From contig PWYU01000088.1 of the NCBI GenBank assembly GCA_003567725.1, forward strand, positions 551-64,550: a stretch of 64,000 nt of DNA. Reading direction: 5' to 3'. The first letter of the stretch is position 1; the number at the start of each line of letters is the position of its first letter. Position numbers and translations under genes: made by a program. The DNA comes from Syntrophomonadaceae bacterium. Its GTDB lineage: Bacteria > Bacillota > Dethiobacteria > DTU022. Shown piece by piece: positions 1 to 64,000 of the stretch. Below the pieces are notes generated by a model. The model made no database searches. It was given only the letters and a program-made list of their open reading frames with translations, and was not told where the DNA came from.

Positions 1-1447
1 CATCGATTTCAGAATGCATGTACCGCACCCGTAAACCCATATTACGGTAGTATTCAGTCAGATCCTCAGACATCCGCTTCGTCAAAGTAGTAACAAGAAC
101 CCTCTGATCTGCTTCGGCCCTGACTCTAATTTCTCCGTAAAGATCGTCAACCTGGCCTTCAGCCGACCTGACTTCAACTACCGGGTCGGCCAACCCGGTA
201 GGCCTGATGATCTGTTCAACAATATCATCACTGCGCTCAAGTTCCCAGGGCCCGGGAGTAGCCGAAACCCGGATAGCCTGATTAACCAGGGATTCAAACT
301 CTTCAAATTGTAACGGCCGGTTGTCGAGGGCGGAAGGCAACCTGAAACCATGCTCAACCAGGGTGCTTTTTCGGGAATAATCACCTCGGTACATCCCATT
401 GATCTGAGGAATGGTAATATGAGATTCATCGATCATTACCAGCATCTCGGGAGGAAAATAATCGATCAAGGTAGACGGACGGCTCCCGGGAGGTCTGCCG
501 TCTAAATGCCGCGAATAGTTTTCAATACCGCTGCAAAAGCCGATTTCCTGGAGCATTTCCAGATCAAACTGGGTTCTTTGCTCAAGGCGCTGTGCTTCAA
601 GCAGTTTGCCCTCCTGCTTGAATTTGGCCAGCTGCTCCTGCAGCTCTTTTTCAATATCAGCCACCGCCCGCTGCAGCTGGTCTGGCGCGGTCACATAGTG
701 AGTAGCTGGAAAGATTGCAGCATGAGCACGATCTCCAATCACCTTACCGCTAACCAGGTCTACTTCGCGCAACCTCTCTATCTCATCTCCAAACAGTTCC
801 ACCCGGATCGCGGCCTCAGAAAAAGAAGCAGGAATGATCTCAATCACATCACCTCTAACCCGGAAAGTGCCGCGGTGAAAATCAATTTCATTACGCTGGT
901 AATGGATCTCAACCAGGCGATCTATAATATCATCACGGCTTATCCTGACTCCGGGGCGCAGAGAAAGGACCTGTTCCTTATATTCATGAGGTGAACCAAG
1001 TCCATAAATACATGAAACGGAAGCCACTATTATAACATCTTTTCGCTCCAGCAAAGCACTGGTTGCTGAATGCCTGAGTTTATCAATCTCGTCATTGATT
1101 GATGAGTCCTTTTCAATAAAAGTATCACTCTGAGGGATATAAGCTTCCGGTTGATAATAATCGTAATAGCTGATGAAATATTCAACAGCATTATTCGGAA
1201 ATAACTCTTTAAATTCACTGCAAAGCTGAGCAGCCAGTATTTTATTGGGCGCCATAACCAAAGTCGGACGCTGGACTCTTTCAATAACGTTGGCAACAGT
1301 AAAGGTTTTGCCTGAACCCGTAACCCCAAGCAAGGTCTGGTAAGGAGAACCCCGGTGTAGACCTTGCACCAGGGTTTCTATTGCCTCCGGCTGGTCACCG
1401 GTAGGCTTGTATTCAGATCTGATTTTAAAGCCACTGCTGACGGCCAT
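1..1447 (-). CDS. uvrB: Excinuclease ABC subunit B (UvrB), 5' part; the gene continues past the left edge of the window.
   Basis: Translating the minus strand from the ATG at 1447 gives [30 protein letters not shown]...GVTGSGKTF (Walker A) and runs open to position 1. It is absent from the ORF track because it runs off the edge. Confidence 0.9.
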
Positions 1448-1585
1448 TTACACACCTCCCATTCAGCGGCTTGCTAAAGTAATGTATTATTATTAGTCAA
1501 GAGCATCAATTATTATAACATAGTTGAAGGTCCGTTAACCAACTATTATTAATAATTGTTCCGAATGCAAGGATGTTTAAGTAAA

Positions 1586-2983
1586 TTATTGCTGTGGTTT
1601 AAGTAAAGAAACTCTAAGCTTCCTGGCTTTTTCTCGCCAGTTTTTAAGTTTACCAAGAGGCTCAGGTTTTCTCACTTCCAGATAAACCGGCGAATCTGCA
1701 GCGGGAACCGGGATTAAACCAAGGGTTGCGCTGCGATGAAGAATTGAATAATAAGAACGGTAAGTGTTTAAGCGGCTCTGGAAAGATCCTTTTGCGCTTT
1801 CTTCTTCGCGGATCTGTTTTTTCAGGACCGCTGAAAAAGGTTTTTCATCCCTCATTCCATCGATTAGCACCATAAAATAGCTGGCTTCAATCTTTTCCAG
1901 AAGCTCCCGGTTATCGGCAACTTCTTCTCCATTGACTTTCAAAATAGTATCATCTTGATAAAGTCCGGCCTGATGCGCCGGCGTATTGGGAATGACCATC
2001 ATTACATTTACCCCCGAGCTAACCTGGCGATAACGAGGAGGCCTGCTATTCTCTTTGTTTTTGCCATACAAAATTAAAAGCTCATGACCCAGGGGAGCAA
2101 AAAGCACTCCTGGTAAAGTCAGGGGTGGGAAAAACTCCGCCCCCATCGCAATAATTAGCAAGATTAAACTATAAAGTGCCAGCCAGCGGGCCGAAAAAGC
2201 AGTTCTTTCCCGCGGGGTCGAAGAAAGAACCATATCACCATATCCCAACCCTGCAGCAACCGGCACAATCATAAATTGCAGGCCTTTGCCTTCACCTGTC
2301 TCCAGGGCCGGTTGAAGAATAGGCCACCACTCCGGCATACTGACACCAACAATTTCAGGCTCTATTACTATGGTGACCAGCAGAGCAACCAGGGGTAAAG
2401 GCCAAAACCGATTCAGGGAAAAAGCTCCTACTACCTCCCCATCATTTTTTTTCAAATAAATCGGGCTGCTACCCCTGTGCCCTCCGATATAGATTAAAAA
2501 AGCTTCAACCAGGTGCAGCAAGCCGATCAACACCAGTAAGGCCGGGATATGTATCCGTAAAAGATATTCTATGACAATAAAGTCCGAAAGCCCGGGAAAA
2601 AGGGGAACTAAGATATGTAAAGCTATTAAATTCATGGCCGCCACAATTCCTCCGGCATAAGAAAAACAAAGATAGCGGGGGTTAATCAATAACAGGAGCA
2701 GGGCAACGGGCCAGATAAAATAAAGTCCAATTTGATCAAGGGAAAGCCCCAGGAACACGAGAACCGCACTCGCTGCAAAACCACCGATTAAACCCAGCCC
2801 TACCGACATAAGCATTTGTTTTCCAACCGGGTTAATATTTCGGCCAAAAAGTTTTTTTTCTGTTGAAGCTTGCCGTCTATACTGCAAATAAACCAAAAAT
2901 AGAACTATCCAGAATATAGGCATAACCAGGGCAATCATAAAAGTGGTTAGGAAGATCTGGCTTATTTCAAAAAATATAGTCAT
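1586..2983 (-). CDS. Polytopic membrane protein with a C-terminal PDZ domain (MinJ-like).
   Basis: 465 aa. The N-terminal ~300 aa are hydrophobic helices; the C-terminal PDZ signature is GVNVMMVIPNTPAHQAGLYQDDTILKVNGEEV. It sits between the ctp-like gene and uvrB, as in the B. subtilis ftsEX-ctpB-minJ-uvrB neighbourhood. Confidence 0.6.
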   Translation of the reverse strand: MTIFFEISQIFLTTFMIALVMPIFWIVLFLVYLQYRRQASTEKKLFGRNINPVGKQMLMSVGLGLIGGFAASAVLVFLGLSLDQIGLYFIWPVALLLLLINPRYLCFSYAGGIVAAMNLIALHILVPLFPGLSDFIVIEYLLRIHIPALLVLIGLLHLVEAFLIYIGGHRGSSPIYLKKNDGEVVGAFSLNRFWPLPLVALLVTIVIEPEIVGVSMPEWWPILQPALETGEGKGLQFMIVPVAAGLGYGDMVLSSTPRERTAFSARWLALYSLILLIIAMGAEFFPPLTLPGVLFAPLGHELLILYGKNKENSRPPRYRQVSSGVNVMMVIPNTPAHQAGLYQDDTILKVNGEEVADNRELLEKIEASYFMVLIDGMRDEKPFSAVLKKQIREEESAKGSFQSRLNTYRSYYSILHRSATLGLIPVPAADSPVYLEVRKPEPLGKLKNWREKARKLRVSLLKPQQ

Positions 2984-2986
2984 CGC

Positions 2987-4450
2987 TTAATCAGTTCTCC
3001 CAGCATTATTCAAGGGTGCAGAATCCAAGATTAGATCAATTCCAAAGTTTAGTTGCTCATCTTGCTTACGAGAAGCTGAGTCTAATTCTTTTCTCAGCTC
3101 AATCCAGGTAATATCATTAAATTCACCACTAGCCGGTAAATCTGCTTCTATTTGAAACTCTGTTAAAACCAGGCTGGTTGCTTCATCAAAGTAGCCACTA
3201 CTTTCAAGCTCATAACCCAGCTGAATTAACATATCCTGGAGCATCTCCACATTAGGCCCGTAATCACTCAGCTCCAGCCGGCCAGGATGAAAGTAACGGT
3301 AGTAGTGCAGGATATCAGGCATCTCTATTTCATAATCAGGAGCAATTCCATGCTTATCGATATTATGACCTGAAGGGGTAAAATAATTAGCGACCGTTAG
3401 CATAATTGCATTTTCACCAGGCAGCTTCTCCAACTGCTGAACTGAAGCCTTGCCAAAAGTTGTCTGACCCACTAAAAGCGCCGCCCCCCTGTCCTGCATA
3501 GCGCCGGCTAAAAGCTCTGCAGCGCTGGCTGAATCTTCATTAATGAGCGCTACAATTGGATAAGACTTTTTCTCGGCATTTGAAGTAAAAATGTCTTCAA
3601 CTTCACCATCACGCCCGATCAGCCGAACAATCTCTCCTTCAGGGACAATATCCCTGGCAATTATCACAGCCTGATCAAACAACCCCCCCGGGTTATTGCG
3701 CAGGTCCAAAATCAACCCCTGCTCTAAACCTTCCTCTTCAAGCTTATTTAAATGCTCTAAAAACACCCTGGCGGTATTGCTGTCGAAGTTACTGATAGCA
3801 ATATATCCGATATCATGATTTAATCTTTCGCTGGAAACAGTTGCAATTTGTATTTCTTCTCTGGTAACAGTCATCTCCAAGGGTTCTTCTGACCCGGGCC
3901 GCCGAATTGTGACTTCAACCGTAGTATCACCAGGGCCTCTTAATAGCTCAACAGCCCGCTCAATACCTTCCCCGGTAATCGTAATGCCATCTGCTTCTAG
4001 GATTATATCTCCAGCTGCGATTCCGCTTCTTTCAGCAGGGGAATCCGGAAAAACTTCAAAAACCACTATATCTTCACCGGTTTCAATAATCCGGATGCCA
4101 ATACCTCCATAAGAGCCTCTGGCATCCAAAAGAAATTCTTCCAGCTCCTCTGGATCATAAAAACGCACCTGGGGATCGTCAAGGATATCAATCATCCCAC
4201 GAACAGCACCTTCAACCAGATCTTCTATTTCCACAGGATAAAAGTAATTAGTGGTGATCCTTTGCAAAGCCTCAAAAAACAATGCTGTTTCTTCTTCCAA
4301 CTCATGCGTTTTCTGCTCATACCTGATAATTGTTCTAGGTTCTTCTTCAGCATTAGAAACAATAAGATAGTTTACAAGATTAGTTCCCAGTAAAAGAGCT
4401 ATAAATATAATCAATACTATAAAAAGCTTTTTGTTATCAACTTGATTCAA
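2987..4450 (-). CDS. S41 C-terminal processing peptidase (CtpA/CtpB-like) with a PDZ domain and a C-terminal peptidoglycan-binding repeat.
   Basis: 487 aa. Signal/TM N-terminus, PDZ region (GDIILEADGITITG), S41 core (LINEDSASAAELLAGAMQDRGAALLVGQTTFGK) and a PG_binding_1-like tail (LQDMLIQLGYELESSGYFDEAT). Confidence 0.85.
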   Translation of the reverse strand: MNQVDNKKLFIVLIIFIALLLGTNLVNYLIVSNAEEEPRTIIRYEQKTHELEEETALFFEALQRITTNYFYPVEIEDLVEGAVRGMIDILDDPQVRFYDPEELEEFLLDARGSYGGIGIRIIETGEDIVVFEVFPDSPAERSGIAAGDIILEADGITITGEGIERAVELLRGPGDTTVEVTIRRPGSEEPLEMTVTREEIQIATVSSERLNHDIGYIAISNFDSNTARVFLEHLNKLEEEGLEQGLILDLRNNPGGLFDQAVIIARDIVPEGEIVRLIGRDGEVEDIFTSNAEKKSYPIVALINEDSASAAELLAGAMQDRGAALLVGQTTFGKASVQQLEKLPGENAIMLTVANYFTPSGHNIDKHGIAPDYEIEMPDILHYYRYFHPGRLELSDYGPNVEMLQDMLIQLGYELESSGYFDEATSLVLTEFQIEADLPASGEFNDITWIELRKELDSASRKQDEQLNFGIDLILDSAPLNNAGRTD

Positions 4451-4567
4451 ACTTTAACCTCCTGTAATCAAAACACTCTTCTGCTCCGATAACGCCGTAA
4501 AGCTCGTAAACTATAATACCATAAATGATAGCCTGTGTGTTCAGGCTTATATTTTATCTATAGGGCA

Positions 4568-4602
4568 ATTAAAAACCATCCCTGTTAGTCAGCAATGGGA
4601 TG
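4568..4602 (-). terminator. Rho-independent terminator downstream of the M23 peptidase gene.
   Basis: On the minus strand: a 7-bp stem CCATCCC/GGGATGG followed by UUUUUAAUU. Confidence 0.5.
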
Positions 4603-4779
4603 GCCTGGATCGTGGCTCGCTGCAAAAGTTAAGGTTTTCCATGAATCCAGTTAATAGCTAACGTATTTTCACATACTGCAGCAGGTATCTGCCCTGAGAA
4701 TGAGATTTAGCTTTTTTAACCACCAGATGATGAAGCTTGCGCTAAATGATTGCCTTAACAATGATACAAAGTTATCTGA

Positions 4780-5991
4780 TTAAAAATATTCCATGGGATT
4801 ATAACGATGATCGGTTCCACCAACGGGATAATTTCTAACCGGTGCTTTTTCATATTCTCGAACTTCAAAATGCAAATGAACCCCGGTACTGTAACCGGTA
4901 GTCCCGGCTCGGGCAATCCGTTCTCCCCGATCCACGACATCGCCCTTACCTACCAGCAGGCTGCTCATATGGCCATAGAGAGTAACGGTTCCTCCACCAT
5001 GATCGATCATAACACAGTTGCCATACCCTCCGTTCCAGCCTGAATATATAACTTCCCCTCTTGCAGCAGCCAGTATATAGTTTGCCGCTCCACCGTGGGG
5101 AGCAATATCGACCCCGCCATGCCAGGCCTGCTGGCCGCTGAATGGATCCCGGCGCCAGCCATACCCTGAAGTTATTCTGGTAGGCGGCTCTATCGGCCAG
5201 TTTAATGCCCCTTCAATTCCTGAAAACTGGCTCTGCGCCTGAGCGATTAATTCACGAATCATAGAGTCAAGACGCTGAGCTTCTTTTTCAAGGTCTTCAA
5301 TAGTCTGGAGATTTTTTGCTATTTCACTTTGCAACTCATCGAGGATGGCTTCCCGATCTGAAGCTGCTTGCCTCATATCCTGTTCGTTAGTCGCTACCTG
5401 ACGGTGCATATTTTCAAGCTCTGCCTTATTTTCCTCCAGTTCGTCTTTCCAGGCCTGGATTACATCTCTTTCAGACTGAATTTCTTCAATGAGCCGTAAA
5501 TCATTAGAGGCTATTATGCTCAGGTTATAGAGCCTGGTCAAAAAATCGGGAAAGCTGCTTGATTCAAAAAGCACATCAATGTAAGAAACCACGCCATATT
5601 GTTGAATAGTCCGAAGTCGAAGATTTAACAGTTCTTCTTGATAACTGAGCCGCGCTTCTGCTTCAGACAGTTCATCTTCGGCATGAGCTATTTCAGCCTC
5701 TACCGCTGTTATTTCATTATTAAGGCGTTGTTGTTCTTGTTGCAGTTCATGAAGACGTTGCTCGAGGATTTTTAATTCTTCTTTAAGGGCAGCTTCACGG
5801 TTTAAACTATGTTCAAGAGCATCTTTTTGCTCTTTTTTCCGCTCTTCAACCCCTTCAAGCTCTTGCTGTTTAGAATCAATCTCATCTGTCGTTACCGCTT
5901 CTGCAACGACAAATACCATCGGTAAAATAAATAGGGCTAAAAATATGATTGCAAGTAAATTTTTACTGGTGAATAAATTGCCGGCAAACAT
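4780..5991 (-). CDS. M23/LytM peptidoglycan metalloendopeptidase with a long N-terminal coiled coil (EnvC-like).
   Basis: 403 aa. Signal peptide, about 230 aa of heptad-rich coiled coil, and a C-terminal M23 domain with intact HxxxD (WHGGVD) and HxH (VHLHFE) motifs. Confidence 0.85.
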   Translation of the reverse strand: MFAGNLFTSKNLLAIIFLALFILPMVFVVAEAVTTDEIDSKQQELEGVEERKKEQKDALEHSLNREAALKEELKILEQRLHELQQEQQRLNNEITAVEAEIAHAEDELSEAEARLSYQEELLNLRLRTIQQYGVVSYIDVLFESSSFPDFLTRLYNLSIIASNDLRLIEEIQSERDVIQAWKDELEENKAELENMHRQVATNEQDMRQAASDREAILDELQSEIAKNLQTIEDLEKEAQRLDSMIRELIAQAQSQFSGIEGALNWPIEPPTRITSGYGWRRDPFSGQQAWHGGVDIAPHGGAANYILAAARGEVIYSGWNGGYGNCVMIDHGGGTVTLYGHMSSLLVGKGDVVDRGERIARAGTTGYSTGVHLHFEVREYEKAPVRNYPVGGTDHRYNPMEYF

Positions 5992-6030
5992 ATTTCTCTT
6001 CCTCCCTGATAAAATAAATCATCATTATCT

Positions 6031-6948
6031 CTATACCTTTAAAAAACGGCCCATGGAAAACGTACTACCCAAAATACCAAGTCCGGTACCCAGCGGAATT
6101 AAATAAAATGACAGCTCCGTTATAACAATCTGCAGGGGCAGCAAATTGATGAACATTAATTCGTTAGTTGCCACCCACTCCATAGAAACTTGATAAACAT
6201 AATTAATAAGGCCAAGAGGGATCAGCGCTCCTACAAATCCCATCAACAGGCCTTCCAGCAAAAACGGCCAGCGAATAAACCAGTTAGTAGCGCCAACATA
6301 TTTCATAATGGTTATTTCTTTTTTACGCATCAGCACAGTCAATTTTATGGTGTGTGAAATTAAGAACACCGCTGTTATAGCCAGACCCGCCATAAGAGCA
6401 AGTCCAATAATCTGGATTATTCTGGTTACTGCAAATAAGTTTTCTACATAACCCTGACCATAAAATACAGCCGAAACACCCGGATAAGCCTCAAATTCCT
6501 CGGCCAATCTTACCACCGTCTCAGGATTTTCGGTTCTAACCTCGAAAGAAGCCAGAAGCGGATTGTCCAGTGCGGCATCATAACCTTCCAGCATACCTCC
6601 CAACTGCTGTTGAAGACGGCTCATATGCTCATCGCTTGAAACATATTCAACCCGGGCTACCGCCTGATGCCCGGCGATAGATCGGCCCAGTTCTTCCACA
6701 GTAGCCCTGTCTGCGGAATCATCAATATAAACTACCATTTCAACCTGTTCTTTAACAACCTCGGTTATATGCCTGACATTAAGATTTACAACCATAAAAC
6801 CACCGAGCATTAAAAGCGTTACCATAACCACCCCTGTGGAGGTTAAACACATCCAACGGTTACGATATAACCCTTTGAGAGTCTCGCCCAGAATATATAT
6901 AAAACCGTTAATGAACATGGGTGTAAATCCCCTTTTGCTCATCGGCAA
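6031..6948 (-). CDS. ftsX: Cell-division ABC transporter permease FtsX.
   Basis: 305 aa. Four TM segments with a large extracytoplasmic loop, directly downstream of ftsE. The start is uncertain (6948 or 6942); it overlaps the ftsE 3' end. Confidence 0.85.
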   Translation of the reverse strand: MPMSKRGFTPMFINGFIYILGETLKGLYRNRWMCLTSTGVVMVTLLMLGGFMVVNLNVRHITEVVKEQVEMVVYIDDSADRATVEELGRSIAGHQAVARVEYVSSDEHMSRLQQQLGGMLEGYDAALDNPLLASFEVRTENPETVVRLAEEFEAYPGVSAVFYGQGYVENLFAVTRIIQIIGLALMAGLAITAVFLISHTIKLTVLMRKKEITIMKYVGATNWFIRWPFLLEGLLMGFVGALIPLGLINYVYQVSMEWVATNELMFINLLPLQIVITELSFYLIPLGTGLGILGSTFSMGRFLKV

Positions 6949-7597
6949 CTAGTCTACCATTTTCCAAATAGATAACTCTCTTTTTAAAGCGGTCAACTAT
7001 ATCCCGGTTATGAGTTGCCACCAGGACCGTAGTGCCTCTCAGGTTTATGCTTCGTAAAAGGTTCATGATATCCAGCGCTGTGCCCGGATCAAGGTTTCCG
7101 GTCGGTTCATCAGCAATGATCATAGCAGGCCGGTTAGCAATTGCCCTGGCCAGGCCAACCCTTTGCTGTTCTCCTCCCGAAAGATCGGTAATTTTTGCTT
7201 TGGCCTTATCCTGCAGACCAACCAGGTTTAAAACATGGGGCACCCTGCGTTTTATCTCCCGACGAGAAGAACCTATTACCGTCATTGCAAAAGCTACATT
7301 ATCATAAACTGAGCGTTCTTCCATCAATCTGAAATCCTGGAACACCATCCCAATATTACGCCTCAGGTAAGGAAGGCGATGCCTCGGCAAACGACCCACA
7401 TCCCGGTTAAAAACTTTTAGCACCCCATCAGTGGGTTTAAGCTCCCGGATTATTAATTTTAACAGGGTAGATTTTCCGGCCCCGCTTGAACCAACAAAAA
7501 ATACAAATTCGCCGCGATCTATAAAAAAATTAACATTGTCAAGAGCCAATTGTCTGCCTTTGCCATATTTCATAAACAGGTTTTTTGCCTCAACCAT
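6908..7597 (-). CDS. ftsE: Cell-division ATP-binding protein FtsE.
   Basis: ABC ATPase with Walker A GSSGAGKST, signature LSGGEQQRVGLARA and Walker B IIADEP. The likely start is the internal Met (MVEAKNLFMKYG) at 7597 rather than the ORF-track start at 7657. Confidence 0.9.
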   Translation of the reverse strand: MVEAKNLFMKYGKGRQLALDNVNFFIDRGEFVFFVGSSGAGKSTLLKLIIRELKPTDGVLKVFNRDVGRLPRHRLPYLRRNIGMVFQDFRLMEERSVYDNVAFAMTVIGSSRREIKRRVPHVLNLVGLQDKAKAKITDLSGGEQQRVGLARAIANRPAMIIADEPTGNLDPGTALDIMNLLRSINLRGTTVLVATHNRDIVDRFKKRVIYLENGRLVADEQKGIYTHVH

Positions 7598-7795
7598 AAA
7601 AAACCCTTTCCTGTCTGAACTTAACATAATCTTAATTCTTTTTACATTATATTTCAACAGTAATATTAGTTATCCTGCTAAGTATTTAAAAATATTAACA
7701 TATTTTTGCAAATTATTTAGTAAATTAAAGGTTTTCCGTTTCCCTGGCAAGCAGCTACGAATATTGATTATAATCATTTTATTGAGGCTTGATCA

Positions 7796-8674
7796 TCAGG
7801 GGCTCGCCCCTATCTTAAAACCTCCTCCATGCACTTCAGTGGCATTGCCGATAATAACAAAAGCAGATGGATCAATTTCATAGATAATAGTTTTCAAATG
7901 GCTGGTTTGCTGCCTGGTAACCACACAAAGCAATACTTCTCGCCCTTCACCGGTATATCCACCGTGTCCTGCAATCCTTGTTACTCCGCGGCCCAGCTCG
8001 TTAAGCAACCTTTCATTAATTTCTGACCCACAGCAAGTGATGATAATCGCCTGCTTAGCAAGACCCAACCCTTCCAGGATAGCGTCAACTACTTTGATAC
8101 TGACAAAAAGAGCTAAAGCTGAGTACATGGCTGCTTCGCTGCCAAAAACAAATATAGCCAAAGTAAGCACAACAAGGTCTCCGATAAAAAGGGCCTGACC
8201 AGGACTGATCCCAAAAACTTTAGCTAAAATTAAAGAAAGTAAGGCAGTCCCACCGGTAGAACTGCGAAATTTAAAAATTAGACCTACTCCAATGCCCATA
8301 ATAACTCCGCCATATACTGCAGCCAATAGTAAGTCACCGGTAGCCTGAGGCAAGAAGGGGGCAGTTATATCAACTAAAATGGAAAAAATCAAGGTTCCAA
8401 TCAGGCTCTGAACTACCAGCCTCGGGCCCAGCATTTTATAGGTTATAATGAAAAGGGGAATATTTAATATAATAATGGTCAGGCCGATTGGAATCCCGGC
8501 AAGATGGTAGGCAAATACTCCTATCCCGCTTATTCCACCGGGAACAAGAAAATTGGGAACCTGAAACATGTTCATGCTCACAGCCATAATAAGGCTCCCT
8601 GCTGTAATGCCCAGCAGATCGATAAAATAAATCTTGATATCTGCTTTTGTTACCCGCGGTTTTCTAAATTTCAT
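7796..8674 (-). CDS. YitT-family membrane protein (DUF161 plus C-terminal DUF2179).
   Basis: 292 aa. Multi-pass membrane N-terminal part and a C-terminal soluble domain (ITCCGSEINERLLNELGRGVTRIAGHGGYTG), typical of the YitT/YpjC family. Confidence 0.7.
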   Translation of the reverse strand: MKFRKPRVTKADIKIYFIDLLGITAGSLIMAVSMNMFQVPNFLVPGGISGIGVFAYHLAGIPIGLTIIILNIPLFIITYKMLGPRLVVQSLIGTLIFSILVDITAPFLPQATGDLLLAAVYGGVIMGIGVGLIFKFRSSTGGTALLSLILAKVFGISPGQALFIGDLVVLTLAIFVFGSEAAMYSALALFVSIKVVDAILEGLGLAKQAIIITCCGSEINERLLNELGRGVTRIAGHGGYTGEGREVLLCVVTRQQTSHLKTIIYEIDPSAFVIIGNATEVHGGGFKIGASP

Positions 8675-8721
8675 CAGTGCTCCTAATAATTACTTTTTTG
8701 TAACTACTCAGGCATAGCCCG

Positions 8722-8833
8722 CTAAGCCACAGGGGACGGTTCCACCGTCTCCCCTTCGGCCTTAAAGCTATGCTTTAAGGGACGTTCGAACCGTCCCCAT
8801 GGTGCCGCTTATCATTCAACAAGGGCAATAGGC
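8722..8833. repeat. Copy A of a ~110-nt structured intergenic element: closing stem plus three hairpins. See findings.
   Basis: TAAGCCACA-GGGGACGGTTCCACCGTCTCCCC-TTCGG-CCTTAAAGCTATGCTTTAAGG-GACGTTCGAACCGTCCCC-ATGGTGCCGCTTATC-ATTCAACAAGGGCAATAGGC. Nearly identical to copies at 26468 and 21884. Confidence 0.75.
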
Positions 8834-8864
8834 TGAATAGTTCCCTTATAGTTTTAGATCTTTA

Positions 8865-9987
8865 TCATTTATATGATACTTTCCCTCTGGCTTTCCAACG
8901 CAGGTAAGCGTCTATAAAAGGATCTATCATTCCATCCATTACAGCTTCAACCTGGCCCACTTCAACACCTGTACGGTGATCTTTAACCAGGGTAAACGGA
9001 TGAAAAGTATAAGTCCTGATCTGGCTGCCCCAGGCAATTTCTCTTTGCTGCCCTCTTTCAGCATCGATCGCATCGGCCTGTTCTTGGCGGCTAATCTCTG
9101 CCAGCTTGGCCTGCAATACTCTCAAAGCCTGGGTTCGGTTACTATGCTGAGAACGATCATTTTGACAGGACGTCACCAGGCCGGTGGGAAGATGAGTGAT
9201 CCGCACCGCCGAATCTGTTTTGTTTACATGCTGGCCGCCTGCACCACTGGATCTAAAAGTATCTATCTTTAAATCATCTGGATTGACCAGATACTCCTCT
9301 TCCTCCACTTCAGGAACAACATCAACAGAAGCAAACGAAGTATGGCGCCGCTTGGAGGTATCATAAGGAGATATTCGGATTAACCTGTGGACCCCTTTTT
9401 CGGCCTGCAAATATCCATATGCAGCATGTCCACGGACTATAAAAGTAGCACTTTTTATTCCTGCTTCGTCATCACTTAATAAATCAACCAGCTCCACTTC
9501 ATAACCTTTCTGTTCGCACCACCGGTTATACATGCGCAGAAGCATCTCAGCCCAATCCTGTGATTCCAAACCACCGGCTCCTGGATGAAGGGATAATATG
9601 GCATCACAAAAATCATATTTCCCATTTAATAGAGTTTCCAGTTCAAGGCGATCTAAGTGATCTTTTATTTTTTTCAAAATCATCGCAGCTTCATTAACCG
9701 CTTCTTCATCTTCAAGCGCTTCGTCTTCAGCCAATTCCAGATATATTTCCGCTTCTTCGATCAATTTTTCCAGTTCAGATAAAGGGCGGATCTGTTCCCG
9801 CAAATTACCCAGCTTTTTCATATACTCCTGAGCTTTAGTACTGTTATCCCAAAAACCAGGTTCTCCGGTTTTTGCTTCTCCTTCTTTAAGCTGTTTCAGT
9901 TTTTTATCGTATTCAAAGAGAAGCCCTCATTTCTTCAAACCGCTTCTTCTGAAGCGCCAGTTCTTCGTGGTTTTCTTTCAGCATCAT
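8865..9987 (-). CDS. prfB: Peptide chain release factor 2, made from two frames by a programmed +1 frameshift (shift site CUU UGA A at about 9913-9918).
   Basis: Frame 0 from the ATG at 9987 gives MMLKENHEELALQKKRFEEMRASL, then UGA. The +1 frame continues EYDKKLKQLKEGEAKTGEPGFWDN... through the SPYD and GGQ (GAGGQHVNKTDSAVR) motifs to the stop at 8865. An internal SD-like AGGG lies just upstream of the shift site. Confidence 0.9.
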
Positions 9988-10015
9988 ACCACCACTTTCA
10001 ATTTTGGGTTATAAG

Positions 10016-13000
10016 TTAGTTTGCTCCACAACATTTCTTGTACTTTTTACCACTGCCACAGGGGCAGGGCTCATTTCGTCCTACTTTTTCCACAGTCACC
10101 GGTTCCGGTTTTACCGGTTTTTCTTTCGCTGCGCTTCCGTAGCCGGCCGATGCCCTTCCTCCACCGACAGCAGCAATTCTTCGCCTCTGACCTCTGATAT
10201 CGCTGGCTACTGACTCTCTTTTAGGAGTTGCCGTTACTTTAACCTGATAAACCGCACGAACGACATCATTTTGAACCTGCCGGATCATGTCTTCAAACAT
10301 TTCTGCGCTCTGCATTCTGTATTCAATCAGGGGGTTTCTTTGCCCATATGCCTGGGTGTGAATATCACGGCGTAGATCGTGCATAACATCGATAAAATAC
10401 ATCCAGTGTCGATCAACGGTTTTTAGGAGAATTACTCTTTCCACTTCACGCATAATCTCCGGAGTTAACTCCAACTCCCTTTGATCGTAGAAAGCACGGG
10501 CTTCTGCCTTCAGAAGGGATTTTACATCCTCTTCTTCCTGATCTATCAAATCATCTAATTTTAACTGGTCCTTACGAACAAAAAACTCTTCTGCTTTTTC
10601 CAAAAGGGCTTGCGCATCTTCATCTTCCAGGAAGCCTTTTTCCACAGTAAAATCCTCGACCATCCGGTCAATGATCTCATCAACCATGCCCAGAACCGGC
10701 TGCCTCATATCTTCCCCTTCAAGGACACGCCGGCGCTGACCGTAAATAACTTCCCGCTGCTGGTTAAGAACATCATCATAATCAAGCAGGTTGCGCCTGA
10801 TTTCAAAGTTTCTTGATTCCACTTTCTTTTGGGCATTCTCAATACCCCGGCTAACCAGGGAATGGTCGATGGGCACATCTTCTTCTACTCCGAAACGTTC
10901 CATTAAACTGGCAATATTCTCTCCGCCAAAAAGACGCATCAAGTCATCTTCCAGGGAAACAAAAAACTGAGATGAACCGGGATCACCCTGCCGCCCTGAG
11001 CGTCCTCGCAGCTGGTTGTCTATTCTTCGGCTTTCGTGCCGCTCTGTTCCCAAAACATGCAGGCCTCCGGCAGCTATAACTTCTTCTCTCTGGTCCAGGG
11101 TTTCCTGGATCGCATCTTCAATCAGCCTGGCACGGCGCTCATCCCAGCTTTTTTGTTTGTCTTCTTCCAGTTCTGAGTAGTCGACACCGAATTCATTGAT
11201 TAACTGCTCTTTGATCAGGTACTCAGGGTTACCGCCCAGGATAATATCTGTCCCCCTGCCGGCCATGTTAGTTGATATAGTTACAGCTCCCAGCCGACCC
11301 GCCTGGGCAATAATATATGCTTCTCTAGTATGGTTGACCGCATTGAGGACCTCATGGGGAGCGCCTTCTTTCTTAAGCATGCGGCTTAACGTCTCGGATC
11401 TTTCCACTGATATGGTTCCTACCAGGACCGGTTGGCCCCTTTGCTGGCATTCTTTTATTTCCTCTACAACCGCCCTAAATTTAGCAGCTTCTGTTTTATA
11501 AACCAGATCGGGCCATTCTTCTCGGATTAAGGGCTTGTTGGTTGGTACAGCTACAACATCCATGCCGTATATTTTTTGAAATTCTTCTTCTTCAGTACGA
11601 GCGGTACCGGTCATGCCCGAGATTTTTTTATACATCCGGAAATAGTTCTGAAATGTAATTGAAGCAACTGTTCTGGTAGCAGCCTGCACCTCCACTCCTT
11701 CTTTGGCCTCGATAGCCTGATGAAGTCCGTCGGAATAACGGCGACCGGGCATGAGGCGGCCTGTAAATTCATCCACGATGAGCACCTTACCGTCCTGGAC
11801 CACATAATCGACGTCTTTTTCGAAAAGAGAATAGGCTTTTATGAGTTGATCAAAATAATGGCGGTGCTGACCTGCAGATTCAGCATCTTCACCATCCTCT
11901 ATCACATCGTGCTGCAATTCATGGTCTTCATCATCTAAAGATTCGCTGTCGTCATCTTCAGCTTTGTCTTTGCCTAAGCGTAAAATCTTTGTCAGTTCCG
12001 GGTTAACCCTTTCCAGCTCGCGGTAACCTTTATCTTTGATATCAGCCAGCCTGGTAGACTCATCGATGATATAGTACAACTCCTCATCAAGATGAGGGAG
12101 CCTTTTTTCGGTCATCAAGCGGTGTTTAGTTCGTTCCACCAGCTTTTCCATACCCGGCTCTTTGAGCATCTTCATTAATTTTCTATTTTTAGGAGAACCC
12201 CGCCTGGCGAGAAGCAGTTTTTCGCCGGCTTCGTCTTCTTCACCGGAATCGAGATCTTTGCGGGCTTCATTCAATAGGTCGTTGATCAGCTTATTCTGCC
12301 GGCGAATCATGTGTTCAACCTCTTTTTTCCAACGGCCGTAATCTTCTTTGGATTCTACCCTGCTGCTGATAATCAGAGGCGTGCGCGCTTCATCAATGAG
12401 GATACTGTCAACTTCATCAATAATGGCATAATGATGATCTCTTTGCACCATTTGATCTTTATAAAGAACCATGTTATCCCGTAAGTAATCAAAACCCAAT
12501 TCATTGTTGGTAGCATATAATATGTCTGAACGGTACGCCTCCTGGCGTTCCTCCGGCTTTAAACCCTGCAAAACCAGGCCAACTGACAGGCCAAGCATTT
12601 CATAAACCGGGCCCATCCAATTTCGGTCTCTACGGGCCAGGTAATCATTGACTGTAACAATATGGACTCCTTTACCGGACAGCGAATTCAAGTAGGCAGG
12701 AAGAGTGGCGACCAGAGTTTTGCCTTCGCCTGTTTTCATTTCAGCAATTCGGCCCTGGTGTAAAACTAGCGCTCCTAAAATCTGGACGTCAAAGGGCCGC
12801 ATACCGGTTTTTCGGTGAGCTGCTTCCCTCGCTAAAGCAAAGGCTTCAGGTAGAAGATCATCTTCGCTTTCGCCTTGCTGCATCCGTTCTTTAAACAAAG
12901 CTGTCTGTTTTGCAAAATCTTCATCAGGCAGTGAAACAGCCCATTCTTCCAGGGCGTTAACTTCTTCAACTGTTTTTTCTAAGCGGCGCACCTCTTTATC

Positions 13001-13042
13001 ATTGGGATCGCCAAATAATTTTTTTAAAAAAGCAGCCATCAC
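10016..13042 (-). CDS. secA: Preprotein translocase ATPase SecA.
   Basis: 1008 aa. DEAD-like motor motifs ([38 protein letters not shown]) and a C-terminal zinc finger ([14 protein letters not shown]). Confidence 0.95.
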
Positions 13043-13211
13043 AAAGCTCCTTTAACAAAATATGTGTTTTGTCAAACCATGATACTAATAATTACAACCT
13101 ATTTAAATGATTAAGCTCAACTTTGATAGTGCTACCCAATTCTAACACAAGCAAAGCCTGCGCAACAAGTTCCGGCAGGCTCAAGTTAAATCCAGTCCAT
13201 AATAATCAGTG

Positions 13212-14357
13212 TTAACCATGATCCGGGGCAAGTTCACAGGTCAGGGCCCAGAGGCTGCCCGAAACCAGGGAATGCCCTCCCAAAATAACCGGGACCGGAC
13301 ATGCTTCTGCCAATCTGGTGAATTTTCTTAGCCAGGGATCTTCTATTTCATTCCATTTACCCAGGTCAGACAAAAACCGCTCCCGATCAGAAAATTCATG
13401 CTGATAGTGGTACATTAATACCCGGCTATCTATAAATACACAGCGGGCTACTTGAGCCAGGTATTGAAAAAACTGCTCCAAACCGGCATGATCCAACAGC
13501 AAACCCAGTAAAGATATAACTTCTTTAGCCTCGATCCGGCCCAGCGATTTCATACCCCGCTCTTCTGAAAAAACGCGTAAGCGCAGTTTAAGCAGGGCAT
13601 TTAGGCGCTCAATAACCGGCGCCCCAACCCTACCAATCAGGGCAATATCTTCGTACTCATCTTTGAGCACTGCTTTGGCAGATACAAGCTTACTGCCATC
13701 CAAATGCAGGCTATCCAGGGCTTCTTGGGTCCGGGGACCGGCAAAAGGCCCCTCTTTCAATACTATTAGATCAGAGGGGGTATCAATGTCAAAGAGCAGG
13801 CCCAGGGTATGGGGCATGAGTTCCATTTCCAGATTCAGTTGATCACGCAAGGCCATGGCCAGGCTGTTGTCTTTAGCCGGCAGCTCGACGATGTCAATTT
13901 GTTCAGGTACAGTAAAAGCGATTATATCAACAGATTGAGTATTGTTAGTATAAACAAACTGCTCACGACTGAGCAGTTTGTGGCAAATCATATTTAATTC
14001 TTCCACAGTGATCAGAGGGGATCCAGCTCCATTTAAACAAATAACTCGTTTCAGATTATGCTGTTGAATCGCATCCTGCAACTCTCGACCAAAATGAAAA
14101 TCTTCAAGCGCTTTATAATTAAGAAATACTCTGGCTCCCAGCCGTTCAGCAGGATCTACCAGTTCCGGCCTGTTGGTATGCAGGTAAACCCCTTCCAGAA
14201 AAGAAATCTGCTGCATCTTCTCCAGGTTGTCAAGCAAAGCAGCCTGACGAACTTTAACCATCATTTCCTCAACCCAGCTTTTGGGATGGGATCCCTCAAA
14301 TACTATAGCACTTATTTCACGGCCCATAATCCTAAATCTATTCTCTCTTCCTGCCAA
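13212..14357 (-). CDS. Conserved hypothetical protein of unknown function.
   Basis: 381-aa ORF between hpf and secA, with a good coding look and no overlapping competitor. I could not assign a family from the sequence. Confidence 0.5.
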   Translation of the reverse strand: MAGRENRFRIMGREISAIVFEGSHPKSWVEEMMVKVRQAALLDNLEKMQQISFLEGVYLHTNRPELVDPAERLGARVFLNYKALEDFHFGRELQDAIQQHNLKRVICLNGAGSPLITVEELNMICHKLLSREQFVYTNNTQSVDIIAFTVPEQIDIVELPAKDNSLAMALRDQLNLEMELMPHTLGLLFDIDTPSDLIVLKEGPFAGPRTQEALDSLHLDGSKLVSAKAVLKDEYEDIALIGRVGAPVIERLNALLKLRLRVFSEERGMKSLGRIEAKEVISLLGLLLDHAGLEQFFQYLAQVARCVFIDSRVLMYHYQHEFSDRERFLSDLGKWNEIEDPWLRKFTRLAEACPVPVILGGHSLVSGSLWALTCELAPDHG

Positions 14358-14395
14358 TAATCAACTCAGCGATTTCTATTTATCTTGCAAAGATT

Positions 14396-14935
14396 TTACT
14401 CAGGTTCAATTAACCCGTAATTTCCGTCTTTTCGACAATAAATAACATTTGTAACATCGGTGTCCGCGTTAGCAAAGACAAAAAAACTATGCCCTAATAG
14501 ATCCATCTGCAAAATCGCTTCTTCAACAGTCATAGGCTTAAGTGGAAACCGTTTGGTTCTTACTACCTGTGGTTTATCTTCTTCAACTTTCTCTTCAGCT
14601 TCAAGCGCAGCCTGTTTTTCATTCATAGAGCGAAAACCATTTTGCCTGTTCTGCTTTTTAACTCGAGTTTTATATTTTTTTACCTGCCGCTCCAGTTTAT
14701 CGACAACCTGATCTATAGAAGCATACATGTCTCCGGTAGATTCTTCACCACGTATAATCATGCCATTCAGATTAACCGTAACTTCTACAATATGATCTTC
14801 ACGAATAACGCTCAATACTACCTGAACATCAGTATTTTGATCAAAATGTTTGTCCAGCTTACCCAACTTTTTATGGGCATAATCAACCAACGAAGGTGTA
14901 GCGTCGATATTTTTGCCGCGTACATTTATTATCAT
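14396..14935 (-). CDS. hpf: Ribosome hibernation-promoting factor, long form (HPF/YvyD).
   Basis: MIINVRGKNIDATPSLVDYAHKKLGKLDKHF... is the typical long-HPF N-terminal domain; a C-terminal dimerisation domain is present. Confidence 0.9.
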   Translation of the reverse strand: MIINVRGKNIDATPSLVDYAHKKLGKLDKHFDQNTDVQVVLSVIREDHIVEVTVNLNGMIIRGEESTGDMYASIDQVVDKLERQVKKYKTRVKKQNRQNGFRSMNEKQAALEAEEKVEEDKPQVVRTKRFPLKPMTVEEAILQMDLLGHSFFVFANADTDVTNVIYCRKDGNYGLIEPE

Positions 14936-15032
14936 TACTATCGACCTCCTGTTTAATATAGTTATCTATACTACTACATAAAGTATTCCCCAGTCCAGTT
15001 AAAAATCCTTCCGTGAAAATTTTGATATGTTC

Positions 15033-15845
15033 CTACCACTTCTCCAGACCGGCATAAAAACCGGTCCTTTGTATGGCCCTGATGTTCGGATTATAAGCAA
15101 TAGCAGCTCCAAAAACCCTTGCTCCTGTTTTATTTTTTAAAGCTAAAGCCGCTTCTTTCATGGTTGCTCCCGTTGAATAAACATCATCCACCAGAAGAAT
15201 GGTTGATTTATTGTATTTTTCAGGACGGCATTTAAAAACACCGCGTACATTGCTCTGCCTGTCATAGCGAGAAATTGAAGTCTGAGACCTGGTATTAATC
15301 GCTTTGAATAAAAGATTACCGCGCCATGGCACCTTTAAAACCTGCGCCATGTTGCGAGCTAATAAGGCTGCCTGGTTATATCCCCTTTCTCTTTCCCGGA
15401 CAGGGTGAAGGGGAACAGGAACAATTAAATCCGGTTTACAATAACGGTTGTTCAATATTTCAAAAGCCAACCAGATAGCAAGTGGGCGAATTACTGCCCG
15501 CCGGTTTCTGTATTTTAGCTCATGAATTAATTTCCGCCAGCTTTGATCATAGAGTGCTGCAAAAAATAGCCCTTCTAAGGAAATGCTCTTAACAATACAA
15601 CTACAAGGCGGCTCTTCACGAAAAAAACTTTCACAGTTAGGGCATATTCTACCACCCGCTGAATAATTCTTTTGGCAGGTTGAGCATAATGGATTCAAGC
15701 TGGAAATGGGGATGATATCCCTACAAAACAGGCAGCGATCTGGAAAGAGCTGATAAAGAAAGCTGTGGAGCCAGCCTTTACGTTTGCTTAAGGTAATTTG
15801 TCCGGGAGAATAAGCTTCTGTAGTTAATTTATGATAGCGGGTCAT
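15033..15845 (-). CDS. comFC: ComF-family protein (ComFC-like; double zinc ribbon plus phosphoribosyltransferase fold).
   Basis: N-terminal Cys pairs (CLFCRD...CSTCQ; CPNCES...) and a C-terminal PRTase motif (ILLVDDVYSTGATMKEAA). Confidence 0.8.
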   Translation of the reverse strand: MTRYHKLTTEAYSPGQITLSKRKGWLHSFLYQLFPDRCLFCRDIIPISSLNPLCSTCQKNYSAGGRICPNCESFFREEPPCSCIVKSISLEGLFFAALYDQSWRKLIHELKYRNRRAVIRPLAIWLAFEILNNRYCKPDLIVPVPLHPVRERERGYNQAALLARNMAQVLKVPWRGNLLFKAINTRSQTSISRYDRQSNVRGVFKCRPEKYNKSTILLVDDVYSTGATMKEAALALKNKTGARVFGAAIAYNPNIRAIQRTGFYAGLEKW

Positions 15846-15898
15846 TTTTCAGCCCTTTGTCCTCACCATTTTATCTTGAATATAGATTTTGATATTGC

Positions 15899-18115
15899 TC
15901 ATATTTCAGTTTCTTCGCCTTTCAGACGGACGCTTAAATATGTGTGACGATCTTCTGCTCTGTTGTTACGGACAGCAATAGCCATAGCTTTTTTACTACC
16001 GACCAGGACAGCCAGTTTCTTCGCCCTGGTTATTCCGGTATAGAGTAAATTTCTTTGGAGCAGCATATAATGCTGAGTTAATATAGGCATAATTACCACA
16101 GGATACTCACTGCCCTGGCTTTTATGAATGGAAACAGCATAAGAAAGGACCAGTTCATCGAGCTCGGTAAAATCATATATCACAGGCCTATCCATAAGCA
16201 CATCCCGAAAAGTGACTACCAGTTCGGTCGCTTCCTTATCAATAGCGGTTACCAGGCCGATATCTCCATTATATACTTCTTTCTGATAATTATTACGGAT
16301 TTGCATTACTTTATCGCCAAGGCGAAAAATATTCCCTCTGGATGTTATTTCTAATTTATCCCTGCCAGGAGGATTAAGCGCTTGTTGCAGCAGAATATTA
16401 AGCCGGTCAACCCCCGCAGCCGTTTTACGCATCGGCGTAAGCACCTGAAGATCTAACAAAGGATCATAAGGGCCATAATTAGGCAAACGCTCCCTGCATA
16501 ATTGCACAACCAGTTCAGCGGCCTGTTCGGCATCTTCCTCATGCATAAAAAAGAAATCTTTCTTTTTTAGATTTAAGTAAGGCATATCACCTTTGTTTAC
16601 CCGGTGCGCATTCACGACAATCATGCTCTCCCGGGCCTGACGAAAAATATAGCCCAGGCGAAAGCATGGGATTACTGCGGAATTGATTAAATCACGAAGC
16701 ACGTTTCCCGCTCCAACAGCAGGAAGTTGATCCACATCTCCGACCATTATCAAACGACAGCCTGCAGGCACTGCCTTGAGCAAATTATACATAAGCAAAA
16801 GATCAACCATCGAAGCTTCATCAATGATGATCACCTGGGCTTCGATAGGATTATCCGCATTACGTTTAAAACTAAAACCTTCTCCCTCTATAAAACTGTA
16901 CTCCAGCATGCGATGGATCGTAAATGCTTCCTGACCGGTAGCTTCCGTAATCCTTTTAGCCGCTCTGCCTGTTGGTGCTGCCAGCAGAACTTTTTGCCTC
17001 AACCTTTTATATGTGGAAAGCAAAGCTTTGATAGTAGTAGTTTTTCCAGTACCGGGACCGCCAGTAACGATTAAAACCCCGTTTTGCATAGCTAGATCTA
17101 AAACCTGCAGCTGCTCATCGGTTAAATGGGGATTATCATGGCTTACAGCTCCAAGGGCCTGGCTTGTTTCCAAAGGTGAATACTGCCTGGCCTGCTTGCT
17201 TAAGCGGTTAATTAAAATAGCTGAATTTTTCTCTGCCTGATAAAATGGGGCATAATAAACTGCTTCGTCTTCTGCTAACTGTTCACAGAACAAAGTCTTT
17301 TTAAGAACCATGTCCCGGAGCTGTTGATCCAAATACTCTTCTGATATTACCTTGTCAGAGTCGCTTAACAGAGTATTGACCCTTTCAAACAATTCTTTTT
17401 TTGGCAAATAAACATGCCCCTGTTCCGATGCCCGATTAAGGTTATAGGCAAATGAAGCCTGGATCCTCTCCGGTGCATCTTCAGACATGCCAAGTTTAAG
17501 GGCGATCTTATCTGCGGTTTTAAAACCGACCCCGAAAATATCTTCAGCCATACGATAGGGATTTTCCTTGACCTGCTGAATAGTATGGGAACCATACCGC
17601 CGGTATAGCCGCATAGCCTGGTTAATTCCGATGCCGTATCCTTGCAAAAAGATCAAGACATTTTGCACGTCTTTGTATTTCCGGTAACTAGCTATGATAT
17701 CGGCAGTCTTCCTTGTGCCAATACCTTCTACTTCTTGCAACCGCTCAGGCTCATTTTCTAAGATATCAAGTGTATCTAATCCATAGTGTTCAACTATTTT
17801 ATCAGCTGTAACAGGGCCAATCCCTTTAATTAAGCCAGAAGATAAATAATTCTTCAATCCTGCTTCAGTAGCCGGTAAAAGTCGTTCCCAATGTTCAACA
17901 GAAAGCTGCCGCCCATACCGGGGATGAACCTGCCACTGGCCCTTAACAAGCAAGTTCTCTCCTTCTTGCATAGAAGGAAAGCTACCAACTATGGTAACCG
18001 GATTACTATCACGACAGCGCAAAACACCGACCAGATAAGAGCTCTCATCGCTATAGAATCTTATTTTTTCAAGGGTTCCTTCGATTTGTTCCAGCGGGTC
18101 AACCTCCTGCATCAC
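15899..18115 (-). CDS. recD2: RecD2-like SF1B ATP-dependent DNA helicase (YrrC family).
   Basis: 738 aa. N-terminal HhH region, Walker A GGPGTGKTTT, Walker B IIIDEASMVD and a C-terminal SH3-like/UvrD_C tail. Confidence 0.85.
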   Translation of the reverse strand: MMQEVDPLEQIEGTLEKIRFYSDESSYLVGVLRCRDSNPVTIVGSFPSMQEGENLLVKGQWQVHPRYGRQLSVEHWERLLPATEAGLKNYLSSGLIKGIGPVTADKIVEHYGLDTLDILENEPERLQEVEGIGTRKTADIIASYRKYKDVQNVLIFLQGYGIGINQAMRLYRRYGSHTIQQVKENPYRMAEDIFGVGFKTADKIALKLGMSEDAPERIQASFAYNLNRASEQGHVYLPKKELFERVNTLLSDSDKVISEEYLDQQLRDMVLKKTLFCEQLAEDEAVYYAPFYQAEKNSAILINRLSKQARQYSPLETSQALGAVSHDNPHLTDEQLQVLDLAMQNGVLIVTGGPGTGKTTTIKALLSTYKRLRQKVLLAAPTGRAAKRITEATGQEAFTIHRMLEYSFIEGEGFSFKRNADNPIEAQVIIIDEASMVDLLLMYNLLKAVPAGCRLIMVGDVDQLPAVGAGNVLRDLINSAVIPCFRLGYIFRQARESMIVVNAHRVNKGDMPYLNLKKKDFFFMHEEDAEQAAELVVQLCRERLPNYGPYDPLLDLQVLTPMRKTAAGVDRLNILLQQALNPPGRDKLEITSRGNIFRLGDKVMQIRNNYQKEVYNGDIGLVTAIDKEATELVVTFRDVLMDRPVIYDFTELDELVLSYAVSIHKSQGSEYPVVIMPILTQHYMLLQRNLLYTGITRAKKLAVLVGSKKAMAIAVRNNRAEDRHTYLSVRLKGEETEI

Positions 18116-18143
18116 AGATCCAAGGTTTATTTCTATACTGCAT

Positions 18144-18175
18144 CTCTGCCCTCTCCCCAGAAGGGAAGAGGGCAG
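18144..18175. other. Strong 9-bp hairpin between the metK 3' end and the recD2 start.
   Basis: CTGCCCTCT-cccagaaggga-AGAGGGCAG. There is no clean U-tract on the minus strand, so its role as the metK terminator is uncertain. Confidence 0.35.
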
Positions 18176-18277
18176 AAATTTAATGCTTCTTTATTATTTG
18201 TGCTTTTGAAACGTATGATACTAAATGCCCTTTTAGATACAATGTATCAAATTCTTAGCTTTAACTCAAGCTAAAGA

Positions 18278-19465
18278 TTAAAGAACTTCCTTGAGCTGCT
18301 CAACTTTATCAAGGCGCTCCCAGGTTAAATCCAGTTCAGGCCGGCCAAAGTGACCATAAGAAGCCAGCTGGCAATAAATCGGGCGGCGCAGCTGCAATTG
18401 ATCAATTATGGCGGCAGGTCTTAAATCAAAGTATTTATTAACAGCCTCTTCGATATGTTTTACAGGGACCTTTTCTGTACCATAGGTTTCAATCATCATG
18501 GAAACCGGATGGGCCACCCCGATGGCATAAGCCAGCTGCAGCTGGCACCTGGAAGCCAGGCCGGCTGCTACAATGTTTTTGGCTACATATCGAGCCGCAT
18601 AAGAAGCCGAACGGTCAACTTTCGTCGGATCTTTACCAGAAAATGCACCGCCCCCATGGGCAGCATAACCACCGTAGGTGTCAACAATTGTTTTTCGACC
18701 AGTCAACCCGGCATCCCCTTGAGGACCGCCAATCACAAAGCGTCCAGTGGGATTTATATAAAAACGAGTCTCAGGAACAATTAGTTTTTCAGGAACAATT
18801 TCCTTAACAACAAGCTCAACCAGATCTTTTTCAATCTGTTCCAGCGAAACTTCGTCACTGTGTTGAGCTGAGACAACAACATTATCAAGGCATACAGGTT
18901 TACCGTCTTCATAAACAACTGTGACCTGGGTTTTACCATCTGGCCGCAAATAATCAACTAAACCTCCTTTTCGAATATCAGTCAATCTCTGAGCCATTTT
19001 ATGAGCAAGCGCTATAGGCATAGGCATTAGTTCAGGGGTTTCTTCACATGCATAACCGAACATGATGCCCTGATCCCCGGCGCCAATCTGATCATAATCA
19101 TCTTTTTGCTGTTTGCTCCTGGTCTCAAAGGCTTCATTAACACCCTGCGCAATATCCGGTGACTGTTCGTCGATAGAGGTCAACACAGCACATGTTTCTC
19201 CATCAAACCCGAATTTTGCTCTTGTATAACCAATATCAAGTACTTTATCTCTAACTAATTGCGGTATATCTACATAACATTCAGTAGTGATTTCTCCACA
19301 AACCAAAACTAAACCGGTTGAAACCATAGTTTCTGCAGCAACTCTACCCATGGGATCTTGTTCCATAATAGCATCAAGAATAGCGTCAGAAATCTGGTCA
19401 GCCATTTTATCAGGGTGTCCTTCGGTTACTGATTCAGATGAAAACAGGTAATCACATTGATGCAC
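18278..19465 (-). CDS. metK: S-adenosylmethionine synthetase.
   Basis: 395 aa with the hallmark motifs GHPDK, GAGDQG and GGGAFSGKD. Confidence 0.95.
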
Positions 19466-19697
19466 TAAATTTCTCCTCCTTAGTTTTAAACTAAATTATA
19501 TTTTAACTTTTATAAAGCTGGCGTCAGACATGTTCATTATAAATCGGGCTTTTAGTCTGGGTAATCCCAAGCTTTTATTTACCGGCATACCATTAATGCG
19601 CCTGACATTGATTAGATTTAATAACACCCACTACGGGGTATACAGGTAAATCAATTTTCACCACCTATCCAAGCTGATAATGTAAAGCCCTTTAACG

Positions 19698-19835
19698 AAA
19701 AAAGCCCCTTTCCTCAAGAGGCCTTTTAGGCACCACTCATCTCCCGGGTAATTCCCGCAGCAATTGGCACCGTGAACAATTGAACCGGTTGCCGGGATTC
19801 ATCGGGGCTGTCCCTCCTCCGCTCTTGATAAGAGT
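19698..19835 (-). promoter_or_regulatory. SAM-I (S-box) riboswitch with its intrinsic terminator, in the metK leader.
   Basis: The minus strand reads CTCTTATCAAGAGCGGAGGAGGGACAGCCCCGATGAATCCCGGCAACC...GGTGCCAATTGCTGCGGGAATTACCCGGGAGATGAG, which is the S-box consensus. It is followed by the hairpin GCCUCUU-GAGGA-AAGGGGC and UUUUUU. Confidence 0.85.
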
Positions 19836-19896
19836 TATCTATAATATTGTAGTACTATAATACAGGAGTAGTCTTCAAAAGTCAATTTTGTGACAA

Positions 19897-20346
19897 TCAA
19901 GCCTGATCGCGATCAACCAGGGCGAACCAAAGTTCCCCGGAGGCGATTTTTTTATCATCTATCCAGGCCTGGGCATCACCTTTTCCTATATTGCGCCGCA
20001 TCCCAGTCATCACAACCTGTAATTGTAACTGATCACCCGGTTTCACAACCTGCTTAAACCGGAAATTCTTTATGCCGCTAAAAACAGCCAGCTTGCCTTT
20101 ATTATCATCCATGCTTAGAACAACAGCTGCACCAACCTGAGCCAGCGCTTCTATAATCAATACGCCGGGCATTACCGGCATACCTGGAAAATGGCCCTGA
20201 AAAAATGGTTCATTAATAGTAACATTTTTTAAACCAGAAGCTTTTTCACCCGGGACAAGCTCTGTTAAACGATCTACCAGCAAGAAGGGATAGCGGTGAG
20301 GTAATACTGACAGGATTTTTTGGATATCCAGGTTCTCTTCAGTCAT
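19897..20346 (-). CDS. fabZ: 3-hydroxyacyl-ACP dehydratase FabZ.
   Basis: HRYPFLLVDR...PFFQGHFPGMPVMPGVLIIEALAQ hot-dog-fold signature. Confidence 0.9.
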   Translation of the reverse strand: MTEENLDIQKILSVLPHRYPFLLVDRLTELVPGEKASGLKNVTINEPFFQGHFPGMPVMPGVLIIEALAQVGAAVVLSMDDNKGKLAVFSGIKNFRFKQVVKPGDQLQLQVVMTGMRRNIGKGDAQAWIDDKKIASGELWFALVDRDQA

Positions 20347-20349
20347 TAG

Positions 20350-20997
20350 CTAACCTCCTTTCCTACCAGTTTTTTCTAATATGATTTTTACTTCCTGATC
20401 ATCAACCTGGCTAAAATCACGGTAAAATTGGCCAACAGCTGCAAAATGAGCAGGGGCATCAATAAAAATTAGTTCGTCCACTTCGTGATCCAGGATGCTA
20501 AAAGTATCAGCAGGTCCTATCGGAACAGCAAGAATTAGTTTGGCTGGTTGCTTTTTTTGCAGGCTGCGCAGAGCTGCCAGAAGAGTATATCCGGTAGCCA
20601 CTCCATCATCAATCAGAATTACCAGGCGTCCATCAACTTCTGGCATTAACTGATTACCCCGGTAATCATTCATCCTCCGCCTGATTTCTTTCTGCTCTTT
20701 ACCTGCCCTTTTATTGATATATTCATAATCAACATTAAGCCTGGAAACCAGCTGATCATTAAGCATGATCAATCCGTCCCCACTGACAGCACCTATAGCC
20801 AGTTCAGATTGATAGGGAGCACCTATTTTTCTGGTAATAATTAAGTCCAGCTCTCCTCCTAAATAGTTGCATACCGGCTCGGCGACAATCACTCCACCCC
20901 GGGGAACAGCCAAAATCAAAGGCTCCAGGCCCCGGAAATGATTCAGTTTATCAGCAAGTTTTTGCCCTGCCTCACTCCGGTCTCGAAAAAACATCTT
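20350..20997 (-). CDS. Predicted phosphoribosyltransferase (type I PRTase fold, COG1926-like).
   Basis: PRPP-binding loop LVILIDDGVATGYTLLAAL. The likely start is the internal Met (MFFRDRSEAG) at 20997; the ORF track extends to 21051. Confidence 0.7.
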   Translation of the reverse strand, partial: KMFFRDRSEAGQKLADKLNHFRGLEPLILAVPRGGVIVAEPVCNYLGGELDLIITRKIGAPYQSELAIGAVSGDGLIMLNDQLVSRLNVDYEYINKRAGKEQKEIRRRMNDYRGNQLMPEVDGRLVILIDDGVATGYTLLAALRSLQKKQPAKLILAVPIGPADTFSILDHEVDELIFIDAPAHFAAVGQFYRDFSQVDDQEVKIILEKTGRKGG

Positions 20998-21074
20998 CTC
21001 CCCCTGCGGTAGAGATAATAGCCAAATAAAAACCCATTTTGAAATGATCACTTATCAGGCTAAATTCTTAAAGA

Positions 21075-21830
21075 TTAAAAAGAAACGCCTTGAAACAATT
21101 TGATAGAGTCCTGCACGGCTCTTGAATCATCAGGCAGCTTTAAAAGAGGTTGACCATTTAAGTCATATTCGGCAACCATAGGGTCATAACCAATTTCACC
21201 TAAAAGTTGAAGCTCGCTTTTTTTAATCTCCTGATCAAGGGTCTGCGCTTCCCCATCCCTGCTGCGGCTAATAATCAAACCCATTTTTGCCACATCAAGA
21301 TTAACCTTTTCCACTATTTCTTTAACTCTTTTGGCAGAGCGGATTCCCCTTGCTGTTGCATCACTGGTAACAAGCAGCAAATCAACCATGGGCAGGAGGC
21401 GGCGGCTAAGATGTTCCAAGCCTGCTTCATTATCAATAACTATATAATCATAATTCTTACTTAATGTTTCCAGGTATTTTTTTAGCAGATCATTGGGGTA
21501 ACAATAACATCCCGGCCCTTCCGGGTTACCCATCACCAGGAGATCAAAAGCTTTTTCCTCCACCATGGCTCGACTCAGGCGGTATTCAACAAAAACATCT
21601 TTTGTCATCCCACTGGGAACAGCTTTAGGATCTTTGGTATCTTCAAGGATTGAACTAACCGTTTCATCAACTTCAAGGCCAAGGGCTTCGTTCAGGTTGG
21701 CATTAGCATCGGCATCGACGGTCAGGATATCCTTTCCCTTTTTTTCTTCCATAAGATAACGAACCAGCAAAGCAGCTAAAGTAGTTTTACCGGTTCCTCC
21801 TTTACCGGCTACTGCTATACGCATTGTCAT
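21075..21830 (-). CDS. cooC: CooC/AcsF-type nickel-insertion ATPase (MinD/ParA superfamily).
   Basis: Deviant Walker A (AGKGGTGKTT) and the CooC-specific metal-binding CxC motif (GPGCYCYPN). Confidence 0.75.
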   Translation of the reverse strand: MTMRIAVAGKGGTGKTTLAALLVRYLMEEKKGKDILTVDADANANLNEALGLEVDETVSSILEDTKDPKAVPSGMTKDVFVEYRLSRAMVEEKAFDLLVMGNPEGPGCYCYPNDLLKKYLETLSKNYDYIVIDNEAGLEHLSRRLLPMVDLLLVTSDATARGIRSAKRVKEIVEKVNLDVAKMGLIISRSRDGEAQTLDQEIKKSELQLLGEIGYDPMVAEYDLNGQPLLKLPDDSRAVQDSIKLFQGVSF

Positions 21831-21883
21831 AATTATTTACTCCTCTCTCAACTTTTATTTGCTAAATATGAACTGTTATTCTT

Positions 21884-21995
21884 CTAAGCCGCACGGACAG
21901 TTCCACCTTCTCTCCTTGGGCCTTAAAGCTATGCTTTAAGGGACGTTAGAACCGTCCCCATGGCGCCGCTTATCATTCATTAAGGACAACAGGTC
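21884..21995. repeat. Copy B, the more diverged copy, of the structured intergenic element.
   Basis: TAAGCCGCAC-GGACAGTTCCACCTTCTCTCC-TTGGG-CCTTAAAGCTATGCTTTAAGG-GACGTTAGAACCGTCCCC-ATGGCGCCGCTTATC-ATTCATTAAGGACAACAGG. Hairpins 2 and 3 are intact; hairpin 1 has decayed. Confidence 0.7.
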
Positions 21996-22063
21996 TATTA
22001 GTTACAAAATCATTTTATAAAAAAATGCAATACCTGATTTCGTATTAAATCACAGTCAGTAAC

Positions 22064-23419
22064 CTAAAGGCGCCCGGCCAAAACCTCATCCAGCTGGGCT
22101 ATTGTATTGCAGGGCCACATTTCCGTTAAGGCGGCAACCGTTTGGACTGACCGATGCTCAACCCACTGCTCTCGAGGAAGCGGGTTTAGCCAAACGATCC
22201 TGCCAACTCGATCAGAAAGCCTGCTTAATTCATCAACAGCATGATCCAGCGCAATAGTCCTGGTATCGCTTACCACAATTACAGTAGTTCTCCTATTTAA
22301 TAAATCAGGATATTTAGTTCTTAGCAGCTGGAGAGACATACCAAGGTTTGTGCCACCGCCCCATGTCTCACTGCGGTGAATTACATGCTCTAATATTTGA
22401 TGGATGCTACCGCGCTTCTTAATTTCCTGAGTCATATTTTCCAGTTCATCAGAAAAACTGAAACAGGACAAATCCCGCACCGCTTCCCGCAAACCATGCA
22501 AAAATTGCAGTACAAAAGCACTATACTTTTTCATAGAAGCTGATACATCGCAAAGTAGTAAAATTTGCTCGCGATCACGCCGTTTAGGTTTATATTTTAT
22601 TTTAAAAATAATCCCCCCATAACGCAAATTGTCACGCAGAGACCTGCGTAAATCAATAAGGCCGCTTCTAGGTCCTTTTTTACGCCTGCGTAGAATTTGA
22701 ACAGCCAGCTTTTTAGACAACCTTTGGATTATTTGTTCAACCTCTGGCAATTCCCTTGCAGTAATGGATTGCATATCCATTTCACTTAAATAATCCTGGT
22801 TGGCACTGCTTCCTGAACCGCAACCGCCAGCCATGGCTTTAGAGGGTTCTCCTCCGGGGCTGCTGCCGGTATTTTCATCTTGACGATTACCGGAACGGCA
22901 ATACCGAAGATGGCTTTTAACAACCGTTTCCAGAATCGGCCGAAAAGGTTCATTCACATTAACTCCCGATTCGGTCTTATGCATGAATGCCTGCAGGCGT
23001 TCACGCTGTTGACTGGTCAATGTGCTGTACTGGGCTAGTTCAGTGGAGGTTAACTGCAAAGGTTCTCCTTTAAAAGTCAGCTCATTGCCGGCTTGCTTTA
23101 TTTTATCAGCACACCGCTTTTTGTAAGCCGCGGTTTGTTCTTCTCCATGGTTATGCACTTCTGGCGGAGCAAAAAAGTAATCGAAAATGGTATTAAATAA
23201 ATCCCTGTCTCGATAATTTTTGATCAAAGTAGCCTGTAGAGTTACTTTAAAATTCTCCCTGGAAGATAAGTCAATCTTTTGAAGAGACTGCAGGGCATCC
23301 ATTGTTTCACTAGAGCTAATTGGAAGCCCTTCTTTCCTTAGAATATTTGTGAATATAACCAGATTCTCTTCAAGATGGCTGTCGGACAAATTTTCTTTCA
23401 GTAACAACTTACAACTCAA
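22064..23419 (-). CDS. CoxE-like von Willebrand factor A protein.
   Basis: 451 aa. C-terminal VWA with a MIDAS-type DxSxS (LLCDVSASM); it overlaps the upstream MoxR ATPase gene by 4 nt. Confidence 0.75.
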   Translation of the reverse strand: MSCKLLLKENLSDSHLEENLVIFTNILRKEGLPISSSETMDALQSLQKIDLSSRENFKVTLQATLIKNYRDRDLFNTIFDYFFAPPEVHNHGEEQTAAYKKRCADKIKQAGNELTFKGEPLQLTSTELAQYSTLTSQQRERLQAFMHKTESGVNVNEPFRPILETVVKSHLRYCRSGNRQDENTGSSPGGEPSKAMAGGCGSGSSANQDYLSEMDMQSITARELPEVEQIIQRLSKKLAVQILRRRKKGPRSGLIDLRRSLRDNLRYGGIIFKIKYKPKRRDREQILLLCDVSASMKKYSAFVLQFLHGLREAVRDLSCFSFSDELENMTQEIKKRGSIHQILEHVIHRSETWGGGTNLGMSLQLLRTKYPDLLNRRTTVIVVSDTRTIALDHAVDELSRLSDRVGRIVWLNPLPREQWVEHRSVQTVAALTEMWPCNTIAQLDEVLAGRL

Positions 23420-24312
23420 CCTCCATCTTTGCCTTGCTTTAAAATATCTTCTATGCCTTGCGAACCTATTTCCGCTTTAAAAAAATCCTGGTCGGCACGG
23501 GTTTTTAAAATCAAGTTTAAAGTTTCGCTTACCAGTTTCCCATCAAGACGCTTTTTGCTCAAAAAAACCAGGGCTCTGGCCCAATCCAATGTTTCTGCAA
23601 TAGAAGGCTTTTTGCGCAAATCGCCTTGCCGTCGCAGGTTAGCTGCCACCCTGGCGATATCCCAGGCCAACCGATCAGCCGCGCCGGGCACTTTTGCTCT
23701 TATAATTTCTACTTCTTCTTCCACAGTTGGAAAATCTAAATATAGATAGAGACAACGCCTTTTTAATCCATCGGATAATTCGCGTTCATTGTTGCTGGTT
23801 AAAACTACAGCAGGGATTTGATTTGCCTGAACAGTCCCCAGTTCCGGAATAGAAACCTGGAAATCAGAGAGAATTTCAAATAAAAAAGCTTCAAATTCAG
23901 GATCGCATTTATCTACTTCATCAATTAACAGCACCGGGGTTTCTAAGGCCCGGATAGCTTTCAACAATGGTCTTTCTAAAAGGTATTGCTCAGAAAATAG
24001 ATCTTCTTCCTTGACCTGTTCTTCTTCCAGGTTACGATTCATCTGAATCCGCAATAATTGGCGCTGATAATTCCATTCATATAGTGCTTTTGTTTCATCT
24101 AATCCTTCATAACACTGCAGCCTGATCAGTGCTGTATGCAAAATCTCTGCCAGCACCTTGCCCATCTCTGTTTTTCCTACACCTGGAGCTCCCTCAATCA
24201 GTAAGGGTTTTTTTAGCTCAAGCGTTAAAAAAACCGTTAATGCAGTACTGTCATCACAAATATAGCCTGCTTCCTTAAAACCTTTTTTTAAATCTGCAAG
24301 AGTTAAATTCAT
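23416..24312 (-). CDS. MoxR/CoxD-like AAA+ ATPase.
   Basis: Walker A LIEGAPGVGKTE, Walker B LLIDEVDKC and the AAA lid. It pairs with the VWA gene as in CoxD/CoxE. Confidence 0.8.
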   Translation of the reverse strand: MNLTLADLKKGFKEAGYICDDSTALTVFLTLELKKPLLIEGAPGVGKTEMGKVLAEILHTALIRLQCYEGLDETKALYEWNYQRQLLRIQMNRNLEEEQVKEEDLFSEQYLLERPLLKAIRALETPVLLIDEVDKCDPEFEAFLFEILSDFQVSIPELGTVQANQIPAVVLTSNNERELSDGLKRRCLYLYLDFPTVEEEVEIIRAKVPGAADRLAWDIARVAANLRRQGDLRKKPSIAETLDWARALVFLSKKRLDGKLVSETLNLILKTRADQDFFKAEIGSQGIEDILKQGKDGG

Positions 24313-24519
24313 ATTAAAACCTATCCTTTATTGGGCTATTGCTCTGCTCTGTGGCTTAAAATTACCATGTCTTTAAAAAATAAAGAATTTTTACAGACAA
24401 GATTTATTACCCAGAAAAACTATAATTAATGATACTATAACTGCCTGATCCCGGCAAATTTAAGACGAGAAATCTTTTCCTATTTTGGTTATAGCATTTA
24501 GGAACTGTAAATAAAAGGG

Positions 24520-25248
24520 CTATATAGAAAAACTATCCCCTGGCTGAAGTATTACGCACTTACTGCTTGTATTTTCCTCCACTTTTTTCTTAAAAACTTC
24601 CGGATCTAATTCAATCAAAGGCCAGGTATTATAGTGATAAGGGATAACCACTTTGGCCCGCAGAAAAGATGCGGCAATAACAGCATCATCAATACCCATG
24701 GTAAAATTATCACCAATAGGCAGCAATGCAAGATCAAGGGAATCCAGTTCGCCGATTAATTTCATGTCGTAAAAAAGCCCTGTATCACCGGCGAAATAAA
24801 TTTTTGTACCATAATAATCAACTACAAAGCCGCAGGCATGGCCACCTTCTATACCGGCACCATGAAATGCAAGGGTAAGTTTAACTGAACCAAAGGATTG
24901 ATAACTGCGGCCACCAATATGCTGAGCATGAGCATTATACCCATCTGCCGCAGCTTTTTTGGCTATTTCTGAAGTAGAAATAATTTTAGCTCCATTCTGC
25001 CTGGCTATTTCATAGGCGTCCCCGAAGTGATCCCAGTGAGCGTGAGAAATAAGGATGTAATCAGTTGTGATTTCATCGACAGTAACAGTTGCTAACGGAT
25101 TTTCACTGATAAATGGGTCAAACACGAGAACCTCTTTTCCTTTTTCAGAGAGCAGAAAGCTGGTATGACCCCAAAAAGTAATATTCGGCAAAGCAGTTCC
25201 CTCCTTGTTTTCTTTCTGATTATTAGATATGTCTTTTATAACAATCAA
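24520..25248 (-). CDS. Metallo-beta-lactamase-fold hydrolase.
   Basis: HxHxDH zinc motif (ISHAHWDHFGD) with downstream His/Asp ligands. Confidence 0.75.
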   Translation of the reverse strand: MIVIKDISNNQKENKEGTALPNITFWGHTSFLLSEKGKEVLVFDPFISENPLATVTVDEITTDYILISHAHWDHFGDAYEIARQNGAKIISTSEIAKKAAADGYNAHAQHIGGRSYQSFGSVKLTLAFHGAGIEGGHACGFVVDYYGTKIYFAGDTGLFYDMKLIGELDSLDLALLPIGDNFTMGIDDAVIAASFLRAKVVIPYHYNTWPLIELDPEVFKKKVEENTSSKCVILQPGDSFSI

Positions 25249-25269
25249 AAACCGGTTGGCGCGAACCTA

Positions 25270-26313
25270 TCAATAAATCATTACTTTATGCACATATTCA
25301 GACGTCATCAGGTTTAATGTAGAAACATAGTTTAAGTCAAAGTCAATAATATCACCAACCCTATAGTCTTTTGAAGATGATTCTATGTCTAAAATCAGGT
25401 GATCACCGCTGGCTCCAATCACTTCTAGATCTGAATCACAGGGTCTAATATGATCAGGATCAACATCCTGTTTGCCTACGGCCAAAAGGGCCTTTTTCCT
25501 GATACCTCTATCTTCAAACACCGGCTTTCTAAAAAAAGCATCCAGCCCTATATCTCCGGTAGGGGCCGAAGGCTTAGATTTAACTTCGATTATTTCTGCT
25601 TGTAATTGAAAAACCTGACTGTGGACGTTCAAGCCTGTTCCCTGGATAAATATTTCCCCCATCCGCAGTTGATTTATCCTGGCTGGCATTTTACCCTGCT
25701 TTATTAAATGAAAGCTTGACGTACTTCCACCAGAAACAATTTCCAACTTTATTTTAAACTTGTTTTCAATTTGCTCAGCCTTTTGGGCCAGAAGCCCTAA
25801 ATTGTTTTCATCAGGAATTACGCCTCCAAAACAGGAAAGGTTAGCACCGATTCCAACAAGCTTTATTCCCTTAATTTCGCTAATTGCTTGAACATAATCC
25901 AGCACATCTTCTATAAGCACGCCTTCTCTAATATCGCCAAGTTCTAACATTAAGATGATTTTATGCCTTTTACTCTGAAGAACTGCTTCCCGCCCCAGGG
26001 TCCGAATTGTTTCAAGTTCAGAGTTTAAGCTGACATCTGCATATTTTACAACATCTGCCGCTTCACTAAGCATGGGAATTCGCAGCAGGTATCTTGGAAC
26101 ATTAAAACAGCCCAGTTTCTTCAAATTTTTAATCCGAGAATCAGCCAGACCGCTGACACCGCCTTTTACATAAGCTTCGGCAATTCCCGGGTGGCCACAG
26201 AATCCTTTTGTTACCCCGATTATCTCAATCTCATGTGCGTCACAGATCTTTTTTGCCAGAGAGACATTTTGGGTTAGTTTATTGAGGTAAACATTAATAG
26301 AAGGATATTGCAA
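25270..26313 (-). CDS. Fold-type III PLP enzyme with an alanine-racemase-like N-terminal domain (YhfX / ornithine racemase-like).
   Basis: 347 aa. N-terminal TIM-barrel racemase-like region (IIGVTKGFCG...LLRIPMLSE) and a C-terminal beta domain; the length matches predicted amino-acid racemases. Confidence 0.6.
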   Translation of the reverse strand: MQYPSINVYLNKLTQNVSLAKKICDAHEIEIIGVTKGFCGHPGIAEAYVKGGVSGLADSRIKNLKKLGCFNVPRYLLRIPMLSEAADVVKYADVSLNSELETIRTLGREAVLQSKRHKIILMLELGDIREGVLIEDVLDYVQAISEIKGIKLVGIGANLSCFGGVIPDENNLGLLAQKAEQIENKFKIKLEIVSGGSTSSFHLIKQGKMPARINQLRMGEIFIQGTGLNVHSQVFQLQAEIIEVKSKPSAPTGDIGLDAFFRKPVFEDRGIRKKALLAVGKQDVDPDHIRPCDSDLEVIGASGDHLILDIESSSKDYRVGDIIDFDLNYVSTLNLMTSEYVHKVMIY

Positions 26314-26467
26314 ACAAGACCCTCCTCACTCAGTTATCTGCTTTCATACATAATAACATAAGAGAGTCCAGTAAATACATTAATTATACCTCTCTTTCTT
26401 TTTTGCTTTAACTCTTGTCAGGGTTTCTGAAAATCTAGTTTATTAGTTTGCGCATTAGGTCTTTTTT

Positions 26468-26578
26468 TAAGCCGCAGGGGACGGTTCCACCGTCTCCCCT
26501 TCGGCCTCAAAGCTATGCTTTAAGGGACGTTCGATCCGTCTTCATGGCGCCGCTTATCATTCAACAAGGGCAATAGGC
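26468..26578. repeat. Copy C of the structured intergenic element.
   Basis: TAAGCCGCA-GGGGACGGTTCCACCGTCTCCCC-TTCGG-CCTCAAAGCTATGCTTTAAGG-GACGTTCGATCCGTCTTC-ATGGCGCCGCTTATC-ATTCAACAAGGGCAATAGGC. In hairpin 3, changes CCC to CTT keep pairing by G-U wobbles. Confidence 0.75.
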
Positions 26579-26838
26579 TTTGTCGTTACAAAGGAAAAAT
26601 CAATCCAGTTGCTTATTGAGCTTATATAAGTTCGGGTAAATTGTAAATTGGGTTGAATATTTTAGATAATAAGAATATCCCTTTCTATAATAATGGCCGC
26701 CTACGAATGCTTAAACTTTACAACAAAAGCTATGCTGAAGTAGCAAATTTGACTTAACCTTTAGCTTGGTTTAATCTTGTGATGTGACAATCAGCGCTGC
26801 AGGCTAATGCAGACGAGGCGGAGGTAAGCCTGATAAAA

Positions 26839-28542
26839 ATGAAAAATGATAGCACACTGCCTGAAAGGCTTCGAGAATTTCACAGACTTTCTTTTTCGCT
26901 GATCAGCCTGTCGGAAAAAGGGCAAGTTATTGGCGATTATTTTGAAGATGCCTCCAACCGGCTAATTGATTTTACCGGGGCTGAACTGGTTTCAATAGTA
27001 GCCAGGGGAGAGCGCCGTTTTTTCAGGTTCCGCTTTTCAAACCAAAAGGGGCGGGAGCTAACAAAACTAGCTCGTTTTCCTGAACCTGCTATTGAGAAAG
27101 CTGCTCTGGACAGTTTGCCAGGTTTACCCGGGCTTTTCACTGATATATCTGCTGTTAATGTTCTGGAAAGCCTTGTTTTCTCCGGTTCAGTCCAAGATAG
27201 CGGCTTTGCAACAAAGAGCGGTGGCCTCAACATAAATTGTAACTTCCCCCCGGACTTATCAACCGCTTACCGTTCAATCCTGGTTTTACCAATTAGGTTT
27301 CAAGATGAAGTGGTCGGTACAGTGGCCATGGGTTGGCGCTCCGGTTACCTTCCTGATGACCTTGAGGTCGAACTTTACCAGTTTATAGTTGATATAATCG
27401 GCTTTTCCAGGTCACACCGCCAGGCAAAATTCATGCTGGGTGAAAGAATCAAGGAGCTGGAAACGATTTACAGGATCAGCCGCCTTGGCTCAGAACCCGG
27501 TAAAACCCTTGAGGATATTATGCAGGGAGCGGTTAATTTTATACCTTTTGGTTTTTTACACCCCGATTATACATGCTGCAAAATAGTCTATCTAAATCAA
27601 ACATTTACAGGTAGTAACAACAAACTACCCGTCTATACCATAAGGGAGGAAATCTTCGTTGAAAATGAACCAAAAGGACATGTTGAAGTAGGATATTTAA
27701 GAAAATCCAGCAGCATTTATAAGGTTCCTTTTTTAAAAGAAGAGCAGTCAATGTTGAAAGCTGTTGCTGGTGAACTGGGGCATATAGCTGCCAGGAAACA
27801 TAATGAATTGGAAAAAGAACGCCTGCAGCAGCAGCTTTTACATGCTGACAGGTTGGTAACTGTCGGGCAGTTGACTGCCGGCATTGCCCATGAGCTTAAT
27901 GAACCGCTGGGGGGAATTCTCGGCTTTGCCCAGCTGATTAAAAAATACGGCCGCATTAATAATACTGTTGAAAAAGATATTGAAAAAATTATAAAAGCAG
28001 CTTTACACGGACGGGAAATCATCCGGAAACTGATGCTTTTCAGCAGGCAGGCACCTCCGGAAAAGGTTATGGTCGATATTAATGAAAGAATTGACGATGG
28101 GCTTTATCTTCTGGAAAACAGGATAAACAAAAGCAGAATCAAGCTGATTAAAGATTACGCCAGTAATCTGCCCTTGATTAAACTTGATCCGGCCCAGCTA
28201 AACCAGGTTTTGGTTAACCTTGTAGTCAATGCTATCCAGGCCATGCCTGAAGGAGGCGAAATCACATTAAAAACTGCCAGCACTATTGATGACATTTTAA
28301 TTATCATTAAGGATACCGGCGCCGGGATAGCTCTTTCAGATTTAGAAAATATATTTTTACCTTTTTATACAACTAAAGGCCCCAGCGAAGGGGCTGGCCT
28401 TGGCCTACCAGTTGCATTAGGTATTGTACAATCTCACCGTGGCACCATAACGGTTGATAGCGAACCCGGGAAAGGAACAGCTTTTACCGTGAAGTTTCCA
28501 ATCGGAGGTGATTACGAGGATGGTAAAAAAAAGCAAGGCTGA
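26839..28542 (+). CDS. Cytoplasmic sensor histidine kinase (GAF-like sensor regions plus HisKA/HATPase_c).
   Basis: H-box TAGIAHELNEPLGGILGFAQL; N, G1 and G2 boxes (LVVNAIQAM, IKDTGAGI, GAGLGL); no TM segments. Confidence 0.85.
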   Translation: MKNDSTLPERLREFHRLSFSLISLSEKGQVIGDYFEDASNRLIDFTGAELVSIVARGERRFFRFRFSNQKGRELTKLARFPEPAIEKAALDSLPGLPGLFTDISAVNVLESLVFSGSVQDSGFATKSGGLNINCNFPPDLSTAYRSILVLPIRFQDEVVGTVAMGWRSGYLPDDLEVELYQFIVDIIGFSRSHRQAKFMLGERIKELETIYRISRLGSEPGKTLEDIMQGAVNFIPFGFLHPDYTCCKIVYLNQTFTGSNNKLPVYTIREEIFVENEPKGHVEVGYLRKSSSIYKVPFLKEEQSMLKAVAGELGHIAARKHNELEKERLQQQLLHADRLVTVGQLTAGIAHELNEPLGGILGFAQLIKKYGRINNTVEKDIEKIIKAALHGREIIRKLMLFSRQAPPEKVMVDINERIDDGLYLLENRINKSRIKLIKDYASNLPLIKLDPAQLNQVLVNLVVNAIQAMPEGGEITLKTASTIDDILIIIKDTGAGIALSDLENIFLPFYTTKGPSEGAGLGLPVALGIVQSHRGTITVDSEPGKGTAFTVKFPIGGDYEDGKKKQG

Positions 28543-29899
28543 AACTATCATGGTTGTTGACGATTCGCCGGACACACTGGAGGTGCTGCACCGCAGCATT
28601 GAGCACATGGGGTTTGTGGTTTTCCCCTGTGAAAGTGCCGGGGAAGCAATTGAACTGCTCAAGGATAATCCTGTTGATCTTGTCATTACAGATTACCATA
28701 TGCCGTTTATCGGCGGGCTTGACCTGATCAAGCATATCAGGGAGCAATACCCGAACACAGAAGTGATGATGATTACCGGTTATGCATCTGTAGAGGGAGC
28801 CGTTGAAGCGATCAAGGCCGGAGCAGAAGAATACCTTGCCAAACCTTTCACTGATGAAGAATTGGAGCAGGCAATTGAAAGATCGCTTGAAAAACTTTCA
28901 ATCAGGTCCGCTAAAAAAGGCTCTCCTGCCGATGATTATTCAGTTAAATTCGGTCTTATCCTGGTATCAGAAGCAATGAAAAAAGTAAGCAAGCTGATCA
29001 AGAAGGCAGCATCCAGCGAACACCCTGTTTTGATTTCGGGAGAGCCAGGTTCAGAAAAAGAACTTGCAGCAAGAATCATCCACTATTCTAGCAGCAGGAG
29101 CAAATATCCCTTTATTTATGTCAATTGCACAGAGATTCCCGAAAGCTTTTTGGAAAATGAAATATTCGGCTATCTTAGGCCTGGCCAGGGAGAAGAATTT
29201 GATGGTTCACCTGAAGAAACTTGCCCGGCCAAGTCTATACAGCCCGGTTTTTTGGAAATGGTGGGCAACGGGACAGTTTTTTTTGATGAAATTAGCAAAA
29301 CTCCGCTGGCCGTGCAGGTTAAGCTGCTCGATATCCTTGCAAATTATGAGCTAACCTGTGTCGGTGATAATACAGCCAGACCTGTTGGCTGCAGAATTAT
29401 CGCTTCCACATCTAAAGATCTAATCACTTTGGTCGGAAAGGGGCTCTTCAGAGAGGACCTGTTCTTTCAGCTAAACATGGTCAATATCATTATTCCCCCT
29501 TTGCGGGACAGAAAAGATGATATTATTCCACTTTGTCGAGAGCATCTTGCCAGGGAAAGTCGGGAACTGGGACGCAGTGCACCTTTAAGCTTTTCCGAAG
29601 ATGTTACCAGAGCTGCACTTCTTTACGAATGGCCCGGTAATTCAAAGGAACTCGCCAGTCTGATAGGCACCCTAACCGCTCAAGTGGAGACAGATCAAGT
29701 TAAGCTCTCTGATCTGCCGCGCTGTATTCGTGCAGCGCTTGATCTGGAAAAAAAGTCTAAAAAAAGCCTCAATGAAATTGAAGTTGAACATATCAGGGAT
29801 GTACTGCAGTCCTGTGCCGGCAATAAAACAAAAGCTGCTCAGCTCCTTGGTATTGACAGAAAAACTTTACGCGACAAGCTCGACAGACTGAACAGATAA
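28508..29899 (+). CDS. NtrC-family response regulator: REC, a degenerate sigma-54-interaction AAA+ domain, and a Fis-type HTH.
   Basis: REC domain (MVVDDSPDTL...DLVITDYHMP). The AAA+ domain has a degenerate Walker A (GEPGSEKE vs GESGTGKE) and lacks GAFTGA (EIFGYLRPGQGEEFDG... with an insertion). Walker B is FFDEI. C-terminal HTH (TKAAQLLGIDRKTLRDKL). Confidence 0.8.
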   Translation: MITRMVKKSKAETIMVVDDSPDTLEVLHRSIEHMGFVVFPCESAGEAIELLKDNPVDLVITDYHMPFIGGLDLIKHIREQYPNTEVMMITGYASVEGAVEAIKAGAEEYLAKPFTDEELEQAIERSLEKLSIRSAKKGSPADDYSVKFGLILVSEAMKKVSKLIKKAASSEHPVLISGEPGSEKELAARIIHYSSSRSKYPFIYVNCTEIPESFLENEIFGYLRPGQGEEFDGSPEETCPAKSIQPGFLEMVGNGTVFFDEISKTPLAVQVKLLDILANYELTCVGDNTARPVGCRIIASTSKDLITLVGKGLFREDLFFQLNMVNIIIPPLRDRKDDIIPLCREHLARESRELGRSAPLSFSEDVTRAALLYEWPGNSKELASLIGTLTAQVETDQVKLSDLPRCIRAALDLEKKSKKSLNEIEVEHIRDVLQSCAGNKTKAAQLLGIDRKTLRDKLDRLNR

Positions 29900-30204
29900 G
29901 GTTAGCGCTACAGCAAAAGATTAAAGGATAAGCTTAAGCCAGGGGAAAGAATCGGACACCCTGGGCTGTGGAGCAAAGCCAAAGTGAAGGCTATGGAACT
30001 GTCCTGCACGATGTAACGGTTTTGTTTATTAATATAAGCTGCGCTGTTTTGCCGGGCTAAATTTGTTGTTATGCACTGTAATTACGACCAGATCTTTTAG
30101 TCGCTTCTAAAAGAAGTATGAATAAGTTCAAGACACTGAGCACTATTATTGATCTGCCATTCTGTTTAAAGACTGCATACGGGGCTATTCTCACCGACAT
30201 ATTT

Positions 30205-31602
<1,398 letters not shown>

Positions 31603-31740
31603 CTACAGATAAATGAGTAAATTTTCATCAGCATAAGTTTCTATATACCCCATTTATATATTATTGTATTATACTATAATAGATGTCAAGATAAATTATT
31701 CGGCATTTCCTTCTGTGAATGCCACAGGTGAGGTGAGCTA

Positions 31741-34716
31741 ATGAATCCGGCCAAATATGAAGGCCTCTTTAAGTCCCAGGAATCAAACTTATCGATTTTC
31801 CACGATTTGATGCCTTTTAAAATAAAGGAAATACTGCTGGTTGCTACCGCATATGATGCCTATATCCTGGAAAGAGAGGGGCAGATATTTGAACAGATAT
31901 ACGGTGAATACTACCAGTTGAACATATCAAGCGCTCCCAGAATAACTTCGGTATTTTCTGTTGAAGATGCCCTGGAAGAGGTAAAGACCGGGCGCTTTGA
32001 TCTGGCTATTATTGTTACAGGGATTAATAAGGAAATGCCGCTCTTTTTGAGCAAAAGCATTCGTGAAATAAGCCCTGATCTGCCTATTTTACTATTGATC
32101 AACAATAACAATCAGATTAATCTCTATGCTGGCATGAAGGAAAGCCTGGTTGATGTTGACAAAATGTTTGTCTGGAATGGTGACAGCAATATCTTTCTGG
32201 CAATGATCAAGTACATTGAAGACTCGATTAATGCTGAAAGCGACACAAACAAGGGTGATGTCAGGGTTATTCTCGTTGTTGAAGATTCTATTCGTTATTA
32301 TTCACGTTACCTGCCCACCCTGTACAGTGTAATTATCAGTGAGGTGCATCGCTTGATTAGCGGAGAAGACGTTGATGCCCGCTACAAGCTATTAAAAATG
32401 CGAGCCCGGCCGAAAGTGCTTCTTGCTTCTAATCTTGAAGAAGCATTGATCCTTTTTGAAAAATATTACAAATATATGCTTTGTCTGATTACTGATGTTA
32501 CTTTTCCCGTGGAGGGCAAACCTGATCCCTTTGCAGGCAAAAAACTGGTTGAACATGTTAAAAGTAAGTTAACCGTACCGATTTTGGTTCAATCTTCTGA
32601 GCCAGAAAACATGACGCTTGCCCTCGATAATAAGCTTGCATTTATTGATAAAAATTCAAACAGGCTTTCCGCTGATCTGATTGACTTCTTTCACCTTCAC
32701 CTTGGCTTTGGCAATTTTTTATTCAAGGATACGAAGGGAAAGATTATTGCTGAGGCAAGATACTTAAAAGAGTTCGAGGTGCTAATTGATACGATCCCAC
32801 CTGAATCGATCACCTACCACAGCAACCGCAACGATTTTTCAACCTGGTTTATGGCCAAAGGTGAAATTAAAAGCGCTCTTCGCCTCAAAAAAGCAAGATC
32901 GGAAGACTTCAAAGGACCTGAAGAGATCCGGGTATTCATCAAACAGGTTTTGAGAGACAGGTGGCTTGAAAAGAAACGCGATTATATTTCTGTCTTTTCT
33001 GAGACTGCTTTCAAAGAAAAATCTTTTCTTATGCGCATATCAAACGGCTCTGTGGGTGGAAAAGGCAGAGGGATTGCTTTTACAGAATCAATTTTACAAA
33101 AAAAAGAGTTTAAAGATTTACTACACGACATTCATGTAACAATCCCGAAAACAATTATTGTCGGAACAGACGAATTTGAAAATTTTATAGAGCAGCTTGA
33201 TTATCGTGCATTAAGCGAGGCGGAAAGTGATTACCCGCAGTTGCGAAAGATCTTTGCCGATCTTAAACTGTCTTCACTTTTAAGCCAGCGGCTTACAAGA
33301 ATGCTGGCCAACTTGAAAGGGCCAATAGCAGTTAGAAGTTCCGGGCTTTTTGAAGACAGCCTTTCTCAACCTTTTTCCGGCATCTATGAAACATATTATC
33401 TGCCAAACAACCATCACGATCAAACAATAAGGCTTCAGCAGCTCGAAAATGCAATCAAGATGGTCTATGCTTCTGTCTTTGCTCCTTTGGCGCGCAGCTA
33501 TTTTGATTCGATTAACCATTCCATAGAAGAGGAAAAAATGGCCGTAATAGTACAGGAGCTGGTTGGCCAGGAATACAAGCAGCACTATTATCCGCATTTA
33601 AGTGGAGTAGCGCAATCTTACAACTACTATCCTTTTTCACATATGAAGCCCGAGGATGGTATAGGGCTTATTGCAGTAGGGCTGGGTAAAAGTATCGTCG
33701 ATGGCGAATCATCTTACCGGTTTTGCCCCAGGTATCCGAAAATGAATATGATGACTATTAAAGATTTACTGGCAAACACCCAGAGACATTTTTACGCTCT
33801 TAATTTAGAGAAAAATGACTTTAGCCTGATTGAAGGCTCTAATGCCACCCTTGATCGGCTTCCTGTTGAAGTAGCAGAAAAGCATGGCACTCTTAATTAC
33901 AGTGCGTCAGTTTATGATGCGTCAGCTAATACAATCAAACCGGGCTTACACGGCGATGGGCCAAGGATTGTTAATTTTAGCTATATCCTTGAATATAACC
34001 AGATCCCTTTGGCTTCAACAATTACAAGACTTCTTGATATTTTGCGGAGCGCTCTTGGAACGCCTGTTGAAATTGAGTTTTCGGTTGATCTTACCAGGAA
34101 TAATACAGGAAAGGCTTCATTTTATATTTTGCAGGTAAAACCGTTGATCAGAAGTATTGATAGTGCTGTGGTTGATACTTCTTTAGTTTCCAGAAAAAAA
34201 ATGATCCTTTACTCAAAACGAGGTATGGGCAATGGGATAATTGAAGGTGTCAGGGACATCGTCTACGTAGTCCCAGACAAGTTTAATCGAATGGAGACAA
34301 GGAAAATCGCCAAAGAGATCCATGCAGTGAATGCTTCAATGAAAGCTAAAAAGACCGGTTACATCCTGATCGGCCCGGGGCGCTGGGGCTCCAGTGACCC
34401 CTTTCTGGGCATCCCCGTTGATTGGGCAGCCATAAGCGAAGTTAAAGCAATAGTTGAAGCGGGAACAAAGGATTTTAACGTTGACGCCTCCTTGGGAAGC
34501 CATTTTTTCCATAATATTACTTCTATGAATATCGGCTATTTCACAGTGTCCGGTAAGGTTGAAAATGAATTCATCGATTATAATTACCTCAATAACAGCA
34601 AAGCAATCAGCGAATATGCTTACATCAGGCACATTAGACTACCTGCTCCCGTTACGGTAATCATGGACGGCAGGAGATCAACTTCATTAATCACCAGGGC
34701 AGGTGTAAAGGTATAG
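31741..34716 (+). CDS. Large multidomain protein: two receiver-like (CheY-fold) domains fused to a PEP-synthase/PPDK N-terminal ATP-grasp (PPDK_N) domain.
   Basis: 991 aa. REC-like blocks (KEILLVATAYD...; RVILVVEDSIRY...LITDVTFP...VPILVQSS) and a PPDK_N nucleotide-binding signature (SVGGKGRGIAF). No PEP-utilizer swivel-His or TIM-barrel C-terminal domain is evident. Confidence 0.65.
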   Translation: MNPAKYEGLFKSQESNLSIFHDLMPFKIKEILLVATAYDAYILEREGQIFEQIYGEYYQLNISSAPRITSVFSVEDALEEVKTGRFDLAIIVTGINKEMPLFLSKSIREISPDLPILLLINNNNQINLYAGMKESLVDVDKMFVWNGDSNIFLAMIKYIEDSINAESDTNKGDVRVILVVEDSIRYYSRYLPTLYSVIISEVHRLISGEDVDARYKLLKMRARPKVLLASNLEEALILFEKYYKYMLCLITDVTFPVEGKPDPFAGKKLVEHVKSKLTVPILVQSSEPENMTLALDNKLAFIDKNSNRLSADLIDFFHLHLGFGNFLFKDTKGKIIAEARYLKEFEVLIDTIPPESITYHSNRNDFSTWFMAKGEIKSALRLKKARSEDFKGPEEIRVFIKQVLRDRWLEKKRDYISVFSETAFKEKSFLMRISNGSVGGKGRGIAFTESILQKKEFKDLLHDIHVTIPKTIIVGTDEFENFIEQLDYRALSEAESDYPQLRKIFADLKLSSLLSQRLTRMLANLKGPIAVRSSGLFEDSLSQPFSGIYETYYLPNNHHDQTIRLQQLENAIKMVYASVFAPLARSYFDSINHSIEEEKMAVIVQELVGQEYKQHYYPHLSGVAQSYNYYPFSHMKPEDGIGLIAVGLGKSIVDGESSYRFCPRYPKMNMMTIKDLLANTQRHFYALNLEKNDFSLIEGSNATLDRLPVEVAEKHGTLNYSASVYDASANTIKPGLHGDGPRIVNFSYILEYNQIPLASTITRLLDILRSALGTPVEIEFSVDLTRNNTGKASFYILQVKPLIRSIDSAVVDTSLVSRKKMILYSKRGMGNGIIEGVRDIVYVVPDKFNRMETRKIAKEIHAVNASMKAKKTGYILIGPGRWGSSDPFLGIPVDWAAISEVKAIVEAGTKDFNVDASLGSHFFHNITSMNIGYFTVSGKVENEFIDYNYLNNSKAISEYAYIRHIRLPAPVTVIMDGRRSTSLITRAGVKV

Positions 34717-34789
34717 TGCTAATGGTTGGCCGCATCTTAATCATCATCTGTTCTAAAGAAAAACCCTTATTAAACATTTTTTTTGGAGC

Positions 34790-34838
34790 CGGCAAGAGGA
34801 TTTGAACCCCCAACTTGCTAATTATGATTCAGTTAAGA
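34790..34838 (-). repeat. Partial copy (45/49 identical) of the 3' end of tRNA-Thr at 37621-37696; candidate att-site remnant.
   Basis: TGGAGCCGGCAAGAGGATTTGAACCCCCAACTTGCTAATTATGATTCAG against the tRNA's TGGAGCCGGCAAGAGGACTTGAACCCCCAACCTGCTGATTACGATTCAG. Same orientation; similarity ends inside the anticodon arm. Confidence 0.7.
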
Positions 34839-35310
34839 ACATTTCTTATTGTTTATGGATAGGCAGTCAAAAGCCAGTTTTTCCCTTATTCTATGGGCTA
34901 TAAAGCACATTGCAATTCTTGTTGCGTTGAGCTGTCTCTTACCCTTTATGACCCTCTTGGCACACTAACGGCACACTATAATTCACTTTTTAACTGCTCT
35001 GTTTTACCTACTTGAAAGTAAGCCAAAATCTGCTTTTCATTTTGAGAAAAACCTCGTTTTTTAAATTCCGGGACATAAAAGCGGCCCGTCATTTAAATTA
35101 GGTAAACATGTTGAAGTCTTTGATAAGGTGAAATTTTAAAAACCCCCGAAGGGAGTTGTGCCCCGAGGGGTTATATTGGATTAGTTTAATGATCTAGTTT
35201 TTAATATACAATTGTGTATATCAGAGCAGGTTACTCCATTATAAAACAAGAAGTAAAATATAAAGCAACCATTTCACCAAACCATTTTTAGAAAGAAGGT
35301 GTTTCTTCTT

Positions 35311-35715
35311 ATGCTGGCTGATTTAATTCGTCAAAGGTTCGGAGAAGGAAACATAAGCTTTAACTGAGCAGAGAAAATTCTTTATGGCGCTAACAAGACC
35401 TACAATTTAGGTCTTACAAAAAACGCCCTAAAGATGTCTGCCGGTTTCGGTGGAGGAATTGGAGTTGAAAAGACTTGTGGTGCCTTAATATCGGGTGTAA
35501 TGGTTTTGAGTATAATAAACGTGCAGGACAGGGCACATGAAAATGACAGGATTAAGGAACTCACCCGAGAATTTTTGGAGAATTATGTTGAAACAATGGG
35601 CAGTATAGATTGTGATTACTTGAAAGAAAATTACCGGACAGAAGAGGAAAAATGTTTTCGTGTAATTCTTAAAGCTGCAGAAATCTTGGATACCATGGTG
35701 ACCCGGGAAATTTAA
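35311..35715 (+). CDS. C_GCAxxG_C_C-family putative redox protein with an in-frame TGA (35365-35367) at the first conserved Cys; candidate selenoprotein, or a Cys-to-stop pseudogene.
   Basis: Frame from the ATG at 35311 (RBS GAAGGTG): MLADLIRQRFGEGNISFN-TGA-AEKILYGANKTYNLGLTKNALKMSAGFGGGIGVEKTCGALISGVMV...IDCDY...EKCFRV. This matches the family pattern GxNCAEAIL...SGFGGGMG...TCGAxxG with TGA replacing the first Cys. Hairpin GGCG-CUAAC-AAGACCU-ACAAUUU-AGGUCUU-ACAAAAAA-CGCC begins 19 nt after the TGA. The ORF track calls only the 3' part (35434-35715). Confidence 0.5.
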
Positions 35716-35805
35716 TAAATATTTGACATTTCATAATTACTACTATACGATAAATGATACTAAATACATTATTACTATAGCTTTACAGCCAAAAGAGGAT
35801 TAGTT

Positions 35806-35847
35806 ATGGGTAGACTGGACGGAAAGGTTGCAATTATTAAAGGATGA
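35806..35847 (+). pseudogene. 13-codon remnant of a short-chain dehydrogenase (SDR) N-terminus.
   Basis: RBS AAAAGAGGA then ATG: MGRLDGKVAIIKG*. This is the SDR N-terminus up to the cofactor motif (GKVAIITGA), cut by a stop. Confidence 0.35.
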
Positions 35848-35900
35848 TGTCTAAAATACTTTTGCAGGTACTACTAATATAATGGAGGGAGTAATTTGAT

Positions 35901-36335
35901 ATGAAAATTTTAGTTTGTACGGACGGGTCGGAACAAAGTCAAAAAGCCTTAGAAAAAGCTTCTTTAATTGCCGGTGGATGTAATGTTGACGAAGTAGCTA
36001 TAATTCATGTATACGAAGAAATACCCTTTCATGAAGCATATTCAAAAGAATATATTGCAAGACAAGTGAAACTGAAAGAAGAACAAAAAATAGCAGGGGA
36101 AAAGATCTTACAGAACGCATTATACTTTTTTGAAAAGAAGGGAATAAATGCACGTACAATTTTCAAAGAAGGACATCCGGCAGAAACTATAGTAGAAGTT
36201 GGTTGTGGAGAAAAATTTGATTTTATTGTTATTGGCAGTAGAGGGCTAGGTGGGTTGAAAAAAGCTTTACTTGGAAGCGTCAGTAATGCAGTAGTCCAGC
36301 AAGCAGAAAAGTGTTCAGTAATTGTAGTAAGATAA
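35901..36335 (+). CDS. Universal stress protein (UspA family).
   Basis: MKILVCTDGSEQSQKALEKA...IVIGSRGLGGLKKALLGSVSNAVVQQAEKCSVIVVR, the classic USP ATP-binding pattern. Confidence 0.85.
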   Translation: MKILVCTDGSEQSQKALEKASLIAGGCNVDEVAIIHVYEEIPFHEAYSKEYIARQVKLKEEQKIAGEKILQNALYFFEKKGINARTIFKEGHPAETIVEVGCGEKFDFIVIGSRGLGGLKKALLGSVSNAVVQQAEKCSVIVVR

Positions 36336-36907
36336 ATTTTTAAACAAATCTTTTTGATTAAATATTAAATAATATTTCTCAAAGTTTAGTACTCTGGGAA
36401 ATATTGTGTTGTTATAGGAATCCATGATCAATATCTCCTAACATAATTGGATAATGGACATAACCAGATCATACGCTCCAAATACTACTGCCAGTAGTAT
36501 ATACATCAATATTCAAGGCGATATTCGTTTATACCGCCAGGATTGATTATAGTATTAATCAGAACCAGCATTAATCAATCCACTTGAAACCTCATGTAAT
36601 TTAAAAATAATCTGCCTGTAATATTCTTGTAACCATCAGCCCTTATACTTAAAGCGAGTTGACCCCCTCTTTTTATATATTTTCATTGGGCACAGTAACT
36701 ATACTGTGCCCTTTCTTTTTTATATATTGGCTTAACCCGGTTTAAAATATCATAGAACTAACAAAACAGAATGCAGTTAACATAATGCATACTGGGCCTT
36801 GATTGACTGCTATAGTTGAAAGAAGTAAGGCTCTTGAATTAGCAAGCTATACAATGCTATACAAGGTTATTGGTATTAGACATTGCTTTGAGATATCATG
36901 CAACAAG

Positions 36908-36936
36908 TTGACATAATATATTTTCTATGGTAAAAT
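36908..36936 (+). promoter_or_regulatory. Sigma-A-type promoter for the small secreted-protein gene.
   Basis: TTGACA, a 17-nt spacer, then TAAAAT, about 45 nt upstream of the ATG at 36982. Confidence 0.5.
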
Positions 36937-36981
36937 AAAGATGTAGTGAGTAAGGTTTGAAAATGAAAAGAGGAGAATGTT

Positions 36982-37398
36982 ATGAAAAAATATATTGGGT
37001 TGATGATTGTTTTAATTATAGGCTTTGCTTTCATTACTACAGGCTTCACCATGAGCACATCTGATTCTGAACCTCTGACCAGTCAAGTTTGGGCGGTCAG
37101 TGTTTCTGCAGATCACGGAGAAGTAGGTTCTTTAAATCAGAATTTCCAGGCAGCTCACGGGGCATATGAAAATGTCGGTGATGATGATTATGTAGGTGAT
37201 TACTTTAACATTGAGCAGGATTCCTACGTTTCATCCGGTGAAACCAAGCGCTATATCGATATCAGCAGTCCATATTCTGGCGCTTACCTAAGTGAAGATA
37301 TGACTGTTATCGGAATAACCTCAATTCGGGAAACTTTTTCGATGGAGAATTTCCCGGCAGGCTCAGCTGCAACAGTTAGCTGGTGGGATCTTTTTTAA
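36982..37398 (+). CDS. Small secreted or membrane-anchored protein of unknown function, acidic and Tyr/Ser/Gly-rich.
   Basis: 138 aa. N-terminal TM/signal (MKKYIGLMIVLIIGFAFITTGF); an RBS (AGAGGAGAA) and its own promoter and terminator. Confidence 0.6.
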   Translation: MKKYIGLMIVLIIGFAFITTGFTMSTSDSEPLTSQVWAVSVSADHGEVGSLNQNFQAAHGAYENVGDDDYVGDYFNIEQDSYVSSGETKRYIDISSPYSGAYLSEDMTVIGITSIRETFSMENFPAGSAATVSWWDLF

Positions 37399-37434
37399 GC
37401 AGTCTAACAATAATTGTGGTATTCATTAACTTGC

Positions 37435-37468
37435 AGAGAAGGGAGAAATTCTCCTTTCTCTTTTTTTA
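37435..37468 (+). terminator. Rho-independent terminator after the small secreted-protein gene.
   Basis: AGAGAAGGGA-gaaattc-TCCTTTCTCT followed by TTTTTTT. Confidence 0.75.
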
Positions 37469-37620
37469 ACAGTTAATAACCAATAATACTCAACAATTTA
37501 TGATGTCACTGTTGAATAAGTTGGACAATACATTAAGTAGCAAGTAAAAACCTTTCTGCACACAATACGCATACAAAAGGACTTGGAGATATTATCCAAA
37601 CCCCTAAAGTCTTTAAAAAA

Positions 37621-37696
37621 TGGAGCCGGCAAGAGGACTTGAACCCCCAACCTGCTGATTACGATTCAGCTGCTCTACCAATTGAGCTATGCCGGC
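37621..37696 (-). tRNA. tRNA-Thr (anticodon CGU), 76 nt with encoded CCA.
   Basis: The reverse complement folds as a cloverleaf: acceptor GCCGGCA/TGCCGGC, D-arm GCTC-AATTGGTA-GAGC, anticodon arm GCTGA-ATCGTAA-TCAGC (CGT at positions 34-36), T-arm GGGGG-TTCAAGT-CCTCT, discriminator T, CCA. Confidence 0.85.
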
Positions 37697-37734
37697 TTAT
37701 AGCAAAACAAGTATAGCTTAAATCCAGAGTCTGA

Positions 37735-38475
37735 TCAACTGGTACTCACCAGTTCAATATCCCCCCAGGCCGCTACTTTGCCTTCGCAAATTATCACAGC
37801 ACCGGTTATCCCTTGAATTTTTTCAGCATAGTTGAGGGCCGGTTCCAGATCAGATGCAGTTTTAACCATATTGCCAAGAGCAGTAGCACAAGCATCTGCC
37901 AGAGGCACTGAAGGTGAAAGAGCAACTGCTGCATCAGCCCTGCCAAAACTCAGAGAAGGGCCTACAAGCCCTGAAGAAGTACAAACTCCGAGCGGGGTTT
38001 GCCCGGGAGTGATTTTCAGTGCAAGCTTACCGCTAAGTTCTGAATTCCCGGCATAGATCCCAACATACAAAGGTTCAACGGCCTTTAAATATATATCTCC
38101 ACCGTTTTCAACCACCACTTCCCGGGCCAGATCTTTCAAATAAACGCCTACCAAATCGGCAAAAGCTCCCGCAACCGCTGCCATAGGGCCTACACCAGCC
38201 TGGTTGGCCGCTCTAATCATTAACCGGAACAATTCCGGAGGATTTCCTTCCAGAACACAGGGTTTGAGATTTGACATAAAATGTGGATATTGCTTAAGAT
38301 AATTTTCCAAGCTTTTACGTTCTTTATATACCAGCTGCTCAATGATTGAGGGCAGTTCTTCATGATAGGCATTTCTGTCAACAGCCACCCAGAGATCAGT
38401 TTCTTTTACTTTGACGGAAAAAAAACAGAGCCTTAAATCACTTGACTCTCTCCTGTAAACCCGTTTACTGCTCAT
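37735..38475 (-). CDS. UPF0280/COG2122-family protein, third member of the homocysteine-synthesis gene trio.
   Basis: 246 aa, translationally coupled (4-nt overlap) to the NIL-ferredoxin gene. Confidence 0.6.
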   Translation of the reverse strand: MSSKRVYRRESSDLRLCFFSVKVKETDLWVAVDRNAYHEELPSIIEQLVYKERKSLENYLKQYPHFMSNLKPCVLEGNPPELFRLMIRAANQAGVGPMAAVAGAFADLVGVYLKDLAREVVVENGGDIYLKAVEPLYVGIYAGNSELSGKLALKITPGQTPLGVCTSSGLVGPSLSFGRADAAVALSPSVPLADACATALGNMVKTASDLEPALNYAEKIQGITGAVIICEGKVAAWGDIELVSTS

Positions 38476-38897
38476 TTTGAATTAGAGTTTTCAACCAGGG
38501 TTTCCATTGCCCGGGCTGGGCAAGCTCTAAGGCATAGTTCACATACCACGCATTTGTATTCATCAAAACTCACTGTCATTTCGGGGCGATTAAAAGCCAG
38601 GGCTTCTGTTGGGCAGATTACAGTACAGGCTCCGCAGTGGGTGCAGCGATCTGATCGCCATATAATTTGCTGCTCCAAACCCATAATATGCAAACCCTGC
38701 TCTCTTAACCATTCTATAGCCCGCTGGTAATTCAATTCACTACCGCTGAGCTCCATCATTAAGCGCCCTTCTTTTTTCGGGTTTATATCAGCCCTCAGAA
38801 TATTTACCATCAAATCAAAATCTTTAATGAGGTGGTATATGGTTGGCTGCTCTACCACATGCGGCGGATAGCGAAGCACAATCTTTTGTTTAATCAT
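38472..38897 (-). CDS. NIL-domain plus 2x[4Fe-4S] ferredoxin protein (MA1822-like).
   Basis: N-terminal NIL domain and C-terminal CxxCxxCxxxCP motifs (CTHCGACTVICP and CVVCELCLRACP). Confidence 0.8.
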   Translation of the reverse strand: MIKQKIVLRYPPHVVEQPTIYHLIKDFDLMVNILRADINPKKEGRLMMELSGSELNYQRAIEWLREQGLHIMGLEQQIIWRSDRCTHCGACTVICPTEALAFNRPEMTVSFDEYKCVVCELCLRACPARAMETLVENSNSK

Positions 38898-38899
38898 TC

Positions 38900-40117
38900 T
38901 TAAACCTCCCGTTTATCCGGATCTTTTTGGGGCAAAGCATTTAATTTAATCTCAGCTTCTATGGAAGGCAGGGGTGCTGAAGGAGCAGTCAATGTAAACT
39001 GTCCGGCTTCTATCCAATCCTTAAGCGTGCCGGCAATTTCACGAGCTCCTGCATAACTGGAAAGAGAAGCAGTGGGGACAGCCTGACCATTTATATTAAT
39101 AGATCCGCTTTTTAGATCGGCATAAGAAACCAGGGTCAGCTCAGTGCCTTCTTTATAAGGGTAGCCTCGGTTATAATCAACAACCGGTGCGTATAAATCT
39201 TCATCTCGCACCGAACAGTAACGCATAATCTCTTCATTTAGAATGGGAATAGGGACACCCATTCCAACCTGGATAGTTGCACCGTAACCCAGAAAGCTGA
39301 GCCCTCTAAGCCAGCGTGAATCCATTTGTTTCAAATCGCCGATTAAAGCCAATGTTGCTCCAGGATAAACTGGAGTGTCATTTTCGGCTCTTTTTGCAGA
39401 AGGGTTGTGCTGAGTGCCGTGCCAGGCCACATAACCAAGCCCGCCGCCTAAAAATATCCTGGTCCCGATGCCAATCGTTTTTAATAAGGGATCGTTGAAC
39501 AGGGGGCTCAATTGTCCGGCTGAACTGTAATTGGCATTACCCATATTCATTTTAAGAACACCCATATAGGTATAAATCGTTTTTGGGCCCAGGTTAACCG
39601 CAACATTATAATTTTGATAGGCATTTCGTGGGTTATAAAGGGTAGCCTCGTTTATTTCTGAAAGGCGAATAGTGGTTTCAATCCTTTTTAGTGGATAACA
39701 GTCGGTTCCGTAAGCGCTTGCTTCTAACCTGATTGCTTTGCCGGATACCAGATCTTCAATCACATGCCCACCGCCGTAGATAAAGTCACCGGGGTGTTTA
39801 AGGTTAGCCGGGTCACTGGTTGGCAAAGCTGTTGCTCCAATATATAGATCTACTGCAGCAATACCGGCATAAGCGGGAACGCTGTTTAAAGACACTTCAT
39901 TTAATTTTATCCTCGGTGTAGGATGGCCTACATTCAAAAAAGCCCCGGAAGAACACATCGGCCCAAATGTCCCGGTTGTTACAACATCTACCTGAGCAGA
40001 TGCTTCTTCCAGCCCTTTTTCCTTGACCACATCAATAATTTCTTCTGCTGTAAATACCACAGCTTTCCCGGCTTTAATTTTTTCATTTATCTCTTCTATA
40101 CTGCGATTTATTTTCAC
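38900..40117 (-). CDS. DUF39/COG1900 homocysteine biosynthesis protein (MA1821-like), GTG start.
   Basis: 405 aa, GTG start preceded by AGGGAGG. The length matches the sulfide-dependent homocysteine synthesis protein described in methanogens; it is directly upstream of its usual NIL-ferredoxin partner. Confidence 0.7.
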   Translation of the reverse strand: MKINRSIEEINEKIKAGKAVVFTAEEIIDVVKEKGLEEASAQVDVVTTGTFGPMCSSGAFLNVGHPTPRIKLNEVSLNSVPAYAGIAAVDLYIGATALPTSDPANLKHPGDFIYGGGHVIEDLVSGKAIRLEASAYGTDCYPLKRIETTIRLSEINEATLYNPRNAYQNYNVAVNLGPKTIYTYMGVLKMNMGNANYSSAGQLSPLFNDPLLKTIGIGTRIFLGGGLGYVAWHGTQHNPSAKRAENDTPVYPGATLALIGDLKQMDSRWLRGLSFLGYGATIQVGMGVPIPILNEEIMRYCSVRDEDLYAPVVDYNRGYPYKEGTELTLVSYADLKSGSININGQAVPTASLSSYAGAREIAGTLKDWIEAGQFTLTAPSAPLPSIEAEIKLNALPQKDPDKREV

Positions 40118-40190
40118 CAGGCAACTACCTCCCTATTATTAGCAAACATTATAACACTCAGATTTAAATAAGTCATTATTGAAATAGATC

Positions 40191-40220
40191 GAAAAGGCCC
40201 TGCTTATTAGGCAAGGGCCT
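40191..40220 (-). terminator. Rho-independent terminator after the cPGI gene.
   Basis: Minus strand: GGCCCUUGCC-UAAUAA-GCAGGGCC followed by UUUUCG. Confidence 0.55.
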
Positions 40221-40253
40221 TATAGCAAATATAATTATTATCTACCGTTAGGT

Positions 40254-41099
40254 TTATGAAAGAGCAAGTTCTTCTAAATATTCTTGAAAAGTTTCAGTAA
40301 AATCTTCCGGGTGAGTTAAGTACCTGAAAACGCTGTTATTTTCTTTAAAGGCTGTGTAAAAAGTAAGTCCGGTAAGCAGAGAAAATTCTTCTACAGGGAC
40401 GACAGAACAACGCTTTAGCGGTGGGAGTTTTCTATAATTCGGGTTGGGTACAAAATCAGGCGCTTCACTACCTTCCAATTCGAAATAAGCACCGCCTTTC
40501 ATTTGCCTGATTGGTTCATAAAGCGAAGAAAACCCTTCAGCCACCCAGTTGCTCATAATTAAAAATTCTTCTCCTGGATTGATCGTTATATGCCCAAACT
40601 GGGGTGGAATCAATACTTTATCACCAGGCTTGGCAGCAATTAAATAAACTTCTTCAAGCATGTCTGGTTGATCAGGCGCCGCTTTCTGCAACAGATAATG
40701 AGCCCGGCCATGAAGGACTTCATAGATTTCCGGCCAGGTAAAGTTTGTGCCACTCTTAACTGGATGGTAATGACCGGCAGTTTTTACAAATTCACGGCTA
40801 ATCGAGCCTGGGCGGACTGCTGTTACGTCGTACCGCAAACCACTGTTTTTGATCAAAAGCATATCATCAGCCAGCGCCATACCGCGATACATATAATAAA
40901 GCTCGTCAAGATTCTTTGCCTCTTGATCATATAAAACCTCTTGCATATCAACACGTCTGCGCACATCAGGGGTCGCTTTTTCAGTAATAAGCCCTTCCCC
41001 ACAGATCAGTTGTTCTCGCTCCGGGTCCCAGGCTAATGGGAGACCGCTTTTCTTATTCAACTCAATCATCAAACAAATTACCGTCCTATCTTGAAGCAA
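40254..41099 (-). CDS. Cupin-type glucose-6-phosphate isomerase (cPGI).
   Basis: Cupin metal-site motifs TAGHYHP...PEIYEVLHGRAHYLLQ...IPPQFGHITINPGEE, in a glycolytic context next to gap. Confidence 0.75.
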   Translation of the reverse strand: MLQDRTVICLMIELNKKSGLPLAWDPEREQLICGEGLITEKATPDVRRRVDMQEVLYDQEAKNLDELYYMYRGMALADDMLLIKNSGLRYDVTAVRPGSISREFVKTAGHYHPVKSGTNFTWPEIYEVLHGRAHYLLQKAAPDQPDMLEEVYLIAAKPGDKVLIPPQFGHITINPGEEFLIMSNWVAEGFSSLYEPIRQMKGGAYFELEGSEAPDFVPNPNYRKLPPLKRCSVVPVEEFSLLTGLTFYTAFKENNSVFRYLTHPEDFTETFQEYLEELALS

Positions 41100-42075
41100 T
41101 TATCGCTGCCAGATCTATAAGGCGGCAGGAATAAGCCCATTCGTTATCATACCAGGCAAGAACACGAATCATGTTTCCCCCTATAACCATTGTGGATTTT
41201 CCGTCAATAATAGAGGAATAGGGGTTGCCTTTATAGTCAACAGAAACCAGGGGCAGATCACTATAATCAAAGTAATCTGAACCAGAGGCCGCTTTTTTAA
41301 AGGCTTCGTTTACAGCATCAACAGAGGCTTCTTTTTCCAGTTCAGCTACAAAATCAACCAGTGAAACTGTCGGAGTAGGAACCCGGATGGCAAAGCCATC
41401 TATTTTTCCTTTTAATTCTGGTATTACCTCGCCTACGGTCCTGGCCGCGCCGGTAGTGGTAGGGATTAAAGAAAGTGCTGCCGCCCTGGCACGGCGAAGA
41501 TCGGAATGAGGAAAGTCCAGTAACTGCTGGTCATTAGTATAGGCATGGGTAGTATTCATCAATCCCCGTTTTAAACCGAAATTTTCATGCAATACTTTAA
41601 CCGGTAAAGCAAGGGCATTAGTAGTACAGGATGCATTAGAAATAAGAAAATGTTTTTCAGGATCATAAAGATAGTCGTTGACGCCTAAAACTACTACCAG
41701 ATCAGCCTCTCCAGGAGCACTGATAATTACCCGCTCTGCTCCGCCATTAAAATGCGCGGAAGCGCTATCCCTTTTACGAAATAAACCGGTGGCTTCAATA
41801 ACTAAGTCAACACCTGCTTCTTTCCAGGGAATATTTGCAGGCTCTTTCTCTGAAAATACTTTTACCTGCTCACCGTTTATCAAAAACCCATTCTTGTCAG
41901 ATTGTACATCATCTTCCAGAATCCCATACACCGAATCATACTTCAACAAATGCGCCAGTGAAGCGCTGTCAGCAAGATCGTTAATGGCAACCACTTTTAC
42001 TTTATCCTGCTTTAATGCGGCACGCATGGTTAACCTGCCTATCCGACCAAAACCATTAATGCCAATATTTAGCAT
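41086..42075 (-). CDS. gap: Type I glyceraldehyde-3-phosphate dehydrogenase.
   Basis: NAD-binding N-terminus (NGFGRIGR) and catalytic Cys (SNASCTTNALA). Confidence 0.95.
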   Translation of the reverse strand: MLNIGINGFGRIGRLTMRAALKQDKVKVVAINDLADSASLAHLLKYDSVYGILEDDVQSDKNGFLINGEQVKVFSEKEPANIPWKEAGVDLVIEATGLFRKRDSASAHFNGGAERVIISAPGEADLVVVLGVNDYLYDPEKHFLISNASCTTNALALPVKVLHENFGLKRGLMNTTHAYTNDQQLLDFPHSDLRRARAAALSLIPTTTGAARTVGEVIPELKGKIDGFAIRVPTPTVSLVDFVAELEKEASVDAVNEAFKKAASGSDYFDYSDLPLVSVDYKGNPYSSIIDGKSTMVIGGNMIRVLAWYDNEWAYSCRLIDLAAIIASR

Positions 42076-42501
42076 AAAGAAACCTCCCTAATTTTTTTAA
42101 TTAAAACCTGATTTACTAATCGCAAATTTATTTTAAGACAATATAATATTTGCATTTTATTAAAAGATTAGCTTATGCAAGTCAGATTGCAAGTTTTAAT
42201 ATATTTTCTGCAATTTATAGTATCTTATTTGCTCAATTACTGCAACATAAACCAGTACTATTAAAAGCATCTTTAAAAAATATTTGCATAAATCACATCT
42301 TTATATTTTAAGCCTTACTGCACTAATTATCATTTGGCAGGCTTACGATTAAAAAAGAACCATTAGAGGTTTTTAGTAAAAAAGAATGACGGTCACGCCA
42401 GTGGGAAGTGTAATGCCATGATTTTATAACACTCTTAAAACCAAGCAATGACCACTCTTCCAAGACTATGCTTTGCCTTTTTCTAAATAAGAAGATCCGC
42501 T

Positions 42502-42618
42502 TCAAGAGTCATGATTGTTAATTATAAAATCAATGAGTCCTGGAGTTGAAACAGCAGCGGCAATATCACTGATTTTACCGCTGCCATTGGAATAGTTACT
42601 ATGAATATGGACGCCGTT
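42502..42618 (-). pseudogene. 38-codon remnant of a PHP-domain metal-dependent phosphoesterase N-terminus.
   Basis: Minus frame: (TAG)NGVHIHSNYSNGSGKISDIAAAVSTPGLIDFIINNHDS*. The HxH...S.DG motif is the PHP N-terminal metal site; no start codon, stops on both sides. Confidence 0.4.
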
Positions 42619-42646
42619 CTAAATAAATTCTATTAAATAGCAGTAT

Positions 42647-43291
42647 TTACATCTTAGCCCGTACAACATCTTTTATTTTCATCAGGCGGGTCAGAGCGCC
42701 CCTCTCGCTCTCATCAAGCTTCATAGTAATGTACTTGATCGTTTCTTCTAATCTGGGAATTAATACATATTCAAGAGCATTAACCCGACGGCGCGTCTTT
42801 TCAATTTCTTCCGCCATCAGCTGAACTGTTTTTTCAACTTCTGCAAGTTCCATCAACTGAGGAAAAATATTAGAAAGAGTCTCAATAGAGGTATCAAGCT
42901 CCGCAGAGGTGTCTAAAAAACCATAAGGGTAAATACTCGCTTCCCCTGTGCCCCCTGATTCTTGTTCAATCCAGTCAAATTTAGGGGTATAAACACTCAT
43001 TATATTTTGCCTTTGTACTTCCAATTGTAGCATCTTGGTAGGATACATCAAGGCCTCTTCGAGATTTACTGCAGGCATTACTGCCCTTGCCAGCAAAAAT
43101 TTAGCAAAAGCTTCAGAGAGTTCTTTTTCAATATGTTCACGCAGATCTTTATTCCTACGCACCAGGATCAAAAATTGGCGAATCAATTCGTCCCTTTTAT
43201 CTTTTAGGAGTTTATGTCCCCGTTGAGCCATGGTCAATCTTTTTCTGAGACGATTCAGCTCCATACGGGTTGGATTGACCCTTATTTCCAT
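42647..43291 (-). CDS. atpD: V/A-type ATP synthase subunit D.
   Basis: RMELNRLRKRLTMAQRGHKLLKDKRDEL, the typical central-stalk D subunit. Confidence 0.9.
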   Translation of the reverse strand: MEIRVNPTRMELNRLRKRLTMAQRGHKLLKDKRDELIRQFLILVRRNKDLREHIEKELSEAFAKFLLARAVMPAVNLEEALMYPTKMLQLEVQRQNIMSVYTPKFDWIEQESGGTGEASIYPYGFLDTSAELDTSIETLSNIFPQLMELAEVEKTVQLMAEEIEKTRRRVNALEYVLIPRLEETIKYITMKLDESERGALTRLMKIKDVVRAKM

Positions 43292-43297
43292 TATTAA

Positions 43298-44692
43298 TTA
43301 ACCCTCCTCCCGGTCAGACTCCTGGGCGGGCAGATATTTGTCCAGATATTCATCGCGAACACGTTTCAACTCAGTACGCGGTAAGAGTGCTATCAGTTCC
43401 CATCCCAGGTCGAGGGTTTCAACTATACTGCGATCTTCTTCTTCACCCTGGGATAAATAACGATTTTCAAATTCATCAGCAAATCTGGAGAATTTCTTAT
43501 CTGCCTCCGAGAGAGCCGCTTCTCCAAGAATAGTTGCCAGCTCCTTAGCCTCTTTACCCCGGGCATAGCCGGCATAAAGCTGGTTCATGGTATCAGCATG
43601 GTCTTCCCGGGTCTGATCAGCACCAATTCCCTTATCTTTAAGCCTGGAGAGGGAAGGTAAAACATCAATAGGTGGATAGAGGCCTTTTCGATGCAATTCC
43701 TGACTGAGAATAATTTGTCCTTCAGTGATATACCCGGTTAAATCAGGAATGGGGTGAGTTTTATCATTTTCAGGCATGGTTAGGATCGGAAGCTGGGTTA
43801 TAGAACCCTGGCGTCCCTGGATTCGGCCGGCTCTTTCATAGAGACTGGCCAGATCCGTGTAGAGATAACCAGGATAACCGCGACGTCCGGGAACTTCTTT
43901 ACGGGCAGCCGATATTTCCCTTAAAGCTTCTGCATAGTTTGTCATATCAGTAAGGATAACGAGGACATGCATATCCTGCTCATAAGCAAGGTATTCAGCG
44001 GCTGTCAGGGCAATCCGTGGGGTGGAAATTCTTTCAATGGCCGGATCGTCAGCCAGGTTGATGAAGAGAATAGAGTGCTCGATAGCACCGGTTTTACGAA
44101 AGTCATTGATGAAGAAATCAGCCTCTTCAAAGGTAATACCCATAGCGGCAAACACTACGGCGAATTCAGCCTCAGTTCCAAGCACCTTGGACTGCCGGGC
44201 AATCTGGGCGGCCAGGTTGGAGTGAGGCAGACCGGAGCTGGAAAATATAGGCAGCTTTTGACCCCGGACCATGGTGTTCATTCCATCAATGGCCGAAACT
44301 CCGGTTTGAATGAACTCCTGTGGATAATCGCGGGCATATGGATTGATGGGAAAACCGTTAATATCCAGTCTTTTATCAGGAATAATCTTAGGGCCCTGAT
44401 CACGGGGCGCCCCCAGGCCGGTAAAAACCCGTCCCAGCAAATCCATGGAAACAGGCAATTCAATAGCTTTTCCCTGGAAACGAACTTTTGCCGAGCCGAT
44501 ATTAAGGCCTGTAGAGCCCTCAAAAATCTGGACCAGCGCCTTGTCGCGATTTACTTCCAGGACCTGCCCCCGCCGGATCTCTCCACCGGGCAGTTCTATT
44601 TCGGTCAACTCATTGTATTTTATACCTTCAACCTGCTCAACAAGCATCAGCGGTCCGGCTATATCAGCAATAGTTTTGTATTCTTTAAGCAT
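43298..44692 (-). CDS. atpB: V/A-type ATP synthase subunit B (non-catalytic).
   Basis: 464 aa regulatory B subunit with no canonical P-loop; it overlaps the A gene's end. Confidence 0.9.
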
Positions 44693-46523
44693 CTTCTTCC
44701 CCTCCTTCTCCGGCTAGTGGGGCAATCTGTTCTTTTATTTCACGTTTTATATCTTCCATTTCATTTATTTTATCTTCCGGCATATAACGGGCGCGGGCAA
44801 TCTTTTCCCGTGCCGGAATCGAAAACAGTTTATCCAAGTCTAGGTCAATAGCGTCTTTTGCTATAACGGCGCTCGCTTCATGGTGATAAGTCAGGATAAG
44901 ATCCATCATATTGAACTGTTTCTCCAATGAACTGTAGGTGTCAATCTCATGCATGGCGTTCTGATGCAGGAAATCTTCCCTTAAAGATTTAGTAGTTTCC
45001 AGTACCAACCTTTCTTTTGAAGAAAGGGCATCAACACCAACCAGGCGCACGATTTCTTCCAGCTCCGATTCTTCCTGAAGAAGGCGCATTGCTTCTTTAC
45101 GCATTTCATTCCATTGTTCGCCAATAGTTTCCCTGAAATAGAGCGCCACGTTATCAAGATAGAGCGAGTAACTTAATAACCAGTTTATGGCCGGAAAATG
45201 GCGTCGGTAAGCAAGTGAAGCATCGAGCCCCCAAAACACTTTAACGATACGTAATGTGCTCTGAGAAACAGGTTCAGAAAGATCACCACCAGGTGGCGAT
45301 ACAGCACCAACCAGAGTCAGGGCGCCTTCCCTATCTTCACTGCCCAGGCAGATAGTCCGGCCTGAACGCTCGTAAAAATCAGCCAGGCGAGAACCTAGAT
45401 AAGCAGGATAACCTTCTTCCCCTGGCATTTCTTCCAGGCGGCCAGACATTTCACGCAGAGCCTCAGCCCAGCGGGAAGTGGAATCTGCCATCAAAGCAAC
45501 GCTATAACCCATATCCCTGAAGTACTCAGCAATGGTAATACCAGTATAAATTGACGCTTCACGGGCTGCAACTGGCATGTTCGAGGTGTTGGCAATCAAA
45601 ACCGTTCTTTTCATCAACGGTTCCCCTGATTTAGGATCCTGCAGTTCCGGGAACTCAAGAAGCACATCCGTCATCTCATTACCGCGTTCACCACAGCCTA
45701 TGTAAACTACTATTTCAGCATCGGCCCATTTGGCCAGTTGGTGCTGGGTTACTGTTTTTCCACTCCCGAAGGGGCCGGGAATACAGGCAGTTCCTCCCTT
45801 GGCTACCGGAAAAAAAGTGTCCAGGATTCTTTGACCGGTGATCAAAGGAACATGGGGGCCCATTTTTTCTTTATAGGGCCTACCCTTGCGAACTGGCCAC
45901 CGCTGCAGCATGGTAATTTCATAATCGCCATCATCTGTTTCCAGCCTGGCTATAACATCTGTTACAGTGGCTTCACCTTTTTTGATTTCTTTAATTGTTC
46001 CTGCAGGGTAATTAGGCGGAACCATGATGCGGTGTTCAACAATAGTTGTTTCCTGAATGGTACCGATAATGTCTCCGGCCTGAACTTGATCTCCTTCCTT
46101 GATTGCAGGCTTAAAATCCCATTTTCGCTCCCGATCTATTGCGTGAACTTCTACTCCACGGGTGATATAATCGCCCACTTTTTCCTTAATTCCATCAAGA
46201 GGACGCTGGACTCCATCAAAAAATGATTCAATCACGCCAGGACCAAGTTCAACGCTAAGAGGTTCACCGGTAATATATACAGGCTCACCAGGCCCAATTC
46301 CGCCGGTTTCTTCATATACCTGTATAGAGGCCTCATCGCCGCGCACTTCTACAATCTCCCCCATTAGACGGGACTCACTGACCTTGACCATATCATACAT
46401 CCGGGCTGCCCCCATGTTATCTGCTATAACAAGGGGGCCGGATACTTTTACAATCCTTCCTGCATCCAAGTTATCAACCTTCTTTCCTGAAAAGAATGTC
46501 TGCGCCGATCGCTTTTTCGACAT
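44685..46523 (-). CDS. atpA: V/A-type ATP synthase catalytic subunit A.
   Basis: 612 aa. Walker [10 protein letters not shown] and the V-type non-homologous insert region. Confidence 0.95.
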
Positions 46524-46806
46524 TTTTCCTTATTTGCTCAATTCCAATTCCCAGGGTTCCCTTACTATTTGGGATTAAGACAATCGTCGGCAAAAAGCGT
46601 TTATGCAGCTCATCAATTACAGCCTGCAAGCCCTGGGCCAATTCTTCGGTGATAAATATTACCCCGTAATTTTCAGCAACCAGCTTTTTAAGGGTATCAA
46701 GCGCCGCTTCTGTGCTGGTTACTGGAAATGTATCCACACCGATAGTTTTAAATCCCATAATTGAATCTTTATCTCCAATTACTGCAATTTTATATGTAGA
46801 CATCAC
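46474..46806 (-). CDS. atpF: V/A-type ATP synthase subunit F.
   Basis: 110 aa; [21 protein letters not shown] is the typical F-subunit N-terminus. Confidence 0.85.
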
Positions 46807-47794
46807 GCATTCGCTCCCTGATTGATTCAGCAGGCAGCTTATTGATCTTGCCTACCAAAACAATGCGGATATTTTTTATCTCAAGTTCTTTTGCCCACAA
46901 GTAGCCAACCAGGGGTTCAATACCAAATGGGACCCATTTACCCTCTTTGAGATAAGCTGTAATAAAGTTATCAGATAACTTTTCCAACAATGAGGCTGAA
47001 CCTTTTTCAGACCACTCTCTGACACCTTCACTGACCAGATCGGCATAATCACTTATCGCCAGCATAGAGATCAGCGATTCTACAGGTTCATCTATCATAG
47101 CAGTCAGTCTATGAACAGATAAAGAACCGTTCGGCAGTAAAACTCTTGTCAGAAAATCCCGGTTCAGGCCCATTCGCTTAATTCGGATCAGTGTTTTCAG
47201 GTTGCTTAAATCAATCTGTCTGACAAACAATCCTTCCAGAAACTGAGAATCATGTTCCCTGGCGCTAGCCATTAGCTGCTCGTATAATACCTGGTCCAGG
47301 ATCAAGTCAATAATCTGGGGATCGCGATTAAGCATAAAGTCTTCATTGATGCTATTGGCAGAACGACGAAGTTTACCAGGTAAAAACAAATAATTATCTT
47401 CGCTGACAGCATACTCCAGCTTGGAGAGTTCCATCGATCCAACCGGAATTAAAAGATCGCTTTTAACACCCAGAAATTTGGCTTTGAACAATACTTTTAA
47501 ATTGTGAATATCATATCTCAGGGCCAGCATTTCTATCAGCTCAGGAACAGGGCTAATATTCAGGACAGTGTTGAAAGTATAACTAAGCTCATCACCTAAT
47601 ACAGCTTCGAAATTATAAGCGTCTTCCAATTCGGCCAGAGCAGCTGAATAGGCTGTTTCAGAGAGAACTTTCAATGCTTCATCGGTATTAGACGAATTGA
47701 TCATTCTTTCAAAATGGCCCTGATCTAGCAGTCGGGTTTCCATAGCTTTAACCCGTGCAACTGCATATCCATAAATTGTGTCATCAATTAGCAT
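46790..47794 (-). CDS. atpC: V/A-type ATP synthase subunit C (d-like).
   Basis: 334 aa all-helical protein at the correct operon position. Confidence 0.8.
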   Translation of the reverse strand: MLIDDTIYGYAVARVKAMETRLLDQGHFERMINSSNTDEALKVLSETAYSAALAELEDAYNFEAVLGDELSYTFNTVLNISPVPELIEMLALRYDIHNLKVLFKAKFLGVKSDLLIPVGSMELSKLEYAVSEDNYLFLPGKLRRSANSINEDFMLNRDPQIIDLILDQVLYEQLMASAREHDSQFLEGLFVRQIDLSNLKTLIRIKRMGLNRDFLTRVLLPNGSLSVHRLTAMIDEPVESLISMLAISDYADLVSEGVREWSEKGSASLLEKLSDNFITAYLKEGKWVPFGIEPLVGYLWAKELEIKNIRIVLVGKINKLPAESIRERMRDVYI

Positions 47795-47832
47795 ATTATT
47801 CTGCCCTCCTTTCCTGGAGGAAAGCTTGCCTG

Positions 47833-48444
47833 TTATTTAAAAAGCAGTTCGGCTACTTCATGCTCCAATTCATCTCTCTTTATTGCCAAAAGAGATTCAA
47901 ATGAGCAGTTTATTTCCAAACCACTTCTCTGAAGTATAAAGCCGCCTTTAATATTCCTGGTTTCTTCCAAAAGCTCCAGCTTCCCTTCTTTCCCCTGTTC
48001 GATCAGGCGTTCGTTTACCTTGTTTAAAAATTGATCTGTTATTTTTACTTTATCTCGCTCATTAAAAATTACTGCTTCGGTTCCTGTATCAGTCATTTCA
48101 AGGAGAAGGTCATTGATAACAGAAAGATAGTCATCATCTTTCTGGCCTGCCAATTCATCTAAAGCTCCCTGGAAAGCCTGGCCAATCAATTCCTGCTTGG
48201 CGGCAAGTAAATTTTTACGCACTTCCAGCTGGGCAACACCAATAATTCGGCTTTTTTGTTCGGTTGCAGATTTACGCGCCTGTTCAAGAATATGATCCTT
48301 TCTCCGCTTAGCTTTCTCATTGGCTTCGGATTCAATAGCATTGGCTTTTTCGGAAGCCTCGGCTTTTATAGATTCGGCCCTGGCTTGCGCATCATCCAGA
48401 ACGCGCTTTATGATCCTGTCCGCTCCTTCTTTCAAGCATCTCAC
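47833..48444 (-). CDS. atpE: V/A-type ATP synthase subunit E.
   Basis: 203 aa with an N-terminal long charged helix (KAEASEKANAIESEANEKAKRRK) and a C-terminal globular domain. Confidence 0.85.
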   Translation of the reverse strand: MRCLKEGADRIIKRVLDDAQARAESIKAEASEKANAIESEANEKAKRRKDHILEQARKSATEQKSRIIGVAQLEVRKNLLAAKQELIGQAFQGALDELAGQKDDDYLSVINDLLLEMTDTGTEAVIFNERDKVKITDQFLNKVNERLIEQGKEGKLELLEETRNIKGGFILQRSGLEINCSFESLLAIKRDELEHEVAELLFK

Positions 48445-48462
48445 TCCTTTAAGCAGCCGGCA

Positions 48463-48963
48463 CTATACATCTATACCGAATAGCATTAAGATTGTAGCCA
48501 GGAGGGCAAATACTGCGTAGGTTTCAACCATAACAGCATATACAATCCCTTTACCCATTTCTTCCGGCCTTTTTGCAATCAGGTTTATCGATGATGCCAG
48601 GACCCTACCCTGGTAAATACCCGAACTAAAGCCGGCAATAGCAATCGGCAGTGCTGCCATCAAAAAAGCATAGCCCTGCCAGACAGTCAGTTCAACCAGC
48701 TCTTCACCAACAATACCGATATCCTGCATGATTAAAAAACCAGCCAGCAATCCGTATATGCCCTGTGTTCCTGGAAGAGCCTGTAACAAAAGGGTTTGTC
48801 CGAACTTGTCCGGATCCTCTGAAATTAAGCCGCAGGCACTTTGACCGACGATCCCGATCCCAATCGCCGAGCCGCTCCCGGCCAAACCAACAGCCAGAGC
48901 CACCCCCAGCATCGCTATTGCAATTCCTTCCATTGTATAAAGCCTCCTTTTTTGTTTCCTCAA
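48463..48963 (-). CDS. atpK: V/A-type ATP synthase proteolipid subunit K.
   Basis: 166 aa, four TM helices, glycine-rich (GLAGSGSAIGIGIVG); a duplicated c-subunit. Confidence 0.85.
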   Translation of the reverse strand: MRKQKRRLYTMEGIAIAMLGVALAVGLAGSGSAIGIGIVGQSACGLISEDPDKFGQTLLLQALPGTQGIYGLLAGFLIMQDIGIVGEELVELTVWQGYAFLMAALPIAIAGFSSGIYQGRVLASSINLIAKRPEEMGKGIVYAVMVETYAVFALLATILMLFGIDV

Positions 48964-48999
48964 TGATTAATATTATTCTTAATAAACAATAGCCAGTTA

Positions 49000-50946
49000 T
49001 TAACCTTTTTCTGTTTCAACAATATCGACGTAATTATTTTTTATTCTGAAAGGCTTAAATGATCTACCTCCACCTTCGAAGAATTTATTAAAAAATTCCA
49101 GGTATTGCAGGCGGCTGGTATGCACATAAGAACTGAGCGTGCTAATGATCATGTTGAAGAAATGGCCAATTACCAGAATTATAACCAGAAATATATAGCC
49201 AATTATACTGCCAGCTGCCAGGTCGCCCACCGAATTAACAACCATACCGATAACAACGGAAGCCAGGCCGAGAGCAAACAAGCGGGAATAAGAGAGCACG
49301 TCACTTAAATATTGCGTTACATTATAAAGGCTTAAAAGGCCGCTAAAAAATTTTAATAATAAACTACGTTGAGATCGACCCTGGGTTAGAATCAGGCCGA
49401 CAGCACCTGTCAGGGCTATCCACTGCCCGAAAGTAATGCCAGCTATCCACAAGATCAGGCCATTTAGAAAAATAAACCAAAAGCCCTGGTCATAAAAGGC
49501 GTCTAAAGGCTTACCACCCTTGATATTCCTATAAGCCTGAAGCCCCATACCGAAGTAAACCTGGAACAATCCAATGCCCAGGGCAGCAATTAACATGGTC
49601 ATCGGCTCTTTTAAAGGATCGAACAACAATGCCGGCAACGCAATTAGATCGCCAAAATAACCACCTAATAAGATTCCAAAAGCAAAAGCGGAAATACCGC
49701 CAAGTATCAACAATTTTAATAACTGGCGGCCAGACTCGCCAAGCGTTAGTTTACGGTACAAATAAAAGGCAAGTAAGCCCAAAAGAATACCATACCCAGC
49801 ATCAGAAAGGCAAATTCCGAAAAAGAGGAAGAAAAATGGGGCCATAAACGGCGTAGGATCGAGTTCATCTTTTTTAGGTGTGCTGTAAAGCTTTGTAACA
49901 ACCTCGTACGGCTCAGCCATCCCTTTATTATGCAAAAGCACCGGTACCTGTTCATGAGGTTCGGGATCTCTTGTGGCCAGGATTGCCGTTTCAGTTTTGT
50001 CATTGATCATTGTTTCCAAATCGTTCAAAACAGGGACCGGAACCCAGCCTTCCATAAAGAAGCTGTTATCAGTACGGGCCAGATTATCCACAGCCTGATG
50101 TTTTTCGTACTCATTATCCACGTAATCGTAACAGGCCATTAACATGTGACGGTGAACAAGCAGTTTTTCTACACCACTGAGTACAATGCTTTTTTCATGC
50201 TGCAAGCTTTCCAGTTTTTTATTTAAGGAATCAATAAGTTCAGATGGAGTGCCTTTTACGTCGGGAAAACTTGCTCTCGTAACAGCTTTGTTTCGAAATA
50301 GCTCATCTATTTCCTGCTTGTTTTCTGTTAGAGCAGAGAAAAAGAAATAAACATTTTCTTCATCGGTAAATACCTTATCCAAAAAATACTCAGAAAAGCT
50401 ATCAGTAAGGGCCTCCTGCAGAACAGAGTAGTTCTCAAATGGAACAATAAAAAGATCCATCATGGTCCAGCTTCCATCTTCAACTTCTTCCAGGGGCAGA
50501 TCCAGAGACGCCCACGGTCGAAGATCTTCAATTAAATTTTGAGATTGGGTTACTTCGTTGCGGATACGCACCAGCTTTTCCTCTGCCTCGCGACAGGCTT
50601 GATGGACACTTTCAACCTGATCAAATGATGCCACATAATTACTAAACTGTTCATCCGTTAAATCAAGTCTACTTCCTGTAAACTGTTCAAGCATACTCTT
50701 TCGTATGGGGAAGTGGCGCTGAAAAAAATCGAGGCAAAAGCGAATATCACTACGGTGGCTATCAATCTGAAATAGTTCTTCAGAACTTTGTTCAGGTTCA
50801 AGCAGGGTTTGAAAATCTCTCCAGGCTTCGCCGGATTTAACATCTAGCATCTCTACTGTTCCCATCTGGTGCAGGAGATTAAATATTTTCTGCCTTTCCT
50901 GCCGATGCCCCAGGATATAGACTTTGTTCATATCAATGATTGGCAT
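49000..50946 (-). CDS. atpI: V/A-type ATP synthase subunit I (a-like).
   Basis: 648 aa with an N-terminal soluble coiled domain and a C-terminal multi-TM domain. Confidence 0.85.
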   Translation of the reverse strand: MPIIDMNKVYILGHRQERQKIFNLLHQMGTVEMLDVKSGEAWRDFQTLLEPEQSSEELFQIDSHRSDIRFCLDFFQRHFPIRKSMLEQFTGSRLDLTDEQFSNYVASFDQVESVHQACREAEEKLVRIRNEVTQSQNLIEDLRPWASLDLPLEEVEDGSWTMMDLFIVPFENYSVLQEALTDSFSEYFLDKVFTDEENVYFFFSALTENKQEIDELFRNKAVTRASFPDVKGTPSELIDSLNKKLESLQHEKSIVLSGVEKLLVHRHMLMACYDYVDNEYEKHQAVDNLARTDNSFFMEGWVPVPVLNDLETMINDKTETAILATRDPEPHEQVPVLLHNKGMAEPYEVVTKLYSTPKKDELDPTPFMAPFFFLFFGICLSDAGYGILLGLLAFYLYRKLTLGESGRQLLKLLILGGISAFAFGILLGGYFGDLIALPALLFDPLKEPMTMLIAALGIGLFQVYFGMGLQAYRNIKGGKPLDAFYDQGFWFIFLNGLILWIAGITFGQWIALTGAVGLILTQGRSQRSLLLKFFSGLLSLYNVTQYLSDVLSYSRLFALGLASVVIGMVVNSVGDLAAGSIIGYIFLVIILVIGHFFNMIISTLSSYVHTSRLQYLEFFNKFFEGGGRSFKPFRIKNNYVDIVETEKG

Positions 50947-51271
50947 CAGTTTTCACAACCTTGTTTTTTATCAAAGTTACTGCTTTCGGCATTTGCTCAG
51001 CAGCTTTATCTTTTAATTGCTTTATTTCATCTTCCTGCTTTTTTACCAGCGGCTCCGATTCGGATCTTGCCTCTTCTTCCGCTTTTATTAATAGATTTCG
51101 CGCTTCTTCTTCTGCTTGCGCCACTGAGTTTTCGACGATTTCCTCGGCACTGGCCTGTGCACCTTTTACCATTTTCCGGGCTTCCTGTTTGGCTTCCCGG
51201 ACAAGCTCCTGGGCCCTGTCTTCTGTCTCTTTAATCGACTTAACCAGTTCCACTGTCATTGCCCTCACCAC
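50933..51271 (-). CDS. V/A-type ATP synthase small stator subunit (G/H-like), first gene of the operon.
   Basis: 112 aa, highly charged single long helix (AEEEARNLLIKAEEEARSESE). Confidence 0.65.
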   Translation of the reverse strand: MVRAMTVELVKSIKETEDRAQELVREAKQEARKMVKGAQASAEEIVENSVAQAEEEARNLLIKAEEEARSESEPLVKKQEDEIKQLKDKAAEQMPKAVTLIKNKVVKTDANH

Positions 51272-51449
51272 CTGTCATTAAATTTCTGCCTGGTTTAAAT
51301 ATTTTAAGCTCTAATAGCAATACTCACTGCCGGTAGAATTAAAATATACTGCCAGTTAATAGTATCTGTATGCTATTAAAATCATATGCATCTAGTATTT
51401 TAATTAAAAATGACTATTTAAATATATATTATCAGCAATTTAGAGCATA

Positions 51450-51908
51450 TTATACTATAAATCTAACCTCTATACCAGCTTCGGAAAATATTTTTTTGGC
51501 CAGGGAATCCGGATAATTATCAGCCAGTATCAGGGATGTGACACCGGCATTAACCAGCATTTTTGCACAAACAGCACACGGGTAATGGGTACAGTACAAA
51601 GCAGAGTCCCTTATAGCCACACCATGAACTGCAGCTTGAATTATGGCATTTTGTTCAGCATGCAGCCCACGGCATAGCTCATGCCGCTCGCCGGAGGGTA
51701 TTTGCATTTCCTGACGCAAGCAGCCTACTTCACCACAATGGTTGAGGCCAACTGGCGCACCATTATAGCCAGTAGCCAAAATTCTTTTATTAAAGACTAG
51801 CAGCGACCCTACCTGTCGCCTCATGCATGTCGAGCGAGAAGCAACAACAACCGCTATCTCCATAAAGTAATGGTCCCAATCAGGCCTTTCTACCAATCGA
51901 ACCTCCAA
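51450..51908 (-). CDS. dCMP/cytidine deaminase-family zinc enzyme (ComEB-like).
   Basis: Zinc motifs HAEQNAI and PCAVCAKML. Confidence 0.85.
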
Positions 51909-52006
51909 ATATTCTCCGGCTGAAATAAAACTCCAACCGTTGTTTTATTTATTACATTTACTTTTATAACTTTACCGATATAAAGCATTTTTAGATAGGA
52001 TAAACG

Positions 52007-52471
52007 TTACTCTGATTTAACATTTATTTCTTTTGCTTCCACTTCCGTAATTTTTTTGATTCGATTGGAGTGCCTCCCACCGGCAAATGAGGTGTTTAAG
52101 AATTGATCAACAATATTTAAAGCCAGCCCCGGACCAATCACCCTGGAGCCCATAGTTAAGACATTAGCTCCATTATGCTCCCTTGCGTATTTTGCAGAAT
52201 AAGCTTGACAGCAAAGGGCAGCCCTGATTCCTTTAAATTTATTTGCCGCAATAGACATTCCTATCCCTGTTCCACAAATTAGAATTCCGTAACTGTATTC
52301 ACCTGAACAGACTGCTTTAGAAACAGAAAAGGCAATGTCCGGGTAATCTGCCCGATCTTCTGAATAAACGCCAAAATCTTTGCAGATATAAGACAAGTTA
52401 TCTAGATGCTTACGGACATGTTCTTTCAATATGTAGCCGGCATGATCACTGCCAAGCGCAATTTTCATCAC
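52007..52471 (-). CDS. rpiB: Ribose-5-phosphate isomerase B.
   Basis: MKIALGSDHAGYILKEHV...ILICGTGIGMSIAANK, the RpiB/LacA/LacB family signature. Confidence 0.9.
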   Translation of the reverse strand: MMKIALGSDHAGYILKEHVRKHLDNLSYICKDFGVYSEDRADYPDIAFSVSKAVCSGEYSYGILICGTGIGMSIAANKFKGIRAALCCQAYSAKYAREHNGANVLTMGSRVIGPGLALNIVDQFLNTSFAGGRHSNRIKKITEVEAKEINVKSE

Positions 52472-52986
52472 CTATTCATCCTTCCTTTTTCCTGCTTCTC
52501 TTTGTCTTCCATTAACTTAGTGCTTAATTTCTTGATACAGGCTCTAATCTCCTCTAACACTTCCCGATATTTTTTTAAGTTATCCCCCAAAGGATCGCCA
52601 ATATCGGGATCAAGATAATCGATTGCAGTATATTCTTTCAGGGTGAAGGTTTTACCTGCTAACCCAGGGAAAAGCTCAAGCAGCTGCTTTTGATGGTCCC
52701 TGGTCATAACCAGGATTAGATCTGCATCATCAACTATCTCCTTATTTATAGATGTGGCTGAATGGTGATCCAGATCTTCGATTCCTTCCTCTCTCAATAA
52801 ATTGCGGGAATGGATCGATGCTTTTTCACCCTCCACTGCAGATAATCCTGCAGACGAAGCGGTTACCTGAAAAGACAGCTCATTATGGACGGGATCATGG
52901 TTGAACAAAGCTTCGGCCATCGGGCTGCGACAGGTATTTCCGGTACAAAGGAACAGTATTTTCAACACTACAATCCCTCCTTCCAT
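52468..52986 (-). CDS. Low-molecular-weight protein tyrosine/arginine phosphatase (YwlE-like).
   Basis: P-loop CTGNTCRS (ILFLCTGNTCRSPMAEALF). Confidence 0.9.
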   Translation of the reverse strand: MEGGIVVLKILFLCTGNTCRSPMAEALFNHDPVHNELSFQVTASSAGLSAVEGEKASIHSRNLLREEGIEDLDHHSATSINKEIVDDADLILVMTRDHQKQLLELFPGLAGKTFTLKEYTAIDYLDPDIGDPLGDNLKKYREVLEEIRACIKKLSTKLMEDKEKQEKGRMNR

Positions 52987-53004
52987 TTATTTTTTTGATT
53001 AAGC

Positions 53005-54060
53005 CTATCCTACATGTAAAATCCTGGTTGCCGCTTTTTTTAAGCGGTTCATTACCGCCAGGCCAAGCCCCGCAGGGCTGATTTCCTCTGCCAGGATTAT
53101 ATCTATGCCCTGCTGGTCCATACGGCGCATGGAATCATATAAAGTGGATGCCAGCTGCTCCGGACTGGCATTACATTTTAAGCTACCTTGCAGTGAAGTG
53201 TTGAGATAGCCTACCTTAAAACCCAGCTTCAGGTAATAGGCCGCCAGGATTTTGATTACAGTAAATCTCATTGAGGCTAAGCCGGTAATTAGGATTAACC
53301 TGGCTTCAGGAGAATAATGACGATATTTCATGCCCGGGGAAAGAGGTGTTCCATTTTGTTTTTCTAATTCGGCTATGAGGATATTCTCACCTAATATTTT
53401 TTCCAATTGTTCTTTAGATACACCGCCGGGCCGTAAAATTACTGGCTGTTCCCTTGTAAGATCAAGAACAGTAGATTCAACACCAACCTTACAGGGAGTG
53501 CTTTTAATCACTGCCTCAATCCGGCCGGTTAAATCTTCTAAAACATGCCGGTAATTAGTCGGGCTGGGGCGCCCGGAAAGATTAGCGCTGGGAGCTGCAA
53601 TAGGAACCCCGGATAAATGAATTAATTCCAGGGCAGATTGGTGATCTGGCATCCGCACAGCAACTGATGGAAGGCCGGCGGAGACAAGGGCTGGTATTTT
53701 CTCATTACGAGTAAGGACTATACTTAAAGGCCCCGGCCAGAAGCAGCTTGCCAGATCAAACGCCTTGTCCGGTATATTACGGGCAACTGATTTAAGTTGA
53801 TCGCAATCTGAAAGGTGGACAATAAGCGGATTATCTGGTGGCCGGCCTTTAGCTCTATAGATCCGGGCTACAGCGGCCGCATTGTTGGCTGCCGCCCCTA
53901 ACCCATAGACTGTCTCCGTTGGAAATGCTACCAGCCCACCACTTTTAATTATTTGTGCAGCTTTTTCTAAGGAACGGTGATCTTCTTTTAGCAGTAAAGT
54001 CCCTTTAACTGAAAAGGGCATTAATCTTCTCCTATTTTCAGATCGTTTAATATTCTTCAA
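53005..54060 (-). CDS. tsaC: L-threonylcarbamoyladenylate synthase (Sua5/YwlC type, with C-terminal Sua5 domain).
   Basis: YrdC-fold motif VAFPTETVYGLGA...KGRPPDNPLIVH, plus a roughly 120-aa C-terminal extension. Confidence 0.9.
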   Translation of the reverse strand: MKNIKRSENRRRLMPFSVKGTLLLKEDHRSLEKAAQIIKSGGLVAFPTETVYGLGAAANNAAAVARIYRAKGRPPDNPLIVHLSDCDQLKSVARNIPDKAFDLASCFWPGPLSIVLTRNEKIPALVSAGLPSVAVRMPDHQSALELIHLSGVPIAAPSANLSGRPSPTNYRHVLEDLTGRIEAVIKSTPCKVGVESTVLDLTREQPVILRPGGVSKEQLEKILGENILIAELEKQNGTPLSPGMKYRHYSPEARLILITGLASMRFTVIKILAAYYLKLGFKVGYLNTSLQGSLKCNASPEQLASTLYDSMRRMDQQGIDIILAEEISPAGLGLAVMNRLKKAATRILHVG

Positions 54061-55651
54061 GAATCAGTTCAGCTATATTTTTGGCATGATCAGCGACTCT
54101 TTCCAGGTTGCTTAGCAAATCGAGGAAGATAACGCCCGCAGAGGGATGGCATATTTTCGTATTAATACGTTCGATATGTTTATTGCGCAATATTTTCTCC
54201 TGAGCATCGATTTCGTCGTCTTCTGCAGATACTTCTTTAGCCAATTCTTTATCATCATGCTCAAAGGCAGCAACCGCTTTTTTTAACATATTGGCAACCT
54301 GGGCACTGAAAGATCTAACCTCTTCCTCAGCAATATTAGTAAAGGGCAGTCTATCTTCAGTTTTCATTTCGCCAAGCTGCATAATATTTTCGGAATGATC
54401 ACCGATTCGTTCCAGGTCATTGGCTGCAGACATAATGTTGCCAATCATTTTAGTTTGCTGTTGAGACATTGAGTGCTGGGATAATTCGGAAAGATAAACA
54501 TTAATTTCTTTTTCCAGGCCATCGATCAATTCCTCCATCTGATCGATATGTTTAATTTTTTTCAGATCTTTTGTTAGAAAAACTTTTATTGATTCATCCA
54601 ACATTTCCTGGGCAATACTGGCCATGCGCAGCAACTCCTGTTTGGCACCGCCAATCGCGACTGCTGGAGTCTTCATAATGCGGGCATCCAAGTACTTGGG
54701 ACCAAAATCAAGCTTTTTATCCTCACCTGGAATAATGTAGCAGATAAGGCGTTTAAAGTACTTTAATAATATTAAAAAAACCAGGGTGTTAAAAACATTG
54801 AAAGCAGTATGGGTATTGGCTACCTGCCTGGGCACAGTTTCTGCTGTTTCTACAATAACACTGGTAAAAGGGTCGAGGAATATCAAGACCAGGATCACGC
54901 CAACAATATTAAAGACAACATGAGCGGCAGCCGCTCGCCTGGCTGCAACATTAGCACCTATTCCGGCTAAAACAGCTGTAATACTGGTGCCAATATTGGT
55001 TCCCAGTATTAGAGGAACAGCTGCATCGAAGGGTATTAAATCCTGGACCGTTAAAGCGATAATCACACCTGTAGCTGCGCTGCTGCTCTGAATTAATGCT
55101 GTAAACACGGCGCCGGCAAGAATTCCTAGAATTGGATAGATGCTGAACTGACGCAACATTTGATGAAAGGAATCCAAATCACGCAAAGGACTCATTCCCT
55201 CTGACATCGTAATCATGCCCAAGAACAACAAGCCGAGACCAAGCACAGTTTGTCCCAGGTAGCGCTGAAAACGTCGCCTGCCAAAAAAGTTAAGCAATGA
55301 ACCTATTCCGATAGCAGGCAATGCAATAACCCATATTTCAAAGGAAACCAGCTGGGCGGTAACTGTAGTCCCCACGTTCGCCCCAATTATTACACTGATT
55401 GCCTGGGATAGGTTCATCAACCCCGCATTGGCAAAGCCTACAACCATAACACTGGCTGTGCTGCTGCTTTGCACCAGGATTGTTACCAGGATGCCGGTTA
55501 AAACTCCAATTACCGGTTTATTGGTTAAGACTTCAAGAATGCGACGAAAACGATCACCTGCCGCTTTCTGCATCCCTGATGCCATAATTTGAATGCCAAA
55601 CAAAAACAAACCCAAGCCGCCAAGTGAAGTAAAGGCGATTTCCCAGAACAA
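54047..55651 (-). CDS. Na+/phosphate cotransporter-family protein (NptA-like) with C-terminal PhoU-like repeats.
   Basis: 534 aa. Two inverted transmembrane repeats with SST/QSSS motifs, and a cytoplasmic helical tail. Confidence 0.8.
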   Translation of the reverse strand: MFWEIAFTSLGGLGLFLFGIQIMASGMQKAAGDRFRRILEVLTNKPVIGVLTGILVTILVQSSSTASVMVVGFANAGLMNLSQAISVIIGANVGTTVTAQLVSFEIWVIALPAIGIGSLLNFFGRRRFQRYLGQTVLGLGLLFLGMITMSEGMSPLRDLDSFHQMLRQFSIYPILGILAGAVFTALIQSSSAATGVIIALTVQDLIPFDAAVPLILGTNIGTSITAVLAGIGANVAARRAAAAHVVFNIVGVILVLIFLDPFTSVIVETAETVPRQVANTHTAFNVFNTLVFLILLKYFKRLICYIIPGEDKKLDFGPKYLDARIMKTPAVAIGGAKQELLRMASIAQEMLDESIKVFLTKDLKKIKHIDQMEELIDGLEKEINVYLSELSQHSMSQQQTKMIGNIMSAANDLERIGDHSENIMQLGEMKTEDRLPFTNIAEEEVRSFSAQVANMLKKAVAAFEHDDKELAKEVSAEDDEIDAQEKILRNKHIERINTKICHPSAGVIFLDLLSNLERVADHAKNIAELILEEY

Positions 55652-55915
55652 TAGCTAACCTCCCTGAGGAGCCGTATATTATTGCTGATCAACTATTATT
55701 TAAATTATAAAGCAGAAAATAACCCTTTACAATAAACAATAACACTTAAACTGGTATTTCGTAAAGTAAAATAATGCGTCAAGCAATTGGCGTTAACAGC
55801 GGAATTATTAAATATATTACAATAACTCCATTTAAATCTGATGCTACCGGTAATAATAGCAAAAGAGAGGAGCCTGTCAAGTATGATATAATCAAAAAAC
55901 GGGGGTGTTGGACAA

Positions 55916-56335
55916 TTGTCTGAATTAATTCGTTTTGGCATATCAATGGACAAAGACTTGTTGGGCAGGCTGGACAAGGAAATTGTAAAAAGAGGCTACC
56001 CCAATCGATCGGAGGCAATCCGTGATTTAGTCAGATCACAACTGGTTGAACTGGAATGGTCCCAGGAAGATGAAGAGGTTGCCGGCACAGTAACAATTAT
56101 TTATGATCATCACGTTCGAGGTTTAAGCGATATGCTTTTAGAGCTGCAGCATGAACACCATGAAATGATCATTTCAGTTATGCACGTCCATCTAGAACAT
56201 GATAATTGCCTCGAAATAATGGTTATTAAAGGAAAGGCCAGTGAAGCTAGAGAGCTGGCCGGGAGATTAATCGGGGTTAAAGGAGTTAAACATGGTAAAT
56301 TAACAATTTCATCAACCGGTAAAAGGTTGAATTAA
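55916..56335 (+). CDS. nikR: Nickel-responsive transcriptional regulator NikR.
   Basis: Ribbon-helix-helix N-terminus (IRFGISMDKDLLGRLD) and a C-terminal ACT-like domain with the high-affinity Ni site (HHE...H...C: HEHHEMIISVMHVHLEHDNC). Confidence 0.85.
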   Translation: MSELIRFGISMDKDLLGRLDKEIVKRGYPNRSEAIRDLVRSQLVELEWSQEDEEVAGTVTIIYDHHVRGLSDMLLELQHEHHEMIISVMHVHLEHDNCLEIMVIKGKASEARELAGRLIGVKGVKHGKLTISSTGKRLN

Positions 56336-56423
56336 ATTATACCCCTATTTCCAGCTACCATAAATATAACTAGAGCGAGGCTTCTTCAGGCACTTACTCT
56401 TGCTGGCTGACATGCTATGCTTA

Positions 56424-57356
56424 TTAGATTAAACCTTCTATTACCCGCGGCCAGCCGTTAAGGTCAATACGCCATTTAAGCGATTTAAAAAGGCCTGTAT
56501 TAAAGCATAACGTTTCAATTTCTTCTTTTTGTGTGGATCCCACCTCCATTAGAAGTACAGCAGGGCCTTCCACAAATTCCCCAATACGGGATAAAATAGC
56601 CCGATAACCATCTAAACCGTCATAACCTCCGTCCAACGCACCCGCTGGCTCATAATCTTTAACTCCCCTGGGTAGCGTTTCAAGCTCTTTTTCCCCCAGA
56701 TAAGGTGGATTTGAAACTATCAAGTGTAAACGTGGTTTAAGCTCAGTGCAGTCAAAAGCATCAAAATAGTCACCCTGTAGAAAGTGAATGCGATTGGCTA
56801 CAGCATGTTCTATAGCATTTAGCCTGGCTACTTTTAAAGAGGCTCCTGAGATATCGCTCGCCCATAGAAGCGAATCAGGAAGCAGCAAGGCCAGAGTAAC
56901 AGCAAGGGCCCCGCTGCCTGTGCCCAGGTCAGCACATTCAATTGGCTGATCATGTCTGGTTTTGAGCCATGCATGCCATTCCAAAGCGCAGTCAACAATT
57001 AGCTCGGTTTCCGGCCTGGGAATTAAAACATCCCGGTTTATGATAAAACGCTTGCCATAAAAATATTTTTCACCAGCGATATAGGCAAACGGTTCCTGAC
57101 GACATCTGCGTTCAACTGCGTCTTGAAAAAAGGATCCTAATTCCGGAGTCAAAATTTCATCCTGAGAGAGAAACAGTTTCAGCCGATCGGTTTTCATAAT
57201 TAAAGCCAACAGATATTCCGCCTCTTTTCGAGGTTGGTCTATGCAGGCTTTTTGCAAGCAAAAAGAAGCTCTCTGTAGAGCTTCTTTAATCGTCCGGTCT
57301 TTCAATAGTTTGTCATCCTCCATTAACTTTAAGCTGTTCAGACCGATCATTAGCAA
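56424..57356 (-). CDS. prmC: Release-factor glutamine N5-methyltransferase (PrmC/HemK).
   Basis: SAM motif DLGTGSGA and substrate motif NPPY (IVSNPPYL). Confidence 0.9.
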
Positions 57357-58383
57357 TCAGTTCACTAATTATTTCATCAAGATCTCCATTAAGAACCAAT
57401 TCTAATTTATGTAAAGTTAAACCGATCCGGTGATCGGTAACCCTGTTTTGCGGGAAGTTATATGTGCGTATCCTTTCGCTGCGATCGCCGCTTCCAACCA
57501 TTGTTTTCCTCGTTTCAGCCAGTTCAGCTGTCTGTTCAGATATATATTTATCCAAAAGGCGGCTTCGCAATATTCGTAAAGCTTTTTCCTTGTTTTGAAG
57601 CTGTGATTTTTCATCTTGACAGCTAACCACCAGGCCAGTAGGAATATGAGTGATGCGAATAGCGGACTGAGTTGTATTGACACTTTGCCCACCCGGCCCG
57701 GTTGCACAAAAAGTATCAATCCGTAAATCCTGCTGGCTTATTTCAACTTCTACTTCTTCTACTTCGGGTAGAACGGCCACTGTGGCAGCAGAAGTATGGA
57801 TACGTCCTCCTGACTCAGTGGAGGGGATTCGCTGAACGCGGTGCACACCACTTTCAAATTTTAACCGGCTGTAGGCACCTTTACCCTCAATCCCCAAAAT
57901 AACTTCTTTATAGCCCCCGATATCAGTAGGATGTGCTTCTACAATTTCTGCTTTCAAATTATTTTGTTCGGCATAACGTGAATACATTTTTAATAGATCT
58001 GCAGCAAAAAGAGCTGCCTCTTCTCCGCCGGTCCCTGCTCTTATCTCAATAAAAACATTTTTTTCATCATAAGGATCTTTAGGAAGCAATTCTTCTTTGA
58101 GATCAGCTTCAAGCTTTTCCTTTTCCTGTTTCAAGGTTTCAACTTCATCTTTAAAGTATTCTTCCATATCTTCATCTTCGTTGCCGGAAATTAATTCTTC
58201 CGCTTCTTTGATTTCCAAATCAACTTTTTTCAAATGGCGGAACAGCTCCACAACCGGAACGATAGAGGCCATTTCCTTGGATAGATTCATCCACTCTTCA
58301 CGACGCTCTATAACCTCGTGATCACTGAGCAGCTGTTCCAGTTCATCATATCTTTTTTCAATCATCTCCAGTTTATCTTGCAT
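57313..58383 (-). CDS. prfA: Peptide chain release factor 1.
   Basis: PxT-type tripeptide region and GGQ ([23 protein letters not shown]). Confidence 0.95.
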
Positions 58384-59287
58384 CAGCAGTCACCTCTGCC
58401 TCGCTATCACAGACAGACTGTTTTTGACCATCTTCATGCTCAAGAACAGCTTTTAGCGCAGATAAAGCCACTTCAAGCTGACTTTTATCAGGCTCTAAAG
58501 TCGTCAACCGCTGCAACCATAAACCAGGTGCTACCATGAGCTTTACCAGCGGTGATGAACTCCTTGCTGAATAACGGATCGCTTCATAGGAAAGGCCTGC
58601 TACGACTGGTAGCAATAATAACCTTAAAGCAATCCTTTGAGCCAAATCAGGCCAACCAAAAAAAGAAAATAAGATGATACTGATAACCATCACCGTAAGG
58701 ATAAAGCTGGTTCCACAACGAGGATGACGGGTAGAAAAAGCATCTATATAATTTAAATCAAAGGTCTGATCATTTTCATAGCCATATATTACTTTATGCT
58801 CCGCCCCATGATACTGGAAAAACCGTTTGATATCGCCCCACCGGGAAATAATTACTATGTAAGAAATAAAAATAATCAGCCGGACCATCCCTTCGGTTAA
58901 ATTAAGCCAGATTGGTGGCCATGCTGGTAAGAAGCGGACAAGATAGGTAGGAAGGATAAAAAACAGACCAATTCCAAGCCCCAGGCCAAGAACAACTGTT
59001 AAAAAGCTGTGCCAGGCGGTAATTTCCTCTTCCTCTTCAGCCAGGGCTTCAGCTGCAGAAATATTTAAGGCTCGCACCCCCAGTATAAGAGCTTCAAAAA
59101 AAGCCACTGCTCCCCTAATTATCGGCCATCCTAAAGGCGGGTATTTTTTTGCCAGGGGCTTAATAGTTTCACAATGAATGCTAATACTATCATCTTCTCG
59201 CCGGCAAGCAATAGCCATATGATCTTGATAGCGCATCATAACTCCTTCTAAAACTGCCTGTCCCCCAACCTTGTGTTTGTTATTCAT
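58373..59287 (-). CDS. DUF1385 membrane protein (YqhQ-like).
   Basis: N-terminus [13 protein letters not shown], typical of DUF1385; several TM helices. Confidence 0.75.
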
Positions 59288-59345
59288 ATTAGATCCCTTC
59301 TTTACTTAAAGAAAAAAGCAGAGCGCACAGGCTCTGCTCGGCGCT

Positions 59346-59543
59346 TTACCTTCCGTATTTGCGTTTAAAGCGTTCTACACGGCCCCCGGTATCAACAAAT
59401 TTTTGCTTACCGGTAAAAAACGGGTGGCATTTGGAACAGATCTCTACTTTTAAAGATTCCTTGGTGGAACCGACTTCAAAAGTTTCTCCACAAGCACAGC
59501 TCACCCGGGCTTTATGAAATTCATGATGAATGTTTGGCTTCAT
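59346..59543 (-). CDS. rpmE: 50S ribosomal protein L31 (zinc-ribbon form).
   Basis: 65 aa; CxxC...CxxC (CACGETF...[11 protein letters not shown]). Confidence 0.9.
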
Positions 59544-59885
59544 TTCTTTTCCTCCTTAATACTTTCTTCGACTACAAATCATAGCATATTGCCTTTTATT
59601 CTGCAACTAGCAATTAGAGAGTTCGCTGCGTCACCATGAGAAGGTTCTTTCTAGTCCCGCTCCACTCGTGTATATTTTTTAACCACCCAGAGTGGTAATA
59701 ACAAAGCCTCGATTAGATTCGGAGCAACAGAAGTGCGGGCGGTTCGGCGCGCGCCTACATAAAGTACGATAAACAACCGTCAGGCAGGTAGCCGTTCAAG
59801 GGTCAATCAGATCCGGCACAAAGCTATTGCCGATCTTCCAAGCATGCTTGTTTGCAGCTTGGATCCATTTTTGAGACAATACCGG

Positions 59886-61559
59886 TTAAAATACGGCCAC
59901 CTGAAATCCATAAATGATAATTAAGCCCAGAACTCCAACCATAAAGGTATAAAGAAGCGAAGGCACAATATTGCGCCTGATTACAAACCCTTCTCTACCG
60001 ACAATTCCACAAACAGCACAGGCGGCCACTACGTTATGCACAGCGATCATGTTTCCGGTTGCGCCGCCAACCGCCTGCATGGCAGAAGTTATTGTTATGG
60101 GTATTTCTAAGCCACCGGCAACACTAAACTGGAATCCGCCAAACAAGATATTTGACACTGTGTTCGAACCTGATACAAAAGCCCCAAGCGCCCCTACGAA
60201 AGGCGAAACCAGAGGCCAGGCCTGGCCAACTCGGGAAGCAGCAGCCTGGGACATAACCATAAGCATGCTGGGATAATCTGCGGCATTTATATCTGTCTGC
60301 ACCAGCACCCGGACCAGGGCCAGGGCAAAAAACAGGGCAATGGCAGCCGGAATTAATTGCTTTATCGTTCTCTGCCAGGCATCTTTGACCTTCTCCCCGG
60401 GAATTTGATGAAGCAAAATTGTAACCAGGGCAATCAAAATAAAAGGTATTGTACCTGGCAGCCATAACGGGGTTATATTCCAGGCTACTCCTTCCTGACC
60501 TAAAATTTCCGGCCATTCGAATGTAACAGCGGTTAATATCTTATCCAGGCCAAATAGCCCCAAACGGGTGATGACCAGGATTATGGCAACCAGGACGTAA
60601 GGCATCCAGGCCACAGGCATGGACATGGAAGATGCGGAAGATTTTTCTGCCCTATCCGTCTTCAGCGGTTCCCCCCAATCTTCTTCCCATTCTTCTTCCC
60701 GGGGGAAGTCCCAGGTTTCTTTGGGCACCAGGAAACCGGCCCGCGCTGCGGTTGTCACAATAAACAAACCGATCAATGCGCCAACAACAGAGGGAAGCTC
60801 CGGGCCGACAAAGTAGGCCATTATGAAGTAAGGAACGGTAAAGGACAACCCGGCAAAGATTGCAAAAGGTGTTGCTTTTAACCCTTCCTTGAAGGATTTA
60901 TTTTTACCATAAAACCGGGTCAGCATTGCCACTACTAATAAGGGAAGAAATGTTCCGACCAGGCCGTGGAAAACTGCCGACCAAATGCCGACTTCAACCA
61001 GGAATTCTCGCATGACCATGCCTTCCGGTAGCATGCCCGAAACAGCGGCTTCTGTACCTACAATAATCGGCGCACCCACTGCGCCAAAGGTCACCGAGGT
61101 TGAATTAAAAATAAGGGCTGACATCACTGCTGCCAGGGGCGGGAAACCAAGTCCCATCAAAAGAGGAGCAGCCAGGGCGGCAGGAGTGCCAAACCCGGCA
61201 GCCCCTTCAATAAACGATACAAACATCCAGCCGATAATCAAGACCTGGATGCGGCGATCAGGGGAAATCCCATCGAATCCCCTGTTAATTACATCTATTG
61301 CTCCGCTGTTTCTCATGGTGTTAAGCAGTAAAATCGCGCCGAAAACTATGATCAGGATGTCAAAAGCGGAAAGCACTCCTTCCAGGGTGGCCGCGACAAC
61401 TCGAACAAATTCGACCTGCCAGACAGCTAATCCTAGAATTACAGCCAGGCCCCAGGCCAGGGGCATCGTTTTTTTTGCCGGCCACATAAAACCAGCCATC
61501 AATACAATCACAAGCAGGATTGGTAGGGCAGCAGTTAATGCCAGTAGTTCATCAGGCAA
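59886..61559 (-). CDS. lctP: L-lactate permease (LctP family).
   Basis: 557 aa polytopic protein. The N-terminal region is typical LctP, and it is next to an FAD-linked oxidase gene. Confidence 0.8.
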
Positions 61560-61642
61560 TGGCAGGATCTCCTTTGCTATTTTTAGTTTCTTAGCAATCT
61601 AGCTCAGGTAATGGATCATTTTGCATAAAGACATTTTTAAAA

Positions 61643-63070
61643 TTACTCAATATCGAATATTTTACCGGGGTTGAGGATATTGTTGGGATCTAAGGCTTTT
61701 TTTATACTTTTCATCGATTCAATTTCAGTTTCTCCCAACACCAGAGGCAAATATTGTTTACGCTTATTACCGATCCCGTGTTCACCGCTGATTGTCCCCC
61801 CCAGCGTGTATATTTCCGAATAAAGATCGGTAAGCACTTTTGGAAGGAGATCCTGCCACTGTGCTTCCGTATGGGAAGGGTTTTTAACCACGGTGGCATG
61901 GAGGTTCCCGTCACCGGCATGTCCGTAACAGGGGATAAAAAGATCGTATTTTTGGGATAATTTTTCAAGAATCGGAAGAACCTGGGGGATTTTGCTCATG
62001 GGGACAACAATATCTTCCAGGGTCTGCCGCGGGCTGATCGCTTTAAAAGCTTCTGCGGCATTCCTGCGGACAGCCCAAATTTTTTCCTGGTCGGCTGGAG
62101 TTTGGGCCACATATGCATCCAAAGCCCCTTTTTCCGTGCAGAGGTCGCCAATATCCAAGCAGTCATTGAGGATTTGTTCTTCATCGTTACCATCCACTTC
62201 AATAATCAATACAGCACCAGCATTCTTGTACTGCTCCAGGCTTTGCCCTAAATGATTACAGCTGGTTTCCAGGGTAAGGCGATCCATGAATTCAATCCCG
62301 GTGGGGATAATCCCGACATCGGTCATTATTTTGGGAACCATGTCGATGGCTGTTTGTAAATCTTCAAAAAGAACCATCATATCTATTTTTGCCTTAGGCA
62401 GGGGAATCAATTTAACAATGATCTTGGTGAAAATACCGAGGGTTCCTTCAGAACCGACCATAAGCTGGACCATATTATAACCGGTGACATCTTTAACCCG
62501 CTTACCGCCAAAAAACGCCACTTCCCCTGAAGGCATTACTACTTCAAGTCCAATAATATAACGGCTGGTTGCCCCATACTTAATTGCCTTGCCACCGCCG
62601 GCATTTTCAGCAACATTGCCACCCAGGTAGCAGGTCAGAAGGCTCATAGGATAACCGGCAAAAAAAAGCCCTTCTTTTTGCACGGCAGAGCTAAAATCAT
62701 TAGTAATAATTCCCGGTTCAGTGACTGCCATCATATTGACCCTGTCAATTTCCAGGATCCGGTTCATTCTTTCTAAAGACACCAGGATTCCGCCCATGGC
62801 GGGAACTCCTCCCCCGGATAAACCGCTCCTTGCTCCCTGGGGGGTTACAGGGATTAGCTCTCTGTTAGCCAATTTCATGATTGCCGATATTTCTTTTGTA
62901 CTGTTGGGTTTGACCACTACCTCAGGCATGCTGTGATACTTTATTTCTGCGACTTCATCATGAGAATATTGTTTTAACTTTTCTTCATCATTAAACAAGA
63001 CATGCCTTTCACCTACAATGTTTTTTAAGGCATCCACTATGTCCGGGGTTACTCGTTGGTAATGATGCAT
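61643..63070 (-). CDS. FAD-linked oxidase (GlcD / D-lactate dehydrogenase family).
   Basis: 475 aa. FAD_binding_4 N-terminal domain (GGGVPAMGGILVSLERMNRI) and FAD-oxidase C-terminal domain. Confidence 0.8.
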   Translation of the reverse strand: MHHYQRVTPDIVDALKNIVGERHVLFNDEEKLKQYSHDEVAEIKYHSMPEVVVKPNSTKEISAIMKLANRELIPVTPQGARSGLSGGGVPAMGGILVSLERMNRILEIDRVNMMAVTEPGIITNDFSSAVQKEGLFFAGYPMSLLTCYLGGNVAENAGGGKAIKYGATSRYIIGLEVVMPSGEVAFFGGKRVKDVTGYNMVQLMVGSEGTLGIFTKIIVKLIPLPKAKIDMMVLFEDLQTAIDMVPKIMTDVGIIPTGIEFMDRLTLETSCNHLGQSLEQYKNAGAVLIIEVDGNDEEQILNDCLDIGDLCTEKGALDAYVAQTPADQEKIWAVRRNAAEAFKAISPRQTLEDIVVPMSKIPQVLPILEKLSQKYDLFIPCYGHAGDGNLHATVVKNPSHTEAQWQDLLPKVLTDLYSEIYTLGGTISGEHGIGNKRKQYLPLVLGETEIESMKSIKKALDPNNILNPGKIFDIE

Positions 63071-63291
63071 ACATAATCACCCAAAAATAATAAGAATTTA
63101 CTTTTAATAATAAACAAACCTTAAAAAGATGTTTTTTTAAAATGCTGGCAAGCCGCCAACAGTCTAAAGATAATGCTACGCAGATAAAGCTTTGTCATGA
63201 AATGGCAATTACCGTTAGATTATAAATTGTTTGGAATTTATTGTATCTACATGTTAACCTTTAATAACCGCATTTATCCTTATAACCCAGT

Positions 63292-64000
63292 TTACATGGT
63301 ATGCATGTTGCTCAGAAACTCTTCGTTGGAATCAGTTTTCCTGAGGCGATCCATTAGTTTTTCTAAAAACTCAATACTGGTACTGCTACCCATGGCCCTG
63401 CGTAAAGCCCACATTAGCTCAATTTTATGCTCATTAAGCAGCAGCTCTTCTCGACGGGTTCCAGATCGGGAGATGTCGATAGCGGGAAAGATCCGGCGAT
63501 CAGCTATGCGGCGATCAAGGTGGAGCTCCATGTTACCGGTTCCTTTAAATTCTTCATAAACCACATCATCCATCCTGCTTCCTGTATCCACAATCGCTGT
63601 GGCTAAAACGGTCAGGCTCCCTCCCTTATCTATATTTCTGGCAGCGCCAAAAAAGCGCTTGGGTTTGTAAAAAGCACTGGGATCAATACCCCCTGAAAGG
63701 GTCCTGCCACTGGGGGGGATAACCAGGTTATACGCACGAGTAAGCCTGGTAATACTGTCAATCAAAACTGCTACATTCCGGCCTTGTTCAACCAGGCGCT
63801 GAGAACGCTCAAGAACCAGTTCAGCCAGGCGGATATGGTTCTCCGGCTTTTGATCAAAAGTAGAACTCACTACATCGGCATTTACACTGCGCTCCATATC
63901 AGTGACCTCTTCTGGGCGCTCATCAATCAGAAGAATAATTAATTTAATATCTGGATGGTTATACGAAATACTATTGGCAAGCTGCTTTAAAAGCATTGTT
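63292..64000 (-). CDS. rho: Transcription termination factor Rho, C-terminal ATPase portion; the gene's 5' part lies beyond the right edge.
   Basis: RecA-like core: Walker [12 protein letters not shown]-loop/R-loop region ([43 protein letters not shown]), and the end ...FLSNMHTM. The reading frame is open to the window edge. Confidence 0.9.

Follow-up and report, generated by a model that had tools for sequence, protein, structure and literature searches.

Three intergenic repeats in a Syntrophomonadaceae contig are probably copies of a new palindromic, MITE-like element

Three similar non-coding sequences lie between genes on the + strand of the 64,000-nt stretch of Syntrophomonadaceae DNA analysed here (the window). 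Copy A, a full-length element of ~145 bp (8700..8844; nhmmer E 1e-47), sits between the stop of prfB (8865) and the start of yitT (8674), both genes being on the − strand. Copy B (21885..22005; nhmmer E 1e-38) sits between the stop of a coxE-like gene (22064) and the start of cooC (21830), again both on the − strand, and copy C (26468..26589; nhmmer E 9e-44) occupies the divergent spacer between a racemase-like gene (25270-26313, −) and a histidine kinase gene (26839-28542, +). B and C are short forms without the left arm of A, and B is the most diverged copy. The conserved 89-nt core, TAAGCC...GCTTA, spans 8723..8811 on the + strand in A, where the covariance model (CM) match scored 117 bits; the CM matches in B and C were at 21885-21972 (94.6 bits) and 26468-26556 (112 bits). 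A sequence-only reading of this DNA had already reported three similar intergenic copies on this strand at about these positions, and they are real, as chance matches were found in 0 of 100 shuffles. It gave about 90% identity between A and C and about 80% for B; over 122 nt we measured 91% (A-C), 86% (A-B) and 85% (B-C). The length that it gave, ~110 nt, is too short, and it overlooked both the terminal inverted repeats and the palindromic character of the whole element. Homology among the three copies ends at the element borders, beyond which the flanks are unrelated, and no further diverged copies were found in the window by a CM search with filters off or by nhmmer at E up to 10. The sole reading frame in the element is a 15-codon open reading frame (ORF) on the minus strand that lacks a ribosome-binding site, and a small peptide gene was therefore rejected.

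The full-length form is bounded by a 12-bp terminal inverted repeat, GTAACTACTCAG/CTGAGTAGTTAC, which is perfect at locus L008 and has 1-3 unpaired positions in copy A, L001 and L013. In copy A the left repeat is GTAACTACTCAG (8700..8711, +) and the right repeat is CTGAATAGTTCC (8833..8844, +); set against the reverse complement of the left repeat, the right repeat forms 10 of 12 pairs, the exceptions being one A·C and one T·C, and it counts as 1 mismatch in a pattern search that allows Y at one position. The left repeat is part of a 23-nt left arm (8700-8722 in copy A) that is shared with L001, L003, L008 and L013. This arm is missing from 6 of 14 copies, B and C included, and all six begin at the same base (TAAGCC). 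Inside, the core consists of two near-identical GGGACG...CGTCCC hairpins on either side of a central hairpin, so that hairpins 1 and 3 are direct repeats of one palindrome, with a bulged T in hairpin 1. A second subfamily, represented by copies at L002 (1318-1472) and L011 (4737-4888), carries the same core between ends, ACTACAGCGAAA/TTTCGCTGTAGT, that are different and yet mutually complementary. The ends of subfamily 1 begin GTAAC and those of subfamily 2 differ, GTAA being found in subfamily 1 only; CTAC...GTAG occurs near the tips in both. Between the two subfamilies the internal core hairpins are better conserved than the termini, the reverse of the usual pattern in miniature inverted-repeat elements (MITEs), which hints that the core hairpins and not the tips are what is recognised. 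The central arm has been swapped wholesale in 4 copies, and other variants include truncated remnants, such as a fragment at L008 (2741-2790), and copies at contig ends. Across copies the element measures 121-155 bp (about 125-150 bp). Compared with its own reverse complement it gives an nhmmer E of about 1e-6 and 62% identity, against 51 ± 2.7% for shuffles, and all variants fold as a rod on both strands (z-scores −2 to −8.6). The whole element is a long imperfect palindrome that forms a rod on either strand.

Beyond the window, we found the element at 11 further distinct loci in metagenome-assembled genomes (MAGs) of soda-lake Syntrophomonadaceae/Dethiobacteria and in metagenomes, giving at least 14 unrelated intergenic sites in all, plus remnants. 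In a scan of 185,579 species, one genome per species, the exact core was matched at 3 loci; the pattern used for the JGI metagenomes was matched by 9 stretches of DNA there. L001, L002 and L003 belong to two Syntrophomonadaceae MAGs (L001 and L003 to MAG SKZS01), and L005 to L013 to soda-lake sediment metagenomes; L004, a match in the genome scan, was discarded as a chance match within a coding region. Copies in unrelated contexts are 85-94% identical, and those on other MAG or metagenome contigs reach 93% identity to A, compared with 85-91% among the window's own copies. Copy number appears low. Viral contigs scanned with two core patterns gave 0 matches, and copy A had no BLAST match in plasmid and phage collections. 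A full-text literature search with diagnostic oligomers of the element returned nothing relevant, nor did the literature on Dethiobacter repeats and transposases.

Related genomes offer sites without the element. The prfB-yitT spacer is 190 nt in the window vs 64, 65, 24 and 8 nt in four syntenic relatives, where the element is absent. The coxE-cooC spacer, 233 nt in the window, is 53 nt at the syntenic loci L023 and L024; at L025 it measures 124 nt and holds no element. No copy occurs in ~150 kb of DNA from relatives. At L027, which has a 98%-identical yitT, the element is absent and the upstream DNA is simply different, so that this locus shows absence only and not a clean empty site; at L028 the DNA stops 50 nt past the gene and is uninformative on this point. 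The neighbouring genes are unrelated across loci and include no transposase: those downstream of copies are yitT, cooC, and genes for a racemase, a cyclase, a tRNA methyltransferase/deaminase fusion and a small ORF. Most copies lie 5-55 nt from gene ends. Two copies come after a co-oriented gene, the L002 copy lies between convergent genes, and the copies at L003 and L009 are downstream of a gene in the opposite orientation. Where a copy is flanked by co-directional genes, in the window and at L001, L007, L008 and L011b, it is always one and the same element strand that reads in the mRNA sense (6/6; two-sided p about 0.03); counting all 12 copies that could be classified, the strands divide 9:3. 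Copies A, B and L001 are followed by a start codon after 25-53 nt.

Together, these observations suggest that the three sequences are probably copies of a small, non-coding, palindromic interspersed repeat, a MITE-like non-autonomous mobile element of a new sequence family. Such a repeat is an ordinary kind of genomic parasite and not a riboswitch or an RNA gene. A mobile element stood first among the alternatives offered by the sequence-only reading, and the unrelated sites, the empty orthologous sites and the terminal repeats all bear this out. Several features of a MITE are present: a size below about 300 bp without coding capacity, terminal inverted repeats, interspersed copies, and filled versus empty orthologous sites. 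MITEs are described as having terminal inverted repeats, direct repeats that fade with age, insertions in AT-rich intergenic DNA or 3′-UTRs, and transcripts that form stable stem-loops, and their copy numbers can be as low as 1-22 per genome (PMC10969869). We envisage insertion by a transposase that would be supplied in trans and recognise the element ends; our preferred guess is a DDE enzyme that would act at the inverted repeats. The GTAA start of the ends, as in elements of the IS66 family, is a lead only. Preferred landing sites would be AT-rich spacers a few bases past stop codons. An inserted element would be passively co-transcribed with its neighbours. The RNA hairpin that results would be very stable (−59 to −69 kcal/mol) and may, as a side effect, influence how the mRNA is processed or how long it persists, as REP, ERIC and Correia repeats do; nothing points to this being a selected function.

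The family resembles bacterial MITEs such as Correia (Neisseria), QMITE2 (Coxiella) and RUP (pneumococcus) (PMC10969869, PMC3184786, PMC2229807). Like them, it is 100-200 bp long, non-coding and bounded by terminal inverted repeats, is interspersed in AT-rich intergenic DNA, often directly past stop codons, is present or absent between relatives, has predicted transcripts that fold into long stable hairpins, and has length variants that arise through internal segments. Correia elements have a length variant produced by a 50-bp internal deletion. Unlike the known MITEs, to which it has no sequence similarity, this family lacks a demonstrable target duplication and a known parent insertion sequence, its core is better conserved than its termini, in 6 of 14 copies one terminal arm is missing up to a fixed breakpoint, and its copy number is low. 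Candidate 8-bp flanking repeats occur in 4 of 10 copies, and flanks paired across different copies reach at least 6/8 in 16% of cases; the best flanking 8-mers are those of L013 and L009 (7/8 each) and L008 and L002 (6/8 each), with none at A, B, C, L006 and L007. Neither the window nor ~350 kb of the loci yielded a transposase or parent insertion sequence whose ends match, and a search of all loci examined for terminal repeats flanking a larger, transposase-bearing segment returned only small elements and one remnant. The fixed TAAGCC start of the copies without a left arm is not predicted by random decay of a two-ended transposon, and the strand bias relative to flanking genes likewise counts against the MITE-like reading.

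Other known repeats share parts of this profile. ERIC/IRU elements, 127-bp imperfect palindromes, are similar in size, lie in transcribed intergenic regions in either orientation, vary in size through insertions or deletions at set internal positions, and have no known mobilising enzyme; they differ in belonging to Gammaproteobacteria and not Bacillota, in sequence, and in usually numbering tens to hundreds of copies. Their copy number differs widely between lineages, and in what PMC10969869 says of Yersinia, ERIC alters the stability of the mRNA that carries it (PMC10969869). The terminal repeats of the IS66 family start GTAA and its members make 8-bp direct repeats (PMC11946415, PMC12888890). 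The GTAAC start of the subfamily 1 ends and the 8-bp length of the best candidate duplications (L008, L013) recall the IS66/ISBst12 family; however, past GTAA, GTAACTACTCAG does not match the IS66 consensus GTAAGCG (PMC11946415), subfamily 2 has other ends, the duplications do not reach significance, and no IS66-type transposase is present among the loci examined. Compared by description, the bcr1 repeats of the Bacillus cereus group also lie between the genes of a Firmicute, equal the present family in size, are predicted to form a stable RNA fold, and have features of mobile elements; a relation in sequence is not expected. These repeats are ~155 bp long and MITE-like, with a predicted RNA structure that shows compensatory changes, and they have a TTTAT duplication and a higher copy number; in these three respects bcr1 differs from the present family, which shows no compensatory changes.

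Of the alternatives to a MITE-like element, one that we regard as unlikely is a REPIN- or PATE-like element that moves as single-stranded DNA through an HUH (Y1) transposase of the RAYT or IS200/IS605 TnpA type. Here the bulged GGGACG...CGTC(T)CCC core hairpins would be the recognition sites, the outer arms would need only to pair, and no target duplication would be made. REPINs and REP sequences with RAYT, and the PATEs derived from IS200/IS605, are likewise hairpin-forming doublets of a repeated palindrome whose constant part is the hairpins and not the tips, without target duplication and with a possible strand bias. The conservation of the core hairpins over the termini between subfamilies, the direct repetition of one palindrome in hairpins 1 and 3 with its bulged T, the lack of a convincing target duplication and the orientation bias in unidirectional spacers (6/6) all fit such an element, and strand-specific transposition of single-stranded DNA would produce that bias in a genome whose genes follow the direction of replication. 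REP sequences carry a conserved GTAG, which the CTAC...GTAG near the tips of both subfamilies recalls; the orientation is nevertheless the inverse of the REPIN one, the CTAC/GTAG order of REPINs being described as the reverse of that seen here. The element is also longer and more complex than a REPIN or PATE, its copy number is far below that of typical REP families, no conserved 4-5 nt target sequence adjoins either end, and neither a Y1 transposase (RAYT/TnpA) nor a TnpB gene is found near any copy. In a broader form, the active part would be the core (~90 nt, with two bulged hairpins, an exchangeable centre, pairing arms and the alternative left end TAAGCC) and not the tips, either as a single-stranded-DNA mobile element of the REPIN/RAYT kind in Dethiobacteria or as a domesticated RNA processing/stability module carried by one. 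Either version would account for the bias in orientation and for the lack of target duplications, and we hold this form, too, to be improbable.

We next consider the elements as RNA. The sequence-only reading had described a structured RNA of no known family, with hairpin-preserving covariation and a loop like the tRNA T-loop. Its first point stands: with Rfam 15 in gathering mode no family reached gathering score at any copy, the window's matches being a SAM riboswitch and a tRNA, both elsewhere, and in E-value mode (E up to 10) the elements matched nothing but miRNA and snoRNA families, weakly, at E 0.18 or above and well short of the gathering score. The listed hairpins can be drawn, but hairpins 2 and 3 overlap in two G residues, which leaves hairpin 3 with 4 free pairs and not 6, and the closing stem was inaccurate as written, the corrected form being TAAGC + CAC / GTG + CC + GCTTA. 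An equally good alternative pairs GGGGACGGTTC, the 5′ arm of hairpin 1, with GAACCGTCCCC, the 3′ arm of hairpin 3, to give a long rod, and this rod is the minimum-energy fold on both strands. With 93.8% of cells paired in the four-way fold vs 93.4% in the rod, the four-way fold is not better supported than the simple rod. Among the 14 copies, the pair said to covary (A-U vs G-C) reads A·C in 10 and A·G in one; it is A-T in copy A and G-C in copies B and C. Since the A·C mismatch is the majority state, each paired state is a single step away from it, which is not covariation, and there is no second pair in which both partners change. At 0.026 vs 0.032 in shuffles, the covariation score was equalled or passed by 484 of 500 shuffles, and the rod scores equally. 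G-U wobbles had been offered as evidence for the plus strand, an argument that vanishes with more copies, as 7 distinct changes lead to G·U on the + strand and 6 on the − strand, beside 12 transversion mismatches. The supposed T-loop, TTCGAAC, is not conserved, being altered in 5 of 14 copies (TTAGAAC in B, TTCGATC in C, TTCTAAC in L007, and CTCGAAC in the second subfamily, L002b and L011b). A structured RNA with covariation and a tRNA-like T-loop is therefore not supported.

It is very unlikely that the element is a cis-acting structured RNA, whether riboswitch, attenuator or processing/stability module, that acts in a 5′ leader or intercistronic region and is read on the minus strand of the window. 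What speaks for it is the shared strand in the mRNA sense between co-directional genes, the three copies just upstream of start codons, folds far more stable than those of shuffles, and two mutually exclusive pairings (hairpins 1+3 vs the 1:4 rod) that are attenuator-like. Yet beyond the lack of an Rfam match and of covariation above that of shuffles, the copies between convergent genes (L002) and after oppositely oriented genes (L003, L009) do not fit a leader, and the orthologous leaders of close relatives are without the element and too short for one. The downstream genes share nothing, and the unrelated neighbours argue against a ligand-specific riboswitch, as the sequence-only reading had held. 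Identity of 85-94% across unrelated contexts is unlike that of riboswitch paralogues, and the element has neither a terminator nor an arm that would sequester the ribosome-binding site. No promoter or terminator was found in the elements, and neither strand at A, B or C has a terminator-like site; an intrinsic terminator or insulator was rejected because the GC-rich hairpin has no U tract. An integron attC site was also rejected, as the ends depart from RYYYAAC/GTTRRRY and the genes on either side are housekeeping genes and not cassettes.

Lower still we place a family of small RNA genes, each transcribed independently, or a tRNA-like RNA with a cloverleaf-like four-way junction and a T-loop perhaps seen by RNase P or tRNA enzymes. 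The four-way junction can be drawn, the 7-nt loop of hairpin 3 fits the T-loop consensus in most copies, and the discrete TAAGCC end of the short copies could in principle be an RNA processing site. However, neither ARAGORN nor the Rfam tRNA model (RF00005) found a tRNA at the elements, hairpins 1 and 2, with stems of 8-9 bp and loops of 5 and 3 nt, do not resemble D and anticodon arms, key positions of the T-loop are mutated in the five altered copies, and the central arm is wholly replaced in four. The proposal of a small-RNA or toxin-antitoxin RNA gene is countered by the absence of a promoter and terminator and by the tight placement of the elements, most of them only 5-55 nt from genes. 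A recent local duplication of intergenic DNA, without mobility or function, would account for three copies within 18 kb in one orientation, but it is scarcely credible, being refuted by the copies in other genomes, as the element occurs at the 11 other loci in several soda-lake samples, copies on other contigs resemble A as closely as B and C do, and homology stops at the element borders between unrelated flanks.

Though new, the family is an ordinary case of a small palindromic mobile repeat, and its practical value lies in the annotation of soda-lake Bacillota. Being stable, hairpin-rich, repeated and without an Rfam match, the elements look like RNA and would be false positives in screens of these organisms for riboswitches and non-coding RNAs. 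Two contigs end inside copies, which explains some of the assembly breaks in these MAGs, and the repeat family could serve as a strain marker. The conservation of the core over the ends, the swappable central modules and the fixed breakpoint of the short form bear on how such repeats are mobilised.

We found the three intergenic copies of the repeat (A, B and C) described in the sequence-only reading, all in + strand orientation, with identities over 122 nt of 91% (A–C), 86% (A–B) and 85% (B–C). Two invariant 21–23-nt blocks occur exactly three times each in the window, which none of 100 shuffles matched. The extent of about 110 nt originally assigned proved too short, as copies from other genomes reveal a longer element whose full-length form starts with GTAACTACTCAGGCATAGCCCGC directly left of TAAGCC and ends in GGCTGAGTAGTTAC. 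Copy A (8700–8844, +) is full length and carries a 12-bp terminal inverted repeat (8700–8711 and 8833–8844), paired at 10 of its 12 positions; copies B (21885–22005, +) and C (26468–26589, +) are without the left arm and start at TAAGCC. That the repeat belongs to no known RNA family was borne out by Rfam 15, in which the elements had no match at gathering score. The E-value mode returned for the copy A region only weak matches far below gathering (E at least 0.18; miRNA, snoRNA and similar families), and ARAGORN found no tRNA at the elements. The only gathering-score matches in the window were a SAM riboswitch at 19734–19834 (−) and a tRNA-Thr at 37621–37696 (−). The former is a SAM-I riboswitch (RF00162, 79.6 bits) upstream of metK (18278–19465, −), a canonical and ordinary arrangement, and the latter, with anticodon CGT, is the window's sole tRNA. 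Since neither Rfam nor the plasmid and phage sets nor the literature searched contained a match to the element sequence, the family is new, though its kind is known.

From end to end, the element forms an imperfect palindrome. Searched with the family profile, each copy also gives an opposite-strand hit (E ~1e-6), and comparing copy A with its own reverse complement gives 62% identity (shuffles 51 ± 2.7%). The 5′ arm of hairpin 1 (GGGGACGGTTC) and the 3′ arm of hairpin 3 (GAACCGTCCCC) are perfect complements, so that all variants, on either strand, have as their minimum-energy fold a long rod that the terminal repeats close. The four-way junction proposed from sequence alone, a closing stem with hairpins 1–3, is an alternative local arrangement of the rod's own four segments; its hairpins are real, but hairpins 2 and 3 as written have two G residues in common. 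We examined covariation in the nine copies sharing a common centre (alignment A2). Paired cells made up 93.8% for the junction and 93.4% for the rod, only one pair was changed on both sides in either fold, and the covariation said to preserve the hairpins reached a score equalled by 484 of 500 shuffles for the junction and 359 of 500 for the rod. An A-U to G-C exchange, previously taken as compensatory, instead reflects two independent single substitutions away from a mismatched majority state, since among 14 copies this pair is A·C in 10, A·G in one, A-T in one (copy A) and G-C in two (B and C). G-U wobbles had been used to argue for the plus strand; with seven distinct G·U pairs on + and six on −, neither strand is favoured, and single-sided changes also give 12 transversion mismatches. 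The loop likened to a tRNA T-loop is altered in five copies. Nothing here shows selection on an RNA, and the structured-RNA interpretation is not supported; the youth of the copies and the palindromic nature of the DNA account for the preserved structure. Real co-variation exists only at the level of whole arms, between two subfamilies, a pattern that would be expected both from a transposase needing to bind two ends and from a hairpin needing closure.

These subfamilies emerged from searches for further copies. In a one-genome-per-species scan, two Syntrophomonadaceae MAGs from Cock Soda Lake sediment contained three genuine loci between them; a fourth match, inside a coding region, is due to chance. 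Nine stretches came from a metagenome scan, each in a sample of soda-lake or alkaline sediment, and three of them were loci already found. A profile search over all collected loci then identified a second subfamily, on MAG contig L002 (1318–1472, −) and metagenome contig L011 (4737–4888, +; a locus identical with MAG contig L003 7963–8000), and a truncated 50-nt remnant on metagenome contig L008 (2741–2790, +) comprising the subfamily-2 right arm and core start. The remnant immediately follows a stop codon and is 1 kb away from a full-length copy. The second subfamily has the same 90-nt core, with different and longer arms that end in a 12-bp inverted repeat (ACTACAGCGAAA/TTTCGCTGTAGT); changes on both arms are coordinated, and the left arm has one additional small hairpin. 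In four copies the entire central hairpin has been exchanged for other sequence: at L005 45–80, L008 1590–1625 (−) and L002 ~1365–1420 (−, second subfamily) a segment rich in degenerate TCAGA repeats (e.g. ATCAGAGATCAGAACCCAGAT) stands instead of hairpin 2, and the second-subfamily copy on L011 has a third sequence. That the TCAGA module is found in both arm subfamilies implies recombination between element variants. Metagenome contigs L005 and L011 begin or end within a copy, as expected for assembly breaking at a repeat. At L003 400–478 (−) the element stops after GCCGC, directly followed by a terminator-like hairpin between A and T runs (AAAAATACTCCTGC...GCAGGAGTATTTT); this break reflects a deletion or else an insertion that entered the element later. 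Run with filters off, a covariance model found only A, B and C in the 64-kb window and had no match in ~150 kb from related species. Copies are clustered, with three within 18 kb in the window, two within 1.3–7.5 kb on each of L002, L008 and L011, and none in the window's other 46 kb or those ~150 kb, which could reflect local hopping or regional tolerance.

Comparison of orthologous sites indicates that copies A and B are insertions specific to the window's lineage, because the relatives' prfB–yitT and coxE–cooC spacers are without the element. The exact window YitT occurs on several same-species MAG and metagenome contigs, all with a 190-nt prfB–yitT spacer containing copy A. Four relatives with YitT 89, 89, 83 and 76% identical have spacers of 64, 65, 24 and 8 nt without the element, and the gene order metK-recD2-comF-hpf-X-secA-prfB-yitT-ftsE-ftsX is intact in all four. 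The spacer between the coxE-like gene and cooC is 233 nt in the window, 53 nt in relatives L023 and L024 and, in a third (L025), 124 nt of sequence unlike the element; site C in L023 has no element. A contig with a 98% identical YitT (L027, positions 1–170) differs completely beginning 14 nt before the yitT start codon; neither the prfB end nor the element is present in the 170 nt upstream, which indicates a recent rearrangement at the junction in a near relative. Adjacent to copy A, prfB has a programmed +1 frameshift of the classical type (9987–9913, −): its 24-codon ORF0 terminates in CTT TGA at 9918–9913, and the +1 frame runs on into the 8865–9821 ORF, which explains the truncated 318-aa RF2 in the ORF list.

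The neighbours of 14 copies include release factor 2, a YitT membrane protein, CooC, a CoxE-like VWA protein, a racemase-like protein, a histidine kinase, a cyclase, an MttB methyltransferase, an acyl-CoA dehydrogenase, a PhzF-like protein, isocitrate dehydrogenase, a prolidase, an ArsP permease, a deaminase-TrmO fusion, an Mrp antiporter subunit and trigger factor, with no transposase and no common function among them. Most copies lie 5–55 nt from a gene end; the first-subfamily L002 copy is between convergent genes, and those on L003 and L009 directly follow a gene in the element's + orientation. In the co-directional spacers (A, B, L001, L007, L008 and the second-subfamily copy on L011) the element's opposite strand is the mRNA sense in six of six (two-sided p ~0.03); with all 12 classifiable copies included, the ratio is 9:3 and significance is lost. 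Copies A, B and C contain no internal sigma-70-like promoter and no intrinsic terminator.

Together, these sequence features fit a MITE/ERIC-type mobile repeat that is non-autonomous: the element is small, has no capacity to code, folds as a palindromic rod and has terminal inverted repeats, its intergenic copies are interspersed and adjoin gene ends, truncated remnants and modular variants occur, and copies on other MAG and metagenome contigs are as similar (93%) as, or more similar than, those within the window (85–91%). Filled and empty orthologous sites likewise support the mobile-element alternative raised in the sequence-only reading. Prokaryotic MITEs have published properties that match those of the element, including TIRs, direct repeats fading with age, AT-rich intergenic or 3′-UTR sites, stable stem-loop transcripts and copy numbers from one to hundreds (PMC10969869, PMC3184786). 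We favour a DDE transposase, which would act in trans and bind the terminal repeats, as the probable agent of mobilisation. Ends starting GTAA and 8-bp duplications are hallmarks of the IS66 family (PMC11946415, PMC12888890); the element's ends also start GTAA and the best of its candidate duplications are of that length, but they do not significantly exceed a null of mismatched flanks, and the remainder of its terminal repeat departs from the IS66 consensus. The left arm is absent in 6 of 14 copies, with the break at exactly one base, the core is conserved more than the tips, and an orientation bias is present; all three fit a classical MITE poorly and leave some room for a hairpin-recognising, single-strand mechanism (HUH/RAYT or IS200/IS605-like), which we consider improbable.

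After insertion, an element would have to be co-transcribed with its neighbours. By analogy with REP, ERIC and Correia elements, for which changes in mRNA processing or stability have been shown, an intercistronic hairpin of −59 to −69 kcal/mol could alter mRNA processing or stability, and nothing requires that such an effect, if any, be a selected function.
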